A stretch of 62,991 nucleotides of DNA, counting the filler. It is 11 parts of 11 records of this genome, joined end to end, with 100 filler letters (N's around TTAATTAATTAA, not from the genome) between each part and the next. Parts side by side here need not be neighbours in the genome. Positions count along the whole stretch, not along the records: positions 42,292 to 49,582 come from SRR7504441_1060; 10 more parts are not named here. One strand, given 5' to 3'. Under the pieces are notes generated by a model, which saw only the letters and a program-made list of their open reading frames with translations, was not told the DNA's origin and ran no database searches. The number at the start of each line of letters is the position of its first letter. Position 1 is the first letter of the stretch. This document shows positions 1 to 62,991 of the stretch, in pieces. A program made the position numbers and the translations under genes.

Positions 1-264
1 AGTCCTCAAGACTCGTGAAGGTGCCTCTCATCTGGTCATTTTGTGCTGGTCGTATCCGTTGACAACCGGGCGCGGACGACTCAGGAAAAAAAAAATCATC
101 ATACCGAAAATGGCTTGAAGGCTGCGAATGGTGGTGGTCCTGTTGCCACGCCCACCGGGGAAGCCGGCCCCGGTCCGGCACCGGCCCCGACCGGCGCGGA
201 GCAGCCCACCTAAGCCGAGCCCGCGCCCAGCCCCACAGCCATTTTGTGAAAGAACTGGGCCATT

Positions 265-573
265 TTGTACTCAAGCACGAGCGCGTGGTGCCGCCTGTGC
301 CCCACAGGACTCAGCAACAAGGGCCACTGGCTGTCACCGCCAGCAGCCTTGGATCGAGACCACCGCCAGGCCCGCCTGCCCCCCGACCCCAAGGCTGTTC
401 GGCTGTATCTCAAGGCAGCTGAGGCTGGCAGTTCTGATGCCCACTATCAGCTAGGAATCATGTACTCCAAAGGCCAGGGTGTTGCTCAGGATAAGGAGAA
501 AGCTGCAGACTTCTTTGCGAAGGCTGCAGATCTACAGCAGGCAGACGCAGAGTCTAGGCTCCATAACAAATGA
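265..573 (+). CDS. Sel1-like repeat protein (5' structure uncertain)
   Basis: KAVRLYLKAAEAGSSDAHYQLGIMYSKGQGVAQDKEKAADFFAKAADLQQADA fits the Sel1 repeat consensus; start not resolved. Confidence 0.6.
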   Translation: MYSSTSAWCRLCPTGLSNKGHWLSPPAALDRDHRQARLPPDPKAVRLYLKAAEAGSSDAHYQLGIMYSKGQGVAQDKEKAADFFAKAADLQQADAESRLHNK

Positions 574-977
574 TGAGAGGACCGAAACGCTCGGCGCAAT
601 CATGGCTGGCTCGAGGAAGCAAGTGATGGAGGCGCTCATGCAAGGAAACAAATGACATAATGTATAGATTACGTCGAGAACAGCGACATAGTCGTGTGTG
701 GACCTTTGGTGTTGACTAGAGCAATAAGATGTGTCAAGGCGCGCTATGAACAGTTCATAATCAATCCAAGCACATGACTTGTATCATCGTATACAATGTC
801 ATGGTGTCGCGCTTATTTGGGTTTCAAAATTATGTGGATCCGTTCACGAATTATATATAAACATTCATGATAACCTTCTTTGTAAAATTAATCCCACGTG
901 ATTCACTCCCGACCACCATGCTCTCGATAATATCATGAACGGTCACGACGCCAACCACAAGATGTCCCCTCTCGCCG

Positions 978-3257
978 TTAGTGCGAAAACTGGCGAGTGT
1001 CACTGCTGCTCCTCTTTCCATAGGGGTTCGTAGCAGAAAACGCGTGGCCTGAGGACTCAGCGACCTTTCCCTACAGATAGCCTCAGTACCCAAGCAGAAC
1101 GGTGTTTGTGCACCTGCCAGCCAGGTTGCTTGTTCTTCTTGGACCGCTTCTTGTCTCCACGCATACTCGCTGAGAAGTTGAGCTGGACTCTGGGTGGCAC
1201 TTGCAGTCCGACTGCCTTGGCTACGAGCTGCCAGCCACAACTCAGGTCCGTCTGCAGCTGGTCGCAATCACCTGAAGGTCTAGAGTGTTGACGTTGAACA
1301 CATCCTTAAGTGAATGCGAGGCATAGGCTTGCAGGTAAGAGCGGTAAGCGTCCCTGGCCGACATGTTGAGGTGATAGTTCTTGTCGACTAGCTTCTCTAA
1401 CTGCGCCTGCCCAACCACTGAAACCCTCGAAATCGAGGTGCGGCCTACCTGCACGTTGCTCAGTTTCTTGATTGGCAGCTCGTATTCATTCAGCGGCACT
1501 TTAGCTTGCTTGAGATACTTCAAGAAACGCAGCTCCTCCGGCAGCAGCACAATTAGCGCCCGGCCCTTGCCTGCCGCTCTAGTCAGCCCTGCTGGCTGGA
1601 GAATGGTGCCTTTATCGCCACGAGCCGTCCGCCCCACCCTATGGATATACTCGCGAGGGTCATCCGGCGGGTCGTATTGAATAATCCAGTCCACGGCTGG
1701 GATGTCAAGCCCACGCGCGGCCACGTCCGTGCAGAGCAGAATGCCCTGAACTTTGGTGAGCCGCCGCGGTCGACAGGGGCTCACCTGGGATGCAGAGCAG
1801 TACTCGAAAAATGTCTGGGTGCGTTTTGTCTGCTTCTGGTTGCCGTGGAGGTCCTTGCACGGGATGTCGATATAGTTGAGTAACTCCGCGTGGAACTTGA
1901 CCGAATTGCACGACGAGAAAAACACAATTACCTGACACAATTGCGCTCGACGGACCGACCGGGACTCCGTCGAACCTTCTTTTTCATGTTCTTCTTGAGA
2001 AATGTGAATAAGAGCAGGAACCGCTTGTCCGCGGGGCACACCACATAACCCTGCGCCGACGTTCGCCCGGAGCCGATGGGGCGTGCCACCTGCTGCAGTC
2101 CTGCCACGGTCGCACTCACCTTTGAGTCATCTACTCCCACGTATCTGCCCGAACTCAGCCCGACCCGAGCAGCCAGCGCACAGCGGGTCTTTGAGACTCA
2201 TCCGAGCCAGGTCCTCCGTCTTGCGAGTCTGCGTGGCTGAGAATAGCATGGCCTGCCACCCAGTCACGACCCGGTCCAGCTCGGTCGATGCCTGTCTCTC
2301 AGTGGGTAGCAGCCTCAGGATTTGGTGCATGTCTTCTTCGAACCCGATCTCAAGGATCCGGTCGGCCTCGTCGATCACCAGGCACTGCAGGTTCTTGTAC
2401 ACAAACCCGCGCGTGTTCTGCAGGTGGTCGAGCAGTCGTCCAGGCGTGCTCACCAAGATGTTAATCCCCTTCTGCAGCTTGTCAGCCTCCACCTGCCCGC
2501 GCTCGGCCCCGCACCCACCCCCGCATCCACCTTGCGCGTCACCCCGCCCATTACGAGCCCGTGGGTCAGCGTGTGGTACTTGCACAGCTCACGGAGCACT
2601 CCGTATATCTACCCCCTCGCTCGGCTGTGTCGCCCACAGCCCGGTGACACCTGGAGCGCGAGCTCACGGGTGGGCGAGATCACCACCACGCCGGTGCCGT
2701 TCCGCGGCTTGAACTCGACTGACGACAGCAGCTCCACCGCTGTCGAGACTGCCGTCACTCCGGAGCCTGGCGCGGGGCGCACCGGGCACGAGGAAAGCCA
2801 GGGTCTTGCCGGATCCGGTCTGGGCGGCGCCTAGCAGGTCGCGCCCGCCCATCAGCGGTGTGATCGACTCGGCCTGGATGTGGGTGAGGTACTCGAACCC
2901 CATGTCCTTGAGCGCCATCTGGGTCCGCTCGCTGAGCTGCAGCTGGTCGAACCGCATCTCACTGCAGATCCCGGGCTTGCACGGCTCGGCAGGGGCCTCC
3001 GACGCCGCCTCTGCCGGTGCAGCCGACGCGGCGGCCGGCTGCTCGGCTTTCGATTTCTTCTTTTTGGGCCGGGCGGCAGCGGTGGGCGCGCTGGGCTCTT
3101 CGGCCGCCTCAGGCGCAGTCTCAGGCTGTTGCTTCTTCTTCTTCACGCGCTTGCGCTTGCGCTGGGCTGGGCTGGCAGCGGCGTGCGGGTCCTCCTGCGC
3201 GCCCACCGTCAGCCCGCCTCGCGCCCTGCAGGGCCGCACTGCTGTTTCGTCCGGCAT
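978..3257 (-). CDS. DDX18: DEAD-box RNA helicase DDX18/Has1, multi-exon
   Basis: Spliced model gives [53 protein letters not shown] and Has1-type [13 protein letters not shown] and [11 protein letters not shown]; about a dozen short introns, two GC-AG; TAA at 978-980. Confidence 0.93.
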
Positions 3258-3305
3258 ACTCCGTGTAGTGGGTCTGGTCGCGCGTGTGGCGGGAACGAGC
3301 CGTTG

Positions 3306-5414
3306 ATGGCGTCCAAGGCTGCTGCGCAGTTGGATGGGCTACTCGAGGCGGCCCGGGTGGCGCGCAAGCGGATCACCGAGCTGGAGACCGAGCTCGCGCG
3401 GTACAAGACGATGGAGGCGCCCCCAGGGCCGGGCTGGCGCCGAACGGCGGGGCAGGGCCAGATCGTGATGCAGGAGCGCAAGTTGAGCCAGATGCAGCAG
3501 GCCTTCGACAGGGAGCAGCAGCGGCGGCAGCAGCAGCTCGACGATGCCCAGCAGCAGCGGGACGAGGTAGGCGCACCCGCCGCTCCGCCGGCCGACCGGG
3601 CGTGGCAGGCGGTGAGCCGGGCGGGGATGCTCGAGAAGCAGTTGGCTGAGCTTCGGGATCGGATGGCCGAGCAACGGTCCCGGGGGGACGCAGGGGAGCT
3701 GGCCCAGGCGGAGGTAACGGCGCTCAAGCAGCAGCTGCGCCAGCAGGCTGACCAAGCAGTTCAGCTGGAAGCGGATGTGGAGGCGCTCCGGCAGCAGCTG
3801 CGGCAGCACGCCGAGAAGGCGGTGGCGGCCGAGCGGCAGATCGAGCAGCTCAAACGGCAGCTGGCCGATTCGGAGCGCCGGGCCGAGCAGGCCGAGCAGA
3901 GCTGCCGGGCCGCCCAGGGACAGATGAGTCACTCAGCGTCGGCGGCTGAACAACGGGCTGAGCAGCTGGATCGGGAGCTGGCGCGGGAGCGGGAGGGGCA
4001 CCAGGCGACCCGGGGGCGGCTGGAGGGGCTGGACCGGGAGCTGGCGGAGCTGCGGGCCAAGTTGGAGAAGGAGCGCAAGATGAAGCTTGACTGGGTGGTC
4101 GCAGCGCAAGGGTCAGAGCAGCAGCTGCAGCAGCGGGTGAAGCAGCTAGAAGCGCAGCTGGCCGCCGGGAGCCAGGGTAGCGACGAGCTGGCCCGTGCGC
4201 GGGATGAGCTGGCCGAGTGTGATGAGGAGCTCCGGGTGTGCCGGGCGCAGCTCGAGGGCATGCAGGGCCAGGCTGCTGCAGGGAGCTCGGAGGCAGCAGA
4301 TAGGGTCGCGGCAATACAGCAACTGAAGCATCAGCTGGCGATGGCCAACAAGCGGTTAGCCGAGCTGGAAGAGCAGCGGGAGGCCGATCAGGCCGCGCTG
4401 GCCAGCTTGGAGCAAGAGAGGGCTGTTGCTCAGCAGCAGCTGGAGCGGACCAAGCAGGAGCTGCAACAGAGTTCGTCGGTTTCGTCAGAGCTGGCTAGGC
4501 TGCGGACTGAAAGGGACGGGTTGAAGCGGGAGGTGGACCGGCTGACGGCTCAGAGAGACCGAGTGCAGCAAGCGCTGGACGAGAGCCAGGGCGAGCGGCG
4601 GAAGCTGCAGGAGGCAAATGCTGGCGTTGCGAGCAGCAGTGCGGATGAGAAGTTGAGACTCAACGCTGAGCTGGCCGAGGCGAGCGCCGAGCGGGATCGG
4701 CTGGGGATGGAGCTGGCGCTGTGCGGGGAAGAGAGGGACAGGCTGGCGCAGGCAGTCAGCAGGCTCGAGGCCGAGGTGGAGACGCTGACTAGCAGGCTGA
4801 GTGAGAGCAAAAGGGCGCAGCTGGAGGCCGAGGCTAGCAGGGAGCGTGCCGAGAAGGCGCTGACGCTGGACCGAGCGGAGCGGTCGAAGCTAGTTGAGGC
4901 GAGCGGCCGGGCAGCCGGGATGGAGGGGCGTATGATGTCTATCGAGGCCGATCTGGCAAGCACTCGGAGGGAGCGGGATGAGCTGAGGCGACGGTCGGAT
5001 GCAGAGCGGGCAGAATTGGAGAAAAAGCTGCGCGAGCTGCAGAGGAGTGCCACCCAGACCGCGGCGGACAAGGTCAAGCTCGAGCGGAGGGTGAGGGAGC
5101 TGCAGGAGGAGGACGAGTCGAGCATGCTCGCGCTGGCCGGGCGTGGCCGGGAGCTGGACGAGCTGCAGGAACGGTTGAATCGTCTGGAGCTGGAGAAGGC
5201 GGAGGGCGAGGCGAGGGTTTCGGCCGAGCAGGTGCCTGGTTGGGCGGGCGCGGGTGAGCGGTCGCAGGCGCGAGTGGAGGCTGAGTTGCTCAAGACGGTG
5301 GATGAGCTGCAGGAGGAGTTGGACGGGTATCGGAAGGAGGAACGGGACGTGGCCGAGGCGGCCAAGCGGGCCCGGCTGGACGAGCGGGAGGCCTGGATCA
5401 GTAGTCTCCGGTAA
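3306..5414 (+). CDS. Long coiled-coil protein; the last GTAAGC may be a donor, so the gene may run off the contig
   Basis: ATG 3306 ([14 protein letters not shown]); E/Q/R/L/A heptad-rich; in-frame introns at 3417-3455 (GC-AG) and two GT-AG. Confidence 0.7.
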
Positions 5415-5609
5415 GCATCAGGTATCAGTTCAAGGTATAGCTTCAGCTGCAGATCTGGGGTGTCTGCAGTTTATAGTGAATACAAATTATACAGTCTCTA
5501 TTTTACTCGATCGCCTTGCCGGGAGAAGTACATGTAAATTTATTAAACTGAGACATCCAGCCAACTCAGCTTAATTCACCGATCTAATAGCCCACTATAA
5601 GGCATCTTC

Positions 5610-5709
5610 NNNNNNNNNNNNNNNNNNNNNNNNNNNNNNNNNNNNNNNNNNNNTTAATTAATTAANNNNNNNNNNNNNNNNNNNNNNNNNNNNNNNNNNN
5701 NNNNNNNNN
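5610..5709. other. Artificial contig linker; same linker at 10211-10310, 17000-17099, 22013-22112, 27595-27694, 31210-31309, 35302-35401, 42192-42291, 49583-49682, 59413-59512
   Basis: Identical 100-nt N-run/TTAATTAATTAA/N-run blocks with stops in all six frames. Confidence 0.97.
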
Positions 5710-6630
5710 CCCCCCCCCTGGACAACGGCCGATTGAGCGCTGGGCCGGCAGGGTCCGCCAGCTCAAGACCGCCTCCGGGATCGTGGTCCGGTCGGCCAAG
5801 GCAGGCACCAAGCTCCCCCCGGGCAGCCAGCCCAAGATATACCTGCCACCCAGCCGACCGGCTCCTGCCAGCATCGCCGGCGCGTCGCAGCAACCCGCCA
5901 GCCTGGCCCGGCTCGGGTTCCTGCCTCCGCCCAAGAACGGCCCGGTTGCCAGCGTCAACCCGCCGGCCGCCCTGCCTCGGCCCAAGCGAAAGCAGCCCAC
6001 CCAGCCGGTGGAGGATGATGACGATGATGACGACGCGGGCGACGGCCTGTTCGGCGCGGGCCTGGTCGGACGGCCACGCTCCCCGGAGGAGCCGGCGGCG
6101 GTGGAGCCGGCGGCGCGGCCCGATGAGGAGATCGAGGGCCCGATGATGGGCCCGGCCCGACCCCCGGCGGAGGGGCCGGCGGTGCAGCAGCCGGTGGTGC
6201 AGCCGGAGTGGGCGCTGCCGCAGTTTGACTACTTGCATGACCAGAATGCCAACAGCAAGAAGCGACGGAGTGAGCAGCTGCCAGATTTGTCGCAGATGGT
6301 TGAGATAAACGCCGCCCAGGCAGGGCCCGCCCGGCGGGGCCCGGGTAGATCGGGCGGCAGGTGTCGTCGACGGACCACTGGACCGAGGAGTACAAGCAGG
6401 AGCTGGCAGCCATGCACGCGAACAAGGCGCAGGCGAAGGTTGAAGTTCCGATTTTCAATAAGGCCGGCGGAGAGATGAAAATGTGCTCCGCCGAATCGCG
6501 GCAGGCCAAACGGAAGCACCAGATCCATACGCTGGCACTGCAGGCCAAGCAGCGTGAGGCTGAGTTGAATGTGCGCGGGATGCAACATAAAAAGACCAAG
6601 GCGCAGACGTACGGTCGATACGGCTGGTGA
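5710..6630 (+). CDS. PRCC: PRCC-like proline-rich protein (5' partial)
   Basis: Pro-rich N-part, then KRKHQIHTLALQAKQREAEL...KAQTYGRYGW, which resembles the PRCC C-terminal domain; GC-AG intron 6320-6360 joins the frames. Confidence 0.75.
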
Positions 6631-6846
6631 TAGCAGTAAAATAGCTATAGTTTGTATAGTTTGGGGTCACAACGCACACGCAGCTGGCGTCGGCCTTAGG
6701 CGGCCTAGCCGGCTGCATTACGCCCATAGCCTGACCAAAGGCCGACCTTGAGGTCTACCTGAGGCCGAGCTGGGAGCGCACGCCTAGAGAAAGCAGGACA
6801 AGACTATCCACGTGCTCACGTGCTGAGCTGGCCATGCTGCCGGGGC

Positions 6847-7249
6847 TCAGGCGCCGTACTTCTTGAACTGATCGTGGATCGTCTCAACGTACTTCTTCTT
6901 GGCGTCGTCCTGAGACATGCCTGCGGCCCGCTCGCCCGGCCAGTCGGCCCCGTGTGGGCGCCTTTGTGCTTATTCCAGGCGTCCCACTTGGACTTACCCT
7001 CGAAGCTGAACATGCCCGGCCGCTCGATGTTGACGTCCCCAACCGTGGCCTGCTTGTAAAACCCGTAAGCTGTCAGTTTCTCCTCGTTGCTCGCCTGCCC
7101 CGCCGTCGCCCCCGCAGCGCCGGGGGGCGCGCGTTCTTGCCCGTGTCCCAGGTTTTGACGAAATCGGCGCACGACTCGAAGCTCTCGCCTGCCGCCCGGC
7201 CGCCCCTCAGCCCCCAGCGCCCGAGCCTTTCGCTGCCTGGCTCGCTCAT
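6847..7249 (-). CDS. ACBP: Acyl-CoA-binding protein
   Basis: Spliced: [18 protein letters not shown]...[55 protein letters not shown]; introns 7189-7236, 7095-7132, 6921-6961. Confidence 0.9.
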
Positions 7250-7645
7250 TGTTGGTCAGGAGTGGCCCGGAGCTCGTGCCGTTTGGCAATCGAGAAGGGA
7301 GCAGCTGATGGCCGCCGTCCATGTTGCTAGGCCTGGGACTAAGTTCCTCTAGTCTCTGTGCTTTGTTTCGGCTCTCGCCTTTCTCCTCGTCTCTTTCGAC
7401 CCGTGGATTCTATTGGTCTTGCTTTTTGCTTTTGTTCTCTAAGCGTCTAAGGTAACCCGCGGGCGACGAACGCGACGAATGAGGGCAATCCCGAACACTC
7501 GATCCCGTATAGGATCGAGGGGGTACCCTACTCTAGTAGACCTGTCCGATGACCTCACCGGGTGAGAACTGAATGCTCGGTCTCAATCCTCAAGACACTA
7601 CACGTGGGAGCCATCGAATCTAATTCCCGCTGCAGATCTGATCTG

Positions 7646-8313
7646 ATGAACGAGGCTGAGATGCCGTTACAAGCGCAAAGCAGAATGCCGAGGCTGCCGT
7701 CTCACTTCGTTGAGGGCGTCACCTTTCCGCATGAGTCCCTGGTGCCTAGCCCCGGGGTCCGGCCTGAGCCCTGTTCAGCGTCAGTTTGACCTGTCCACCA
7801 ACCCCCTCTCCTGGGACCCGCACAACCTGCCGCCCCGCCAAGGTGGCACGCCCGCCGCAGCCGGACCCAACCTGCCCGCAGCCGCCGATCAGCTGCTGAC
7901 CCCGCATTCGGATCTGGAGGCCTGCCTGTGCCACCGCCGGCAGTTCTCCTCGCTCCACGACCGAATCGCCGCCCGCCGGTCCCTGAACCCCGCCGGCTCC
8001 GGCTGAGCCGCAGCAGGGCTGAGTATGTCAAGCTTCCCGATCGGGTGCGTGGGGCGCTCACCGGCGACGGGGCCTGGCTACGCTGGCACGGTGTGGGCTG
8101 GCTATGGGGCAGGCTGAGCGTGGGCTGCAGGCCGAGCCGAGGCGGGGCTGACTAGGTCGCAGGACATGGTGCCCGCGGTGCCGGTGTGGGGCGAGCGCGC
8201 CTGCAGGTTACGGGCCGCTCCCGGTGGGATGGACGGGTGGAGTCGTGCCATAATGGCTCCATCCCGAGGATCCCGATGACAGACAGGAGTCTGGTGGCCC
8301 CAGATGGCACTAG
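7646..8313 (+). CDS. Hypothetical small multi-exon gene
   Basis: GC-rich segment with several ~37-45 nt intron-like units carrying branch motifs; no recognisable domain, ends uncertain. Confidence 0.3.
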
Positions 8314-8560
8314 GCATTGAAACCTGAATCGTACTCCCGGCGAATCATTGATCAACGTACGGTAAGTACTTGTTATTATTAAATAGATTTAAGTCTTGTT
8401 GAGCGTATGAACATGTTTGAATACCTTGTATTTGATTGTTTAATCAACGTGCGAGTGATTAGTTGGGGCGGTAACTAGATCAAATCTAATAAACCCGCCA
8501 GCTATTCGACCTTCAGTGGCTATAGGAGCTCTTGGCGGTAGTGTCGTGATCGCGCAGTGC

Positions 8561-10133
8561 TCAGGCGTAGCTGCGCTGGATCGGTTTGATCTGGCGCTTG
8601 CTGTGGAGCACCCTAGCTTGCTCGAAGAACCGCGAGTGGGTCGGCCGGGGGATGAACTTGCCGTAGCCGCGCAGGCCGTCCTCATCGAGAACCCCGTCGT
8701 TGTAGGTCACCCGGCCGCGGAGCACCGTAAACTTGTTGACTCCCTGCACCTCCATCCCCTCAAAGATGTTGAAGTCGCACTTCTGGTACTGAGCGGCCTG
8801 AGAGATCACCCGCGTGGCTGCTGGGTCCCACACGCATATATCCGCATCCGCACCCTCCCTGACTACCCCCTTGCGTGGGTAAATGTTAAAGATCTTGGCT
8901 GCGTTGGCCGAGCATACCTCCACGAACTGGTTGCGCGTGAGCCGGCCCGAGTTCACCCCGTGATGCCACAGAATGCTCATCCTGTCCTCGAGTCCGCCAG
9001 TCCCGTTCGGAATCAGCCGGAAATCCTCCCGGCCGGCCATCTTCTGTTCAGTTGTGAACGAGCAGTGATCAGTGGCAGTGGTCGAGGCGGTGCCGCTGGT
9101 GAGAGCATTCCAGAGGGTCTCTTGGTGCTTCTTTGGCCTGAACGGAGGGCTCATCACGAAGTGGGCCGCCTCCCTCCAGTCGGGGTTGTTGTAGACCGAA
9201 TCGTCCACTACCAGGTGCTGGGAGAGCACCTCGGAGAAGCACACCTGCCCGCGGGCCTTGGCGAGCGCCACCGCCTCCATCGCGTCCTTGCTCGAGGTGT
9301 GCACAATGTACACTGGAATTCCAATCATCTCACCGATACGAAGCGCCCGATTGGCGGCCTCGCCCTCCACCTCTGGCGGCCGGGAGGCCGGGTGGCCCTC
9401 AGGGCCGGTCACCCCAGCGTCGAACAGCTGCTGCTGCAGGTGGGAGACCACCTCGCCATTCTCAGCGTGGATCGTAGCCATGCACCCAAGCTCGGCGCAA
9501 CGGGAGAATGAATTGACCAGGATCTCGTCGTCGGCCATGATCGCGCCCTTGTACGCCAGGAAGTGCTTGAACGAGTTGACCCCGAGCCCGGCCAGCGTGC
9601 CCATGTCTTCGTACACCGAGTCGTCCCACCAGGTGATGGCCACATGGAAGGAATAGTCCCCAGCCGCCTTGCTCGCCCACTGATTCCACTGCTCCCAGGC
9701 CTCCATCAGCCGCATCCCCTTGCCCGGGATCACGAAGTCCATCAGCATTGTGGTGCCTCCCGTCTGGGCCGCCGCCAGACCGGTGTAGAAGTCATCGATC
9801 GCTCGGGTGCCTGCCCGCCCGCTAAGCCGGCCAGCGGGCGTCCGGGGCACCCATAAACGGGATCTCCATGTGGGTCTGCGGATCGATCCCGCCCGGCATC
9901 ACGTAGCACCCGTCGGCCTCGATCGTGGTCACATCCAGCCCGGCGGGCGGCTCGATCGTCTCGGCGACCGCCGCGATCTTCTCGCCGATGCAAAGCACAT
10001 CTGCTTTGAGCTCGATGTCCGCGTTCACCACGGTGCCTCCACGCACCAGCACCGCCTTGTCTTGGCCGGTGACGTTCGAGAACAGCCGCCGGCCCGCCGG
10101 GAGGAGCCTCCTAGTCGCACGCATTGCCAGCAT
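8561..10133 (-). CDS. DPYS: Dihydropyrimidinase / D-hydantoinase with N-terminal presequence
   Basis: VMPGGIDPQTHM, GGTTMLMDF, GVNSFKHFLAYK, IHAENG, SRPPEVEGEA, YIVH, VMSPP, ATDHC, IPNGTGGLEDRM, GADAD; one short intron near 9811-9850. Confidence 0.93.
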
Positions 10134-10310
10134 GGCCCAGCTGCGAACATCGTCAACGGCCGGCTTTGAGCTTGACAGCGCGACGCCGCATGCACCGGAG
10201 CGAAGGTACGNNNNNNNNNNNNNNNNNNNNNNNNNNNNNNNNNNNNNNNNNNNNTTAATTAATTAANNNNNNNNNNNNNNNNNNNNNNNNNNNNNNNNNN
10301 NNNNNNNNNN

Positions 10311-10832
10311 GACGCCCTGAGCCCTGGGCTGCAGGTCGGCAGGGATGTTCTCTTTCAACAGCTTGCTAGTCTCGCTTTCCCAGGCCCGCATGGGAATGGC
10401 CTCGATGGATCACTTAGAACGATCCCGCCTGGAGGAACAACGCGATCGGACATCCAGACAAGCTGCAGCTACCTTGTTAGCAGCAATTATGCGCAGCTAT
10501 CTTGCCCGTAAGAATTTGCAACAAAGAATTGCTGCTGCGCACGCTGAAAAGGAGAAGGAAGAGGAGAAAGAAGCATCTGTTGGTGTCACCATACTAGCTA
10601 GTGATCTTGAAATCAAAGACGAGAAGTTGGATCTATAACAATGTCTTCGAGAACAGCAATGAAAAGGTTCCAATTTTCTCCAGAGAGCACTTGGAACATC
10701 GCAATGTTGGATGCCAGAAATGGGTTCAGACCGGGAGCTCCAGCAAAGTTTGACCTGAGGTCTTCCCAAGATACTTCGTTAGGTGATTCGCCGAACACCT
10801 GCATCCCACCTCTTCCACACAGTACCGATTAG
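10311..10832 (+). CDS. 3' fragment of a gene with an IQ-like motif
   Basis: AATLLAAIMRSYLARKNL is IQ-like; fragment at contig start. Confidence 0.35.
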
Positions 10833-11139
10833 GATCTTTGTTTGGATCGGACTTGTGCTCCAAGTCCGGTTTGAGCTCTATCGACACCGCGCTCGGGTCG
10901 GGCTTCATCCTCGACTAGGCCGCGCTCCGGCAGTCAGCACAGGCCGGGAGCAGTCACAGCGCCCTGCTGGACCCCGTCCAGCCCAGCGCGGTGCATCAGC
11001 CGACCGGGGCCAGGCACCCAGGCTGCGCCCATAAGGGCTCCCAGCTAGCTGCAGCTGGCAACGGACAACTGCAAGTGCTCACCGCCGGGCGCTGTGACGC
11101 CTACCTGGTCTGTCCAGGCCCGGGAGGAGAGCCCGAGCG

Positions 11140-14100
11140 ATGGAGGGTGCGGCGACTGGCTGCGTGCGCGCTGACCTGGCCGGCGCAGAGGACGACGAGA
11201 TCTTCCAGGAGGACACATGGGAGGTTGTGTCGGCCTACTTCGAGGACAAGGGTCTGGTCCGGCAACAGCTCGACTCTTTCAACGAGTTCATCGGGACCAC
11301 CATCCAGGAGGTGCACCCCGCCGCCGCGTCCGCCGGTCCGAATCGGCTGGCTAGATCGTCGACGACCATCCCAACCTGATGCTGATCCCGGAGTCGCAAC
11401 ACCTGCCCGGCCAGTCCTCGCTTCAGAACACCAAATACAAACTCAGCTTCGAGCAGATCTACATCTCACGATGCGTACACACCGAGGTGCCCCGCCAGCC
11501 GACGACAGCCGGGGCTCACCCTGCCCGTGCGCCAGTCCGACGGCCGTACAGAGAACATGTACCCAGGGGAGGCGCGGCTGCGTAATCTAACCTACTGCGC
11601 GCCGCTATTCGTCGACGTCAAGGAGGAGACGATCATCGAGGACGGCCAGGTGCAGCTGGCGCCGGCCGGGCTGAGCTGGACTGGGCTCTGCAGCAAGAGT
11701 TTGTGGACAAGGTGAATGAGTATAAGAAGACGTGCATTGGTAAAGTGCCCATCATGCTCAAATCCAATTTCTGCATGCTGACGCACTACACCACCGACCG
11801 CGACCTTGCGCTCCTGGGCGAGTGCACATTCGATGAGGTCCCTCGCTGCTGCTGCCGCCTGTGATCTGAGCCCGCCGCTGCAGGGTGGCTACTTCATTAT
11901 AAACGGCTCGGAGAAGGTGCTGATCGCGCAGGAGAAGATGTCGAACAACTGCGTGTACGTCTTCGAGATGAAAAAATCTAAATACACCTTCATCTCCGAG
12001 ATCCGCTCGATGCCCAAGGCCATGTGTAACCCACCTCATCCAGCCCTGCGCTCATGTGCTGGGCGCAGCCGGCCCGACTGCTACTCTCTATGTCAAAATG
12101 TGCTCGCGGAAGAACAAGGTACTGCAGCATGGCGGGGCAGGCGATTGAGTGCTCTGGCAGGGCTCCGGTGTGACTTCAGGCCAGACCATTGTGGCTGCAA
12201 TCCCATACATCCGCACAGACATTCCGATGGTGATTGTCTTCCGAGCGTTTGGGCTGGTCGCTGACAGGCAAATCCTGGAGCGGATCTGTTACGATTTCGA
12301 GGACAAGCCGATGCTGGAGGCGCTGCGGCCGTCACTGGAGCAGGCGTTTGTGATTCAGACCCGCAGTGTGGCACTCGATTATATCGGGAAGAGAGGGAGC
12401 ACTGAGGGGGCTGCAAAGGATAAGCGTATTGCGTATGCAGAGGAGATCCTGCAGAAGAAGCTGCTGCCTCATGTGGGGATTGGCCAGGACAAGGAGCTGT
12501 GGGAGACCAAGAAGACATATTTCTTTGGTTACGTCGTTCACCGGCTGCTGCTGGCACACTTAGGTAGGCGAGTGTTGGATGATCGTGATCACTACGGGAA
12601 TAAGCGGATGGACCTGGCGGGCCCGCTGCTAGCTGGGCTGTTCAGGCAGCTGTTCATCAAGCTGGCCAAGGACTGCCGCATGATGCTGCAGAAGTCTATT
12701 GATCAGGGCAAACAGTACAACTTTGAGCGGTCGATCAAACAGAATACGATTACGAGAGGGCTCAAGTACTCTGTTGCAACTGGGAACTGGGGGATGCAGA
12801 AGCAGCAGGCGAGCAAAGCGGGTGTCTCTCAAGTGCTTAATCGGCTCACGTTTACCTCTGCTCTCTCTCATCTGCGTCGGCTCAACACACCTATTGACCG
12901 CTCTGGAAAGCTGGCAAAGCCGAGGCAGCTGCATAACACACATTGGGGGATGATTTGTCCGGCCGAGACACCAGAGGGCCAGGCGTGCGGCCTTGTGAAG
13001 AATTTGTCACTCATGAGCTCGATTACTGTTGGTTTCAATGCTTACATGATCATGCATTTCCTTGAGGAGTGGATGATGGAGAACCTTGCCGAAATCTCAC
13101 CGTCTGTGATCCCTGAATCCACCAAGATCTTCATTGACGGCGTGTGGGTTGGTATCCACCGCGACGCAGAGGACTTGGTGAAGCACTTGCGCACGCTTCG
13201 CCGGACTATGGATGGTATTTCTCCGGAGGTGTCGGTGGTTTGGGATCTTCGCAATCAGGAGGTCTGTCTGTACACGGATGCAGGGCGCGTCTGTCGGCCG
13301 CTGTTTGTGGTGGAGGACAATAGGATAATGCTCAAGAGGGAGCATGTGACGCAGCTTCATCAGCGTGAATCCACAAACTTTGACTGGGACAACGGGCTGC
13401 TGCTCCATGGTTTTGTCGAGATGCTCGACACACTCGAAGAGGAGACCACTTTGATTGCCATGTATGTCGACGATGTGACCGATGCGCGAAACAACCCAAC
13501 CGCGATGAAACAGTGAGAGCCTGGCATGTGGTGGCGCCGCTGACCTCTTGCTTGCAGGTACACCCACTGCGAGATCAACCCCTCCATGATCTTTGGCATC
13601 TGTGCCTCAATCATTCCGTTCCCCGACCACAACCAGTCGCCTCGTAACACATACCAGTCGGCTATGGGCAAGCAGGCCATGGGGGTTTACATGACCAACT
13701 TCACCGTCCGCATGGATACACTAGCCCATGTGCTCTGCTACCCTCAGAAGCCTCTGGTTGTGACCCACCCCATCAAGTATCTGCGCTTCCGCGAGCTGCC
13801 TGCTGGCCAGAACGCCATCGTGGCTATCATGTGCTACTCTGGTTTCAACCAGGAAGATTCTGTTATCATGAACCAGAGCTCTATCGACCGCGGGTTTTTC
13901 CGCTCGGTTTTCTACAGGTGACGGGCTGTTGAAGAGCCAACGGTTGCTTACTCCTGGTTGCAGGTCTTACAGCGCAGAGGAGACCAAGAGGCCATTTGGT
14001 GGCGCTGATGAATTCGAGAAGCCCGCGATAGAGACCACTCGCAACATGCGGCGAGCCAATTACGACAAGCTGGACTCCGATGGATTTGTGGCACCGGGAG

Positions 14101-15097
14101 AGTTTGTCACGGGGGATGATGTGATTATCGGTCGTACAGCACCCCTAGCGGAAGGAGAAGAGACCCAGCCTGGTGCTCGCCACACAAAGCGTGACTCTTC
14201 GGTCCAGCTGCGGTCGTCTGAGACTGGGGTGGTCGACCAAGTCATGCTCACAACCAATGGCGACGGGTTCAAGTTCGCCAAGGTGCGGGTCCGGTCAGAG
14301 CGCATCCCACAGGTCGGTGACAAGTTTGCCAGTCGTCACGGGCAGAAGGGAACTATTGGAATGGCGTACCGCCAGGAGGATATGCCGTTCACTGCAGATG
14401 GGATCAGCCCAGACATCATTGTGAATCCGCACGCCATTCCGTCTCGAATGACAATCGGGCACTTGGTGGAGAACCTGCTTGGCAAGGTAGCTGCACACAC
14501 GGGCGAGGAGGCAATGGCCACGCCATTCATTGTGGATCAGACTGTGCCCAAAATCGCTCAGATGTTGCACGAGTGTGGGTTCCAGCGCCACGCAAACGAG
14601 ACGATGTTCAACGGATACACCGGCCGGCAGCTCAGCACCCAGATCTTTCTCGGCCCCACATACTACCAGCGCTTGAAGCATATGGTGGACGACAAGATCC
14701 ACTCACGGCAGCGAGGCCGGCTGCAGATTCTGACCCGACAGCCAGTAGAGGGTAGGGCCCGCGAGGGTGGTCTCCGGTTTGGGGAGATGGAGCGGGACTG
14801 CATGATTTCGCATGGGGCTGCCCAGTTTTTGAGGGAGGCTCTCCTCGACCGCTCTGACAAGTGCGCTGCCGTGGCTCTAGCCTGCCTGCTGACGAGTTTT
14901 GCAGGTACACAACCCATGTGTGCAACCAGTGCGGTCTTCTGGCAATTGCGAATCTTAGACAGCTCAAATATGAGTGCCGTGGCTGCAAGAACAAGACCAA
15001 CATTTCACAGATTGACATACCCTACGCGTGCAAACTGCTGTTCCAGGAGCTCATGGCTATGTCAATCGCACCACGTATGTTTACAGAGCCGTTGTGA
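11140..15097 (+). CDS. RPB2: RNA polymerase II second-largest subunit
   Basis: [139 protein letters not shown]; about a dozen short introns. Confidence 0.98.
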
Positions 15098-15545
15098 GCC
15101 GCTTGTTTGTCTGCAGAGCAGCCCCGATGACAATGCTTCGCTGCTCAGCTCGTGTGTGTACGTTACAATCATAAATGATGTACTTGTAACCTTGCGTCAC
15201 CACTTGACTTCTGTTACTCGATCACCACATTTCATAAACAGTTACATTTACCATTACATAGAATGATCTACCGTCGTTATTACCATGAATCGGAAATACG
15301 TACGAGTAAAACGCATCACAACGTTGACCACTGGTCACGCATACACAACGCGAAATAACGCTAATGTTCACCTTATGTTCACGTAACCGCTAATGCTTAG
15401 CTTAATGTAAGCTTACATGTACCGGTAATGCTCTCCCGGCCCGCACCGCCCGCACCCGCCGCACCCCGCAGCTGGTCATGGCGCACCCCGCAAGCGCGAT
15501 TATTTACGATTTACAAATTTACGAAAAGAACAGGATCGACTGGCA

Positions 15546-16974
15546 ATGGCGTCGCAGCCACGAAAGCGGCAGAGGGAGGCGACCGGGCAGCCGGGGGACG
15601 GAGCGAAGCTGCGCACGCCGAAAGCGTTCGTGGAGCACCCGCAGGACCTGTTCCGCGCTCTGTTCCATGACGAGAATCGGCAGAAGAACGCGCTGGGCAA
15701 GGCGGGGCTGCTCTTCAGCGGGTCGGCGCTTGGTGAAAAGTACGTCGCGTACGAGCGTCTGGTGTGGAACGAGATGAAGCTGCACAAGCGGTTCAGCCTG
15801 AGTCCGGAGATGCTCAAGAAGACGATTCCGAAGCTGTCCGAGCTGGACGAGGCTACCTACGCCCAGCTGTGGAAGCAGTACAAGCGGCACTGCGACTTCG
15901 AGAACCTGGCCCGGGTGCAGAGTGCCCCGCTGATCGATGCGATCGACGGGCTGATGAAGCGGCTGGACCACGCGCAGGCGGGCTGGCGGTCCGGCGGTCG
16001 GGCGAGCGGTGGGGACAGAACAAGAACCTGGAGCTCGGTGCTGCGATGGAGCGGGCGAGCAAGCAGGACCAGGTGGCCGATTTAATGGCTGTTCTGCGAG
16101 CCGTTGCAGAGCAACACGGCCAAGAACAAGCAGGAGCTGGCTGCGCTCGCCAACTCGCACCGGATAGAGGTATGCGCTCGGCCAGTGCTGAGCGCTGAGG
16201 AGAGCGCTCAGGTGGCCGAGCTGACGCTGCAGCTAGAGCAGAGCCGGGCGGCCCAGAGCGACGTGGCGGGCCGTCAGTGGGCTGGCCGAGCTGGTGGGCC
16301 AGGCGGAGGAGGAGAAGCTGCAGCTGCGCACGCGAGTCGGGCAGCTAGGAGACGAGTTGTCGTCCAAGCAGACTGAGCTGCAAAAGGCCTACCAGGTCGG
16401 CCGACCAGCCGTGCTGTTGAGTGAGCCGGGCGGATAGGAGCAACAGGCGCTGCAGGCGACACTGGACGCGCAGAAGGAGAACCTGCGCAGTCAGCTGGAA
16501 TCGGAGCAGGAGCAGGCGTCGAGCCTGAGGAGTGAGGTGGCCGAGGGTCAAGCCAAGATTCGGCTCAAAGTGGAGAACGCCAACGCCATCTACGAAGAGA
16601 ATCTGCTGCTCGAAAAGCAGCTGCGCGCTCGGATGGAGAAGATGAACGAGCTTCGGGAGGAGAATATCCTGCTCAAGGTAGCGATCTCGCAAGCCCTGGC
16701 TTGAGTGTGTCTCAGGCACAGTTTAAAGCAGCCGCCATGGAGCAAATCGCTGACGAGCCGCGCGGCGAGATGCCGTTCAATAGCAAGCGGAGTCTGCAGT
16801 GGAGGTGGTGCGGCTGCGGGCTGGCGGCTGAGTGCAGGCAGGGCCGAGCCGTCTCAAGTGCCAAGACAGATCGTCAAGCAGGAACCGAGCCAAGCTCCGG
16901 CAAGGCCGCCTGTGGCCCCGGATTCGGCAAAGTTCAATGCGTTTCAGAAGCTGATGAACTTGATCAAGGATTGA
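15546..16974 (+). CDS. Hypothetical protein: globular N-terminus plus coiled coil
   Basis: Spliced frames continue via GC-AG intron 15978-16018 and several GT-AG introns; NLS-like PRKRQR at N-terminus. Confidence 0.6.
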
Positions 16975-17136
16975 CAGGGTTGCCCCACAGATCATTACGN
17001 NNNNNNNNNNNNNNNNNNNNNNNNNNNNNNNNNNNNNNNNNNNTTAATTAATTAANNNNNNNNNNNNNNNNNNNNNNNNNNNNNNNNNNNNNNNNNNNNC
17101 ATACAAGACATAAATACTTGAAAAATCCTTGCTCTC

Positions 17137-20100
17137 TCACCCATAGTAACCCCTCAAGCAGCACTGCTGTGCTGGGTTGCTAGCCTTATCAACGTCAAAC
17201 TTAATGGCTGAAGTCGCTGACCACGGCTTTCCAAGCGCCCGCATCTCTGCTTTCTTGGTCATTCTTCGAGTGACTGGTGTCACATTCTTCACAGCAGGCG
17301 GGACCCACTTCTCTGTGTCGTTGACGGCATCCATAAGCTGCTGTGTGCCATTTGACCTGGCGCGATACATGTGCACACGGTTGGTCTGCCACCCCCTTGC
17401 ATCAAGCCGCAGCACAGCCAGCAATACCACCTGAGTCCGTCCCAGCCAGGTCTCAATACAGACCATCGATCTGTGCGCCCGCATCTTGCCAATCTGAGAC
17501 GCAACCCGCTCCTGCCAAAGGGTTGCCATCTAGCCTGCGTTCAGAGCTAACCTCCACTGAAGCACTGTATTGTGCTGTGTTAATCAGCTGTAGAGCCACT
17601 CTACAAACAACCTCCTCGAAGCCCTCGTAAGGAATATGCGACTCGGTCTTGCATAGACCCTGACCAACCATAATCTTGGCCACTGTTTGAAAGATCTTGG
17701 CCATTCGAACCTGGAAACACTCGATTAGCACTCTAAACCCCAAGACATACAATGCAATATAGCAGTAAGAGTGAGTCGCACCTGCGAAATTCCCTCACAG
17801 TATTCTGTGCCAATCAACCCGAAGTCCTTAGCCCACAGGGTCAACTCTCGAAACGACAGCGAGATCGCATCCTGCAGAGACCAACAGGTCAGTAGGCCGA
17901 TGACGGATGAGGCATGCGACCTTGAGATGGTCATGGGATGTCTGTGGGTCGATGTCAAGGTCCGAGTAGTAACAGAAGATGAGCGTAAGCAGCTGTTTGT
18001 TTGAAGTCAGCACTGAGGCAACTGGCTGCTGCTCCCTCAAGCAAGATGACGCTTCACCAGCCTCACGATTAGCAAGCGGTAGAATGCACTGCTCCAGGAG
18101 CTTGTCGAATGCGTCACTTGCGGCCTCTTGTGGGTACTTGCGGCAGGCAGTCTTAAGCAGTGCCACAAGAAACTGATTGTAGTCAAGTGTCTTCTTTGGG
18201 TTGGTCTTACGACCGCCACAGGCCTCCAAGAAGATGATATCCATGTGCTCGTACTTCATGTTGCGGTCATACACAGCACAGTCCTTGTACACCTTATTCA
18301 GTACAGCCCCAGCAATTGTGTAGATCGGTCTGCCAGCTCCGTGACCACAATAGTACTGGAATATCTGTCGCAGCTCAGCATCATGACCGTTCTTTGCTAC
18401 CAATTCGGCAGCGTCGGGCTTCTCTACGCTCTGATTCAACCTGGCTTCGAGTGCCAACTCATTGAGTTCCCTCGACGCCTTTTCCGGCGAGAACGAGGTC
18501 ACCTTGCGTGGTCCAGAATTCGACAAGGCGATTCCATACGCCTCCTTGTACGATGGCTGTGCCCACTCACCCACGATTGATGGGCTTGCGTTCTCCCTAA
18601 TCACTTCAACCAAATGTCCGACCTTCTCCGAAGGGTTAGAGCCACTGTCTCGGTATGCATGCTGCGCACACACCCCAATCCAATCAATAAAGTGGCGCTG
18701 AGTCAGCTTGGCCTCCGAGCCATTCTCTGCCTTGGCCAATGTGGTTGCGAGTCTCTGCACCTCGCTCACTGATACGAGCTCAGGGACCAGACCATGGTCA
18801 ACGCAAAACTCCTGCAACTCAGACAGCCGGAGCCCAGCCAGATCTGATGCATATGCCTGGAATAAAGGCCCAACCCCGATCTGTAGCTCCTCGAGCACGG
18901 ATCGGGAGTTGGTCATGCTCTCTTGAGACTGCGCTGGCTGCATCGCCTGGATCTCCTCCTCGCCAGCCCTCAACAGAGGCATCAGATGCTCCCGAAGCAA
19001 TCTGACCAGCCCGCGCGACGCCTTATCCTCAAAGCTGAACTTAACAAGCGAGACTTGGTGCAGCGCAGAGAGGAATTCGGAGGCGGCCATCTTATCAGAG
19101 CCTTGGGTGCACTTGAGCACAATCTGATCCACGTCAGCCTGCTTGAGCGAGGCTCCATATAATTTGCCATCCTCACAGAATTGCTTGAAGCACGCGGAGG
19201 GCATCTGATCCGGCCCTAGCTTGGTCTGGGTGCTTTTGATGGCCTCGTCACGGTACCCATCAAACACTTCATACACGTATTCCTTGAATGCTGGCAGATT
19301 GAGCAGCTTGTACGCCCATGAAGGCATGAGCGGCTTCATTGGAATGGTCTCCTCCAGCTGTGTAGGTGCATTGGCGTTTCTGAGGGGCGGTCTGCCTCCA
19401 ACTGAGTCCAGATTTGTGCCTTGCATGATTTCTTGCATCCATTGAAGGAAGCCGTCTGGGTCATCGTTGCGCTTGATTGGGTTGGTGTCACCCATCGATC
19501 GGTGCAACTTGGTGATCCCAAACGACCTGAAGAATGTAGCAATGAACGCAAACACCCCCTCCGCCGTGTCTGAAGGGTCCGCCTCCAGCTGTCCACGCGG
19601 TGAGCCGCAAGTATAAGCCAAGCCCCACCTCATCAAGGTCACAATAATCAAGAGCACACCGAACAATCAATTCAAGGAACTCGTCAAAGTTGATATGAGA
19701 CTTGTCCGGCCTGTACCTTACAATCAAACCTGGCAGACGCCAGCGGGCCAGACCTCGACCGGCAGGATGCTCGGAAGTAAACAGCCAAGTCGAACAACGA
19801 GCCCACGCGCTGCAGCAAGTGGAAATCTTTCGACAGGATAGTAAACTCCTTGAACGACATCAAATCTGGTTCCTGGGCCCACCCTCCAGCGGCCCACAGC
19901 TTGGAGGCGCACCACTGGCTTCTGCGAGATTGCGGTGAGCGAGGCTTCCCGTTGGAGTTTGGACGAATCCCGAGTATGCAGGTTGCGTCGGTATGTGATC
20001 ACTTGCTGCAGCCCTCGGATACAGTAGAAGGCAAACATCCGCTTGAGCAGCGGCAGCATGTCGTGCAACACTTGCTGTACCAGTGGATGCCGCACCAGCG

Positions 20101-22012
20101 CACAGTCCGCCAGGATCTCTACGGCCTTCATCGCCTTAGTCCGCAACTGGCTTTCGACCAAGCTACAGGCGGCAGCAATCAGCTTGTCTGCTGTCTCTCC
20201 CGTGACTGCTAGCGCTGTTCTTGATACAAGACTAGGGTCCCGCCGCTGTGCGATCATCCCGATTCCCGTGACCCACTGGCGCACAGTCAACCGGGAGTTA
20301 CGCTGCCGGCCGGACGCTTGAATGAAAACAAGGTCCAAATGTTCTCGCCTAAAGTGCTCGTTATACAGGTCGCAGTCCACGCAGAGCTTGTGCAGCCCGG
20401 CCGAGGTCATCCGGTCGCAAGGGACCGGCTCCCCGAAGCTGCAATAGTACTCAAATATCAGCGACATCTCGCCCTCTCTCTCCGGCTCTTGTGAGATGAA
20501 TTCAGCAAGCCTTCCAATCACGCCCTCCGTGGCAGCCACGAGCCCAGCAGCCACCTGGCACAGGGCTCAGCGCTCAGCGGGCCTAGAGCAGAGAGACCCG
20601 CTGCTTCTCCTCCTGGATTGGAGTTATCTTGTGCTTCATCGTGAAGTCGACTTTATGCTGGTTCCCAGTTCGAGTCAGGCTGCAACATTACTCTCTCTCA
20701 GTGCACTCAGCAAGCCAGCGGCGCACATCAGGTCGGCAAGCACTGGCGAGGCGTCAATATACAGCAGTAAGTGCTCTAGCCTGTCGTGTGCCGTTGGGAG
20801 CCCGTGGACTGCCTCTTTAAACGCCTCAATTGCCACCTAGTTTATAGGCTGAGGCTATATTAGTCGCCTTTGTCCACCTTCTCCACCCACTGGAGGAACT
20901 CCTCGAAGCTGAGCCCGTGGTCGCGGTCATACTCCTGGCTCGGCTTGATGGCCCGCGCCACTCGCATCACCTGGCCTCCGGGCTCAATTGCGCTAACACC
21001 CACGACTCACCTCTCTGTTCGACATTAAACTTGCTTTATTCGAATGCGTCGCAGAGCCCGTGATCCCAAATTGCTCCGTAAACTGCATCAGCTCCCTAAG
21101 CCTGCCGTAAGCCTCTCCCGGCCGGCCCGCGATGCCTGATAGAGATGTTGTTCAGTCCCGTTGCACGCTCCTTCCAACGATCAGCTTTCTCGGCCTCCCG
21201 CTGCTTCTCGACCTCTCTGCTCTCCGCGGCGGTCATCCCTTCCTGCCACATGCTAATCTCCTTCTCCTCCGGCTCGATCTCCTGGAGAGAATAATAATCG
21301 AAAATAAACCGGAGTGGCTCTTGCATTTCGTTGAGGAGTACGGTCGTCTCCTCGGGCGTGGCGGCCGACTCGAATTCCATAACCATCAGCGACTCGGCGA
21401 ACGGAACAAACGTCTGCTCGAAAAAATTCTCTACGGCCTGCTGCCAGTCCGCCTCGGGATGCTTGGCGATGGCAATCTCGGCAAGGGTCTCCTTGAACAT
21501 GCTCACATCCAGCTCCTGCTTTATGATGGCGCACCGGTGGTCCCCGGGCTTCAAATGGGTACAGCGCTGCACGATCAGATCCAGCTTGGCCGTGGTCAGC
21601 CGGTTAGCATCCAGCAGCCCGCATTCCCTCACAAACCGCAGCAACCGGCGGGACGACAGCCCCTCGTTCGGGACCGCAGTCTCCCCAAACTGCCTGTACC
21701 GCTCCCACACCCGGCGCACTGCGTCGTCGTGCACCTCCAGCACTGGGAAGTCCTCCACCCGAATTTGCGGCTTGCCCGACGGCTTGGCACCTACCACACC
21801 GTTTTTCCAGGCGGTACCGCTCTTGGAACCCTCCCAGCGCCGACCCCACCCAGGGTCGTACAGCCTTCGACGGGAGGGCGGGGCGGCCTGGCTGGCCCAG
21901 TCTGGTGTACCGTCAGGGTTGCGCGGCGGATCGGCGTGCCCCGGGAAGGAGTAGCCGCGATCGGCCAGCCAGCCATCCCGCACCACTGGCTGGATGGGAT
22001 TCGCTGTAAGGC
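17137..22012 (-). CDS. Large protein with multiple p25alpha (TPPP)-like / EF-hand-like modules (5' end near contig edge)
   Basis: Repeated modules, e.g. IFEYYCSFG...MTSAGLHKLCVDCDLY...LDLVF...LTVRQW and IFQYYCGHG...LNKVYKDCAVYD...MDIIF...LDYNQFLVALLKTACRKYP. Confidence 0.65.
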
Positions 22013-22112
22013 NNNNNNNNNNNNNNNNNNNNNNNNNNNNNNNNNNNNNNNNNNNNTTAATTAATTAANNNNNNNNNNNNNNNNNNNNNNNNNNNNNNNN
22101 NNNNNNNNNNNN

Positions 22113-25100
22113 GCTGCTGGTGCCTCCTCAGCTGCTGGTGCCGCCTCAGCTGCAGGTGCCGCAGCTACTGGTGTCTCAGGCTTCTCCGGAGCCTCATCTA
22201 ACATCGATCCCTTTTTTGCTAGGCGCTTGGGTGGCTCATCTGTCTTGGTGGAAGTTTGATCTACCTCATCTGTAGGATGCCCTGGTGGTTCAGGTTGGGA
22301 AGGTTTCTCATCTTGGGAGGCCTCTTTCTCCTGCATAATTTGGGCTTCTGGTGCTTCTGGGGCTGCAGGCACTGGCGGCCGCTGCAACTCCTCCTCACGC
22401 TGTTCTGCTTTTGTGTTCCGCTCATTTGCTGCTTGTGCCACTGCCAATTCGTGAGCAGCCAACATATCCCTGTGCTGTGACTTAACTCTAAGCAGTCCAG
22501 CCTCAGCCTCCCTGGCGTCAGCCTGTGCCTTGCCAGCCTCTCGTCTAACCTCGTCAAGCCGCCTTTCAGCTGCGGTGGCTTTGCCCTGTACTTCTTTTGT
22601 CTTCATCCTTGCCTGTTCCACCTTCATCTCCATTTCACTCTTAGCCTTAGCAACAGACAACTTCGCGTCTGACTGAGCTTGTTCTGCATCCAGTTCCTCT
22701 TTGGACTCAGCAGCCCGGGCCTCAAGCTTTGCCTTTGCAATTGCAGCGTTTGATTCTCGGCGATACTTGGCTTGCTCAGCTAGAGACTTCTCATGGATCT
22801 TTGAGATTGATTCCCTTGTCTTGTCCTGTGTTTCTCTGACTTCTAGCTCCATCTTTGATATTTTCTCACGATTGTTCCTTATTTGCTCCTCAGCATCACT
22901 CTTCTTGCGTGTCAAGTCGGCTTCCTGCTGCTTGGCCTCTTCGATTTCCTGCTTGGTAAGTCGGACAGCAGCATCGGTCTTCTCGATTTCAGATTGGTAC
23001 TTGGCGACCTCAACCTTAGTGTCCGATTTTATTTTCTCCGTTTCTTCATGTATTTTCTTGGTCTGTTTTTCTGCGGCTATCTTGCCTGCTTTGGCAGCCT
23101 TGAGCTGGGCTGAAGCATCATTTGCCTGTCTTTTTGCTGCTTCCTGAGCATCTTCTGCAAGAGCAGCAGCTTGTTCTGCCGCCATTGCACTATTTTCTGC
23201 CTCTTGCACTCGTTGTTTGGATGCTGCCTCTTCATCCTCAACTCGGCGCTTGGCATTGGCAATCTCTTCCTCTGCCCGATCCTGCTCACCTTTGGCCTTG
23301 GCCACAGCCAGGTCGGCAGCAGATTTAGCTTCATCAGCACTCTTTTGTGCTCTTGCCTTTTGCAAATCGGCCTTCTGTTCTGCTGCGGAAATTTCAGCGG
23401 AAGTTTTCCTCTTAAATCTTGTCAGTTCCTCATCTTGCTTTCTTTGCAGATCAGCTGTCTCCTGCCATGCCTGCGTCTCGGCTTTACTTGCCTTGGCTTC
23501 AGCTCGACGCTTTTGGGACTCAGCCAATTCTGTACGCTGTTTGGCTGCTCTGATTTCCCCTTCAGATCTCTCCAGGGACAGTGCTTCAGCCTTCTCCCTC
23601 TCTGAAGTAGCTTGCGATGATAGCCTCTGGAACTTTTTCTGTGCATCAGCCTCTTGTCGCTTCACTTGCATTGCTTCTTTACTAGTTGTATCAGCTGCTT
23701 CTCTTGCAGTGTCGGCTTCTGAATTGGCTCTTTTCAATCTAGTGCCGCATTCCTCCTGCCGTTTTTCCAGGCTTTGAACTCTCTGCCGTTCATCGCTTAG
23801 TTTCTGCTTCAGGGTTCTTATTTCTGCCAATTGCCTAGCAATGTCGCCCTCTGCGAGCGAGCGAGCATCTGTCTCATCTTGGAGGGCCTGATTCTTGGCA
23901 GATAGCGCTGCAGCTTTAACCTCGGCTGCATCAGCTTCCCTGGTACTCTGAACCTGGTGCTGCATATGAGCTTGCTCTTCAGCAACCTTTCTCTCTGACT
24001 CAGCCTTCTGTGCATTGATCTGTGCATTCATCAATTCATCTCCTGCTTTTTCTGCAACTGCTGCCTCTGTCTTTGCACTTTGCTCTGCTGCCAGCATGTC
24101 TTTCTTGAGCTTTGCACTAAATTTAAGCTCTTCTTCTTGTTTTGCTTTATAACTAGCTTCAGCATTTTCAATCGCCAGTTTTGACTGACTGGACACCTTC
24201 TCAAGCTGCACTTTTGCACGGGTGACCAGGTCGTTGGCCTTCCGACCAGCCTGCTCACTCTCAAGTACTGCCTCCTGTATTTTCCGCTTGGCTGTTACCA
24301 TGCGCTCTTTAGCTAGTTTGTTCCTCCTGAGTGCCCTATGGCTGGCACTGACAGCATCATTGGCCTCTTCCTTGCCTATTTTGGCTTGCTGCTCAGCCTT
24401 AGCAGCAGCCTCCTGGTCTTTCAAGATTTTATCGCGGGCTGTACTGACTTCAGCAGAAGCTTTTGCCTCTTGCTCTGCTGCATCTCCACTCCGGCTCTGT
24501 GCAAGGATGGAAAGTCGCTCACTTCTGCTCCGTGCCTGCTTTGACTGTTGCTGGGCCTGCTTGGCAGCATTCTCTTCATTTTGGACATCAAGCTCTGCAC
24601 TTGCTACCTCCTGCTGAGAGGACCGCTTCACCTGCAGTGCCTGATTCAGTTCCTTGCGTGCAGCCCCCTCTTCAGTTACGGCCTGCTTGACAGCTGCATC
24701 TGCTGCCATCTGCTCCTTCTTGGCATCAAGCAATGTCTTCTGCACTGCTTGAACCGGAGCCTGGGCTGCAGTTTTGGACTCCGACAGCTTTGCAAATGAA
24801 TCACGCTCCATCTGCTTGGCTGCATCTACCTTTGCCATCCCTTCCTCTGCTGCTGCCTCAACCTTGGCTTGCGCCTGTTCCGCAGCCTGCTCAGCCCTCT
24901 GCTGCTCATCGCACACAACACCCTCAATATTTGCATCACTAGAGCTTGTTCCTCCACAGTTGGACAGTGGCTTCCGTGCCCTCGACAAGTTGATCTCAGC
25001 ATCTTTGAGCTCTTCTCTAGCCCGGGCCAACCGCTCAATCGCCTTAGTGTGGGCAAGCTGAGCTTTTTCCTTGGCTACTAGCACATTCTCTTCAACCGTT

Positions 25101-27542
25101 TTCAATTGCAGCCGAGCGTCAGTCTCAACTCGGCTGACTTCCAAACTTGCCTCATCCTGCGCTCCGCGTACCAGCGCTGCACTGTCCTTCTCGATCTCTC
25201 GGAGGGCGTCCACGGCAGCACGCTTATCTGCCTTGCCTAGCCGCTCGGCCTCAGTGACACCACGCTGGGCGTCTGTCACTTGACCGGCCCCTTTGGTGCG
25301 CACGGTCCGGAGCTCGGCCTCAGCCATCTTCTGGGCAGTGATGACCTCACGTTTGGCTGACTGGACAAGCTGCTGACCGGTTTTGGTTAACATCTTGAGA
25401 TCTTGATCAGCAACTGATTTCTTGGTCTTGGCTGTCTCCAGATTGATTTTGAGTTGCATCACGTTCTCAGCTCCCTCGGCTACTGACTTGGCCAGCAAAC
25501 CCTCAGCAGAGTGCACCTGTAGACCGCTGAATCAGACCCGCCCTGTCCCCGGCAGTCACCGTGTTTTCAGCTTCCTCAACTTGGCGTTCTGCCAGGCTGC
25601 TGTCTGCCTCAAGCTTGGCACGAACCTCCTCCTCCTTCTGCTCTGCGCCCTTGACTGCTTCCTGGGTGCGCTCTCTCACGCTGTGCTCTTCGGAAGCCAA
25701 GTTTTCTTTGACTCGCTGCAGATGAGCTTCGGCTTGTGCAACCTGGGTCCGGATTTTTTTTGCGGTTGCCTCCACCTGCTGCTGGGCGTGTGCCTGCATT
25801 GTCTTGGCCTGTGCTTTGACATGCTCAATCTTCTGAGCCGTAGTCTGTTTCACCCGCATCCTCTCAGCGTCTGCTTTACTCTTGGCAGCTTCAGCATCCT
25901 CTTGAGCAGTCTCAATCATCTTCTTTCCTTGGATCCTGGCAGATTCGACTGCCTGCCGCGCAATCTCTGCCTGTGCTTTCACTGGACCAACAGCCGCCTG
26001 GGCTGCCTGTATACGGGCCTCTGCCTGGTCGACCGCCTTCTTGGCCTGCTCCACTTTGCTTGCCCCTTCCCGCTCCACCTGCTCTAGCTCGCGTTGAGCA
26101 TTGCGCTTCTTGGCCTCTGCTGCATCTCTGGCTTTGGTCACCTCGACCTCTGCGTCGTCCGCTCGGGCTTGCTCTTCCTCTATTTCCCTGGATGCCTGCT
26201 CCTTGGCCGCAGCCAATTCATTCTCTACCTTGGTCACCATATCAGCAGCTTTCCTCTGGAGCTCCTTGGCCCCACTAACCTGCTTGAGTGATGCGTCGGC
26301 CGCCTTCTGGGCCTGCTCCACCTCGCTGACGGCCTGGGCCTCGAACTGCTTGGTCTTGAGCACTTCCTTGTCTTTCTGGGATTTCTGCTGTCTTCGGGCA
26401 TCAAGTTCCAGACTTAGCCGCTCCAGCTCAAACTTCGCCTTCCGAGCCTTCTCCTGCAAATTCTGCGAGTTGGTTTGCGCCCTGTCGGCCCCCTCCGACA
26501 CCCGCGAGGCGTCCCCGGCCTCCTGCTGCGCGATCTCTAGACGGCCGGTGAGTCGCTTTGCCCGGCTGGCCAACTTTGCAGCCTCAACCTTCGCCTTCTC
26601 TGCAGACGCCTGTGTGTCGATCTCCCGCTTGGCCGCTTGCTTCTCCTCCTCCGTCGCCAACTGATGCATCTGCCGCGCGGCGATGACTTGTTCTTTGCCT
26701 TGGACCCTCTCCCTGTCTGCTTCCTCAGTCAACATGTCCAATTTGCTCTGAGCCTCGGTAGTCCGTTGGATGGCCAGCCGCTTGACCTCCTCCAGTTTAG
26801 CCATCACAGCCTCGGTCCGCTGCGCACCAGTTTTGACCGCATCTGCGAGGTTGCCCTCCACCCTGCGCAGCTCCTGCTTTTTGGCATTAGCAAGCCGCCT
26901 CAACCTGTCTTCCTTGGTCTGCACGCCCGCCAGCAAAGCTTGCATGTCGTTGTCCTTCCTTTGGGCTTCGCCAACCGGCCGGCTGGCGGCACCTCGAGCC
27001 TTTTTGGCGTCGGCCTGGACCTGCTCCAGTTGCTCGGCGTACTTGTCGTACTCGCCGGAGGCCTCTGACACCGCCCGCTCGGCCGAGACCTGGTCCGCAT
27101 TCTGCTGCTGCTTCATGCTCGCCGCCGTCTGCTCGGCTTGCTTCAGCTGGTTGCCGATATTGGTCAGCGAAGTCTTAGCCCTCCCCAGCTCGGCGCTGAT
27201 CTCGTCGCAGTGGTACCGGGTGTCGGCCGCCTCCCCCTCAGCGGTCTGCTTCTTTTCCTCTGCCTCGTCCATCCGATTCGCGGCCAGCTGCGCCTCGTCC
27301 CCAAGCTGCTGAGCCCTCCTGCTAGCCGATTCGGCCTTCAGTTCGGTGCTCTTGGCCTGGGCATAGGCCTCGGCCTCCTGCCGCGGCGTGACGGCGCACG
27401 GTGCAGCCTCGTCCTCAAACTGCTCCACTCCGCCAGTCGTCGGGTCTTGTAGCTCCGTTACCTCCACGCTCATGCCCTGGAGCACCGTCAGGAGCGTCAA
27501 CAGCGCCAACGCCCGGTGTAGAGGTATGAATTGCTTTGCCAT
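22113..27542 (-). CDS. Very large coiled-coil protein with probable signal peptide (3' partial)
   Basis: MAKQFIPLHRALALLTLLTVLQG hydrophobic leader; two long ORFs joined by a GT-AG intron near 25517-25559; A/E/K/Q-rich heptads; PAAE-type tail. Confidence 0.75.
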
Positions 27543-27694
27543 CGCTTTTTTCTGGAAAAGGTTCAACGACGACTATTATTATTTCACTAGTGGCNNNNNN
27601 NNNNNNNNNNNNNNNNNNNNNNNNNNNNNNNNNNNNNNTTAATTAATTAANNNNNNNNNNNNNNNNNNNNNNNNNNNNNNNNNNNNNNNNNNNN

Positions 27695-29047
27695 CAAGGA
27701 CGGGCTGGTGGACGAGGCCGAGTTTGTAGCGGCTGGAGGGAGCAAGCTCGAGTTTGAGGAGCACGACCTGAACAACGACAGCATGCTCGACCAACACGAG
27801 CTCCAGGAGCGGAGCGCCGCCCAGCTGAGGGCCGGGCAGGCTGCGGCGGCCACCAGGATCCAGGCAGTGCACCGAGGGAACGCTGCGAGGGCGGAGAGCG
27901 GAGCAATGAGAGATCAACAGGCGGCCACCAAAGACCTGGCCGAGGTGCTCGAGCAGGGCGAGGCGTGCAGGGAGCTGTCCGACAGCTTGCACGATGCCGA
28001 GAGGTTTAGCACAGACTTGGCCGCGCTTGAGAGCAAAGAGCCGTCTGTGCCAAACCTGTCAGCATCAGGCAAGCTGTCAGACGGGCCAGTGCAGGCCACA
28101 GAGCCCGCAGCGGCACAAGAGCCGGTAGCAGCGTTCCCAGAGCCAGAGACCGCTGCAACTGTGCAGGCAGGGTCCGGCGGGCAGGCTTCGGGGCAGCTTA
28201 ACCAGCAGGATGGGTTGGGCGAGAAAGCGGTGAAGAGGGTCCCCGAGGCCGAAAATACTCCAGAACTCGGAGCAGAAGCGAAGAAGGCCGGGGAGCTAGA
28301 GGCGGAGGTCGCGTCACTGAGGCATCAGTTGGCCGAATCATCAACTGAGGTCAACCAGGTAAAGCAGGAGAATCTGAATCTATCTCGCCGAATGGAGGAG
28401 ATCCAGCAGGCAGCAGAGAAAGGCAAAGAGCAGGAGAAAGACAAAACTGCAAGCACGGGACAGGAAAGGACAGATCTCAAGGAGAGAGAGCGGGAGCTTG
28501 CTGCTCAGCTTCAAGCGGTGAGTGAGGCCAAGATTAAGGCGGAGGAGACAGCACAAACGGCATTGGAGAAACTCAAGGTGGCAGAGGCGGCAGCCAGCAG
28601 CGCGGCGGATAGTCACGATGGATGGGAAGACGAGATTTTCATGACAACCACCCCCAAACGGTCCGCCGAGAGCGAAGCATCCGATGCTGCTCGGTTTGCT
28701 AGAAAGGAAGAAGAACTGAGGGCGTCTGAGACAGCCAGGAGTAAGGCAGAGGAGGAAGCAAAGCAGGTTGCTGAGAAGCTCAAGGCAGCAGAGGAGGCTG
28801 CAGCAAGGGCGGAGGAACGAGCTAGCAAGATCGAGGCTGAGCTGTCTCCTTTGAAAGGAAGTGGTGCCGAGAGCGCTGACAGCGTGGACACCTTGAAGGA
28901 AGAGAACAAGTTGCTGAAGAAGCAAAGTGATGTATTGGAAGACCAGGTGAGGCTGCATGCCCTGGGCAATCGTATTTAAGAATTCATGGGCGCTTGTTGC
29001 AGGTGATCAACCTCAAATTCCAGGTGGCTGAATTGAAGCATGTATGA
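27695..29047 (+). CDS. EF-hand + IQ motif + coiled-coil protein (5' partial)
   Basis: DGLVDEAEF and DLNNDSMLDQHE loops; AATRIQAVHRGNAAR IQ motif; last short exon ends TGA 29045-29047. Confidence 0.65.
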
Positions 29048-29345
29048 CGCCATGATTCCAAGCTGGGATACAATATTATAATAATGCCTACAAGACATTG
29101 TACACGTAGATTTGAATCGAGATTCTGCATAGATTCTGGACATCCCTTGGAAATACGTCCCAAAGCGCTGGACTTATTACCGTTAATTACTCGTAAAATT
29201 AAATATGCAATCACTCAGGATTTCTTAGGAGCTCTCAATTAAGAGGAGTTCTTGAACTGCTAAGAGTTGCTTAGCCGGCTCAGCAGAATTGATTAGAGCT
29301 CTAGTTAGTGTAGGACAACAGTAGAGCAATCTGGTGCATGATTTG

Positions 29346-31209
29346 CTAACGATCTGCGCGTGCCCTCGACATAGTACGCAACTGCGCCTGCAACGTTTCT
29401 ATCTGCAATTTCTGCTCGTCTACAAGCTGCTGGTGCTTTGCTAGTTCCCTCGCCTGCAACGCCGCCTCTCGTTGCCCCTTTATCGCCTGCTGCTTTGATG
29501 CCTTTAAGCGTTCAAGCAGTTCGGCTTCGGGTGTTTTCTTGAGACGCTCTATCTGCTGCTGGGCCTCGTCTCGCTCCTGCTGCTGCTCATTCCGGGCGTT
29601 TTCGACATCCTTTAGTAGTTGTGCGATCCGCTTTGCCTGCTCTGCTGCGTGACGTTTCACCTTGTGCTCCTCATTATTCTGAGGTGTCTTATCGCCAACA
29701 GCAGGGCCTGTTAGCATATTCTCCATGTGCCGAGTCCTGATCTCCTCGACTTCACCCTTCAACTTTGCGTTCGCCTCCTCTAATTGAACGACTTTCTTCA
29801 TGAGTTGAGCCTCGTCGTTATCTTGCAGCTTTTCATGAAAGCCCTCGGCATCTAGCCCTGGGCTCACAGATCTGTTTAGGGCCTCGAGGGATCTGATTCG
29901 TTCATGAGATTCATCCAATTCTCTCTGCAGCTCGCCAATTTGAATTGCGGATGCCTCTAGCTCTTTCTCTAGTTTGGCAACCATCGAGTTGCGCCTGACG
30001 CGCGGGGGCCGTCGCCCGGCGCTCTGAGCTCGATCGTACTCCTGGGAGTTAGGTGTAACAGAGAGTATCTCGGGAGTTTCAGGCGAGTTCACCAAGGTCC
30101 CAATTCCGGAGAGCGACCTGCTTAATTCTAGTTCTTCAGTTGCGGTAGCCGCCTTTTCTGCTTCGATGTCACGCTTTTGCTTCATCTCCTCGAATTTCGA
30201 GCTCAAGTTTTCGATGAGCGCCTTCTGTTTCTGTAGCTGCTGCTCTGCAAGTTGCTGCTCTTCATGAACCTGGTCCGAATGGCGGTTGACGTCGTTGCGC
30301 TGCTTCAACTGATGCTCCAAGCTGGCCACCTGCTGCTGCAAGTGCGCCTCTGCCGTCTCTTGCCTGACCCTAGCATCTGACAGTTGCTCGTGCAAGCCCT
30401 CTATCTGCTGTGCTGCCTGCTTGGCGTCCTGGCGTCGCTGACTTTGCTCTCTCTCCAGCTGATCAGCCAGTTCCTGCAGCTCACTCATAGCCTGTTTCGG
30501 CTCCTTCCCGGCCCTCTCCGGCTTGGTTTGTGGAGCTTCTCTTGGCAACTCGACCTGCTTCCTAGCCTCCTCCAATTGCCTCTCGAGCTCTGAAACCTGC
30601 TCGGCCGCCTTGATGGCGGCTGCTGCAGCCTTATCTTCAGCTTGCTGTTGCAGGCCTCTAGCTTCAGCCAACTCACGCTGCAATTCGGTCGTTTGGATCC
30701 TGGACTGATCTTCCTCAGGCCTACTCTCGCTTGCAGCCCGTGCGATCTGACTTTTCATCCCGGCTGCCTCGGCTTCGAGCTGCTCGACTCTTTGCTTGTT
30801 TTCGTGGTACAAGTCTGCCGCGGCCTGCTGATCGGCCTCGAGCTCGGCCCTGGCCAGGTCTAGCTGATGCTGCAGCTGCGCGCTGGCCTCCTGAGTGCGC
30901 ACGAGCTCCTCTCGTAGTGATGCATTCTGATGCTCGACGCCGTGCAGCTGTTGCGTAGCCTGAGCCGCTGAATGCTGCTCGACCTGGTGCTCCGACTGGG
31001 CCTGCTCCATGATGTCGTTGATCTGACTCATCAAATCTGACACCTCCCCTTGCAACCCCGCAGTCTCCTCCTTAAGCGCAGCATTCTCCTGCTTAGCAAC
31101 TGACAGCTGCTGCCTGGCCTCAGCCAGCTGATGTTCGAGTTCGGTCTTCTGCTTGTAGGCTGCCTGGGCCTCACTTGCCGCCCTTTGCTCCGCGGCCTGA
31201 TGCAGCCCC
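29346..31209 (-). CDS. Coiled-coil protein (5' partial)
   Basis: Long open frame running to the contig edge, Q/E/L/A heptads. Confidence 0.7.
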
Positions 31210-31624
31210 NNNNNNNNNNNNNNNNNNNNNNNNNNNNNNNNNNNNNNNNNNNNTTAATTAATTAANNNNNNNNNNNNNNNNNNNNNNNNNNNNNNNNNNN
31301 NNNNNNNNNAAGGGCCAGACGTTCGTCCAACCGGGAAAGTACCGGGAACGGGCGGAAGCTTTTGTGTGGATGCGTCTAGGCAGACACAGGCGGAAGGGGA
31401 TGAGGCGCAGCGGGGCCGCCTCTGTCACTGGCCGTCTCCCACAAGCCCAACCGGGCGGGCCCGGCAGCCTGTCCGCCGACGGGTTGAGGTGGATGGGCGA
31501 GGCGGCCGCCGCTCAGGTGAGAGGTCAAGGCTTACGCAGGTACGACCAGCCGGCCAACACGGCGAGCGGGCCCGGGCTCGTGAGAGTGGTGCCCTCTACC
31601 ACCCAGCGGGGAACGGGAGGGCCG

Positions 31625-32668
31625 ATGGCGTTCCTGATGGGCTTGCTCGCGTTGGTGTGCGCGGGCTTGCTGCTGCTGGAGGCGCGGCGATCCCGATGGC
31701 GTCGGCCCCGGTCGCCCCCAGTGCTGATGGGCTGGCTCGTTGCAATGATGCTCTGCCTCACTGTTGCCTACCGGGCGGCTTGGCCGCAGCAACCGGTGTA
31801 CAATGGACAGCACACGCAGATCGCCGAGGCGCTGGCAGGGCGCGACCCGGTGCGCTTGCCTGCTGCACAGACCCAGGAGCCCCCCCCGATCGAGCCTAAG
31901 AGCGGCAAGTGCATGGGCGGCTGGAAACAGACCGGGGGCTGCAACCCCGCCGGGCCCCGCGAGCCGGTTATGGACCGCGCCTGCCAGACCACCGTGTTTG
32001 CCGGTAACTCTGGGTACTGTGACTGCGACCTCGGGCGGGCAACAGCCGACTGCAGCCACTCCGACTTCACCTGCAACGACATGTGCCGTGCGATGAAGGC
32101 TGCTCCGCCGCCCACCGATCTGCTCAGCCTTATGGACGGCCACGTGCACGCCAGCAGCCCCAAAAATAAAATCACCTCTCAAGCAAAGAGATCCGCATGG
32201 GAAAGAGCCTCCGAACTGCCACCCCCCAGCCTCCGAACGTGGAAAGAGCCTGATGTGTCCGCTGCCCCGATGAACCGGCCGCTCGTGGATACCTTCGAGC
32301 CCCCGCCGGGCGTGGATCTGGCGGAGGACACATTCCAGGAGCTCGCGGATGCAGTGGCCTTAGACTCTGGCGCCGGCACCCAGCAGAGCATTCCGGAACC
32401 AGCTGGCCTGCCGCAGGGGCTAGGCCGGGCCAATCAGGAGACCATGCTGGCGTCGATGCAGCCCGGCGAGCAAGCTGCCATGTTCCGGGAGCTCGGATCA
32501 GAGCAGAGGACTGCTATGCTGGCCGAGCTGTCGCCCCAGGCCAAGGCCAAGCTGTTCGCGGCAATGAACCACGGCGGACCGCCCGAGCGCGGGTATCAAG
32601 CCCAACCGATCCGTATTGCATCTGTCCCAATCAAAGATACGACGTATGATGGCACGTACCTCGACTGA
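31625..32668 (+). CDS. Membrane-anchored protein with Cys-rich W-x-QT-GGC-x-P-x-GPRE module
   Basis: Two hydrophobic segments, then CMGGWKQTGGCNPAGPREPVMDRACQTTVFAGNSGYCDC, and ~12-aa helical repeats near the C-terminus; start uncertain. Confidence 0.6.
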   Translation: MAFLMGLLALVCAGLLLLEARRSRWRRPRSPPVLMGWLVAMMLCLTVAYRAAWPQQPVYNGQHTQIAEALAGRDPVRLPAAQTQEPPPIEPKSGKCMGGWKQTGGCNPAGPREPVMDRACQTTVFAGNSGYCDCDLGRATADCSHSDFTCNDMCRAMKAAPPPTDLLSLMDGHVHASSPKNKITSQAKRSAWERASELPPPSLRTWKEPDVSAAPMNRPLVDTFEPPPGVDLAEDTFQELADAVALDSGAGTQQSIPEPAGLPQGLGRANQETMLASMQPGEQAAMFRELGSEQRTAMLAELSPQAKAKLFAAMNHGGPPERGYQAQPIRIASVPIKDTTYDGTYLD

Positions 32669-32802
32669 CGGGCGGGTTGTACGCACGCAGTAACCGTAAT
32701 AAGTATAGAAGATAGCGCGTACATATAAAGGAGCAAATTTAATCTAAACTGAGTTTAGGCACAGCGGACTCGGCAATTGGCAATGACTAGTCCACGCCAG
32801 TC

Positions 32803-33410
32803 CTAGCTTTGGCTTTGCTGTGCTGCGAATCGCAGAGCATCAAAGTAAACTACGCCGCCGGCCCGGATCCAGGGTGGCGGCCGGGCCCGGGTTTGCTTGA
32901 GCGCTTCGATCGTCTTGAACGGCAGACACGTGACTGCATCCACGTAGCACGCGAGCTCCGGCGTGACGGCGCATGCTCGCCGAGGTCGGCCGAGCGGGGG
33001 GCGGGTGGCCTGGCCAGCCTCCGACGCGGGCACGGGATCGGGGGGCACCGCAGATAGGTAGGTCGGGGCGCCGGACAGCCGCTGTTTGGTCCGGGTGCGC
33101 TGCTCGGCCAGCATGATCTGCCCCCGGTGAGTGCCTGGATGGGCGCGGGCGGCACCTCCCCCAGCGAGCCGGCCTGGTGCTCCGGGGCTGGGCGCTTCTT
33201 GCCGCGCTTGGGCGGCTCGGGCGGGAGTTCGGGCGGTGCGTAGAAGTTGGAGTCCTCGAGCGATTCGAGCTTCCACTCGACCATCCGGTCCAGCTCCAGC
33301 GCCGAGTACCGGCTCCACCACTCTTCCCGGTCAGCAGGCATGTGTCGGTCCAGTCGGGTGTGAGTTATTTTCTTTTTATTTGGAAAATCACTCAACGAAC
33401 GTTTGTGCAT
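32803..33410 (-). CDS. YL1_C-domain protein, Ies6/INO80C-like
   Basis: PTYLSAVPP...CAVTPELACYVDAVTCLPFKTIEALKQTR resembles YL1_C (CxITGxxAxYxDPxTxLPY); one 38-nt intron. Confidence 0.6.
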
Positions 33411-33509
33411 GCCTGCTGCCCGGTCCTGTCAGGCGGGGGGTTGCCGGCGGGCAATGCCCCGCTAACTGACAGCTGTCACCGGGCCGGGATGTCCTAGCGC
33501 ATTCAGACC

Positions 33510-35301
33510 ATGACGGGTCACACCAACCTGGACGACCGGATCATCGAGGCCGCGCTGCGCGGGGACGCCATCGACCTGGCGGCCGCGATCGACGACGGGG
33601 CCGACGTCAACGTCCGGTGCGGCCAGCCCCCGGCGGTCCGATCACCCGGGCGCAGCTGTCCTCCCAACAGCTCGACGCCGCTGCACCTGGGCTGCTTCAA
33701 CGGGCATCGGGAGGTGGTGCAGGCGCTGATCAGGGCCGGGGCAGACCTGGAGGCAACCGACTCTTACGGGTGGGCTGGCCCGGCCGGCCGGCGGGCGAGC
33801 GGTGGGCAGGATGACAGCGGCCAGCTGGGCCAAGCGCAGGGAGCATGCTCTGATACACGAGGATCTGACCCGGGCCAAGGACGGCGGAGGGCTGATCAAG
33901 GCCGCCAGCTCTGTGCTTGAAGAGGCTAAGCGGCGGGCGGCCGACGTCCTGGACGAGCCGTCCAGGCACCAGCCGAACCCGACCTACCGCCGCCGGCGGC
34001 TGATCAACTTGTTCAAGAAGCTGAAAGATCTGGTCGGCCCGATTGGTGCGGCGGTGGGCGGCCGGATAGCGAGAGGTGCCGGCAGGTGAGGTTGAGCTGG
34101 TCGAGGTGTCTGCGCTAATGATGGGATGGGAGGCCGCGAGGGGTCGGGCCTTCGTGCTGGTAAGCACAGGCGTGGTCGGCTCGGAGTGTTTTGGTGCAGG
34201 CGTCGGGTCTGGCGCACGCGGCTGCTGTTACCCTGGATGAGTGGTGCGGGCTGTGGCTGGGGCTACTGGAGCAGCAGGGCACCTCCCCCGAGCAGTGCGC
34301 CCCCCGGCTGGCAGGCGGCTCACGGTCTGTATGCAGATTTGAGGACAAGATGCGCATAGTCGAAGCTGGGCTCGAGAGGGTGGCTAGAGGCCGGCAGAGC
34401 CCCGAGGTGAGAGCCTTGCCTGGAAGCACGCTCTGCAATGTCTGGCGGTTCAAGTTATTCTTCAATCGGTCCGAACCGTGCCGGTTGGGCTGACGGTCCG
34501 GCAGCTGGAGAGTCAAGTCTTGGCAATCTACCAGGCTCGGACGAGTGATTGATCGTTGGATCCAGTGAGCCCAGTTGGGGCTCGGCTGACCGGCCTGCAG
34601 GATGGGCCTTCGGCGGAACTGGCTGCGTTGGCGGGAGAGGGCAGGGAGAGATATAGTGCACGCGATGGTGCGTGGCTCTGGCTGGTTCCGTGGTGAGTGT
34701 GAGGGTGGTAGCTGGTGAACGATTGGATTCACAAGACTCAGGACCGCGTTAAGCACAATGTGAGTCTAAGCCTAGGGGCGGGGCTATAAATAGTTGCCGG
34801 TGCGCCTGCACAGCCACTTGTTTAGTCACCTTTTGACGTGATATCTCAAAAGGTGATTATGAAGTGGATGATGCTGGCATTCCAGCACCGATGCAGGACG
34901 GTGGAGATGATGAGTGGCGCAATCGCACGGATGAGAAACAACAAGCTTGGAGGCGCATTGAACAGCTGGCGGGCCGTAGCTTGCGAAGCTCGAGCTTCTA
35001 GCCAGCGACTGCGAAGGGTGGTGGCAGCACTTACCTGTCGGAATCTTTACAGAGCGTGGCAACAGTGGTTTAGTACAGCAACGGGCCTCAAGGCTATGGC
35101 TATGTTGAGCAGCGGCTGTCTCAGGCGCTGGAAGGCTCGGTCATACAATCAAGCCTGGAACTCTTGGTCTGAATTCGCAATGGAATTAAAGCACAAGAAA
35201 GCATTAGTGGATGGGGCGCTGAGGAGAATGTCGAATCGCCTGGTGACTGCCGCGTTCAATACGTGGCAAGCCATGGCCGAGGATCAGCGAGCCCAGAAGG
35301 C
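33510..35301 (+). CDS. Ankyrin + degenerate EF-hand pair + Sfi1-type Trp repeats (3' partial)
   Basis: TPLHLGCFNGHREVVQALIRAGADLEATD ankyrin; frame stays open across nine GT-AG introns into repeats ending LNSW, WQQW, WNSW, FNTW, exactly 33 aa apart. Confidence 0.7.
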
Positions 35302-35401
35302 NNNNNNNNNNNNNNNNNNNNNNNNNNNNNNNNNNNNNNNNNNNNTTAATTAATTAANNNNNNNNNNNNNNNNNNNNNNNNNNNNNNNNNNNNNNNNNNN
35401 N

Positions 35402-35460
35402 CCCCGGGCCCGCTCCCACGAGAGACTCGCCAGCGCCCCGGGCCCGCTCTCACGAGCCAG
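35402..35460. repeat. Short imperfect direct repeat
   Basis: CCCCGGGCCCGCTC(C/T)CACGAG occurs twice at the contig start. Confidence 0.5.
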
Positions 35461-35753
35461 GTGCCCCGAGCCAGCCTCGCGATCGTGCCCTCAAGCTGAG
35501 ACCCTGCTCTCGCGACCAGATAACTGATTCCCAAGGCCCGGGTGTCAACCAGGGCCCGACCTCAAGGCAGGGCTGAGCAAGCCCGGACGGGCAAGTAAGT
35601 CTCTAGACCGTTCAAGCACCCGACCAACCGACCCCAGCGCCCCGATCCGGCAGACGAAGACGACGAAGGCTAGCCTACCATTGCTGCGATTTTTCCGTTG
35701 TGCATTGTGTCCTCAACGGTCAAATATAATAATTAAAATTGGGCTCCGCCGGT

Positions 35754-38700
35754 ATGCCGGTGCTGTATGACGGGGAGACCCGTATGTTCCGGCTATACAC
35801 CAGCAACGTGCTGTACGCCTTCCGGATCGACCCCAAGGCCGCCCCCGCCCGCCGGCCGCCGGCTCACCCCCGGGGCAGGGCCTGCTCGAGCACCTGTACT
35901 GGGGCCGCAAGCTCCCGATCAGCGACGACCTGCGCTACACCCTGGCCTGTGCGCCGCCCCCCCCGCGGGGGCTGACCCCGGGCCAGCCAACCCGTCGCTC
36001 ACCTTCGACCCCAGGGACGCCCAGGGCACCTCAACGGTTGGACTAGATGTGATGCTCGGGGCGGCTCGGTCGTCCAGCGAGGAAGCCGAGCGGAGCATCA
36101 CCGCCGCCTGGCGCGAGGCCACCACCAACAAGGCGCCCCCGGCCGGCTGACCGGCTGAGCGGCCCGCAGGACACCTCCACAATCGCCGGGATCGCGGCTC
36201 GCCGGAGGGAGAACCTTAGTTGGCGGCAGCTGAGCAAGATCGCAAAGAAGCAGCAGGGCGGGCTGCTCACGCTGGACGATCTAGACCCGGCGGTGCTGGC
36301 CAAGTGCCGGCTGGACCCAGGCCCGGAGCCGCGGATGCGCCGGGACAGCTCGCTGCTCGACCTCGCCTGTGAGCCTAGGTTCCCGGTGAGCCGGCCGCAG
36401 TCAGTGGACAACCTAGCTGGGCTGGCTGAGGGCATGCCGGTGCCGCGGACCGAGTCGCTGGGCAACCTGTCCGACTTTGATCTGGGCGTGACTGAAGCCG
36501 CCTGGGGGCACACCGGCCACTCTCTCTCAAAAGTGCTCCATCCCTGGAGCTTCGCTTACACAGGCGACCACCCCGCCCCGCGCGCCCCGTCGCCAGGTGG
36601 CCCGCCCTCGGCCGGTGTTGCAGTCCATCCGGGGCGCAGAAACACCGTTAGGGACCGAGGGCTCGGCTGTTTCTCTCCATTCAGACCTTTCTGACCTGCA
36701 TGAGGAGCCCAGCACAGAGTTTGTCACCGGCTCCAAAAACGCCCAGCTGCTCGAGTTTGGAGACTTTGGCACAGGTCGGGAGACAATCAGGCCGGTCCGA
36801 GCCGGCGCCAGGTGATTACAGGACCCCGTCGATGATTGTTCAGTACCCGGACGGTTCGACGATCTCTAAAATGGAGTACAAGGTCGTGCCCCAATGGGCC
36901 CTTAAACCCGCTGCCAGAGCCACACAATCCACGCCGGAAAGCTGGACATCGAGCCAGCGCTCCCGGGCTTTTGTGGCGAATCCGACGAGGAGGCAAGCGG
37001 CCCTGGAGGGCGCTGGCTGAGGTGGAGCAGGCTAGCACGCTGGTGGTAACGCTTGTAGACCAGCTCACGATGCTCGAACTAGACTTGATCTTCTTCGCTT
37101 TCGACTGGCTCGATGTGCTGATCAGACAGGCGCGCCCGCTACCCTCGGAGGGGCGCTGAGTGGCTGCACAGGTGCGGGTGCGTAACTGTGGGTCTGGCCC
37201 GGTGGCAATTAAAAAGCTCCAGTCATGTTCGATGGACTTTGACGCCAACACGTAACGAGTTCGATGCGCCCACGGGTGAGCGGGCAGCAGGTACTATCTG
37301 ACGCATCTGTCGGGTGCCTGGGCGAGGGAGCGAAATGTGACGAGTCAGCGGCTGTTGGACGGGAATGTGTGCATCGGCTCGCTTAGGGGCACCTCCTCTC
37401 ACCAGCACAATCCGTTCGCCATGATCTCGGTTAGCTGCTAGCTCAACAGCCGATTAAAGCCCGGTCTCAGGTGGGGGCGCCTGATGAGGACAAGGCCAGC
37501 TGCTACGGGTTCAGCCTGGTCTATTCGGGCAATTGGCAGGCCGAGTCGCAAGTCACTGAGACAGGCCGTTTGAGGTTTGGCATGGGGATTAACCCGACGG
37601 CCTTCTCTTGGACGCTGGAGCCGGGCCAGCAGTTCAGCACTCCGGAGTGCCTGATGGTGTTCTCGGACGCTGGGCAGGGTGAGCGCTGCCCGGGCACCGC
37701 ATGCCGGATAAGGGGTTGTTGGCAGGGTTGCTCAGTCGGAGGATGCACAGAGCGGTGAGGGATCGGCTTTGCCCAAAGCACTGGCGGACTGCGCCGCGAC
37801 CGGTGCTCGTTAACAGTTGGGAGGCGTTTTACTTTGACGTGAACCATAACAAGATGCTCGAGTTGGCCAGGGCGGCCAAGCTCGCCGGGATAGACTTGGT
37901 CGTGCTCGACGACGGCTGGTTTGATGGCCGGAATAGCGCCAACACTTCGCTCGGAGACTGGACTCACGACACCGGCAAGTTCCCGCGCGGAATAGGCGTT
38001 CTGGCCGAGATGGTTGTGGCGGAAGGCATGCAGTTCGGACTCTGGGTCGAGCCGGAGATGGTGACCGCTGCTTCAATTTGTGGATTTGAATTCGGGCAGG
38101 TTTCGGTCGAATCCAAGCTGTACAGCGCTCACTCGGATTGGTGCTTGCATCACCCAGGGAGGACAAGGACTGAGGGCCGGAACCAGCTCGTGCTAGACTT
38201 GTCGCGGCAGGAGGTCTGCGATTATGTGTATGATAGCCTGGACGCGCTGCTTAAAGGTCAGATCTGTCCTTGAACCAGATAGCGCCCATGCCTCAATGAT
38301 GCTTTACTTTAGATTTCTGTTCACTGAGACCTTCTGTGAGGAATCCTTATAAAAGTTCCTGAGAGATGATACCAATAGACCTGATGTTGCTGCCTGTGAG
38401 AGGCGGGATGACGGCTGTGCTGGCAGATGGCTTCATCACGTACATTAAGTGGGACATGAATAGACATCTGACTGAAGTCTTCTCCAACCCACTCCCCGCT
38501 CAAGCCCAATGCGGCGTGCCTCACAGGTGGCCGACCCGCCCGTGCCGCACTCACCGCCACGCAGGTTTGTGCTCGGGGTTTATCAGATACTCTCGAGAAT
38601 AACCAATAAATACCCGCATGTGCTCTTGGAGACATGTTCGGGTGGCGGAGGTCGTTTTGACCTCGGAATGCTCCGCTTCTCTCCCCAGATTTGGACTTCA

Positions 38701-39500
38701 GACAATACCGACGCTTTCTGCCGGATCCACGCCCAATACGGCAGCTCACTAGCTTACCCGCTCAGCTCTATGGGTGCGCACATCTCTGCAGTGCCCAACC
38801 ATCAGACGCATCGGTCTGTGTCGCTCAAGACACGAGCTCTAGTGGCTATGTCCGGCACATTTGGGTGCGGACTCGCTCCAGCGTAAGCTGACACTCTCCC
38901 GGTGCAGGTTTGAGCTGAACGTGGCCTCGATGTCAAATACGGAGTTGGCTGAGCTGGCTGAATACACTCGGGTGCACTTACCGCTGATAGTGGAATGACT
39001 ATCGCTAATCATAGGTGCACAAGCAGATATCGCCGATCGTATCTCATGGCGACTTTTACCGACTCTGGGATCCTTTCCAGAATCCGTACGCTGCCTGGAT
39101 GTGCGTCGACACAAACCAGTGCCGAGCTGTCGTGTTTGCATTCATGGCGCACTGCCTGGTCGGCCGGAACGCGCCCAGGCTGGTGCTTAAGGGGCTCGAC
39201 CCAAGCTCGAGGTACGCTGTAACTGAGCTCTGCCCATCCAATGTCGGTGTCAACCCGCACACTTGTGCCCTGGAAGAGGGCGGGACCCACTACACCTTTG
39301 GGGGCGCCGCCATCTGTCTGAGTGGCGCCTCGCTAATGGCCGAAGGGGCGGGACTTCCGGTCAAGTTTCTGCATGATGGCGCCTCGCTCTTGTTTACGCT
39401 CGACAGGATGTACGACGACGTGCATGACTTGCTGCTGGACCCGGCTAACATGCTCGACATCTCGGGGAACATCTCCTGGAATAAAAACACCTACTATTGA
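35754..39500 (+). CDS. GH36 alpha-galactosidase, multi-exon
   Basis: LEHLYWG, GDYRTPS, YGFSLVYSGNW, VNSWEAFYF, VLDDGWF, FGLWVEPEMV, RNQLVLDLS, YIKWDMNR (nucleophile), CSGGGGRFD, WTSDNTD (acid/base), HISAVPNHQT. Confidence 0.93.
38292..38365 (+). ncRNA. Intronic box C/D snoRNA candidate
   Basis: Box C ATGATGC 38296-38302, D' CTGA 38324-38327, C' GTGAGGA 38336-38342, D CTGA 38359-38362, CTC/GAG terminal stem; guide AGATTTCTGTTC; lies in the 170-nt intron 38257-38426. Confidence 0.75.
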
Positions 39501-39589
39501 CGGCTCATTCGTCGAGGGATCATGCGACTGTAATGGGGCTGCAATGCATCTAATTCTTTCGGTCGTTGTTTTCCATAGAATCAGCGATT

Positions 39590-39762
39590 TTGTACGTACT
39601 GATACGGCATTAATGCGGCATTTCAGGCATTTGTGTGTACGCGCTCGTACAGTAGGTACTGTACTCGCCGGAGCTTTCACGTAGTTGTACGAGTATTGTA
39701 CGAGTACTCGTACGAGTAGTCGAGTACTCACGCAGTACGAGTACGTCATGAGTACGTACGCA
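39590..39762. repeat. GTAC/TACGAGTA-rich cryptic palindromic tract between convergent genes
   Basis: Several TACGAGTA copies; perfect palindrome GTACGAGTACTCGTAC at 39698-39713. Confidence 0.75.
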
Positions 39763-39811
39763 CCACTGGTCTCGAATGATATTCAAGCTCGGCAAACTAA
39801 CCAACTAACTA

Positions 39812-40420
39812 TCAAAGCTCGGTCTCCATCGCTAGCTTAATCTGCTCGAACGTGGCTCTATACACCTGCCCGCCCATCCGCCGCCAGCGCCACACCAGAG
39901 GCCACCTCGATCTCGTGCCCGAGGGGATCGTCGATATCTTCCCCAGCCCGCAGCAGCCTGCCCCCCACCTCTACCCCCTCCAGGGCGGCCGCACCGGATC
40001 TTCCCATCCGGCAGCCCTGGGCACAGCTCTTTCACCCCCGCCACATGCCCCGCCGTCATGCAGATCACCTGCACCCGCCCTACGCCCCCGCCAGCCCTCC
40101 CACCCACCGCCTCGGCCTCCGCGGCCATGGCCGGGGTCAGCATCTTAGCCGTCCCATCCCAGCCGGGCAGGCCAGCCTCTGCGAGCACCTGCAGCCATCC
40201 GTCGAGCTGCCGGCCCGGCCACAGACCTGTACAGCGCACGGATTGGGAGGTCGGCCCTCCACCGCCGCCACACCGGCCGAGCGGGCGCTCCTGCCCTGGC
40301 CGACAGCCCAGCCCTCGGCCATCTGAGCCATACCGCTCGTGCCCCGGGCCGGTAGCAGGGCGGTGCCTGCGAGCGGCAGGTGTTGCCAGTGCACACAAAG
40401 AGCAGCGGACCACCGGGCAT
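39812..40420 (-). CDS. Low-molecular-weight protein phosphatase (LMW-PTP fold, YwlE-type P-loop)
   Basis: Spliced: LLFVCTGNTCRSQ/MAEG...ARSAGVAA...VICMTAGH...DIDDPLGHEIE/VYRATFEQIK; five introns, the first GC-AG (40323-40366). Confidence 0.85.
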
Positions 40421-40456
40421 GATGAGCTGGTCAGCTCGAGATTTGCCGTTGCCGCA

Positions 40457-41731
40457 ATGTCGGACAGCGAGGAGGAGGAGCGGGCCTGGGCGGTGATAGA
40501 TAATGGCAGCTCGCGGATCCGGGCCGGCTTCTCGGGAGACGAGGCTCCCAGAGTGGATTTTGCACAGATAGTGGGGTATACGCTGGGCGGGGTTGCCAAT
40601 GGGGCAGACAAGGACTACTACATCGGCGAGGAGAGAGCTGAGAAGCTCGGCATCCTCATGCACAGACGCCCGATCGACCACGCCGTGAACTCGACTGATC
40701 CGGATCCGCTGATCACGGACTGGGATGACATGGAGAAGATCTGGAGGCACACCTTCGACAACGAGCTCCGAATAGTTGTGGGCGACGACGAGTACCCGGA
40801 GGACGAGGACGTGCTCGGCGTGTTGCTCACCGAGCCCCCAGGGAACTCCAAAGACAACAGGGAGCGCGCCACCGAGATCATGTTTGAATTCGGGTCCCGC
40901 CGGTTCTATTTGGAATCGACCCCCCTGCTTGCGCTGTTGGCCTCCGGGCGCAAAACCGGCATGGTGCTGGAGAGTGGCGAACAGTCGCTGCGGGCGGTCC
41001 CGATTTATGATTGCTGCGTCCAGTCAGCGGCTATCGAGCGAGAGAATAGGAGCGGCGGGCGTGAGCTCCTCGAATGGCTGTGCCGGAGTGGCTTGTCCGA
41101 GCAGTGCCTGGCCGGTATGGAACGGTTTTTGGGCAACACTCGGTCCCGATGGGCCTATTTGAACAGCGAGATCAAGGATAGAATGTGCTACGTGTCTCTC
41201 AACTTTGAGGACGAAGTAAACGACTTTGAGCAGCAGAGCTTTGCGCTGCCGGACGATACGAAGATCGCGCTAGGCAACGAGCTGATCGAATGCCCCGAGG
41301 TATTGTTCAGCCCAGGGAGGTACGGGAAGGACACGACGCCTATACACCAGCTGGTTGCGAGGGCAGTGGGCAAGCACGGCTTTGATGAGTCAGTGAAGGA
41401 AGAGCTGTTCGGGAATGTCATCCTAGCGGGCGGCAACACCATGTTCCCAAATCTGGGTGAAAGGCTGCAGGCCGAGCTCGAGCATGAAACCCAGAAACAG
41501 GAGTACGGCGGAGGTCAGCATCGAGTGAGTGTGATTGCCCCACCAGAGCGCCGAATTAGCTCATGGATCGGCGGCTCCATCTTAGCCTCACTCTCTGTGT
41601 TCGAAGGGATGCACATCCACAAGGATGCCTTCCACGAAGTTGGAGCTCGGATCGTGCACCAAATGTGCCACAGACGGGCGTTAAGCAACGCACTCAATGC
41701 AGCAGCCGATGACGAGGAAGAAGAGACTTGA
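40457..41731 (+). CDS. Divergent actin / actin-related protein, apparently intronless
   Basis: VIDNGSSRIRAGFSGDEAPR, ITDWDDMEKIWRHTFDNELR, VLLTEPP, ASGRKTG, LPD, CPEVLFSP, NVILAGGNTMFP, IAPPER, WIGGSILASL. Confidence 0.92.
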   Translation: MSDSEEEERAWAVIDNGSSRIRAGFSGDEAPRVDFAQIVGYTLGGVANGADKDYYIGEERAEKLGILMHRRPIDHAVNSTDPDPLITDWDDMEKIWRHTFDNELRIVVGDDEYPEDEDVLGVLLTEPPGNSKDNRERATEIMFEFGSRRFYLESTPLLALLASGRKTGMVLESGEQSLRAVPIYDCCVQSAAIERENRSGGRELLEWLCRSGLSEQCLAGMERFLGNTRSRWAYLNSEIKDRMCYVSLNFEDEVNDFEQQSFALPDDTKIALGNELIECPEVLFSPGRYGKDTTPIHQLVARAVGKHGFDESVKEELFGNVILAGGNTMFPNLGERLQAELEHETQKQEYGGGQHRVSVIAPPERRISSWIGGSILASLSVFEGMHIHKDAFHEVGARIVHQMCHRRALSNALNAAADDEEEET

Positions 41732-41880
41732 GTCTAGACTCAATATACTTGTTTCATTTGTTAAAGGTTTTGTCGTGAACTGATGTTTAATTTGTCCTGT
41801 TTCGTGGGTTTTTCTTCTCTTCAAGGGAGATCGTCCGTTATTCCATGAACACTGACATGGGAGGGTGCACACTGCAGTGA

Positions 41881-42191
41881 ATGGAGCAGTCAGAAGTGAC
41901 TGCGGATACGGACCCGGTGGACCACTTCGCGGCCGAAGTGCTTGCTGGGCTGCCGAGCCCACCACCCGACCTCGGTTTGTCGGGCGCGAGAGCTGCGGCC
42001 ACTGGGCTCGGGCCGTCGATCCGCCGGGCGACGGCTTTTAGGCCTCTCGTTCTGGGGGACATAGTGTGGGCCAAGCAGCCCAACTGTCCGTGGTACCCGG
42101 CGGTGCTCGGGGCGTTGGAGACTCAGCCGGTTGGCAAGCCCACCAAGCATCAAGTCAATTTCGACTTCCCCGCGGAGAGCTACTGGGGCAT
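41881..42191 (+). CDS. PWWP-domain protein (3' partial)
   Basis: GDIVWAKQPNCPWYPAV. Confidence 0.7.
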
Positions 42192-42291
42192 NNNNNNNNN
42201 NNNNNNNNNNNNNNNNNNNNNNNNNNNNNNNNNNNTTAATTAATTAANNNNNNNNNNNNNNNNNNNNNNNNNNNNNNNNNNNNNNNNNNNN

Positions 42292-42741
42292 GCAGCAGCG
42301 GCCAGCGAAACCACTGTCAGCGACGGAGTGTGGATCACCACTGTCAGCGAGGGCCCACCGAGCTCCCCGCGGCCGCATTCCGGGGCGGCGATCAAAGCGC
42401 ACTATGTTGGATACCTGCCGGGAGGCGGCGTGTTTGATTCGTCCAGGGAGCGAGACGAGCCGCTCGAGTTCACTCTGGGGCACGGCGAGGCAGCCATCAG
42501 CCCGGGCGCTCCATCAATCTGACGGTCAGGTGATCGAGTGCTGGGAGTTGGGGCTGATGGAGATGAGGATGGGCGAGCGAGCCACCTGTGCCCCGGTCGG
42601 CCGCGCAGAGACTGAGTGGTGGGGACAGTGAGGTGCTCTCCTGAGGTGGCATATGGTTCGCACGGGGCCGGCGGAGTGGTCCCGCCCAACGCCGAGCTGA
42701 CCTTCGATATCGAGCTCCTCCGGGTCTACAACGTAGCATAG
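42292..42741 (+). CDS. FKBP-type peptidyl-prolyl isomerase (5' partial)
   Basis: [56 protein letters not shown]...[18 protein letters not shown] intron 42490-42529. Confidence 0.92.
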
Positions 42742-42754
42742 TCCTGACTTAGTC

Positions 42755-42910
42755 TACGACTAGTCTACTCGTACAAAGAGCTCTCTTATTGACTGGCTCC
42801 TCACAGTGAGCTTACTCGTCCAGTACAGTCAGTACCTACTCGTACGTACTCGTCGAGTACTCGTAGCTAAAAACAATAGAATCGATCAATACGAGTACAT
42901 ACATGTATAG
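42755..42910. repeat. TACTCGTA/GTAC-rich tract between convergent genes
   Basis: TACTCGTA at 42766 and 42837, CGAGTACTCG palindrome, TACGAGTA at 42890. Confidence 0.7.
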
Positions 42911-42933
42911 TCTCAGTCAACTCGGCACGGGAA

Positions 42934-44968
42934 TCAAAGTTTCTTGAAGTGCTGCTTGTTGCTGAATCTGGGAGGCCCGCATTGAGGAGCAAGCAGTACG
43001 TGCTTGAGGGCAAGCAGCTCGCGGTGCTCCGGCCAGTGCATTTTCTGGCACTGCTCACTGCAAAAGCACACCTCACAGCTGAGCGTGCACCGCCGCAGCC
43101 CGCTCGTTTGGCCACACTTGGCACAGCTAAGCACAGACAGCCTTCTCTCCGGTCCCTGACTCCCGGCCTTCCAGACAGTGAGTTCGTAGCTAGTGTTGCC
43201 CCAGTTGGGAAGGTCGACTCGCTTGACCAGCCGCCAGCCGGCACTCAGCTGCTGCTGGAACTCTATGCTGCCAGTATCGCCCAGCCATTCGCCCACCAGC
43301 AGCAGCGTCCGCCCACCTGCCTTGCCATACCTGCATCGGAGCCGTCAGTCGCTCCCCACACACCCGCACGCACGTCTGCAGGGCCAGCCGAGCCATCGGA
43401 CTGGCTGGCGGCGGGTAGCACAAGAGCAGCGCACGGTCCGCATGCCTCTGAAGCACGTCCGTATCCCCTCGAGCCACCTGCTCTTAATTAAGCCGCTGAT
43501 GATCGATGCAGGCCGCACCGGTGACCACTGCTTGGCTCGCCCATGGTATTGGTTATGCTCCACACTGGTCGGGCTCTTATCATACGCCACCAGCTCCACC
43601 TTGTGCTCCCGCGCTATCCAGGCCCAGTACCTGCTCCCACTCGCCCCGACAAGCCGGCCGCCCACCCCAGTCCAGCCCCAAACTCCACCAGTGCCCCGTG
43701 CCGCCCAAGCTCCGCCACCGCCGCCGGGCCTGGCACCGCGTATGCATACAGGTGGCAGCAGAAATCGCGGCACGAGTCGCGCCACTCGGCCAGCAGCGGC
43801 TCGGCCCTAGGGTCGCCACCCTTCATCTGCCAGACTGTCAGCCCACACTAGAATCGGCTGCACCGTCAGGATCTGACCCTTGGCTGGCGGGCGAGCCTTG
43901 CACTCGGCCAGCCCTCTCAACCGGCTCGCACTGAACCGCTCGGCCGTTTCGAGCCACCGGGCTTGGAACAGCCGGAGCAGCGGGTTCAGCTTGCCAGCTC
44001 CGAATCCGATCACCTGCCCAGGCTCGCGGCTCCCACGCTGCCCGGCCACCTCCCGCAGCACCGCCCGCCCGGCTGAGCCAGTGAGCTCGGCTCGGGCGTA
44101 CTCTTCTAGAGTATCCGGGCCGGCCGCCCAGCCGAGCCCACTGAAGTATTCATCGGGAGCCGGGAGACTGGCAGCTGGCTCGGCCTGTGCCAGGTAGAAA
44201 AGCCGATAGTACAGCTCATCCAGCTTGATGAGCAGCTGCCGCGGTTCAGTCGGCCGCCGGCCCGCCAGCTACCCGGATCAGGCTCGGTCTGCTCTCGTCC
44301 AGATCCTCCGCCCCGACCAGTTTGATTGCCTCACTGTGAGCGCTGTCAGAGGCTGCCAGCCGGCACCGGCACCGATGGTAGGCGATCATGGCAGCCCCGG
44401 TGGACGGATCCTTGCAAGCTCGCTGCACGGCCGCCAGCCCCGGGCCGAGCTGGCCAAGCCACTCGGCACACCAGGCGGCGCTCCCTCGCATCCCGATCGC
44501 CACCCGCGCGTTCCTAACCTGCACGAAGCACCGGTGCAGCGTCCGGGCCATTGCAGTGGCCGGGGCGGCGGCGGTCTCGAGCTGGTGCGAGGTGGCCGGG
44601 TAGCCGCAGCTGGGGCAGGTACCGGTGAGCTGGCCGGTACCAGGGCCCGGGCACTCGCACTCCACGCAGGTGGACAGCCGCCACAATCCGGCTGGGGCAG
44701 GGCCAGCTTGCTGCGCGACCACGGTCCTCTTGCGCTTCTGGCTCTTTGGAGCAGTGCGCTCGGCAGGACCAGCGGCAGCGGGCTGCTGCACGAGCTCAAA
44801 GTTGCGAGCCCGAAGCCGGTGCGTGCTGCCGTCGGGCATGCGCACCAGCCAGCGGCCCGAACCGGCCGGGTCGCGGCCGGTCAGCTCGCCGATCAGTCCG
44901 TTCAGCCGTGTCTTGTGCACCAGCCCGAAGACCTTGCACAGGCTCGCCCGGTCCTGGTGACGGCCCAT
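42934..44968 (-). CDS. Class I SAM-dependent methyltransferase-like protein with C-terminal MYND-like zinc finger
   Basis: YAYAVP...LVEFGAG..YWA...VAYD...LLLCYPPP...VGEWLGDTG...LPNW; CAKC...CTLSCEVCFCSEQCQKMHWPEH; N-terminal VFGL...LNG...GRWLVR module and CxxC pairs. Confidence 0.65.
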
Positions 44969-44991
44969 CGCGCTGAGAGCCGTTGAGAAAG

Positions 44992-45830
44992 ATGGCCAGG
45001 CAGGTGCTTTCCCCAACACAGTGGCTGACCGGTGCGGGTCAGCGTGAAGAAGCCGGGCGGGGCTGATCTCGAGCTGCTCTTCAAAGGCAGGCGTGCTCTC
45101 CCAAGCGGTGGCTGACCGGTGCGGACCAGAAATCGACCTGGACGGCAGCGGCGAAATCTCGTTCAAGGAGCTTACCGGCTTCCTCAAGGGCGCTGCCATC
45201 CCGCACGAGGCTGAGGCACCGGGCACCCCCAGCCCGCCGGCCAGCCGGGGCGGCAGATGCTCAAACGGTTGATGCAGAAGTGCGACGCTGGTGAGCTACG
45301 CCCGCGGCCGGCTGGCGAGGCTGGTGGGGAAGATGGGAGCGCCTCTCTCAACTTCAAGGAATTTAGAATGGCCGGCCCTCTGCTGATGGACATGAAGATG
45401 GTGGCCATGATGCAGGCGCAGGCCAAGAACCCGCCGGCCGACGTGCAGCCGCCCGGTGGGCGGGCATGAGCCTGCCGGCAGGGGCTGCCGCAGAGCACCG
45501 ACGAGATGAAGGCGCTCTTTGACCGGATAGATGCCGACGGGTCCGGCTCACTGGACTTCGAGGAGATAAGGGGGTGACACACAGCACGGTGGGCGGGGGC
45601 GAGTGGTGGCAGGTATCTAAAAGGGGCCGGGCACGAGTTTGATAAAACTTTCCTGGAGGAAATGATTAAGAATGCGGATACAGGTCATCAGCAACTGGTG
45701 ATGCTCTTACTGGTGGCAGATGGGGATGGCACATTAGATTTCGAAGAGTTCCGGATGGTGTGACCAGCCGCGCCTTTGGCCACAGCGGGTGCAGGTGCTG
45801 TGGATGATGGAAGCTAAGCTGGGTAAGTGA
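44992..45830 (+). CDS. Calmodulin-like protein with four EF hands
   Basis: Loops DLDGSGEISFKE, DADGSASLNFKE, DADGSGSLDFEE, DTDGDGTLDFEE after removing eight short introns (three GC-AG). Confidence 0.88.
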
Positions 45831-46143
45831 GCTATGAGGGTAAGCAAAGGTGTTGGCTTGCGCACCATCCGGGACTCTTCCAAATCTAATTTACAGCACC
45901 TGCATGTACATTTCGGCTATAGCACAGTTTCAGCTTCATCAGTGAATTAACATAAACTCGGAAGTTTCTATAAAATCATTTAGCCTTTTATTCTAGCCCA
46001 CACCCTCAATCCTCCGACCAGAACTAGAATGTCGAATGAAATATCCTACACCCCAGTTTCGTAGCCTTTTATTCTATACGTACGTACCAGCTCGGAGGAC
46101 GGAGGCACCTAGCGATATACCTCACCAGCAATGTCCAAGGAGT

Positions 46144-49100
46144 TTATAACTCTTCTTCCGCATAAGCTTCCGGTTCGTGTAGTTGCGACTCCGCCATATG
46201 CATCTTGCGACAGTTTTGTGCAAAGAAGCCACCTCCAGCCACGCTAACTGCAAGCTGGGGCATCTTGCCGTACGCCATCTGCAGCTGGAGCAGTTGCAGC
46301 TCGGCCTCTCGGTGCGGCATTCCTGCAGCCATGGCTCAGCAGCTGCCAGCGGGCTCGCCACCGGATCGCGCCTGAACATCCTCCAACCAGAACTGGGCTG
46401 TGCGGTAGAACGTCGAATTGAAATATCTGTGGCCTGGCTAAGAGGCCGACCCCGGTGGCGGACACCCGTCAGCGCTCGCATTGACAGTGGACTCCCAAGA
46501 GCTGCTTGGCCAAAAGAATTCAGAAGCTGGGTCGTTTAGCGCTCCCTGTGCCGTGCTCACTCAGCTGCTGAGGCGGAGGCGCACCTCGACCGCCAGATTG
46601 CTGTCGTTGTCTAGCATCCCGCCACGCCAGACGAGCATCCTGTTGATCTGATCGAGGTTAGGCGCGCCCCGATGGTCGCCCTCGACAATGCTCCGCATCG
46701 CTCCGAGCAAATCCGCACCTTGCGGCTTGAGACAGTCCATCAACTACAGCCAGGCGGTCAACCAGGCGCAAGTCAGTGGCGGCACCTCGAGCGCAGACAT
46801 CTCCAGTTCCAGCACCTGCAACGCCCAAACGCGCCTGTTGACCGAGAAGTCCTGCAGCCTCTCCCTTGCCTCCACCTCTGGGTACCTGCTCGCAGTCTAA
46901 GTGGTGCTCAATGGCGTCGCAAACCCACCTGGCTTGCAGCTCGGCATATTTGGCCTCAAGCGCACTGAGTGTGATGCAATTCAGGCATTGCCGGGCCAGC
47001 TGGCCTGGGCTCATGGCCCCGTGTGTCATCCGGGTGCTGTGCGGATACTGCCCCACGCCACACGAGCCCGCAGTAAACTCGTCGTTGCATAGCGCCACTT
47101 CCATATCCCGCAGCTGTGTCAGCTTCAAAGCCTGCTCGATATCGGCGGTCCGTGCGCCGGAGGGCTCGGCAGCAGCCAGTGTGAGCACAGTGAGTGCTGC
47201 ATGCGTGCGCTGCAGCTTGGAATTCCCCCGGGTGCATAGCGGCATCAGAGCCTCTGCTGCACGTCTACAATCCTCACTAGTTGGGTCTGCCGAGCTCTTC
47301 TGCAGCTGGAGCTGCCACTGCAACTGGAGTAGCGCAGTCTCTGGCTCGGAGCCCTGCTTGGCCCCCTCGAGCTCTTGCCGGATGAAGTGCTCGAGTGCCT
47401 CGATCGCAGGACTGCGGTTAGACTCTTCCACATCAGCTAGCACAAATTGGAGCATATCACCCAGCCGGCGCTGCCTGAACATGAGCGCAAGGACTTCATA
47501 AAAGAACACTGGACCGAATTGAGGGGTGATTCGGGTGACATATTCAACCAGCAAGGCCCGGCCAGCAACAGCGGTGGGCGCGCGGAGTGCGACATGTGCT
47601 AGGGTGGTACAGTCACAAAACTCCTCGGCCAACTGCTGCGCTGAGAGTGGGTCACAAAGCACCAGCTTGCATAGCACCTTAAGCCAGCCAACTCACCAAA
47701 CTGTAGCACGAGGTGGGGCACCTGTGAGCGCTTGCTGCCTTGCATCGGATTATGCCACGTTCCAGCATAGTCAGCATCCTCATAGGGCCCCTCAGCAATG
47801 TCTGCACCCGGCTTGAGCCCGTGAGCCCGGTGCGCTGACAGATAGATCCTCACTAACTGCACCAGTGACCGCTTGAGCTGGCACAACACGCCCATGCTCA
47901 GTTCAGCACAAGGCAGCTGATAGGCCACCTGGGGTGCCCAGGAGCCCTCAGGCCTATTAGTGACCAGCGTGGCCATCCACATAACCAGCTCATACAGCGA
48001 GTGTCGGTACTCATACGGCAGCCTCGGGAAGTGCACGGTCATCTCTTCGACAACAAATCCATCTTCCTTCTGTCGCTGCTGGTACATCTGGACTAGGGTG
48101 GCCAGCAAAGCTTCGTACATCATCGAGACAGCAGCAGCCACCTCGTACATGTCTATGTCGGCCAGCTGCTCAAGCGCCTGCTTGGCTTCCCATACCCCCT
48201 CCAGAAACTCTGGCAGGGAATGTGTGTAGCCGTACAGCCAGACCATACCGTTCACATTCGGATTTGCTGCCTCGTCGCTGCAAACGCAACACTCACAATA
48301 CCTAGCCCTGGGCCAAGTACCTGCGGCGTTTGATCCATGCCTCGCCTGAAGCAGCTTGCTGCGCCTGCTGGCATGCTGCTTCCCGCATCCGCCGGGTGGC
48401 CTCGCTGAACAGCTGGGAAACCACTCGCGTGTGCCCTGGCTCTCCAGTCTGGAGCTGGAATAGTTGCATTGATGCATAGAGCAGCGTGTGCTGCTGCAGC
48501 AAGTCGGCCCTCCCGGCCGGCCCTAGCTGGTCTAGCAAGCTGCATTGCCCTCGTGCAAACTTACCTGTCAAACTGCTCAGCCTGGGCCAGGGCAGCAGCT
48601 GGCACCTTCGAGCGCCAACATCTCTATGAACTTAAAGTGCCTCTGGAGCTTCTGCTGCAGCATCTCCATCACCTGCCGCCCAGTCGGCTGCGCCAGCGCT
48701 TGCCGGCACCAGATTGGCCGCGCGGTTGTCCCCAGACTCCACTTGCTGGAACGAGAGGATCCCAAAGTCGGCTGCCTGCAAGATGTGCTCCCTAGAGCAC
48801 TCGAGCACTGCCGCGTTCAGCTCGGCGGCCCCCGCATCTCCAAGCCCTGTGCGCATCAGACGGTCCAATTCGGCGGTCTCCTCCTTCCAGAAGTGTGCGA
48901 ACGCGGCCCGCAGCTTGGGTGTCAGCTTGTGATCTCCAGCGTCCCACTGCATCGGGTCCAGAAGGTTCAGGACGCCACACGGAGCAACGAACCGGGCCTG
49001 ATCCGCCAACACACCGACCGCCAGCACCGCGTCGCGCTCGCCGAGGTTGAGCATTGAGCTTGATCTGAACAGAGGTTCGCGAGCGCGAGGCAGTTGGACT

Positions 49101-49582
49101 GCGACTCGCGGGAACACGGCAAACGCAGCAAACTGCACCGCAACAAACGCCACAGGCAGCGCATCCGAGCAGCCCAGCTCGGCCAGCCGCCAGGTGGCCA
49201 CCTCGCTGAACTGATCGGGCCGGTCGGCCGGCCAGTGTGGCTTGCCGGAGCTGAGTGGCACTGATAGCTCGACCACTCGCAGCCCTCCGTCAGCCTGATC
49301 GAGCACAAGCAGACGGGCATCTGAGTCAGTCAGCTCGGCGGTGCAGACAGCAGTGAACCGGCAGTGGCCGGTGCCCAGCTGCGGCTCGCCCTGAGGGAAG
49401 ATGCCCTCGAGCGCATTGTCGGCGAGCTTGCGAGGGAAGCTGTGGCTGCTATTGAGTGCCCAGAGCTCGAGACAGAACAGCCCAGCCTGCTGCTTGAGCA
49501 AGTAGCACCACACCTCGCTCTGCCCCTGGCGGCCCTCGATCGAGGTGCAGCTGAGGTACTGTGGCAGTTCTGCCTCAGCTGG
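46144..49582 (-). CDS. NUP133: Nucleoporin Nup133-like (5' partial)
   Basis: Beta-rich N-part then helical stack with LQQKLQRHFKFIEML and QLAEEFCDCTTL...QFGPVFFYEVLALMFRQRRLGDML, resembling Nup133 motifs (LAEKYCDF). Confidence 0.6.
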
Positions 49583-49864
49583 NNNNNNNNNNNNNNNNNN
49601 NNNNNNNNNNNNNNNNNNNNNNNNNNTTAATTAATTAANNNNNNNNNNNNNNNNNNNNNNNNNNNNNNNNNNNNNNNNNNNNAAGAATGCATTCTCAAAA
49701 CTTAGTCGCTACGAGTACTTCAATCCAAGAATTTATCTGACAAAAATGATGCGATGTGGCGGCTCATATGTAGCATTATTGTGTATCTCAAAAAGAGAAC
49801 GTGAGTATTGAATCAGAGTATCGATCAGTCGAGCCACCTCGAGCAATGCTATGCTTGGTAGAAT

Positions 49865-52405
<2,541 letters not shown>

Positions 52406-52733
52406 AATAGAACCTGAAGACGGGCTGCAACACTTCTCACGTTACCATTTCATGAATTTATTAAAGGATTGCTTTTACTTGTAAAATATATTTGTAGAAG
52501 TCTTATCAGATTGAATTTAATCCTATAGTACATGTACGTAATTATAAATGATAAAATGACGAAACTTAGACGGAACTGATCAACTGATTATGTAGGTGTT
52601 GATACTTGTGAAATACTTGTGAACCACTCACTACAATCATGTGATCCCCTCACAGCAACAGCACCTCAACGCTTCTGCGCCACCACATGCTCATGGACCC
52701 CAGTCCTCCAGCCCCTTACTTATATACAAGCCC

Positions 52734-55483
52734 TTACTGCGGCTCTGCGTCCTGCGGTCTGGGCTCCTTCGAAGGAGAGAGCCCAATCTCCTCTAGTGCG
52801 GCCAGCAACAGCTCGTCCATCTCCACCGGCTCTGGCTCAGGAGCAGCGGTCTCGAGCTCCTCCGGCTCCTTTGGCGTGAACAGCTTCAAGCTGCTCGTGT
52901 ATGGGTCTAGCCGCAGGGTCTGGCTCTCATCATCCATTAGTGTCCAACTGGAGATGGCTCCCTCCGCTGCTTTGTCACACGTGAACTCATCACCCGCAAA
53001 GCCAAGATACCACCCCCTGTCTGCTTCCTCGCGGCAGAGTAAGCTGAATTCCATGGACCCCTCGGTCGTTGACTTGACCAGTTCGAACTGGGAGGCCGGC
53101 TCGAGGCATCCTTTGTAGTCCACTACACCATTCGATTTGATGCGAATGAGCTTGTTTGCGTCCTTGAGGGGTCTTCTATCCTTCAGGCTGCCACACAAGA
53201 GACTTAGTTACAGTTCCGCACACGCAAGCGCTACACACCCGATACTGAGAAAGCACCGATCTGTTGCTTTCTCGTGAGTCATGTAGAACTTGCATGCAAA
53301 TGTTGGCAGTGCCTCACTGCAGTGCTGCAGCTCGCCATACCCATGATAGTGATCCATAGTGGTCCACGGGACCCCAGGGAACGAGAAAGCCCGCCCGTCC
53401 CCAGGCCGCCCCTCGCAAGTCAGTTGATCCCTCGCTTTTTCCAGGAAGACCCGGTCTCCAAACGGAAGCCGGTCCTTCGCTGCCACTCTGGTTGTCTTGC
53501 CAAAAGACACGACAGCCTCCTCTTGGAGCGGGTGCGTCCGACCGTGCGCGGGGCCCCACCCCGAACTGCTCCGCTCCTCTTGCGCTTTATGCCAGCACCC
53601 GACCCTCCAGTTATGGCCGTCGATCATGGTTCTGATCTCAATTTCAATCCTCGTCACCTCCGCCTGAAGCTTGCCCACTTGCTTATCTGCCTCGGGGTAG
53701 CTCTGGGCCTCATGCTCGGCCTCAGCGAGCGCTTTCTTGGCAGTTTGGAGCGCCCCGTCCAATCGAGCCACGCGGCCATACAGATCTTCTAGTGCCTGAG
53801 ACCGTTGCGGAATCACTCTCTCGCCCTGCAGCAGGCTGGCGAGTTCTAGCTTCATTTGGGCCTCCTGCGCCTTCACGAGCTTCGACTGCACCTAGCAAAC
53901 CCAGCAGTCAGCCCGAGCCTGCTCTGGGTATGTGTCGACACCTCTTCTGTGAGGATAGATTTGGCCATCCCGGGGGACCTGAAGAAGAACTTGCCCGAGA
54001 CTATCTGCCCTGGAGCCGTCTCGACCAGGCCGGCCTTGGGGGTGTTGTAAGCCGGCTTGACTCTGCTCGGCTTGGGTGACCCAGGTTTGGTGTATTGCGG
54101 CTTTGAAAACGTCGAACTCGACCACGAGCGGTTAATGTCGGCTTCCTCCTTGAGCAGGACAACTGTGCCCATGTCGACTAGTCGGAGCGGACACGACTCA
54201 GCTTCTAACGAGGCCATCATGGCGGCGATCGCCTCGGCTGTGAGCGTGGGCTGCCCATTTAGCCAGCAGGAGAAGCAGAGCTCCTTGAGACTGGTGTTGC
54301 CAGCAAGCTTGCCAAACATCTCCTGTATCACTTTGCTGCCGATAGGATTCCCTAGAATATCCAGCGAGGTGAGAGTTGTATTCCCTTCCAAGGCTGTGAC
54401 GAGTGCCTTGCCACCAATAGGCCCGATCTTGTTACTGAAGGTGGCTGCATCGGCCTTGCTCCTCACGGTCCTGACTGACCGAATCGAGAAGAAGGCCTGT
54501 CGAATCACGTCCACGTACCTCGAATAAATAAAGTCGGCATCCTTGTCGTCTAGGTCCGTTGTCGACCCGCACCAAATCGCGTCGTCCACCAAGTTGCGAT
54601 TCGTATCCGTCCCGAGCTTGAGAGTCCGCAGCCCCGTGTGCTCTTTGATCAGCGTCGCCAGCGCCGCCGCCCCCTTGTCTTCTATCAGGCAGTTGGACAG
54701 ATTGAGCGATGCCAGCTGGGGACACTCGGCAGCGGCATGGGCCAGCGCTATGCAGCCCTCATCCTTGATGCATCCATCGCTCAGCTCGAGTGCCTTCAGG
54801 TTCTTGAGTGTCGGCATAACCTCAGACAGGAATCTCGCCCCAAAGTGCCTGCAACAGCTCAGTCTCGCCACCGCCGGGAGCTCACCGCATCTTAGTCCCT
54901 GCCACTGTGAGGTTCTCCAACGCTGTCAAGTGCTTGAGTGACATGGCCATTGCTCGAATCCCGAGGTCCTGGAGCTCTTCCGATACATACTCCACCAGCA
55001 GCTGCCGGACTGGCTGGTTCTGGTCGACCGCCACGTTCACCTGGGCCAGTCAGCCAGGCGCCAGGCTGCTGCTAACCTGGGCGACAAGCGCCTCGACTGG
55101 CGCCATCGGGATGTCGGCGCAGTGCTGTGCGTAGCTCTGCAAGAACAGACCGTTGTGCCACCTGTCGACCAGGCTATCAGCCCTCGCGGCAGCCAGCCGG
55201 CTACCGGGCCTGATCCTCGAGTCGGACCGGGCTGCCCTCGGCCTGAGGATCGAGCCCTCGAGACTCTCCTAACAACACAGGCTGCACCACAGTCAGCCAC
55301 ACGATACCGCGACACCGGCACCGGGCTATCTGTCTTGGAGCCCTTCCCGCGCTTACCTGCAGCCGCCCACGGTTCGAGCTGGGTCGGCCTCGGGAGCGCA
55401 CCTGGGGAGGCCTTTGACTTGCCCGCAGACCCCGGCACGTAATTGAATCTCCCATCTGGCGACATCTCGGCCGCCGCTGCCAT
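52734..55483 (-). CDS. RNI-type leucine-rich repeat protein with coiled coil and beta-rich C-terminus
   Basis: LELSDGCIKDEGCIALA, LNLSNCLIEDKGAAALA, NKIGPIGGKALVTALEGNTTLTSLDILGNPIG; ends approximate. Confidence 0.7.
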
Positions 55484-55784
55484 CGCGCCCGGGGACCCGC
55501 GCTGGCCGATACCCTTCTGCAGGTTCTTCTCCTACGCCCGCAGCTCATGCCCGGCCCGACTGTGGAGAGGCCACCCGACACCACTGATTGTGCGTGAGCT
55601 TCTTCGGAGGCGAGCCGCAGCTGAGTTTATTCATATATGCCCGATACCCTTCTGCAGCTTTCCCCGGCGAGTTTTCATTCCATTTCTTGCGGTGTACCGG
55701 CTCCGGCGGCTGCCCCGGCCAGTCAGCCGGGCCCTGGCCGGCCGGGCGCCTCGCTCATCGCGCGCGCCACGCCCTCCTGGATCA

Positions 55785-56400
55785 TCATCGCTGCCGGCTC
55801 TGGCTGAGGCGGGAAATCGACCTGCGCAGCCGCTCGCAGCTGCAGCCGGGCTGGGCTGCCTTGAAGTCGAACCGGCCAGTCACGCAGTCCTCCCCAGTCG
55901 AGTCGGTGAACACACCGCAGTAGCTACTCAGCGCGTCGGCCTGAGTGAGCTGACCGTCGAACCTGCCCGCAGCTCGCCCCGCGGCCTGCGGCACGGACCC
56001 ACCGGACCAGCTTGCCGCCGTGGTCCTCTATCAGGAAGAACTCGCCGTACTCGTCTATATGCCCCTCGTAACTCAGTTTTCCCGGCTGCAGCCGCCCGGG
56101 CTCGCCCCGCCAGCAGTCCGCCGGCCGCACCGGCACCCCCGCCCGGCTGCCGTTCCCCCGCCCAGTGACCCGCCCGTCGGCGCGGCACTTGAGTTTGATC
56201 CCTGGCCCAGCCGGCTCGGCTGCCGGGCCAGCAGCAGGCCAGCGCACCGCCAGAGGACAGAGGGAGCGGGATCACGTCGCCCCGGCTGGTCTTGAGCGTG
56301 CCGTGTATGGTGCAGCAGCCCGTGGGCCGGTCGATAGTCGAACGCCGGTGCGCTGTGGGCACCGGATCAGCTCCCCGCCAGCCTGGGCCAGCCTACCCAT
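55785..56400 (-). CDS. Hypothetical small beta-rich protein
   Basis: Open frame after removing four short introns: MAHRRSTIDRPTGCCTIHGTLK...LSYEGHIDEYGEFFLIED...RFDGQL...YCGVFTD. Confidence 0.5.
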
Positions 56401-56482
56401 CGTGGCTGCTCCTGGCGCTGCTGTGTCCTGTGGTGGTGCTGTGCCTGTGCCGCAACGGCTGCAAAATCTACGAAGTACAAAC

Positions 56483-57783
56483 ATGGTGTTCTCGCTGTCC
56501 TCCGTGGAATCGGAGCTGCACACCAGCTTCACCAGCCTGCGGCGGCTGGGCCGGACCGCGATCGTCAACTTCGAGGCCTTCCTCCGGGCTGACGGCCAGC
56601 CGGACACCCCGCTCCCCGTGGACCCACTCTCAGGCAAAATCGGCTGCGGGGTGTTCTCGCGCAACTCTGGCGGCAAGCCGTGCGAGGTGTTAGTCCGGCG
56701 GCGGGGATGGACCGAGTTCGAGACCGACAAGGCCGCACTCGGGATGACAGTGCGCGGGGCGCCCTACGCCGGCTCACCGGGGGCGGGCAGGTGGCAGTGG
56801 TGCATGGATCGAGCACCGCGCTGACCGACCAGGCGGCCGAACTTGGGTGGAAGCAGCACGGCCGGGACCTGTTCTGCCCGCAGGACGTGGCTGGGTCAGA
56901 CTCGGACGTCCGGATCCTGGTGCCCCGCGCCCGAGTTTTGGGCCCGAGTTGGTGTCAGGCCGGCGCGATGGCGGCACTGCAGCGCGGCGAGGCCGATCAC
57001 CGGATCCAGCTGGCCGGGCTCAAGCACTCGGTGGGGGCGCTCGAGAAGCGGTGCGCTCAGGCCGAGGCCCGCGCTGAGGCACTGGCCGATGAGCTGGCCC
57101 GGTGAGGACTGGCCGGCTGGCGGGGGCGAGGGTCGGGCAGGCATCGGGCTGCGACCGATGAGTCGACAGCTAGGGCCGAGAAGAGCAGGGTGCGGAGCGG
57201 GCTGTGCAGCAGGGGAAGTGGGGGCAGGCGGACTGGGCGGTGGTCGAGGGCGACGTGGGCGAGATGCGGGGCAGTCTGATCGAGTTGCACACAGAGCTCG
57301 ACAGCGTGAAAACAGCAGTGGAGAGTAGCCGTGATCAGGCCGCCGGACAGGCGAGCTGCCGGCCAACCCAGAAGCGAGCGGTGGTGTAGGTGACTGGGGT
57401 GGAGACGGCCGTGGCGGGGCTGGCAGTGAAGCTGGAGGAGTGCGACGCCAAGATAGATTGGTTGCAGCGCGAACAGGAGCGAATAGTGCCAGTGTCGGAG
57501 GCGGCTAGGGAAGACGTTAGGGAACAGTGCTGGAAGAGCGCCTCTGACCGGGCCACGATGGAGCACCAGAAGTGAGCGGCCGGCTGAGCGATGAGTCTGA
57601 CTGGCTTGCAGGGCAGAGCAGCTGAGACTGAGCCAGCTGCTGGAGGATGTGGAGGCGAGGCATCAGGCAGAGCTTAAGGCAGCGAGTTGAGGCCGGCAGG
57701 GCGTGACGGCCCGGCGGCAGGCGCTTCGGGCAGAGATGCGGTGCGGGCTTGAGCGGATGGATGCCAAGATACAGATGAAATAA
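56483..57783 (+). CDS. Hypothetical protein with C-terminal coiled coil
   Basis: ATG 56483; frames linked by short introns including GC-AG 57679-57720; TAA 57781-57783. Confidence 0.55.
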
Positions 57784-57958
57784 GCCTCGCTAGTGTCGCG
57801 TGCATTTTAATGTTACCCTGGGTACGTATGAGTTGCCTTGAATTGCCCGAGTACGACGCTATGAACGCTAGGCCGGTTGGAGTACTCGTTGGCAACGCGG
57901 CAAGTAATATGCTCTGATCGTAACTTATTTGTAATCTTATTTAGACATGCAATGCCAT

Positions 57959-59412
57959 TCATGAATATAAAAGGAGGTGCACACACAGCACGGTAGCCCC
58001 GAGGAACAAATATCCAGAGGCCGGCACTAGCCGCGCACTCGCTTTGCTGCTTTCGAGTGAAATCTCACAATGCTCGCCTCCCCAAAAGTCGACAGGGCAT
58101 TCGCACTGGGCATCTATGTTGCACATGCCGTGGCCACTGCACACACGGCCAGACGCATCCAAAGGACACTCCAGGGTACAGTCTGGGCCTCGGAAACTGT
58201 ACAGACAGTTACACGTCGCTTGACTACTGCTCTCATCCCAAACGCACGCTCCTCCGTTGCTGCACCCAAACACCGGCGTCACATGCAGGCGGTGGAACTG
58301 GGCAAGTCACCAAATGCTTGAGCCTGCCATTGGACACTTGGACTCGCACGACGGTCCACGGTACTCCTCACACTCGCACCACCCTGTGTGTCCACACCTA
58401 CGACCCACAGACTTAGGCTCTAGCTCGGCCGTAATCAAGACCTGCCGTGCCCCTTGCAATTCTGGTCCGGGCACACTTCTGCATCGATCTGCCGGATCCT
58501 GTGATTCCCAGTGTCGGCCAAGTAGAGCCGCGTAGTGTTGCGATATGATTGATTGTTCCAGGTAAAATACTTGCGGACAGGCAAAGTCTCAAGGTCCAGA
58601 ACCGGCCAGACGTAATCGCTATACCTGCATGTCCGGTCAACTGCACGGGGCTGGTGCATGATTATATACTGGGTTGGAGGCACTGCGACGCCATAGAGAA
58701 GATTGAACTCGGCTTCCGCAGCCGTTTGTTCTCCTGGCGCGAACCTGGGAACCGCATTCAGTACAGAATTAATAAGGACGGAGGCACCCTGTCTTGGAGG
58801 CAAACCGGGTGTCGAGATCTCCTTGTGCCCCCTGTTGCGTCCCGGCGTACCAGCTGAACTCGCCCTCGGGGGAAAAGGTCCACATATTTCCTGCGCACAG
58901 GTCAGGCTCCAGCGATGGGGGCTTTCACACCCTTTTCCCAGTCGCAGATGTAGCCCTGCCCTGCCTGGTTGAAAACTACGCTGCTCGACCGTCCGAGGAA
59001 GCCCGGTTCTGTGATAGGTCGGTAGGTCGACAGGTAATTGAGCCCGAGTGACGATACGGCCCACGACCTTGAGCCCATCAGAATCATGTTGGTTTGGACG
59101 TTCCACCACGGGCTCTGGCTTTTGATCACGTTGACGCTTTCCGTCGACCCGATGGGCAGGATGTCCTCGATCTGGTCAAAGTTGAAATAAATGGGCAGCA
59201 CAGGCCCAGCAAATGGGTGTGTCTCGTCCTCGTCTCGCACGGTGATGTAGCGTACGTCGAAGTTGGGGTCAAGCACCCGGCGCATCTGGGCCTGGATCTC
59301 TTCTTGGGTCTTGCAGTAGGTCCAGACTCTGAACTCGTCCAGCTGCCTGAGCACGGCTCGGGCCCCGGTCTAAGCGCGAGGGCCGCACCCTTTGAAGTTC
59401 TTCTCGGTACTA
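57959..59412 (-). CDS. Cell-surface protein: LamG-like end, NHL-like motif, EGF repeats, hydrophobic tail (5' partial)
   Basis: LDEFRVW; LYLADTGNHRIR; CSGHGMC...CEC, CNCLYSFRGPDC; C-terminal YLFLGATVLCVHLLLYS. Confidence 0.7.
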
Positions 59413-59512
59413 NNNNNNNNNNNNNNNNNNNNNNNNNNNNNNNNNNNNNNNNNNNNTTAATTAATTAANNNNNNNNNNNNNNNNNNNNNNNNNNNNNNNN
59501 NNNNNNNNNNNN

Positions 59513-59746
59513 GGACAGGTCGGAGCTGGCGAGTTTGATGGTGTGCTTGGGCTTCCTGCCCCGCAAGCCCGACTCGCTCTCAAACTCGGTCAGCGAGAGC
59601 AGCCGCCCGTCCGCTGTCTGCACCCGGATCCGCTGTCTGCCCCCGCTAGCGCCGGGGTCGTGCTGCAGCCAGCCGCTGTTCCCGTTGCACACCACCGGCT
59701 CCCCGTGGTACTTCTCCAGCCCCTTCAACCACTTCGCCGCCACCAT
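59513..59746 (-). CDS. SAND-domain-like protein (3' partial)
   Basis: PVVCNGNSGWL...LLSLTEFESESGLRGRKPKHTIK resembles SAND (VxC...TEFE...G...K). Confidence 0.5.
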
Positions 59747-59868
59747 CCCGGGGCCCACCTGCGCCGGTGTGCAGCCCACCGCCCCGCCGACGGTCTGCGG
59801 TTCGCGCTGCGCGGCTTCGCCGAAAGTGCGCCAGCGGAGTGCCGGTCGCACCGGGGGCGCTGCCCTGG

Positions 59869-61125
59869 ATGGAGGTGTCGCACAAGGGCAGCGCGGGGCT
59901 GCTGCAGCTGGAGGGCGACGGGCTGCGCTGGCGGGCCCGCGGGGTCGGGCCGGAGCTGCGGGTGGGCTGGGCCGAGATCAAGCTGCACTGCGTGTCGGCC
60001 AGCTCAAGCGCCCGGGCCCTGCTCAAGCTGGTCACCTCCTGCAAGGACCCGAAGGCCCCCGGCCTGGTCTTCCAGTTCACTTCCCGGCTCAACGCCGCCA
60101 ACGACCGGAACACGGTGGTCAGGGCCATTCTGGCTGGCACCCGGCCCAAGCCCGAACCAGCGCCCGCCGCTGAGCCGGCAGCTCCGGAGCCGGAGGTGAT
60201 CGACCTAACCGGCGGGCGGGACCGGCTGTCTGGGCTGCGACTGGAGCCCAAGCGCAAGCTGCTCACGGCCGGCGAGATGGCGGTGCTGCTGGCCGAGCGG
60301 CCTGGGCTCCGGGCCGAGTACGAGGCTACCGTGCCCTTGATCAAGTCCGAGAGGAGGTTCTGGTCCGAGTACCTGGCCTCGGCCCAGCTGCACGGGCCCG
60401 GGAGCCTGCCCAAGCCGGCCAGCCCGCCCAGGGAGAGGGTGCCGATAGCAAGTGAGCTGGACTTGTCCACAGAGTTAAAACAGCCGCCGTCCAGCAAGCC
60501 GACTGGAGTTATTGCCCAGCTCAACAAGGGCGCGCGCGATTTCGTCCAGAAGCTAGCCCCCCGGCCGCGCGAGCCCCAGCTGCCAGTGCAGGAGCACCTG
60601 GCCCCGCCGCCCGCAGCCCGGCCGCTCCAGCTCCCACCGGCCAAGCGCGCCCGCCCGGCCAAGCGGCCCGAGCAGGCGCGGCCGGACCGCAGGCCCAAGA
60701 TCCCGCTGGGACGGCCGGTCCGGCTGGCGAGTGCGTTCGGGTGCCCGGAGGCGGCGCACGAGGCCATCAGTGAGGTGGTCGCGATGGCTCAGCCGGGCAG
60801 GGCGAGGGAGTCAGTCCCGCCGGAGGAGGCCGGGATCTGCAGCAAGGTGCGAGCCGATCGGGCCGGCTCAGCTGGGCGGCAGGGATTCGAACTGCTCCGG
60901 CACTTCTGGGCGGCGGAGGGCAAGCGGCAGACGGAGCTGCTTGAGCAGCTGCAGCGGATGCGGAGAGAGCTGAGCTCGCGCCCGACCAGTGCGCCAATCC
61001 AAGGACTCTGCGCCCAGCTCGAGAGGGCTTGTAGCTCTAGTGCCTCGCCCGCGGGGGTGCCGCTTGACGCGATAGCGGCCAAGGCAGTGGAACGGTTACA
61101 GCAAGCCTTCACCGTTGTTAGCTAG
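59869..61125 (+). CDS. GTF2H1: TFIIH subunit p62/Tfb1
   Basis: N-terminal PH-type domain (HKGSAGLL...LLKL...FQF..DR), BSD-like LLAERPGLRAEYEATVPLIKSERRFWSEY, C-terminal ELLRHFW. Confidence 0.72.
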   Translation: MEVSHKGSAGLLQLEGDGLRWRARGVGPELRVGWAEIKLHCVSASSSARALLKLVTSCKDPKAPGLVFQFTSRLNAANDRNTVVRAILAGTRPKPEPAPAAEPAAPEPEVIDLTGGRDRLSGLRLEPKRKLLTAGEMAVLLAERPGLRAEYEATVPLIKSERRFWSEYLASAQLHGPGSLPKPASPPRERVPIASELDLSTELKQPPSSKPTGVIAQLNKGARDFVQKLAPRPREPQLPVQEHLAPPPAARPLQLPPAKRARPAKRPEQARPDRRPKIPLGRPVRLASAFGCPEAAHEAISEVVAMAQPGRARESVPPEEAGICSKVRADRAGSAGRQGFELLRHFWAAEGKRQTELLEQLQRMRRELSSRPTSAPIQGLCAQLERACSSSASPAGVPLDAIAAKAVERLQQAFTVVS

Positions 61126-61375
61126 CATCTAGTCTCTTATAGTCTCTCATACAATGTAAGATTACGAGTAAGCTTTCAGAAAATTTATTTAATGATTTCA
61201 AAGAACTTTCTCATGAATGAGTAAGCTTGCATGTAATGAATGAGTAACTTTGGAACCATTTTTGAGGAATTTAATACCTATGTAAGTCAATTTTTAAGTA
61301 GCTCTACTCTGCTTTTCCTTGCGTCGTGCTTGTCAAGCTTTACTCAAGCAGTTAGCTTAGGAACAAGAGAGCTTG

Positions 61376-61873
61376 TACCCGGGCCGTACACCAACAACCT
61401 GCTCCGCACCGTAGAACAGCTCGAGCTCGCCCAGCAGCAGCGCGCCACGGTGCCCCCCGGCCCGGCCCGGCCTCACTCGGCCCCAGTGGCGGCTAGACCC
61501 TGCGGTCGGCGGAACCCCAAAGCCGCCGGCCGCCGCACTCGGCCGGAGCCCCGCGGGCAGCCGCCGGACCGGCAAGTGTCGGCGGGGGTCTGGCGGGCCG
61601 GTGTACTCGATGCTGACCGGCAGGACTATCGCGCCCACCCAGTGGCAGGCAGCTGGCCTCGGCTGTGCCGCTGACGGGGGCCCCGGCAGGATGAATTTGA
61701 GCTGCTGGTCCGCCAGATAGCGAGCAACGACCCGAGCCTGACCGTGGCCGCGCTCAACTCGGGCGACACGGCGGCTCTTGCAGCTGGGCTGCGGTGTGGG
61801 CCAGCCTGGGACCGGCTGAGCCTCACTGAGCCTGCAATCAAACGCAAGCCCGCATACTTGCAAGAGCCAGTAG
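61376..61873 (+). pseudogene. Possible LRR-gene fragment
   Basis: Spliced frame gives FELLVRQIASNDPSLTVAALN (LRR cap-like) but stops soon after; no convincing start. Confidence 0.3.
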
Positions 61874-61921
61874 CAACGGGCATCCAACTCGGTTGAAGTT
61901 TATTGTACACGGTGTCCAACG

Positions 61922-62080
61922 CTATGGTGCCGGGTGAGGGCTCTGGTACGGGGTGGGCGGCGGGAGCAGCTTAGGCCCTCGCCAGGCGATCCGGCCGGTC
62001 GGGTCGTACCACAGGTAGTGAGTCGGCCGCCCCTCCGGGTACGGCACCGGGCTCCAGCCTGGGTACTCCGGGGGCGGCAT
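61922..62080 (-). CDS. 52-aa WW-domain-like microprotein
   Basis: MPPPEYPGWSPVPYPEGRPTHYLWYDPTGRIAWRGPKLLPPPTPYQSPHPAP; TATA-like tract upstream, AATAAA at 61904-61899 downstream. Confidence 0.5.
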   Translation of the reverse strand: MPPPEYPGWSPVPYPEGRPTHYLWYDPTGRIAWRGPKLLPPPTPYQSPHPAP

Positions 62081-62091
62081 CGTGCTCTGGT

Positions 62092-62103
62092 GTTATATAA
62101 ATA
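62092..62103. promoter_or_regulatory. TATA-like AT tract between divergent genes
   Basis: TTATATAAATA in GC-rich context between ATGs at 62080 (-) and 62179 (+). Confidence 0.4.
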
Positions 62104-62178
62104 GCCTGGCGTTGGGCTTGGCATGAACAAATGGCTTGACGTGCGCGAGGAGGCGAAGAGGGCAACCGCCTGGTGGTG

Positions 62179-62991
62179 ATGGGGGGGTCCAAGGTGGAGC
62201 AAGAGAGGGCGGCCGACGAGCTGCAGGTGTTCGGTCTCTGGGTGAACAACAAGCTGCGGGCGGTCAACAAGCCGCCGGCCCCTCTCCCGCTGGTGCAGGC
62301 CTTCCGCCTCACAGACGGCTTGCTGGCCGATCAGCTTCTGCTCGCCTGCCGCGGGCTCCAAGTGGGCTACCGGGCAAGCAGCCACGGGGCCATCTGCCGG
62401 GGCAACATCCAGGCGGCGCTCGACCGGTTCGAGGAGGAGGGCGGCCCCGGGCCGGCTATCTGCCTGGAGGCTCTGTCGGCCGACAACCTGTACAACGGCC
62501 GGGAGGTGATGGTGCTCGGATTCATCTGGCAGCTGATCCGGACCTACGATGGCACCGCCGACGGGCTCAACCGGGACCAGTGGGTGGACCGGGGCCAGCA
62601 GCTGATCGCCGAGGGCCGAGAGCAAATGCTAGGGATGGACAGGCCCAGCCCGTCGGCCCCGGCCGCGGAGCTCATCCGGTGGGCTGAGTCGATCCCGGGG
62701 GCGCTCGAGGACGGGCGGGACGTGACCGTGCTGATCGAGTGGGTGCGTAACCGGCGGGGCGACCCGGACCCGGGCGCTCTGGAGCGGACCGAGCGGCTGG
62801 CGGAGCGGCTGGAGCAGGCCGGGCAGACGGAGCTCGGCCGGGACGTCCGGGTGCTTTGGGAGTGGGTGCACAACAACAAGCCGGAGCACCGACTGAGCGC
62901 CGAGCTGAACCGCGACCTCGAGCAGATCGCCCAGCAGCACAACCATTCCCTCTTGCCGCCACCGCCGCCACCAGCCGCAGTGCAGCCGCCG
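62179..62991 (+). CDS. Calponin-homology (CH1-type) domain protein (3' partial; absent from the ORF track)
   Basis: LQVFGLWVNNKL...LTDGLL...GNIQAALDRF...ADNLYNGREVMVLGFIWQLIRTY. Confidence 0.75.
   Translation, partial: MGGSKVEQERAADELQVFGLWVNNKLRAVNKPPAPLPLVQAFRLTDGLLADQLLLACRGLQVGYRASSHGAICRGNIQAALDRFEEEGGPGPAICLEALSADNLYNGREVMVLGFIWQLIRTYDGTADGLNRDQWVDRGQQLIAEGREQMLGMDRPSPSAPAAELIRWAESIPGALEDGRDVTVLIEWVRNRRGDPDPGALERTERLAERLEQAGQTELGRDVRVLWEWVHNNKPEHRLSAELNRDLEQIAQQHNHSLLPPPPPPAAVQPP

What the first reader, a model, noticed from the sequence alone, without database searches (positions are those of the whole stretch)
1571..57720. Unusually frequent GC-AG mini-introns with degenerate donors
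Seen: I place 19 GC-AG introns of 37-48 nt: 1571-1609, 2253-2291, 3417-3455, 6320-6360, 6921-6961, 7095-7132, 7189-7236, 15978-16018, 21096-21135, 35838-35878, 36133-36169, 36993-37030, 37130-37171, 40323-40366, 42490-42529, 45000-45042, 45087-45129, 45216-45256, 57679-57720. Many are needed to restore the frame in conserved proteins (ACBP, FKBP, GH36, phosphatase, EF-hand). All but one follow exonic AG, and positions +3 to +6 vary freely (GCATCG, GCACCA, GCGCCC, GCCGCC, GCGGGC). Known: GC donors are usually about 1% of introns and stay close to GCAAGT; raised rates are reported in a few lineages such as Emiliania and dinoflagellates. Inference: donor choice here may rest on the exonic AG plus a fixed distance to the branch point, implying an altered U1/U5/U6 system.
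Basis: partly seen in the sequence, partly recalled or inferred. Interest (0 to 1): 0.8.

Follow-up and report, generated by a model that had tools for sequence, protein, structure and literature searches.

The report
Frequent GC-AG mini-introns in a telonemid
These contigs come from a relative of the protist Telonema whose genes are packed with roughly 42-base introns, and about one in five of the checkable ones starts with GC instead of the usual GT, a rate seen so far in only a few GC-rich protists.

Summary
The core observation holds. All 19 segments read GC...AG on their coding strand. Eleven are backed by colinearity with homologs or with an internal protein repeat: 1571, 2253, 6921, 7095, 21096, 35838, 36993, 37130, 42490, 45087 and 45216. 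Four are plausible only (3417, 6320, 15978, 36133). Four are ambiguous or unsupported (7189, 40323, 45000, 57679).

In the seven genes I could check, 46 introns are GT-AG and 11 are GC-AG (19%). GT and GC introns lie side by side in the same genes. They share length (35-49 nt) and CAG|G acceptors. A T-x-A branch motif is present in most, but in fewer of the GC introns.

The window is 11 contigs joined by linkers. RPB2 places at least its contig among telonemids.

The degenerate +3 to +6 donor positions are not special to GC introns, because GT donors here are just as loose. GC introns are internally GC-richer (0.785 against 0.674). This fits T-to-C drift at +2 being tolerated by a permissive 5' splice-site system.

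No RNA data, whole genome or snRNA genes were available, so the proposed change in U1/U5/U6 is untested. Similar GC-AG rates (14-17%) are reported for pelagophytes. I therefore file this as a new member of a known kind, in a lineage for which my searches found no description of nuclear introns.

The parts
1571..1609 (-). GC-AG intron, 39 nt, in frame and without a stop, in the HAS1/DDX18 helicase gene: verified
   Evidence: It is exactly the 13-residue insert relative to solved HAS1 chains. The alignment restricted to GT or GC donors picks it with 4 of 4 homologs. The only GT alternative lies 12 nt upstream and would delete 4 conserved residues.
2253..2291 (-). GC-AG intron, 39 nt, in frame, in HAS1/DDX18 just before the SAT motif region: verified
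   Evidence: It is an exact 13-residue insert relative to DDX18 chains. The unbiased alignment with L036 has GC-AG among its exact ties. No frame-keeping GT...AG exists within 18 nt.
3417..3455 (+). Candidate GC-AG intron, 39 nt, in frame and without a stop, in a coiled-coil protein gene: plausible only
   Evidence: The de novo model predicts it and its intron-signal score is 9.3. No homolog was available. Translated read-through is not excluded.
6320..6360 (+). Candidate GC-AG intron, 41 nt, in the PRCC-like gene: plausible
   Evidence: It shifts the frame and joins a 203-codon open frame to the ORF holding PRCC profile positions 120-189. It is in the de novo model and has no GT alternative. 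The upstream exon has no detectable homology.
6921..6961 (-). GC-AG intron, 41 nt, in the ACBP gene: verified
   Evidence: The unbiased alignment gives GC-AG among its exact ties with 3 of 7 homologs and a 41-nt intron within 12 nt with 3 more. Removing it is needed for a complete ACBP reading frame.
7095..7132 (-). GC-AG intron, 38 nt, in ACBP: verified as a removal, and GC-AG is the only canonical-like boundary
   Evidence: Four of 7 homologs place a 38-nt intron 2 nt away, which is a one-residue ambiguity (N or K). There is no GT within 18 nt. It follows exonic AC rather than AG.
7189..7236 (-). Candidate GC-AG intron, 48 nt, in frame and without a stop, near the ACBP start: undecided
   Evidence: Its signal score is 8.4 with a CTGAG branch motif. 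Homologs do not resolve the N-terminus, and the de novo model does not include it.
15978..16018 (+). Candidate GC-AG intron, 41 nt, in a coiled-coil gene without a Pfam family: plausible
   Evidence: It shifts the frame, is in the de novo model and has no GT alternative. Its signal score is weak at 3.4.
21096..21135 (-). GC-AG intron, 40 nt, in a large p25-alpha-domain gene: verified
   Evidence: The unbiased alignment with the full-length relative P0318 places a 40-nt intron whose exact ties include GC-AG at these coordinates. Eleven other introns of the same gene are GT-AG.
35838..35878 (+). GC-AG intron, 41 nt, in the GH36 alpha-galactosidase gene: verified
   Evidence: Five of 5 homologs place a 38-44-nt intron here. 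The GT-or-GC alignment picks exactly these coordinates in 2 of 2 homologs run. There is no GT alternative.
36133..36169 (+). Candidate GC-AG intron, 37 nt, in the N-terminal extension of GH36: the site is real, the boundary is unresolved
   Evidence: The unspliced frame hits a stop, so a removal with length of 1 modulo 3 is needed. The 61-nt GT-AG alternative at 36072-36132 scores about the same against two homologs (128 vs 132; 171 vs 153). Length and signal score (9.3) favour the GC version.
36993..37030 (+). GC-AG intron, 38 nt, in GH36; the only donor close to the usual form (GCAAGC): verified at site level
   Evidence: Five of 5 homologs need an intron with length of 2 modulo 3 that ends at 37008-37030. 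The GT-or-GC alignment picks 36993-37030 or 36993-37027. There is no GT alternative within 18 nt.
37130..37171 (+). GC-AG intron, 42 nt, with an in-frame stop, in GH36: verified
   Evidence: Read-through stops after 9 codons. The GT-or-GC alignment picks it in 2 of 2 homologs. The GT alternative 15 nt upstream scores 1.9 against 11.4.
40323..40366 (-). Claimed GC-AG intron, 44 nt: unsupported
   Evidence: The minus-strand ORFs here have no Pfam family and it is not in the de novo model. Its signal score is 4.6 without a T-x-A branch motif. It lies just upstream of the plus-strand actin-like gene.
42490..42529 (+). GC-AG intron, 40 nt, in the FKBP gene: verified
   Evidence: Homology to FKBP1A chains ends at residue 66 of the ORF, which is base 42489. 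Exon 1 covers FKBP_C profile positions 3-43, exon 3 covers 65-94, and the 19-codon exon 2 fills the gap. Read-through stops after 10 codons. There is no GT alternative.
45000..45042 (+). Claimed GC-AG intron, 43 nt, after the second codon of the EF-hand gene: ambiguous
   Evidence: A GT-AG alternative (donor +4, acceptor +7, 46 nt, score 5.4 against 6.4) also keeps the frame open. It is a near-duplicate of intron 45087-45129.
45087..45129 (+). GC-AG intron, 43 nt, in the EF-hand gene: supported
   Evidence: With GC-AG, the N-half of the protein aligns to the C-half without a gap over 60 residues (score 143). The GT donor 6 nt downstream forces a 2-residue gap (score 132). The EF-hand_1 profile starts at its position 8-9 right at the acceptor.
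45216..45256 (+). GC-AG intron, 41 nt, in the EF-hand gene: supported
   Evidence: It shifts the frame and is needed for the gapless internal-repeat alignment. No frame-keeping GT...AG exists within 18 nt. It has no clear branch motif.
57679..57720 (+). Claimed GC-AG intron, 42 nt: ambiguous
   Evidence: The de novo model prefers an overlapping GC candidate at 57655-57699. A weak GT alternative exists. No homolog was available.

Best explanation
These are ordinary (U2-type) spliceosomal introns of a telonemid nuclear genome, and a sizeable minority carry C instead of T at intron position +2.

Introns in this organism are ultra-short (35-49 nt, median 41), GC-rich and dense. The 5' splice site carries little information beyond (A)G|G-Y. 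Most of the recognisable signal lies in a C-T-R-A-Y branch motif about 13-14 nt upstream of a CAG|G acceptor, and in the narrow length range.

Inferred mechanism: each intron is recognised as one unit, with weak dependence on snRNA pairing at +2 to +6. A T-to-C change at +2 therefore costs little. GC-biased mutation or gene conversion in this 59% GC genome pushes donors from GT to GC. The result is roughly 10-20% GC-AG.

Shown: the introns exist, their boundaries are best read as GC-AG, they sit among GT-AG introns in the same genes, and they are GC-richer.

Inferred: that they are spliced by the major spliceosome, and that relaxed donor recognition plus GC pressure is the cause.
For: Identity. 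The RPB2 exon is 93% identical to metatranscriptome proteins and 88% identical to a cluster that holds Telonema subtile. The next hits are about 65%.

Aligner validation. My dinucleotide-blind spliced aligner finds 9 RPB2 introns, 8 with GT-AG among the exact ties and 1 resolved by eye as GT-AG. For RPB2 the GT-only score (5593) equals the unbiased score (5594).

GC introns. Eleven of the 19 claimed are supported. Allowing GC as a second donor gives the largest gain of 15 dinucleotides tested in GH36 (+83.6) and in ACBP (+68.6). It also gives the largest gain in the de novo model (+111 against +50 for the next best).

Boundaries. Fourteen of 19 have no frame-keeping GT...AG within 18 nt. The decoy test gave 0 of 33.

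Same class as GT introns. A signal model trained on GT introns only, leaving out +1 and +2, scores the 19 at 3.3-11.4. The GT training set scores 3.4-13.1. Lengths and branch distances are alike. GT and GC introns co-occur in HAS1 (10 GT, 2 GC), GH36 (11, 3), the p25-alpha gene (11, 1), the EF-hand gene (4, 2) and FKBP (1, 1).

GC pressure. Intron GC content is 0.785 against 0.674 in the verified sets (9 against 33, p=0.028), and 0.786 against 0.681 in the larger sets (19 against 84, p=0.00035).

Precedent. GC-AG makes up 14-17% of introns in GC-rich pelagophytes; I read that passage of bioRxiv 10.1101/2024.10.30.620910.
Against: - There is no RNA evidence of any kind, because no run was listed.
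- At about 50% identity, homologs fix the site and the frame but not the exact dinucleotide. Control dinucleotides recover much of the gain (CG +69.4 and CC +68.8 in GH36; AA +61.6 in ACBP).
- The de novo model also 'finds' 7-21 introns for most control dinucleotides. At least one of its GC calls (1228-1265) is false, since homologs show GT-AG at 1228-1271.
- Motif-only counts show no GC excess.
- A T-x-A branch motif is found in only 12 of 19 claimed and 6 of 9 verified GC introns, against 21 of 25 GT introns.
- The 19% comes from genes that mostly contain reader-claimed GC introns, so it is biased upward.
- The flanking GC difference is weak (p=0.07 and p=0.19).
- The window is a set of 11 contigs, and only the RPB2 contig is placed taxonomically.
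Confidence: 0.8

Rival explanations
1. One reading: the snRNA machinery itself is altered, for example a changed U1 5' end or U6 ACAGAGA box. Donor choice would then rest on the exonic AG plus a measured distance to the branch point, and GC donors would be a by-product of a re-wired 5' splice-site code.
For: Both GT and GC donors lack the usual +3 to +6 consensus. Exonic AG is seen in 8 of 9 verified GC donors against 18 of 33 GT donors. Intron length is tightly bounded at 35-49 nt for 42 verified short introns.
Against: - No snRNA gene is in the window, so nothing bears on it directly.
- The donor-to-branch distance varies as much as the branch-to-acceptor distance (sd 4.1 against 3.4 nt).
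- The excess of exonic AG is not significant (p=0.12).
- Longer introns of 170 and 71 nt with GT-AG exist in GH36 and the p25-alpha gene, so length is not a strict ruler.
- Weak donors in short-intron genomes do not by themselves require changed snRNAs. This last point rests on established knowledge and was not tested here.
Confidence: 0.15
2. The boundaries are mis-assigned. The segments are introns, but they use nearby GT donors or other non-canonical dinucleotides, so the GC-AG share is inflated.
For: Five of 19 have a frame-keeping GT...AG option within 18 nt. The one at 45000 is as good as the GC version. Site 36133 has a 61-nt GT alternative. Control dinucleotides recover much of the alignment gain.
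Against: - Fourteen of 19 have no GT option.
- Exact-tie sets at 2253, 6921 and 21096 contain GC-AG as the only canonical-like pair.
- AG|GC...AG is absent around 33 decoy GT introns (0 of 33) but present at 8 of 9 verified sites.
- The GT options at 1571, 37130 and 45087 fit homologs or the internal repeat worse.
Confidence: 0.1
3. Some segments are not introns at all but translated in-frame insertions. This applies only to those of 3n length without a stop: 1571, 2253, 3417 and 7189.
For: These four keep the frame open, so the sequence alone does not force their removal.
Against: - 1571 and 2253 interrupt the most conserved helicase core exactly as two GT-AG segments of the same gene do (1746-1784 and 1407-1448, also 3n without stops).
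- They carry CTGAC and GTGAC branch motifs and CAG|G acceptors.
- None of the solved HAS1/DDX18 chains shown (2 per query) or the four full-length relatives has such inserts.
Confidence: 0.05
4. It is an artefact: either consensus errors (T read as C at +2), or a mixed bin in which the GC-AG contigs belong to another organism.
For: The window is a chain of 11 short contigs with linkers. The contigs range from 55% to 68% GC, and only one contig is placed taxonomically.
Against: - GC-AG and GT-AG introns alternate within single genes on single contigs.
- Eleven independent errors, each exactly at +2 of an intron, are not credible.
- Intron length and acceptor signals are the same across contigs.
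Confidence: 0.03

Closest known systems
Elevated GC-AG intron share in GC-rich pelagophyte algae (Aureococcus anophagefferens about 14-17%, Pelagomonas calceolata about 14%)
   Same: This is a double-digit percentage of predicted GC-AG donors in a GC-rich protist genome, which the authors attribute to GC content (passage read, bioRxiv 10.1101/2024.10.30.620910). Here the share is 11 of 57 checked introns, and the GC introns are the GC-richer ones.
   Different: Pelagophyte introns average 103-177 bp and are sparse, below 1 per gene (same passage). Here they are about 42 nt and dense, with 9-15 per gene in RPB2, HAS1, GH36 and the p25-alpha gene. The lineage also differs (Telonemia rather than stramenopiles).
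Ordinary GC-AG introns of animals, plants and fungi (about 1% of introns)
   Same: They have the same terminal dinucleotides and, presumably, the same major spliceosome. The tendency toward a stronger exonic AG|G context is seen here only as a trend (8/9 against 18/33).
   Different: Non-canonical sites make up about 1.2-2.1% of introns, with GC-AG the commonest (passage read in PMC7789003 citing Frey and Pucker). From recall, those donors stay near GCAAGT. Here only 1 of 19 resembles that (GCAAGC at 36993), and +3 to +6 follow intron composition.
Ultra-short-intron genomes such as Paramecium (about 25 nt)
   Same: The introns are tiny, lie in a narrow length range, have little room for signals and are probably recognised as a whole. 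The abstract of PMC5014332 was seen in the listing; the rest is recalled.
   Different: Those genomes are AT-rich and, as far as I recall, not known for GC donors. Here introns are 67-79% GC and about 42 nt long.
Non-canonical introns and introner elements of Amoebophrya and other dinoflagellate relatives
   Same: A large fraction of the introns lack GT (more than 60% in Amoebophrya; passages read, PMC7789003). Two EF-hand introns here are near-copies of each other.
   Different: Amoebophrya shows no dominant dinucleotide pair and has terminal inverted or direct repeats. Here the non-GT class is consistently GC-AG. No repeat family was found beyond that one local pair (2 matches in the window).

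Membership tests
U2-type GC-AG spliceosomal intron | GC at +1/+2 and AG at the 3' end on the coding strand | tested here: met
   19 of 19.
U2-type GC-AG spliceosomal intron | Removal restores frame and colinearity with homologous proteins | tested here: met
   Met for 11 of 19. Four are plausible only, and 4 are ambiguous or unsupported.
U2-type GC-AG spliceosomal intron | Absent from the mature mRNA | not testable with these tools
   No RNA holder was listed. The closest transcript-derived relatives are other species.
U2-type GC-AG spliceosomal intron | Branch-point motif (YTRAY-like) shortly upstream of the acceptor | tested here: inconclusive
   A T-x-A motif 7-24 nt from the 3' end is found in 12 of 19 claimed and 6 of 9 verified GC introns, against 21 of 25 GT introns.
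U2-type GC-AG spliceosomal intron | Compensating strong consensus at +3 to +6 (GCAAGT-like), as in animals and plants (feature recalled) | tested here: not met
   +3 is A in 12 and G in 6; +4 to +6 are C- or G-rich as in the rest of the intron. Only 36993 reads GCAAGC. This is a property of the usual examples, not a requirement of the class.
U12-type (minor) intron | Highly conserved donor (RTATCCTT) and TCCTTAAC-like branch site (motifs recalled) | tested here: not met
   None of the 19 donors printed has this form.
Introner / mobile intron family | Many near-identical intron copies across genes | tested here: not met
   The shared 17-mer of introns 45000 and 45087 has only those 2 matches in the window at up to 3 mismatches. 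The rest of the genome is unavailable.
Telonemia (organism assignment) | Marker protein closest to named telonemid sequences | tested here: met
   The RPB2 exon is 88% identical to the cluster that holds EP00656 Telonema subtile proteins and 93% identical to unnamed metatranscriptome proteins. Other eukaryotes are at about 65% or less. Only the RPB2 contig was tested, and no tree was built.

The most novel reading that the evidence does not exclude
Telonemids may run a 5' splice-site code in which only the exonic (A)G and the intronic G at +1 are read. Positions +2 to +6 would be almost free, which implies a U1 5' end and U6 pairing that are changed or largely dispensable for about 42-nt introns. 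GC donors would then not be 'weak' sites but functionally equal to GT.
Probability: 0.2. Interest if true: 0.7.

Novelty: new member of a known kind. Interest (0 to 1): 0.45.

Why it matters
Telonemids are a deep, poorly sampled eukaryotic lineage. My five literature searches that touched on the lineage (and passages read) found no description of their nuclear introns.

If the pattern holds genome-wide, gene finders and read mappers that assume GT-AG will break roughly one gene in two in such assemblies. The dataset would also add an independent case linking GC pressure, tiny introns and relaxed donor recognition. That is useful for work on how the 5' splice site is read and how intron signals evolve.

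Tried and rejected
- RNA evidence: the look-up of sequencing runs listed no RNA holder.
- Whole genome: none is held, so no genome-wide donor census or snRNA search was possible.
- Rfam at gathering score and ARAGORN on the window gave 0 hits each.
- Motif-only counting of AG|XY...branch...YAG patterns failed, because the background hit rate is about 15% for every dinucleotide.
- Codon-score ranking of XY...AG candidates is swamped by neighbours of real introns.
- In the GT-trained signal model applied window-wide, GT shows an excess (55 candidates above score 8, where about 25 would be expected) but GC does not (50, equal to background).
- The GH36 homolog search returned no close relatives (best 53-55%), so exact boundaries there rest on the restricted alignment.
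- PDB search of the 33-residue FKBP exon 2 found nothing at E up to 1, and Pfam likewise.
- The metagenome scan for HAS1 gave no telonemid transcript. Its best locus, L001, is genomic DNA of another lineage (48% GC, about 92-nt intron).
- A phosphatase gene was looked for and not found in the Pfam scans of 248 ORFs and 8 exons.
- Exon translations of three unannotated genes were printed but were not sent to Pfam.
- I did not build a phylogeny, and I did not test the other 10 contigs for taxonomic origin.
Full report
**What the window is**

The 62,991 bases are not one locus. Ten identical linkers (44 N, TTAATTAATTAA, 44 N) join 11 contigs of 3.5-9.7 kb. Overall GC is 59%, and the contigs range from 55% to 68%.

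Pfam on 248 stop-to-stop ORFs shows eukaryotic genes split over many short ORFs in changing frames. They include:
- a DEAD-box helicase
- a PRCC-like protein
- ACBP
- an amidohydrolase
- RPB2
- a p25-alpha-domain protein
- a GH36 alpha-galactosidase
- an actin-like protein
- FKBP
- an EF-hand protein
- TFIIH p62

The largest RPB2 exon is 93% identical to proteins from about 3.6-kb metatranscriptome contigs. It is 88% identical to a cluster that contains Telonema subtile (EukProt EP00656). All other named eukaryotes are at about 65% or less. The RPB2 contig therefore comes from a telonemid. I did not place the other contigs, but they share the same intron style.

No whole genome is held. No RNA run was listed. 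The window holds no Rfam family at gathering score and no tRNA.

**Method**

I wrote a protein-to-genome spliced aligner that has no preference for any splice dinucleotide and reports all boundary shifts that give the identical mRNA ('exact ties').

On RPB2, with the 93% relative P0002, it finds 9 introns of 42-49 nt. Eight have GT-AG among the exact ties. The ninth resolves by eye to a 42-nt GT-AG. Restricting donors to GT changes the RPB2 score by 1 unit (5593 against 5594). The aligner is therefore specific, and RPB2 has 9 GT-AG introns and no GC-AG intron.

**The 19 claimed introns**

All 19 read GC...AG on the stated strand, are 37-48 nt long, and 18 follow exonic AG.

*HAS1/DDX18 helicase.* Solved-structure alignments show a 13-residue insert at exactly 2253-2291, and another at exactly 1571-1609. 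Two further in-frame inserts begin with GT, at 1746-1784 and 1407-1448. With four full-length relatives taken from metagenome loci, the conserved core has 12 introns, 10 GT-AG and these 2 GC-AG. With L036, the unbiased alignment has GC-AG among the exact ties at 2253-2291.

*ACBP.* A 41-nt and a 38-nt removal are needed. GC-AG is an exact tie at 6921-6961 with 3 of 7 homologs. At 7095-7132 there is no GT within 18 nt. The third ACBP candidate (7189-7236) stays in frame without a stop and cannot be decided.

*GH36.* Homologs are only about 50% identical. Even so, 5 of 5 need introns at 35838, 36993 and 37130. At 36133 a removal is needed, but a 61-nt GT-AG alternative fits the two informative homologs about as well.

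*FKBP.* Homology to FKBP1A chains ends at the very base before 42490. Exons 1 and 3 cover FKBP_C profile positions 3-43 and 65-94, and the 19-codon exon 2 lies between them.

*EF-hand protein.* With the GC-AG model, the N-half aligns to the C-half without a gap over 60 residues (score 143). Using the GT donor 6 nt inside intron 45087 forces a 2-residue gap (score 132). This supports 45087 and 45216. For 45000, a GT-AG alternative is as good as the GC version.

*p25-alpha gene.* The full-length relative P0318 gives a 40-nt intron whose exact ties include GC-AG at 21096-21135. It also gives 11 GT-AG introns.

*The rest.* Candidates 3417, 6320 and 15978 rest on frame logic and a de novo model only. 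Candidate 40323 has no support. At 57679 the de novo model prefers an overlapping candidate. No phosphatase domain was seen.

**Is it more than chance?**

Signals alone are too weak to tell. Loose patterns hit about 15% of all positions for every dinucleotide. A signal model trained on 25 GT introns shows a window-wide excess for GT but not for GC. The case rests on four other results.

1. *No GT option.* Fourteen of 19 have no frame-keeping GT...AG within 18 nt at either end.
2. *Homolog alignments.* Adding GC as a second donor gives the largest score gain of 15 dinucleotides tested in GH36 (+83.6; next best CG +69.4 and CC +68.8) and in ACBP (+68.6; next best AA +61.6). The margins are modest, because any nearby dinucleotide that restores the frame recovers most of the gain.
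3. *De novo model.* In a Viterbi model (codon log-odds plus the GT-trained intron signals), GC gives a gain of 111 against 50 for the next best. It predicts 25 GC and 84 GT introns. Control dinucleotides yield 1-21 introns, so the model's false-positive rate is high. One of its GC calls (1228-1265) is wrong.
4. *Decoy test.* Around 33 verified GT introns, a frame-keeping AG|GC...AG alternative within 6 nt occurs 0 times in 33. The verified non-GT sites have it 8 times in 9.

**How frequent?**

| Gene | GT-AG | GC-AG |
|---|---|---|
| RPB2 | 9 | 0 |
| HAS1 | 10 | 2 |
| GH36 | 11 | 3 |
| ACBP | 0 | 2 |
| FKBP | 1 | 1 |
| EF-hand | 4 | 2 |
| p25-alpha | 11 | 1 |
| Total | 46 | 11 |

The total is 11 of 57, or 19%. 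With the three unresolved sites in these genes it would be 14 of 60.

Six of the seven genes hold reader-claimed GC introns, so this figure is biased upward. Window-wide, 11 to 19 GC introns against about 84 predicted GT introns gives roughly 12-18%. A cautious statement is at least 10%.

**What the introns look like**

| Feature | GT set (n=25) | GC verified set (n=9) |
|---|---|---|
| Exonic AG | 12/25 | 8/9 |
| G at -1 | 19/25 | 8/9 |
| +3 | G 16/25 | A 5, G 3 |
| +4 | A 11, C 10 | C 5, G 2 |
| +5 | no preference | C 6, G 3 |
| +6 | C 15/25 | C 6, G 2 |
| CAG acceptor | 22/25 | 9/9 |
| Next exon base G | 16/25 | 8/9 |
| T-x-A branch motif | 21/25 | 6/9 |
| Branch A to acceptor | 14.2 nt, sd 3.4 | 13.1 nt, sd 3.8 |
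| Donor to branch A | 27.4 nt, sd 4.1 | 26.8 nt, sd 4.0 |

Only one of the 19 claimed donors (36993, GCAAGC) resembles the usual form.

With all verified GT introns, exonic AG is 18/33 against 8/9 (p=0.12). The verified short introns are 35-49 nt with a median of 41, and 14 of 42 have a length divisible by three, as chance predicts. Two longer GT-AG introns exist, of 170 and 71 nt.

GC introns are internally GC-richer: 0.785 against 0.674 (p=0.028) in the verified sets, and 0.786 against 0.681 (p=0.00035) for 19 against 84. The flanking difference is weak.

**Interpretation**

The simplest reading is that these are major-spliceosome introns in a genome whose 5' splice site carries very little information for any intron. 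A T-to-C change at +2 is then nearly neutral, and GC-biased drift fixes it often.

But the looseness is general, not peculiar to GC donors. The donor-to-branch spacing is not specially fixed. The idea of altered U1/U5/U6 cannot be examined without the genome.

**Comparison with what is known**

Non-canonical sites make up about 1.2-2.1% of introns in animals, fungi and plants, with GC-AG the commonest (passage in PMC7789003). Pelagophytes reach 14-17% GC-AG, which is attributed to GC content, with introns of 103-177 bp (passage in bioRxiv 10.1101/2024.10.30.620910).

Five searches touched on the lineage. One was on Telonema and introns, one on Telonemia and splicing, one on telonemids and introns, and one on a Telonema subtile genome assembly. 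I also read passages of the 2025 telonemid mitochondrial-genome paper. None gave a description of telonemid nuclear introns. Supplements were not consulted.

This is therefore a known kind of deviation in a new, deep lineage, combined with unusually small and dense introns.

**Limits**

- There is no RNA evidence.
- There is no genome-wide census.
- The exact dinucleotide is inferred at several sites from homologs of 43-55% identity.
- Only one contig is placed taxonomically.

Noticed in passing
window 5610-5709, 10211-10310, 17000-17099, 22013-22112, 27595-27694, 31210-31309, 35302-35401, 42192-42291, 49583-49682, 59413-59512: The window is 11 separate contigs joined by an artificial linker (44 N, TTAATTAATTAA, 44 N). 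Features must not be read across these joins.
   Followed up: yes
window 45000-45042 and 45087-45129: Two neighbouring introns of the EF-hand gene are near-copies of each other and share an identical 17-mer that includes the CTGAC branch motif. There are no further copies in the window. This suggests a local intron duplication, or an introner-like origin.
   Followed up: partly
window 44992-45762 (+): The EF-hand protein is an internal duplication. Its N-half and C-half align without a gap over 60 residues. Only one intron position (45291 and 45684) is shared between the halves.
   Followed up: partly
window 1407-2291 (-): In the HAS1 helicase, 6 of 12 introns have a length divisible by three. 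At least four (1407-1448, 1571-1609, 1746-1784, 2253-2291) also lack in-frame stops, so their retention would not break the frame. Over all verified introns the share of 3n lengths is as chance predicts (14 of 42).
   Followed up: partly
window 22115-27572 (-): This contig has a strong AT skew (about -0.33 to -0.37). Nearly all of it is filled by two long open frames (1139 and 689 residues) rich in A, E, K and Q, which looks like a coiled coil. The second begins with a hydrophobic, signal-like stretch. There is no Pfam family.
   Followed up: partly
window 38257-38426 (+) and 17711-17781 (-): Two GT-AG introns, of 170 and 71 nt, lie well outside the otherwise narrow 35-49 nt range.
   Followed up: no
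They are unverified. The model's false-positive rate is high, and its call at 1228-1265 is contradicted by homologs.
   Followed up: no
L001:236-343: In the closest HAS1 locus from the metagenome scan (another lineage, 48% GC), an intron of about 92 nt sits at the position of the window's 1932-1975 intron. It contains telomere-like CCCTAAA repeats.
   Followed up: no

What the first reader, a model, noticed from the sequence alone, without database searches (positions are those of the whole stretch)
45000..45129. Two near-identical sister GC-AG introns in one gene
Seen: intron 1 (45000-45042) GCAGGTGCTTTCCCCAACACAGTGGCTGACCGGTGCGGGTCAG and intron 2 (45087-45129) GCAGGCGTGCTCTCCCAAGCGGTGGCTGACCGGTGCGGACCAG. 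Both are 43 nt, share an exact 17-mer, follow exonic AG, sit in different phases (2 and 1), and have unrelated flanking exons. Known: introner elements create families of similar introns. Inference: recent intron gain by local copying or a tiny introner, with AG as possible target duplication; this could also explain the AG|GC excess.
Basis: partly seen in the sequence, partly recalled or inferred. Interest (0 to 1): 0.75.

Follow-up and report, generated by a model that had tools for sequence, protein, structure and literature searches.

The report
Copied mini-intron pair in one gene
Two 43-base introns that lie 44 coding bases apart in a calcium-binding-protein gene of an uncultured marine protist are copies of one another and are both removed from the RNA, a rare but already described trace of an intron being copied to a nearby site in its own gene.

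Summary
45000-45042 and 45087-45129 are both 43 nt, GC..AG, and follow exonic AG in phases 2 and 1. They share an exact 17-mer found nowhere else in the window. "Near-identical" overstates it: 32 of 43 letters agree ungapped.

One metatranscriptome contig (run X3) skips intron 2. It then runs on with the 8 letters that precede intron 1, so both are absent from the RNA. The gene encodes a 172-aa protein with four EF-hands.

The pair is the clear outlier among 91 pairs of 14 RNA-supported introns, and no shuffle reaches its score. The flanking exons are unrelated, so this is not a segmental duplication. I found no third copy in 63 kb, no terminal inverted repeats and no special fold.

Best reading: a non-segmental same-gene intron duplication, as known from fungi. 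I favour DNA-level short-range copying during repair, because the same gene holds a second ~46-nt copy, inverted, ~90 nt away. Reverse splicing is the main rival.

The pair does not explain the general AG|GC excess. Earlier notes of this scan report similar pairs on other DNA of this genome.

The parts
44989..44999 (+). End of exon 1: last known 5' letters of the RNA contig, start codon ATG at 44992-44994, then GCCAG
   Evidence: The 8-letter loose end AAGATGGC of the X3 contig equals 44989-44996. Reading frame.
45000..45042 (+). Intron 1: 43 nt, GC..AG, phase 2
   Evidence: The X3 RNA contig runs from 45040 back into AAGATGGC, so 43 nt are missing with a 3-nt CAG ambiguity. Only 45000-45042 gives GC..AG. 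The evidence is one contig with 8 letters.
45043..45086 (+). Exon 2: 44 nt, encodes (S)VKKPGGADLELLFK(E), the first helix of EF-hand 1
   Evidence: Covered by the X3 contig (side 45); translation.
45087..45129 (+). Intron 2: 43 nt, GC..AG, phase 1
   Evidence: Joint 45084->45128, skips 43 with 2 shared letters, in X3 contig record 5 (455 nt, depth 28.5). Boundaries refined.
45021..45037 (+). Shared exact 17-mer, copy 1; holds the branch-site-like CTGAC, with its A 14 nt from the 3' end
45108..45124 (+). Shared exact 17-mer, copy 2
45130..45215 (+). Exon 3: loop and second helix of EF-hand 1
   Evidence: Pfam EF-hand_1 on 45132-45215: E 1.1e-4, 21.9 bits (below the curated 25.4). The match starts at profile position 9, so the first 8 positions lie on exon 2.
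45216..45794 (+). Rest of the gene's split part. RNA-supported introns: 45216-45256 (41 nt, GC-AG), 45291-45332 (42), 45443-45481 (39), 45574-45612 (39), 45684-45719 (36), 45758-45794 (37). The last five are GT-AG.
   Evidence: Joints in X3 and X4 RNA contigs; boundaries.
45733..45778 (+). Source (or copy) of a second short-range duplication: last 25 nt of exon 8 plus first 21 nt of intron 8
45845..45890 (-). Inverted copy of 45733-45778 in the 3' untranslated part. 39 of 47 alignment columns agree.
   Evidence: blastn E 9.8e-7; 0 of 30 shuffled zones gave a hit with E<0.01. Alignment. The region is present in RNA contigs of X3, X4 and X5.

Best explanation
The two stretches are working U2-type GC-AG mini-introns of one EF-hand (calmodulin-like) gene, and one is a copy of the other placed 44 coding bases away. 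The copy took the intron and nothing of the exons. This is a non-segmental same-gene intron duplication.

Shown: both are absent from the RNA; their likeness is far beyond chance; the flanks are unrelated; the window holds no further copy.

Inferred mechanism, which I favour: a DNA break in the exon was repaired by short-range templated synthesis. The repair used the neighbouring intron, 87 bp away, as template, primed on the shared AG. Because the copied patch carried its own donor, branch site and acceptor, it could be spliced out at once and the gene survived.

I put about 0.85 on 'one intron is a local copy of the other' and about 0.45 on the DNA-repair route in particular.
For: Splicing: X3 RNA contig record 5 skips 45087-45129 and continues upstream of 45040 with AAGATGGC (= 44989-44996). 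Both 43-nt stretches are therefore missing from one RNA molecule model. Their removal gives an open 172-aa reading with four EF-hand loops, and the exons hit Pfam EF-hand models.

Common descent: score 24 against a next best of 14 among 91 intron pairs; 0 of 20000 shuffles reach it. 12 of 200000 permutations reach the match count at the 28 non-signal positions.

Intron-only copy: the flanks score no better than shuffles.

Local: these are the only 2 copies in about 62 kb and they lie 87 nt apart. By my arithmetic, two randomly placed copies would lie that close with probability of about 0.003.

DNA-level route:
- The same gene holds a second patch of like size (46 nt) and distance (~90 nt) that is inverted and includes 21 nt of intron 8. 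Reverse splicing cannot make that (0 of 100 shuffles reach 26 of 28).
- A 12-nt exact inverted copy of another nearby spot lies 2 nt from that patch.
- The mismatches of the intron pair are patchy: 9 of 17 against 2 of 21, Fisher p 0.005.

Earlier unchecked notes of this scan report other copied intron pairs, and break-repair-like intron candidates, on other DNA of this genome. I treat these as leads only.
Against: The RNA evidence for intron 1 is one contig of one run with 8 overhanging letters. That RNA could also come from an allele without the intron. No DNA run covered 45000-45129, so the assembly is not independently checked there.

The repeat ends exactly at the intron's first and last letters. 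Reverse splicing predicts this directly; the repair model explains it only through selection.

Templated repair insertions are, as I recall, mostly shorter than 43 nt.

The inverted 46-nt copy shows that local DNA copying occurs here, not that it made this intron.

At 74-76% identity the event is not fresh, so junction signatures may be eroded.

Family size in the whole genome is unknown.
Confidence: 0.45

Rival explanations
1. Intron transposition at the RNA level. The excised intron reverse-spliced into a new site of its own transcript (AG|), the RNA was reverse-transcribed, and a short stretch of the cDNA recombined into the gene.
For: The repeat coincides exactly with the intron, first to last letter. 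It has the same orientation, lies in the same transcript, and both sites follow AG. This is the route that the literature offers for non-segmental same-gene duplicates (PMC3609843 and PMC3443670, passages read).
Against: It needs reverse transcriptase, and a recombination tract shorter than the 44-nt exon so that the parent intron is kept. It does not explain the patchy divergence. It cannot make the inverted 46-nt copy in the same gene. No direct evidence for it here.
Confidence: 0.3
2. Both introns are insertions of a very small mobile intron-making element (a mini-introner) that has more copies elsewhere in the genome, with AG as a target duplication.
For: Published introner families reach median lengths as low as 30 nt, copy numbers as low as 5, and up to 50% GC donors (PMC9860276, passages). 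Earlier unchecked notes report small copied-intron families in this genome.
Against: No third copy in 63 kb, by 17-mer with up to 3 mismatches, blastn, nhmmer and repeat search. No terminal inverted repeats: 0-3 of 12 terminal letters pair. AG or CAG is just the splice consensus. Two independent insertions 87 nt apart are unlikely without local hopping. A look-up of the 45-nt stretch among earlier findings found nothing.
Confidence: 0.12
3. Two old, independent introns that look alike through shared splicing constraints, chance, or gene conversion between them.
For: The shared GCAGG start, CTGAC and CAG are functional signals. The 3' half is far better kept than the 5' half, as conversion or constraint might give.
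Against: With the signals set aside, 18 of 28 positions still match, reached by 12 of 200000 permutations. None of the other 12 RNA-supported introns carries this sequence. Conversion would need prior likeness.
Confidence: 0.05
4. Tandem duplication of an 87-bp segment (intron plus 44-nt exon) followed by divergence of the exon copy.
For: Spacing of 87 equals intron plus exon. Half of the fungal same-gene duplicates are segmental (PMC3609843, passage).
Against: Neither the 44 nt upstream of intron 1 nor the 44 nt downstream of intron 2 resembles exon 2 (3804 and 3244 of 5000 shuffles reach the scores). A 44-nt exon copy would also shift the frame.
Confidence: 0.02

Closest known systems
Same-gene duplications (SGD) of near-identical introns in fungi, non-segmental type (Collemare, van der Burgt and de Wit 2013, PMC3609843; passages read). 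That text cites three gained introns in C. elegans as comparable.
   Same: Two introns of one gene resemble each other while the exons beside them do not. Copy number is low. Length and fold stability are ordinary.
   Different: A different lineage (a marine protist) with much shorter introns (43 nt) and GC-AG ends. The pair is only 74-76% identical, so it might fall below a BlastN 'near-identical' cut-off. The same gene also holds a second, inverted short-range copy.
Introners / introner elements (Micromonas, Aureococcus and many aquatic eukaryotes; Gozashti et al. 2022, PMC9860276; passages read)
   Same: Introns that share sequence because they were copied. Length and GC-donor use fall within the published ranges.
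   Different: Only two copies are known, both in one gene. No terminal inverted repeats and no recognisable target duplication beyond AG. Family status is untestable without the genome.
Intron transposition by reverse splicing (reviewed by Yenerall and Zhou 2012, PMC3443670, passages; cases listed there for Mycosphaerella and Oikopleura)
   Same: A new intron homologous to another intron, exact boundaries, at a site with no intron before.
   Different: No evidence here for an RNA intermediate, and the parent intron 44 nt away is kept.
[quoted passage not shown] 2011, PMC3020277, abstract only)
   Same: Short shared letters at the junctions (AG, CAG) and a DNA-level origin.
   Different: The filler here would be a ready-made intron copied from 87 bp away. 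I did not see this described in the passages I read.

Membership tests
Same-gene intron duplication (SGD), non-segmental | Two introns of one gene alike beyond chance | tested here: met
   Score 24 against a next best of 14 among 91 pairs; 0 of 20000 shuffles; 12 of 200000 permutations at non-signal positions. Identity is only 32 of 43 ungapped.
Same-gene intron duplication (SGD), non-segmental | Both are real, spliced introns | tested here: met
   One X3 RNA contig lacks both. Intron 1 rests on an 8-letter overhang.
Same-gene intron duplication (SGD), non-segmental | Exon sequence on either side is not duplicated | tested here: met
   Flank alignments are no better than shuffles: 3804 and 3244 of 5000.
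Same-gene intron duplication (SGD), non-segmental | No copies in unrelated genes (otherwise a low-copy or introner-like family) | tested here: inconclusive
   None in the 63-kb window. No genome is held. The metagenome scan was cut at 120 rows, all chance-like.
Introners | Family of at least about 5 copies per genome in unrelated genes (range 5 to >2000, PMC9860276) | tested here: inconclusive
   2 copies in 63 kb, both in one gene. The whole genome is not available.
Introners | Terminal inverted repeats (present in part of the families) | tested here: not met
   0-1 (intron 1) and 2-3 (intron 2) of the first 6-12 letters match the reverse complement of the end.
Introners | Target-site duplication of 3-9 bp (present in part of the families) | tested here: inconclusive
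   Only AG (intron 2) or CAG (intron 1) is repeated at the two ends. That equals the splice consensus.
Introners | Length within the known range (median 30-654 nt) | tested here: met
   43 nt.
U2-type GC-AG introns | RNA-defined removal with GC at the 5' end and AG at the 3' end | tested here: met
   Only the GC..AG placement fits among the 3 and 4 equivalent cuts.
U2-type GC-AG introns | Branch-site motif near the 3' end | tested here: met
   CTGAC at positions 26-30 in both, with the A 14 nt from the end. Its use as a branch point is inferred.
Introns made by tandem duplication of an AGGT-bearing exon segment | Intron or its flank is a copy of adjacent exon sequence | tested here: not met
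   No exon likeness.

The most novel reading that the evidence does not exclude
This protist has an active short-range DNA copying process: patches of about 45 nt are re-inserted about 90 nt away, in either orientation, during break repair. Whenever the copied patch happens to be one of its self-sufficient ~40-nt mini-introns, a new intron is born. The sister introns, the inverted exon/intron-8 patch in the same gene, and the other copied intron pairs noted elsewhere in this genome would all be products of one process. That would be a natural system linking templated break repair to intron gain.
Probability: 0.25. Interest if true: 0.7.

Novelty: new member of a known kind. Interest (0 to 1): 0.4.

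Why it matters
How new spliceosomal introns arise is still argued, and clean natural cases in which a parent and a daughter intron can both be seen are few. This pair is RNA-verified, intron-exact and local. It sits in a little-studied lineage in which, by earlier notes of this scan, such pairs recur. With the full genome, one could count sense, inverted and partial short-range copies and so tell RNA-level from DNA-level copying. For gene prediction, the case also shows that 43-nt GC-AG introns with an 8-nt first coding exon are real here.

Tried and rejected
- Whole genome: not held, so genome-wide intron clustering was impossible.
The best upstream likeness to the introns was 11 of 23 letters, and none continues with RYCAG. 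They look like chance hits in mostly GC-rich DNA.
- Candidate third copy at 37758-37802 (64% to intron 1; nhmmer E 0.29): it lies inside an open coding stretch, is not bounded by GY..AG, and is rejected.
- Rfam on 44700-46000: 0 matches at E up to 1.
- RNA folds of the two introns are no more stable than shuffles (z +0.8 and +1.5).
- A DNA run for presence/absence: X1 covers 45386-45594, 46013-46261 and 47063-47748 only, not the intron pair.
The spliced protein is a joined sequence that I could not hand in, so no homologue search was made.
- Look-ups of earlier findings by sequence and for relatives of the stretch: nothing.
- Introns 5 and 6 as a second sister pair: 4 of 3000 shuffles reach the score, which is not significant over 91 pairs.
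- Paper search for Telonema plus introns: 11 papers hold both terms and 10 were listed; none of the listed titles or abstract openings is on intron structure (listing only).

Full report
**What is there**

The window is a chain of about eleven contigs joined by spacers of 44 N, 12 letters and 44 N. The finding lies in the piece 42292-49582. No whole genome is held for it. Earlier notes of this scan call the organism an uncultured marine protist near Telonema with about 40-nt introns, many of them GC-AG. I did not test the taxonomy.

Both are 43 nt, start with GC, end with AG, and follow exonic AG. The exact 17-mer occurs at 45021-45037 and 45108-45124 and nowhere else in the window, even with 3 mismatches allowed. 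The repeat found by the tool is 44998-45042 against 45085-45129: 45 nt, 76% ungapped, spacing 87.

**Are they introns?**

I laid contigs of three RNA runs and one DNA run on the piece. One contig of metatranscriptome X3 (record 5, 455 letters, depth 28.5, all letters alike) shows five joints:
- It skips 43 nt at 45084->45128. With the 2 shared letters this is 45087-45129, GC..AG.
- It skips 41, 42, 39 and 39 nt further on.

Its upstream part ends at 45040 and then carries 8 more letters, AAGATGGC. These are the letters at 44989-44996. Because CAG ends both exon 1 and intron 1, this reads as exon 1 joined to exon 2 with 45000-45042 removed.

So both introns are absent from one RNA model. Three caveats apply:
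- This is one contig of one run.
- The intron-1 junction rests on 8 letters.
- An RNA cannot tell a spliced intron from an allele without it.

A second run (X4) confirms introns 3 to 5, 7 and 8 (introns 3-5 on record 10, introns 7-8 on record 11). Its contig record 10, the one that reaches furthest upstream, starts only 3 letters before 45128. The DNA run X1 does not cover 45000-45129.

Refined boundaries give 8 introns in this gene (43, 43, 41, 42, 39, 39, 36, 37 nt) and 6 in neighbouring minus-strand genes. Of these 14, 3 are GC-AG, and all 3 are in this gene.

**The gene**

Removing the 8 introns gives exons of 8, 44, 86, 34, 110, 92, 71 and 38 nt plus a last one, and an open reading of 172 aa with four EF-hand loops.

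Exon 3 alone hits Pfam EF-hand_1 from profile position 9 (E 1.1e-4, below the curated cut-off). Exon 6 hits EF-hand_5 (E 2e-6, above it). The first 8 profile positions of EF-hand 1 are on exon 2, so intron 2 splits a domain that only the spliced reading restores.

Without intron 1 there is no start codon in frame: the unspliced reading meets TGA at 45026-45028 (read).

**More than chance?**

- Among the 91 pairs of the 14 RNA-supported introns, the pair scores 24 in a global alignment. The next pair scores 14 and the median is 1. None of 20000 shuffles of intron 2 reaches 24, or a common word of 17.
- A stricter test sets aside the first 7 letters, CTGAC and the last 3 as splice signals. Then 18 of the other 28 positions match, reached by 12 of 200000 permutations.
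- The likeness is uneven: 9 mismatches in positions 6-22 against 2 in positions 23-43 (Fisher p 0.005). I cannot explain this with certainty.

**What kind of copy?**

The 44 nt before intron 1 and the 44 nt after intron 2 do not resemble exon 2; 3804 and 3244 of 5000 shuffles reach the scores. A tandem duplication of an 87-bp unit is therefore out. The copied unit is the intron, with at most the exonic AG.

There are no terminal inverted repeats and no unusual fold, and no Rfam family matches.

A third copy is not in the window by any of four searches. The one 64% look-alike, at 37758-37802, lies in an open coding stretch without intron ends.

By my arithmetic, two copies placed at random in about 62 kb would lie within 87 nt with a probability of about 0.003. 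So the copying was local, or the element hops locally.

It tells nothing about other copies.

**Mechanism**

Two routes make an intron-only local copy.

*Reverse splicing.* The excised intron reverse-splices into its own transcript, followed by reverse transcription and recombination. This predicts the exact boundaries, the sense orientation and the AG| site. It needs a recombination tract shorter than the 44-nt exon so that the parent intron is kept.

*Break repair.* A DNA break is repaired by short-range templated synthesis. This predicts proximity in the DNA and short shared letters at the junction (AG, CAG). It explains the exact boundaries only through selection for a spliceable insert.

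One observation from this gene tips me towards the second route.
- The last 25 nt of exon 8 plus the first 21 nt of intron 8 (45733-45778) recur, inverted, at 45845-45890 in the 3' untranslated part.
- 39 of 47 alignment columns agree (E 9.8e-7), and no hit with E<0.01 appeared in 30 shuffled zones. The 28-nt core has 26 of 28 matches, reached by 0 of 100 shuffles.
- A 12-nt exact inverted copy of 45790-45801 lies 2 nt beside it.

This patch has the size and distance of the intron copy, includes intron sequence and is inverted, so it was made at the DNA level.

That shows such copying acts at this locus. It does not show that it made the intron. I give the DNA route 0.45, reverse splicing 0.30, a wider mini-introner family 0.12, old introns made alike by constraint or conversion 0.05, and segmental duplication 0.02.

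**Comparison with what is known**

The closest described class is the same-gene duplications of near-identical introns in fungi: 82 members in the survey. Half of them are segmental. [quoted passage not shown] This pair meets the tested features of the non-segmental type.

Introner families range from 5 to over 2000 copies, have median lengths of 30-654 nt and up to 50% GC donors, and many lack inverted repeats and target duplications (PMC9860276, passages). Size alone therefore does not exclude a tiny introner, but copy number could not be tested.

The review PMC3443670 (passages) lists intron transposition and gain during break repair among seven proposed mechanisms, both with indirect evidence only.

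I found no paper on intron structure in Telonema: 11 papers hold both terms, 10 were listed, and I saw the listing only.

AG as a target duplication cannot be separated from the splice consensus.

The pair does not account for the AG|GC excess. The gene's third GC-AG intron is unrelated to it, and no relative exists elsewhere in the window. Two of the three GC-AG introns in this piece do share one origin, so copying inflates the count slightly here.

**Standing in this scan**

Earlier follow-ups reported copied intron pairs of 43-44 nt in other genes of this same genome, a myosin gene crowded with related mini-introns, and similar pairs in other genomes. A look-up with my 45-nt stretch found no look-alike among them. 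If those notes hold, the pairs are separate small families, which fits local copying of whichever intron is at hand. I did not check those notes.

**Verdict**

This is a real, RNA-supported and statistically clear pair of paralogous GC-AG mini-introns. It is a new member of a known but rarely caught kind. The route of copying is open, with a lead towards DNA-level short-range repair.

Noticed in passing
window 45733-45778 and 45845-45890: Inverted ~46-nt copy of the exon 8 / intron 8 boundary in the 3' untranslated part of the same gene (39 of 47 columns agree). In the pre-mRNA it could pair with the donor site of intron 8.
   Followed up: partly
window 45790-45801 and 45893-45904: Exact 12-nt inverted repeat of the intron 8 / exon 9 junction, 2 nt from the inverted patch above. 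Together they look like a patchwork of short local copies.
   Followed up: partly
window 45683->45871: One X3 RNA contig joins the end of exon 7 to 45871, skipping 187 nt, with the letters ATG between and GT..CC ends. The landing point is inside the inverted copy. It may be a cDNA or assembly switch, or an odd isoform.
   Followed up: no
window 45758-45794: Intron 8 removes the in-frame TGA at 45761-45763, so the protein runs on for 11 more residues (VLWMMEAKLGK) instead of ending at ..FRMV.
   Followed up: partly
window 44255-44968 (-): Open 238-aa reading on the other strand whose ATG lies 23 nt from the EF-hand gene's ATG (head to head). It has no Pfam match and no RNA contig cover. If real, the two genes share a minute promoter region or overlapping leaders.
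   Followed up: partly
window 45443-45481, 45574-45612, 45684-45719: Introns 5 and 6 (both 39 nt) share CGGTGGGCGGG; 4 of 3000 shuffles reach their score, which is not significant over 91 pairs. Introns 6 and 7 share the 3' end TGGTGGCAG. They may be older copies.
   Followed up: partly
window 45291-45332 and 45684-45719: Introns 4 and 7 sit at the same place (third loop residue, phase 1) of EF-hands 2 and 4 but are unrelated in sequence. This is the reverse of the sister pair, which is alike in sequence at unrelated places.
   Followed up: partly
window 45004-45005 and 45093-45094: Both sister introns carry a GTGCT, like the usual GTG donors of this piece, 4 and 6 nt inside the GC donor in use. 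Using the one in intron 1 would shift the frame.
   Followed up: no
window 55506-55522 and 55641-55657: Exact 17-mer direct repeat CCGATACCCTTCTGCAG, 135 nt apart, on another contig piece. On the minus strand it reads LQKGIG at the edge of an open reading.
   Followed up: no
window 45981-45995 and 46062-46076: Exact 15-mer TAGCCTTTTATTCTA twice, 81 nt apart, between the two convergent genes. It holds AATAAA on the minus strand.
   Followed up: no
window 46009-46032 and 46378-46401: 24-nt stretch (83%, E 0.053) of a coding exon of the minus-strand neighbour gene recurs in that gene's 3' part. Marginal.
   Followed up: no
window 5610-59512 (ten places): The window is a chain of contigs joined by spacers of 44 N, 12 letters and 44 N. 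Repeats and distances across these spacers mean nothing.
   Followed up: yes
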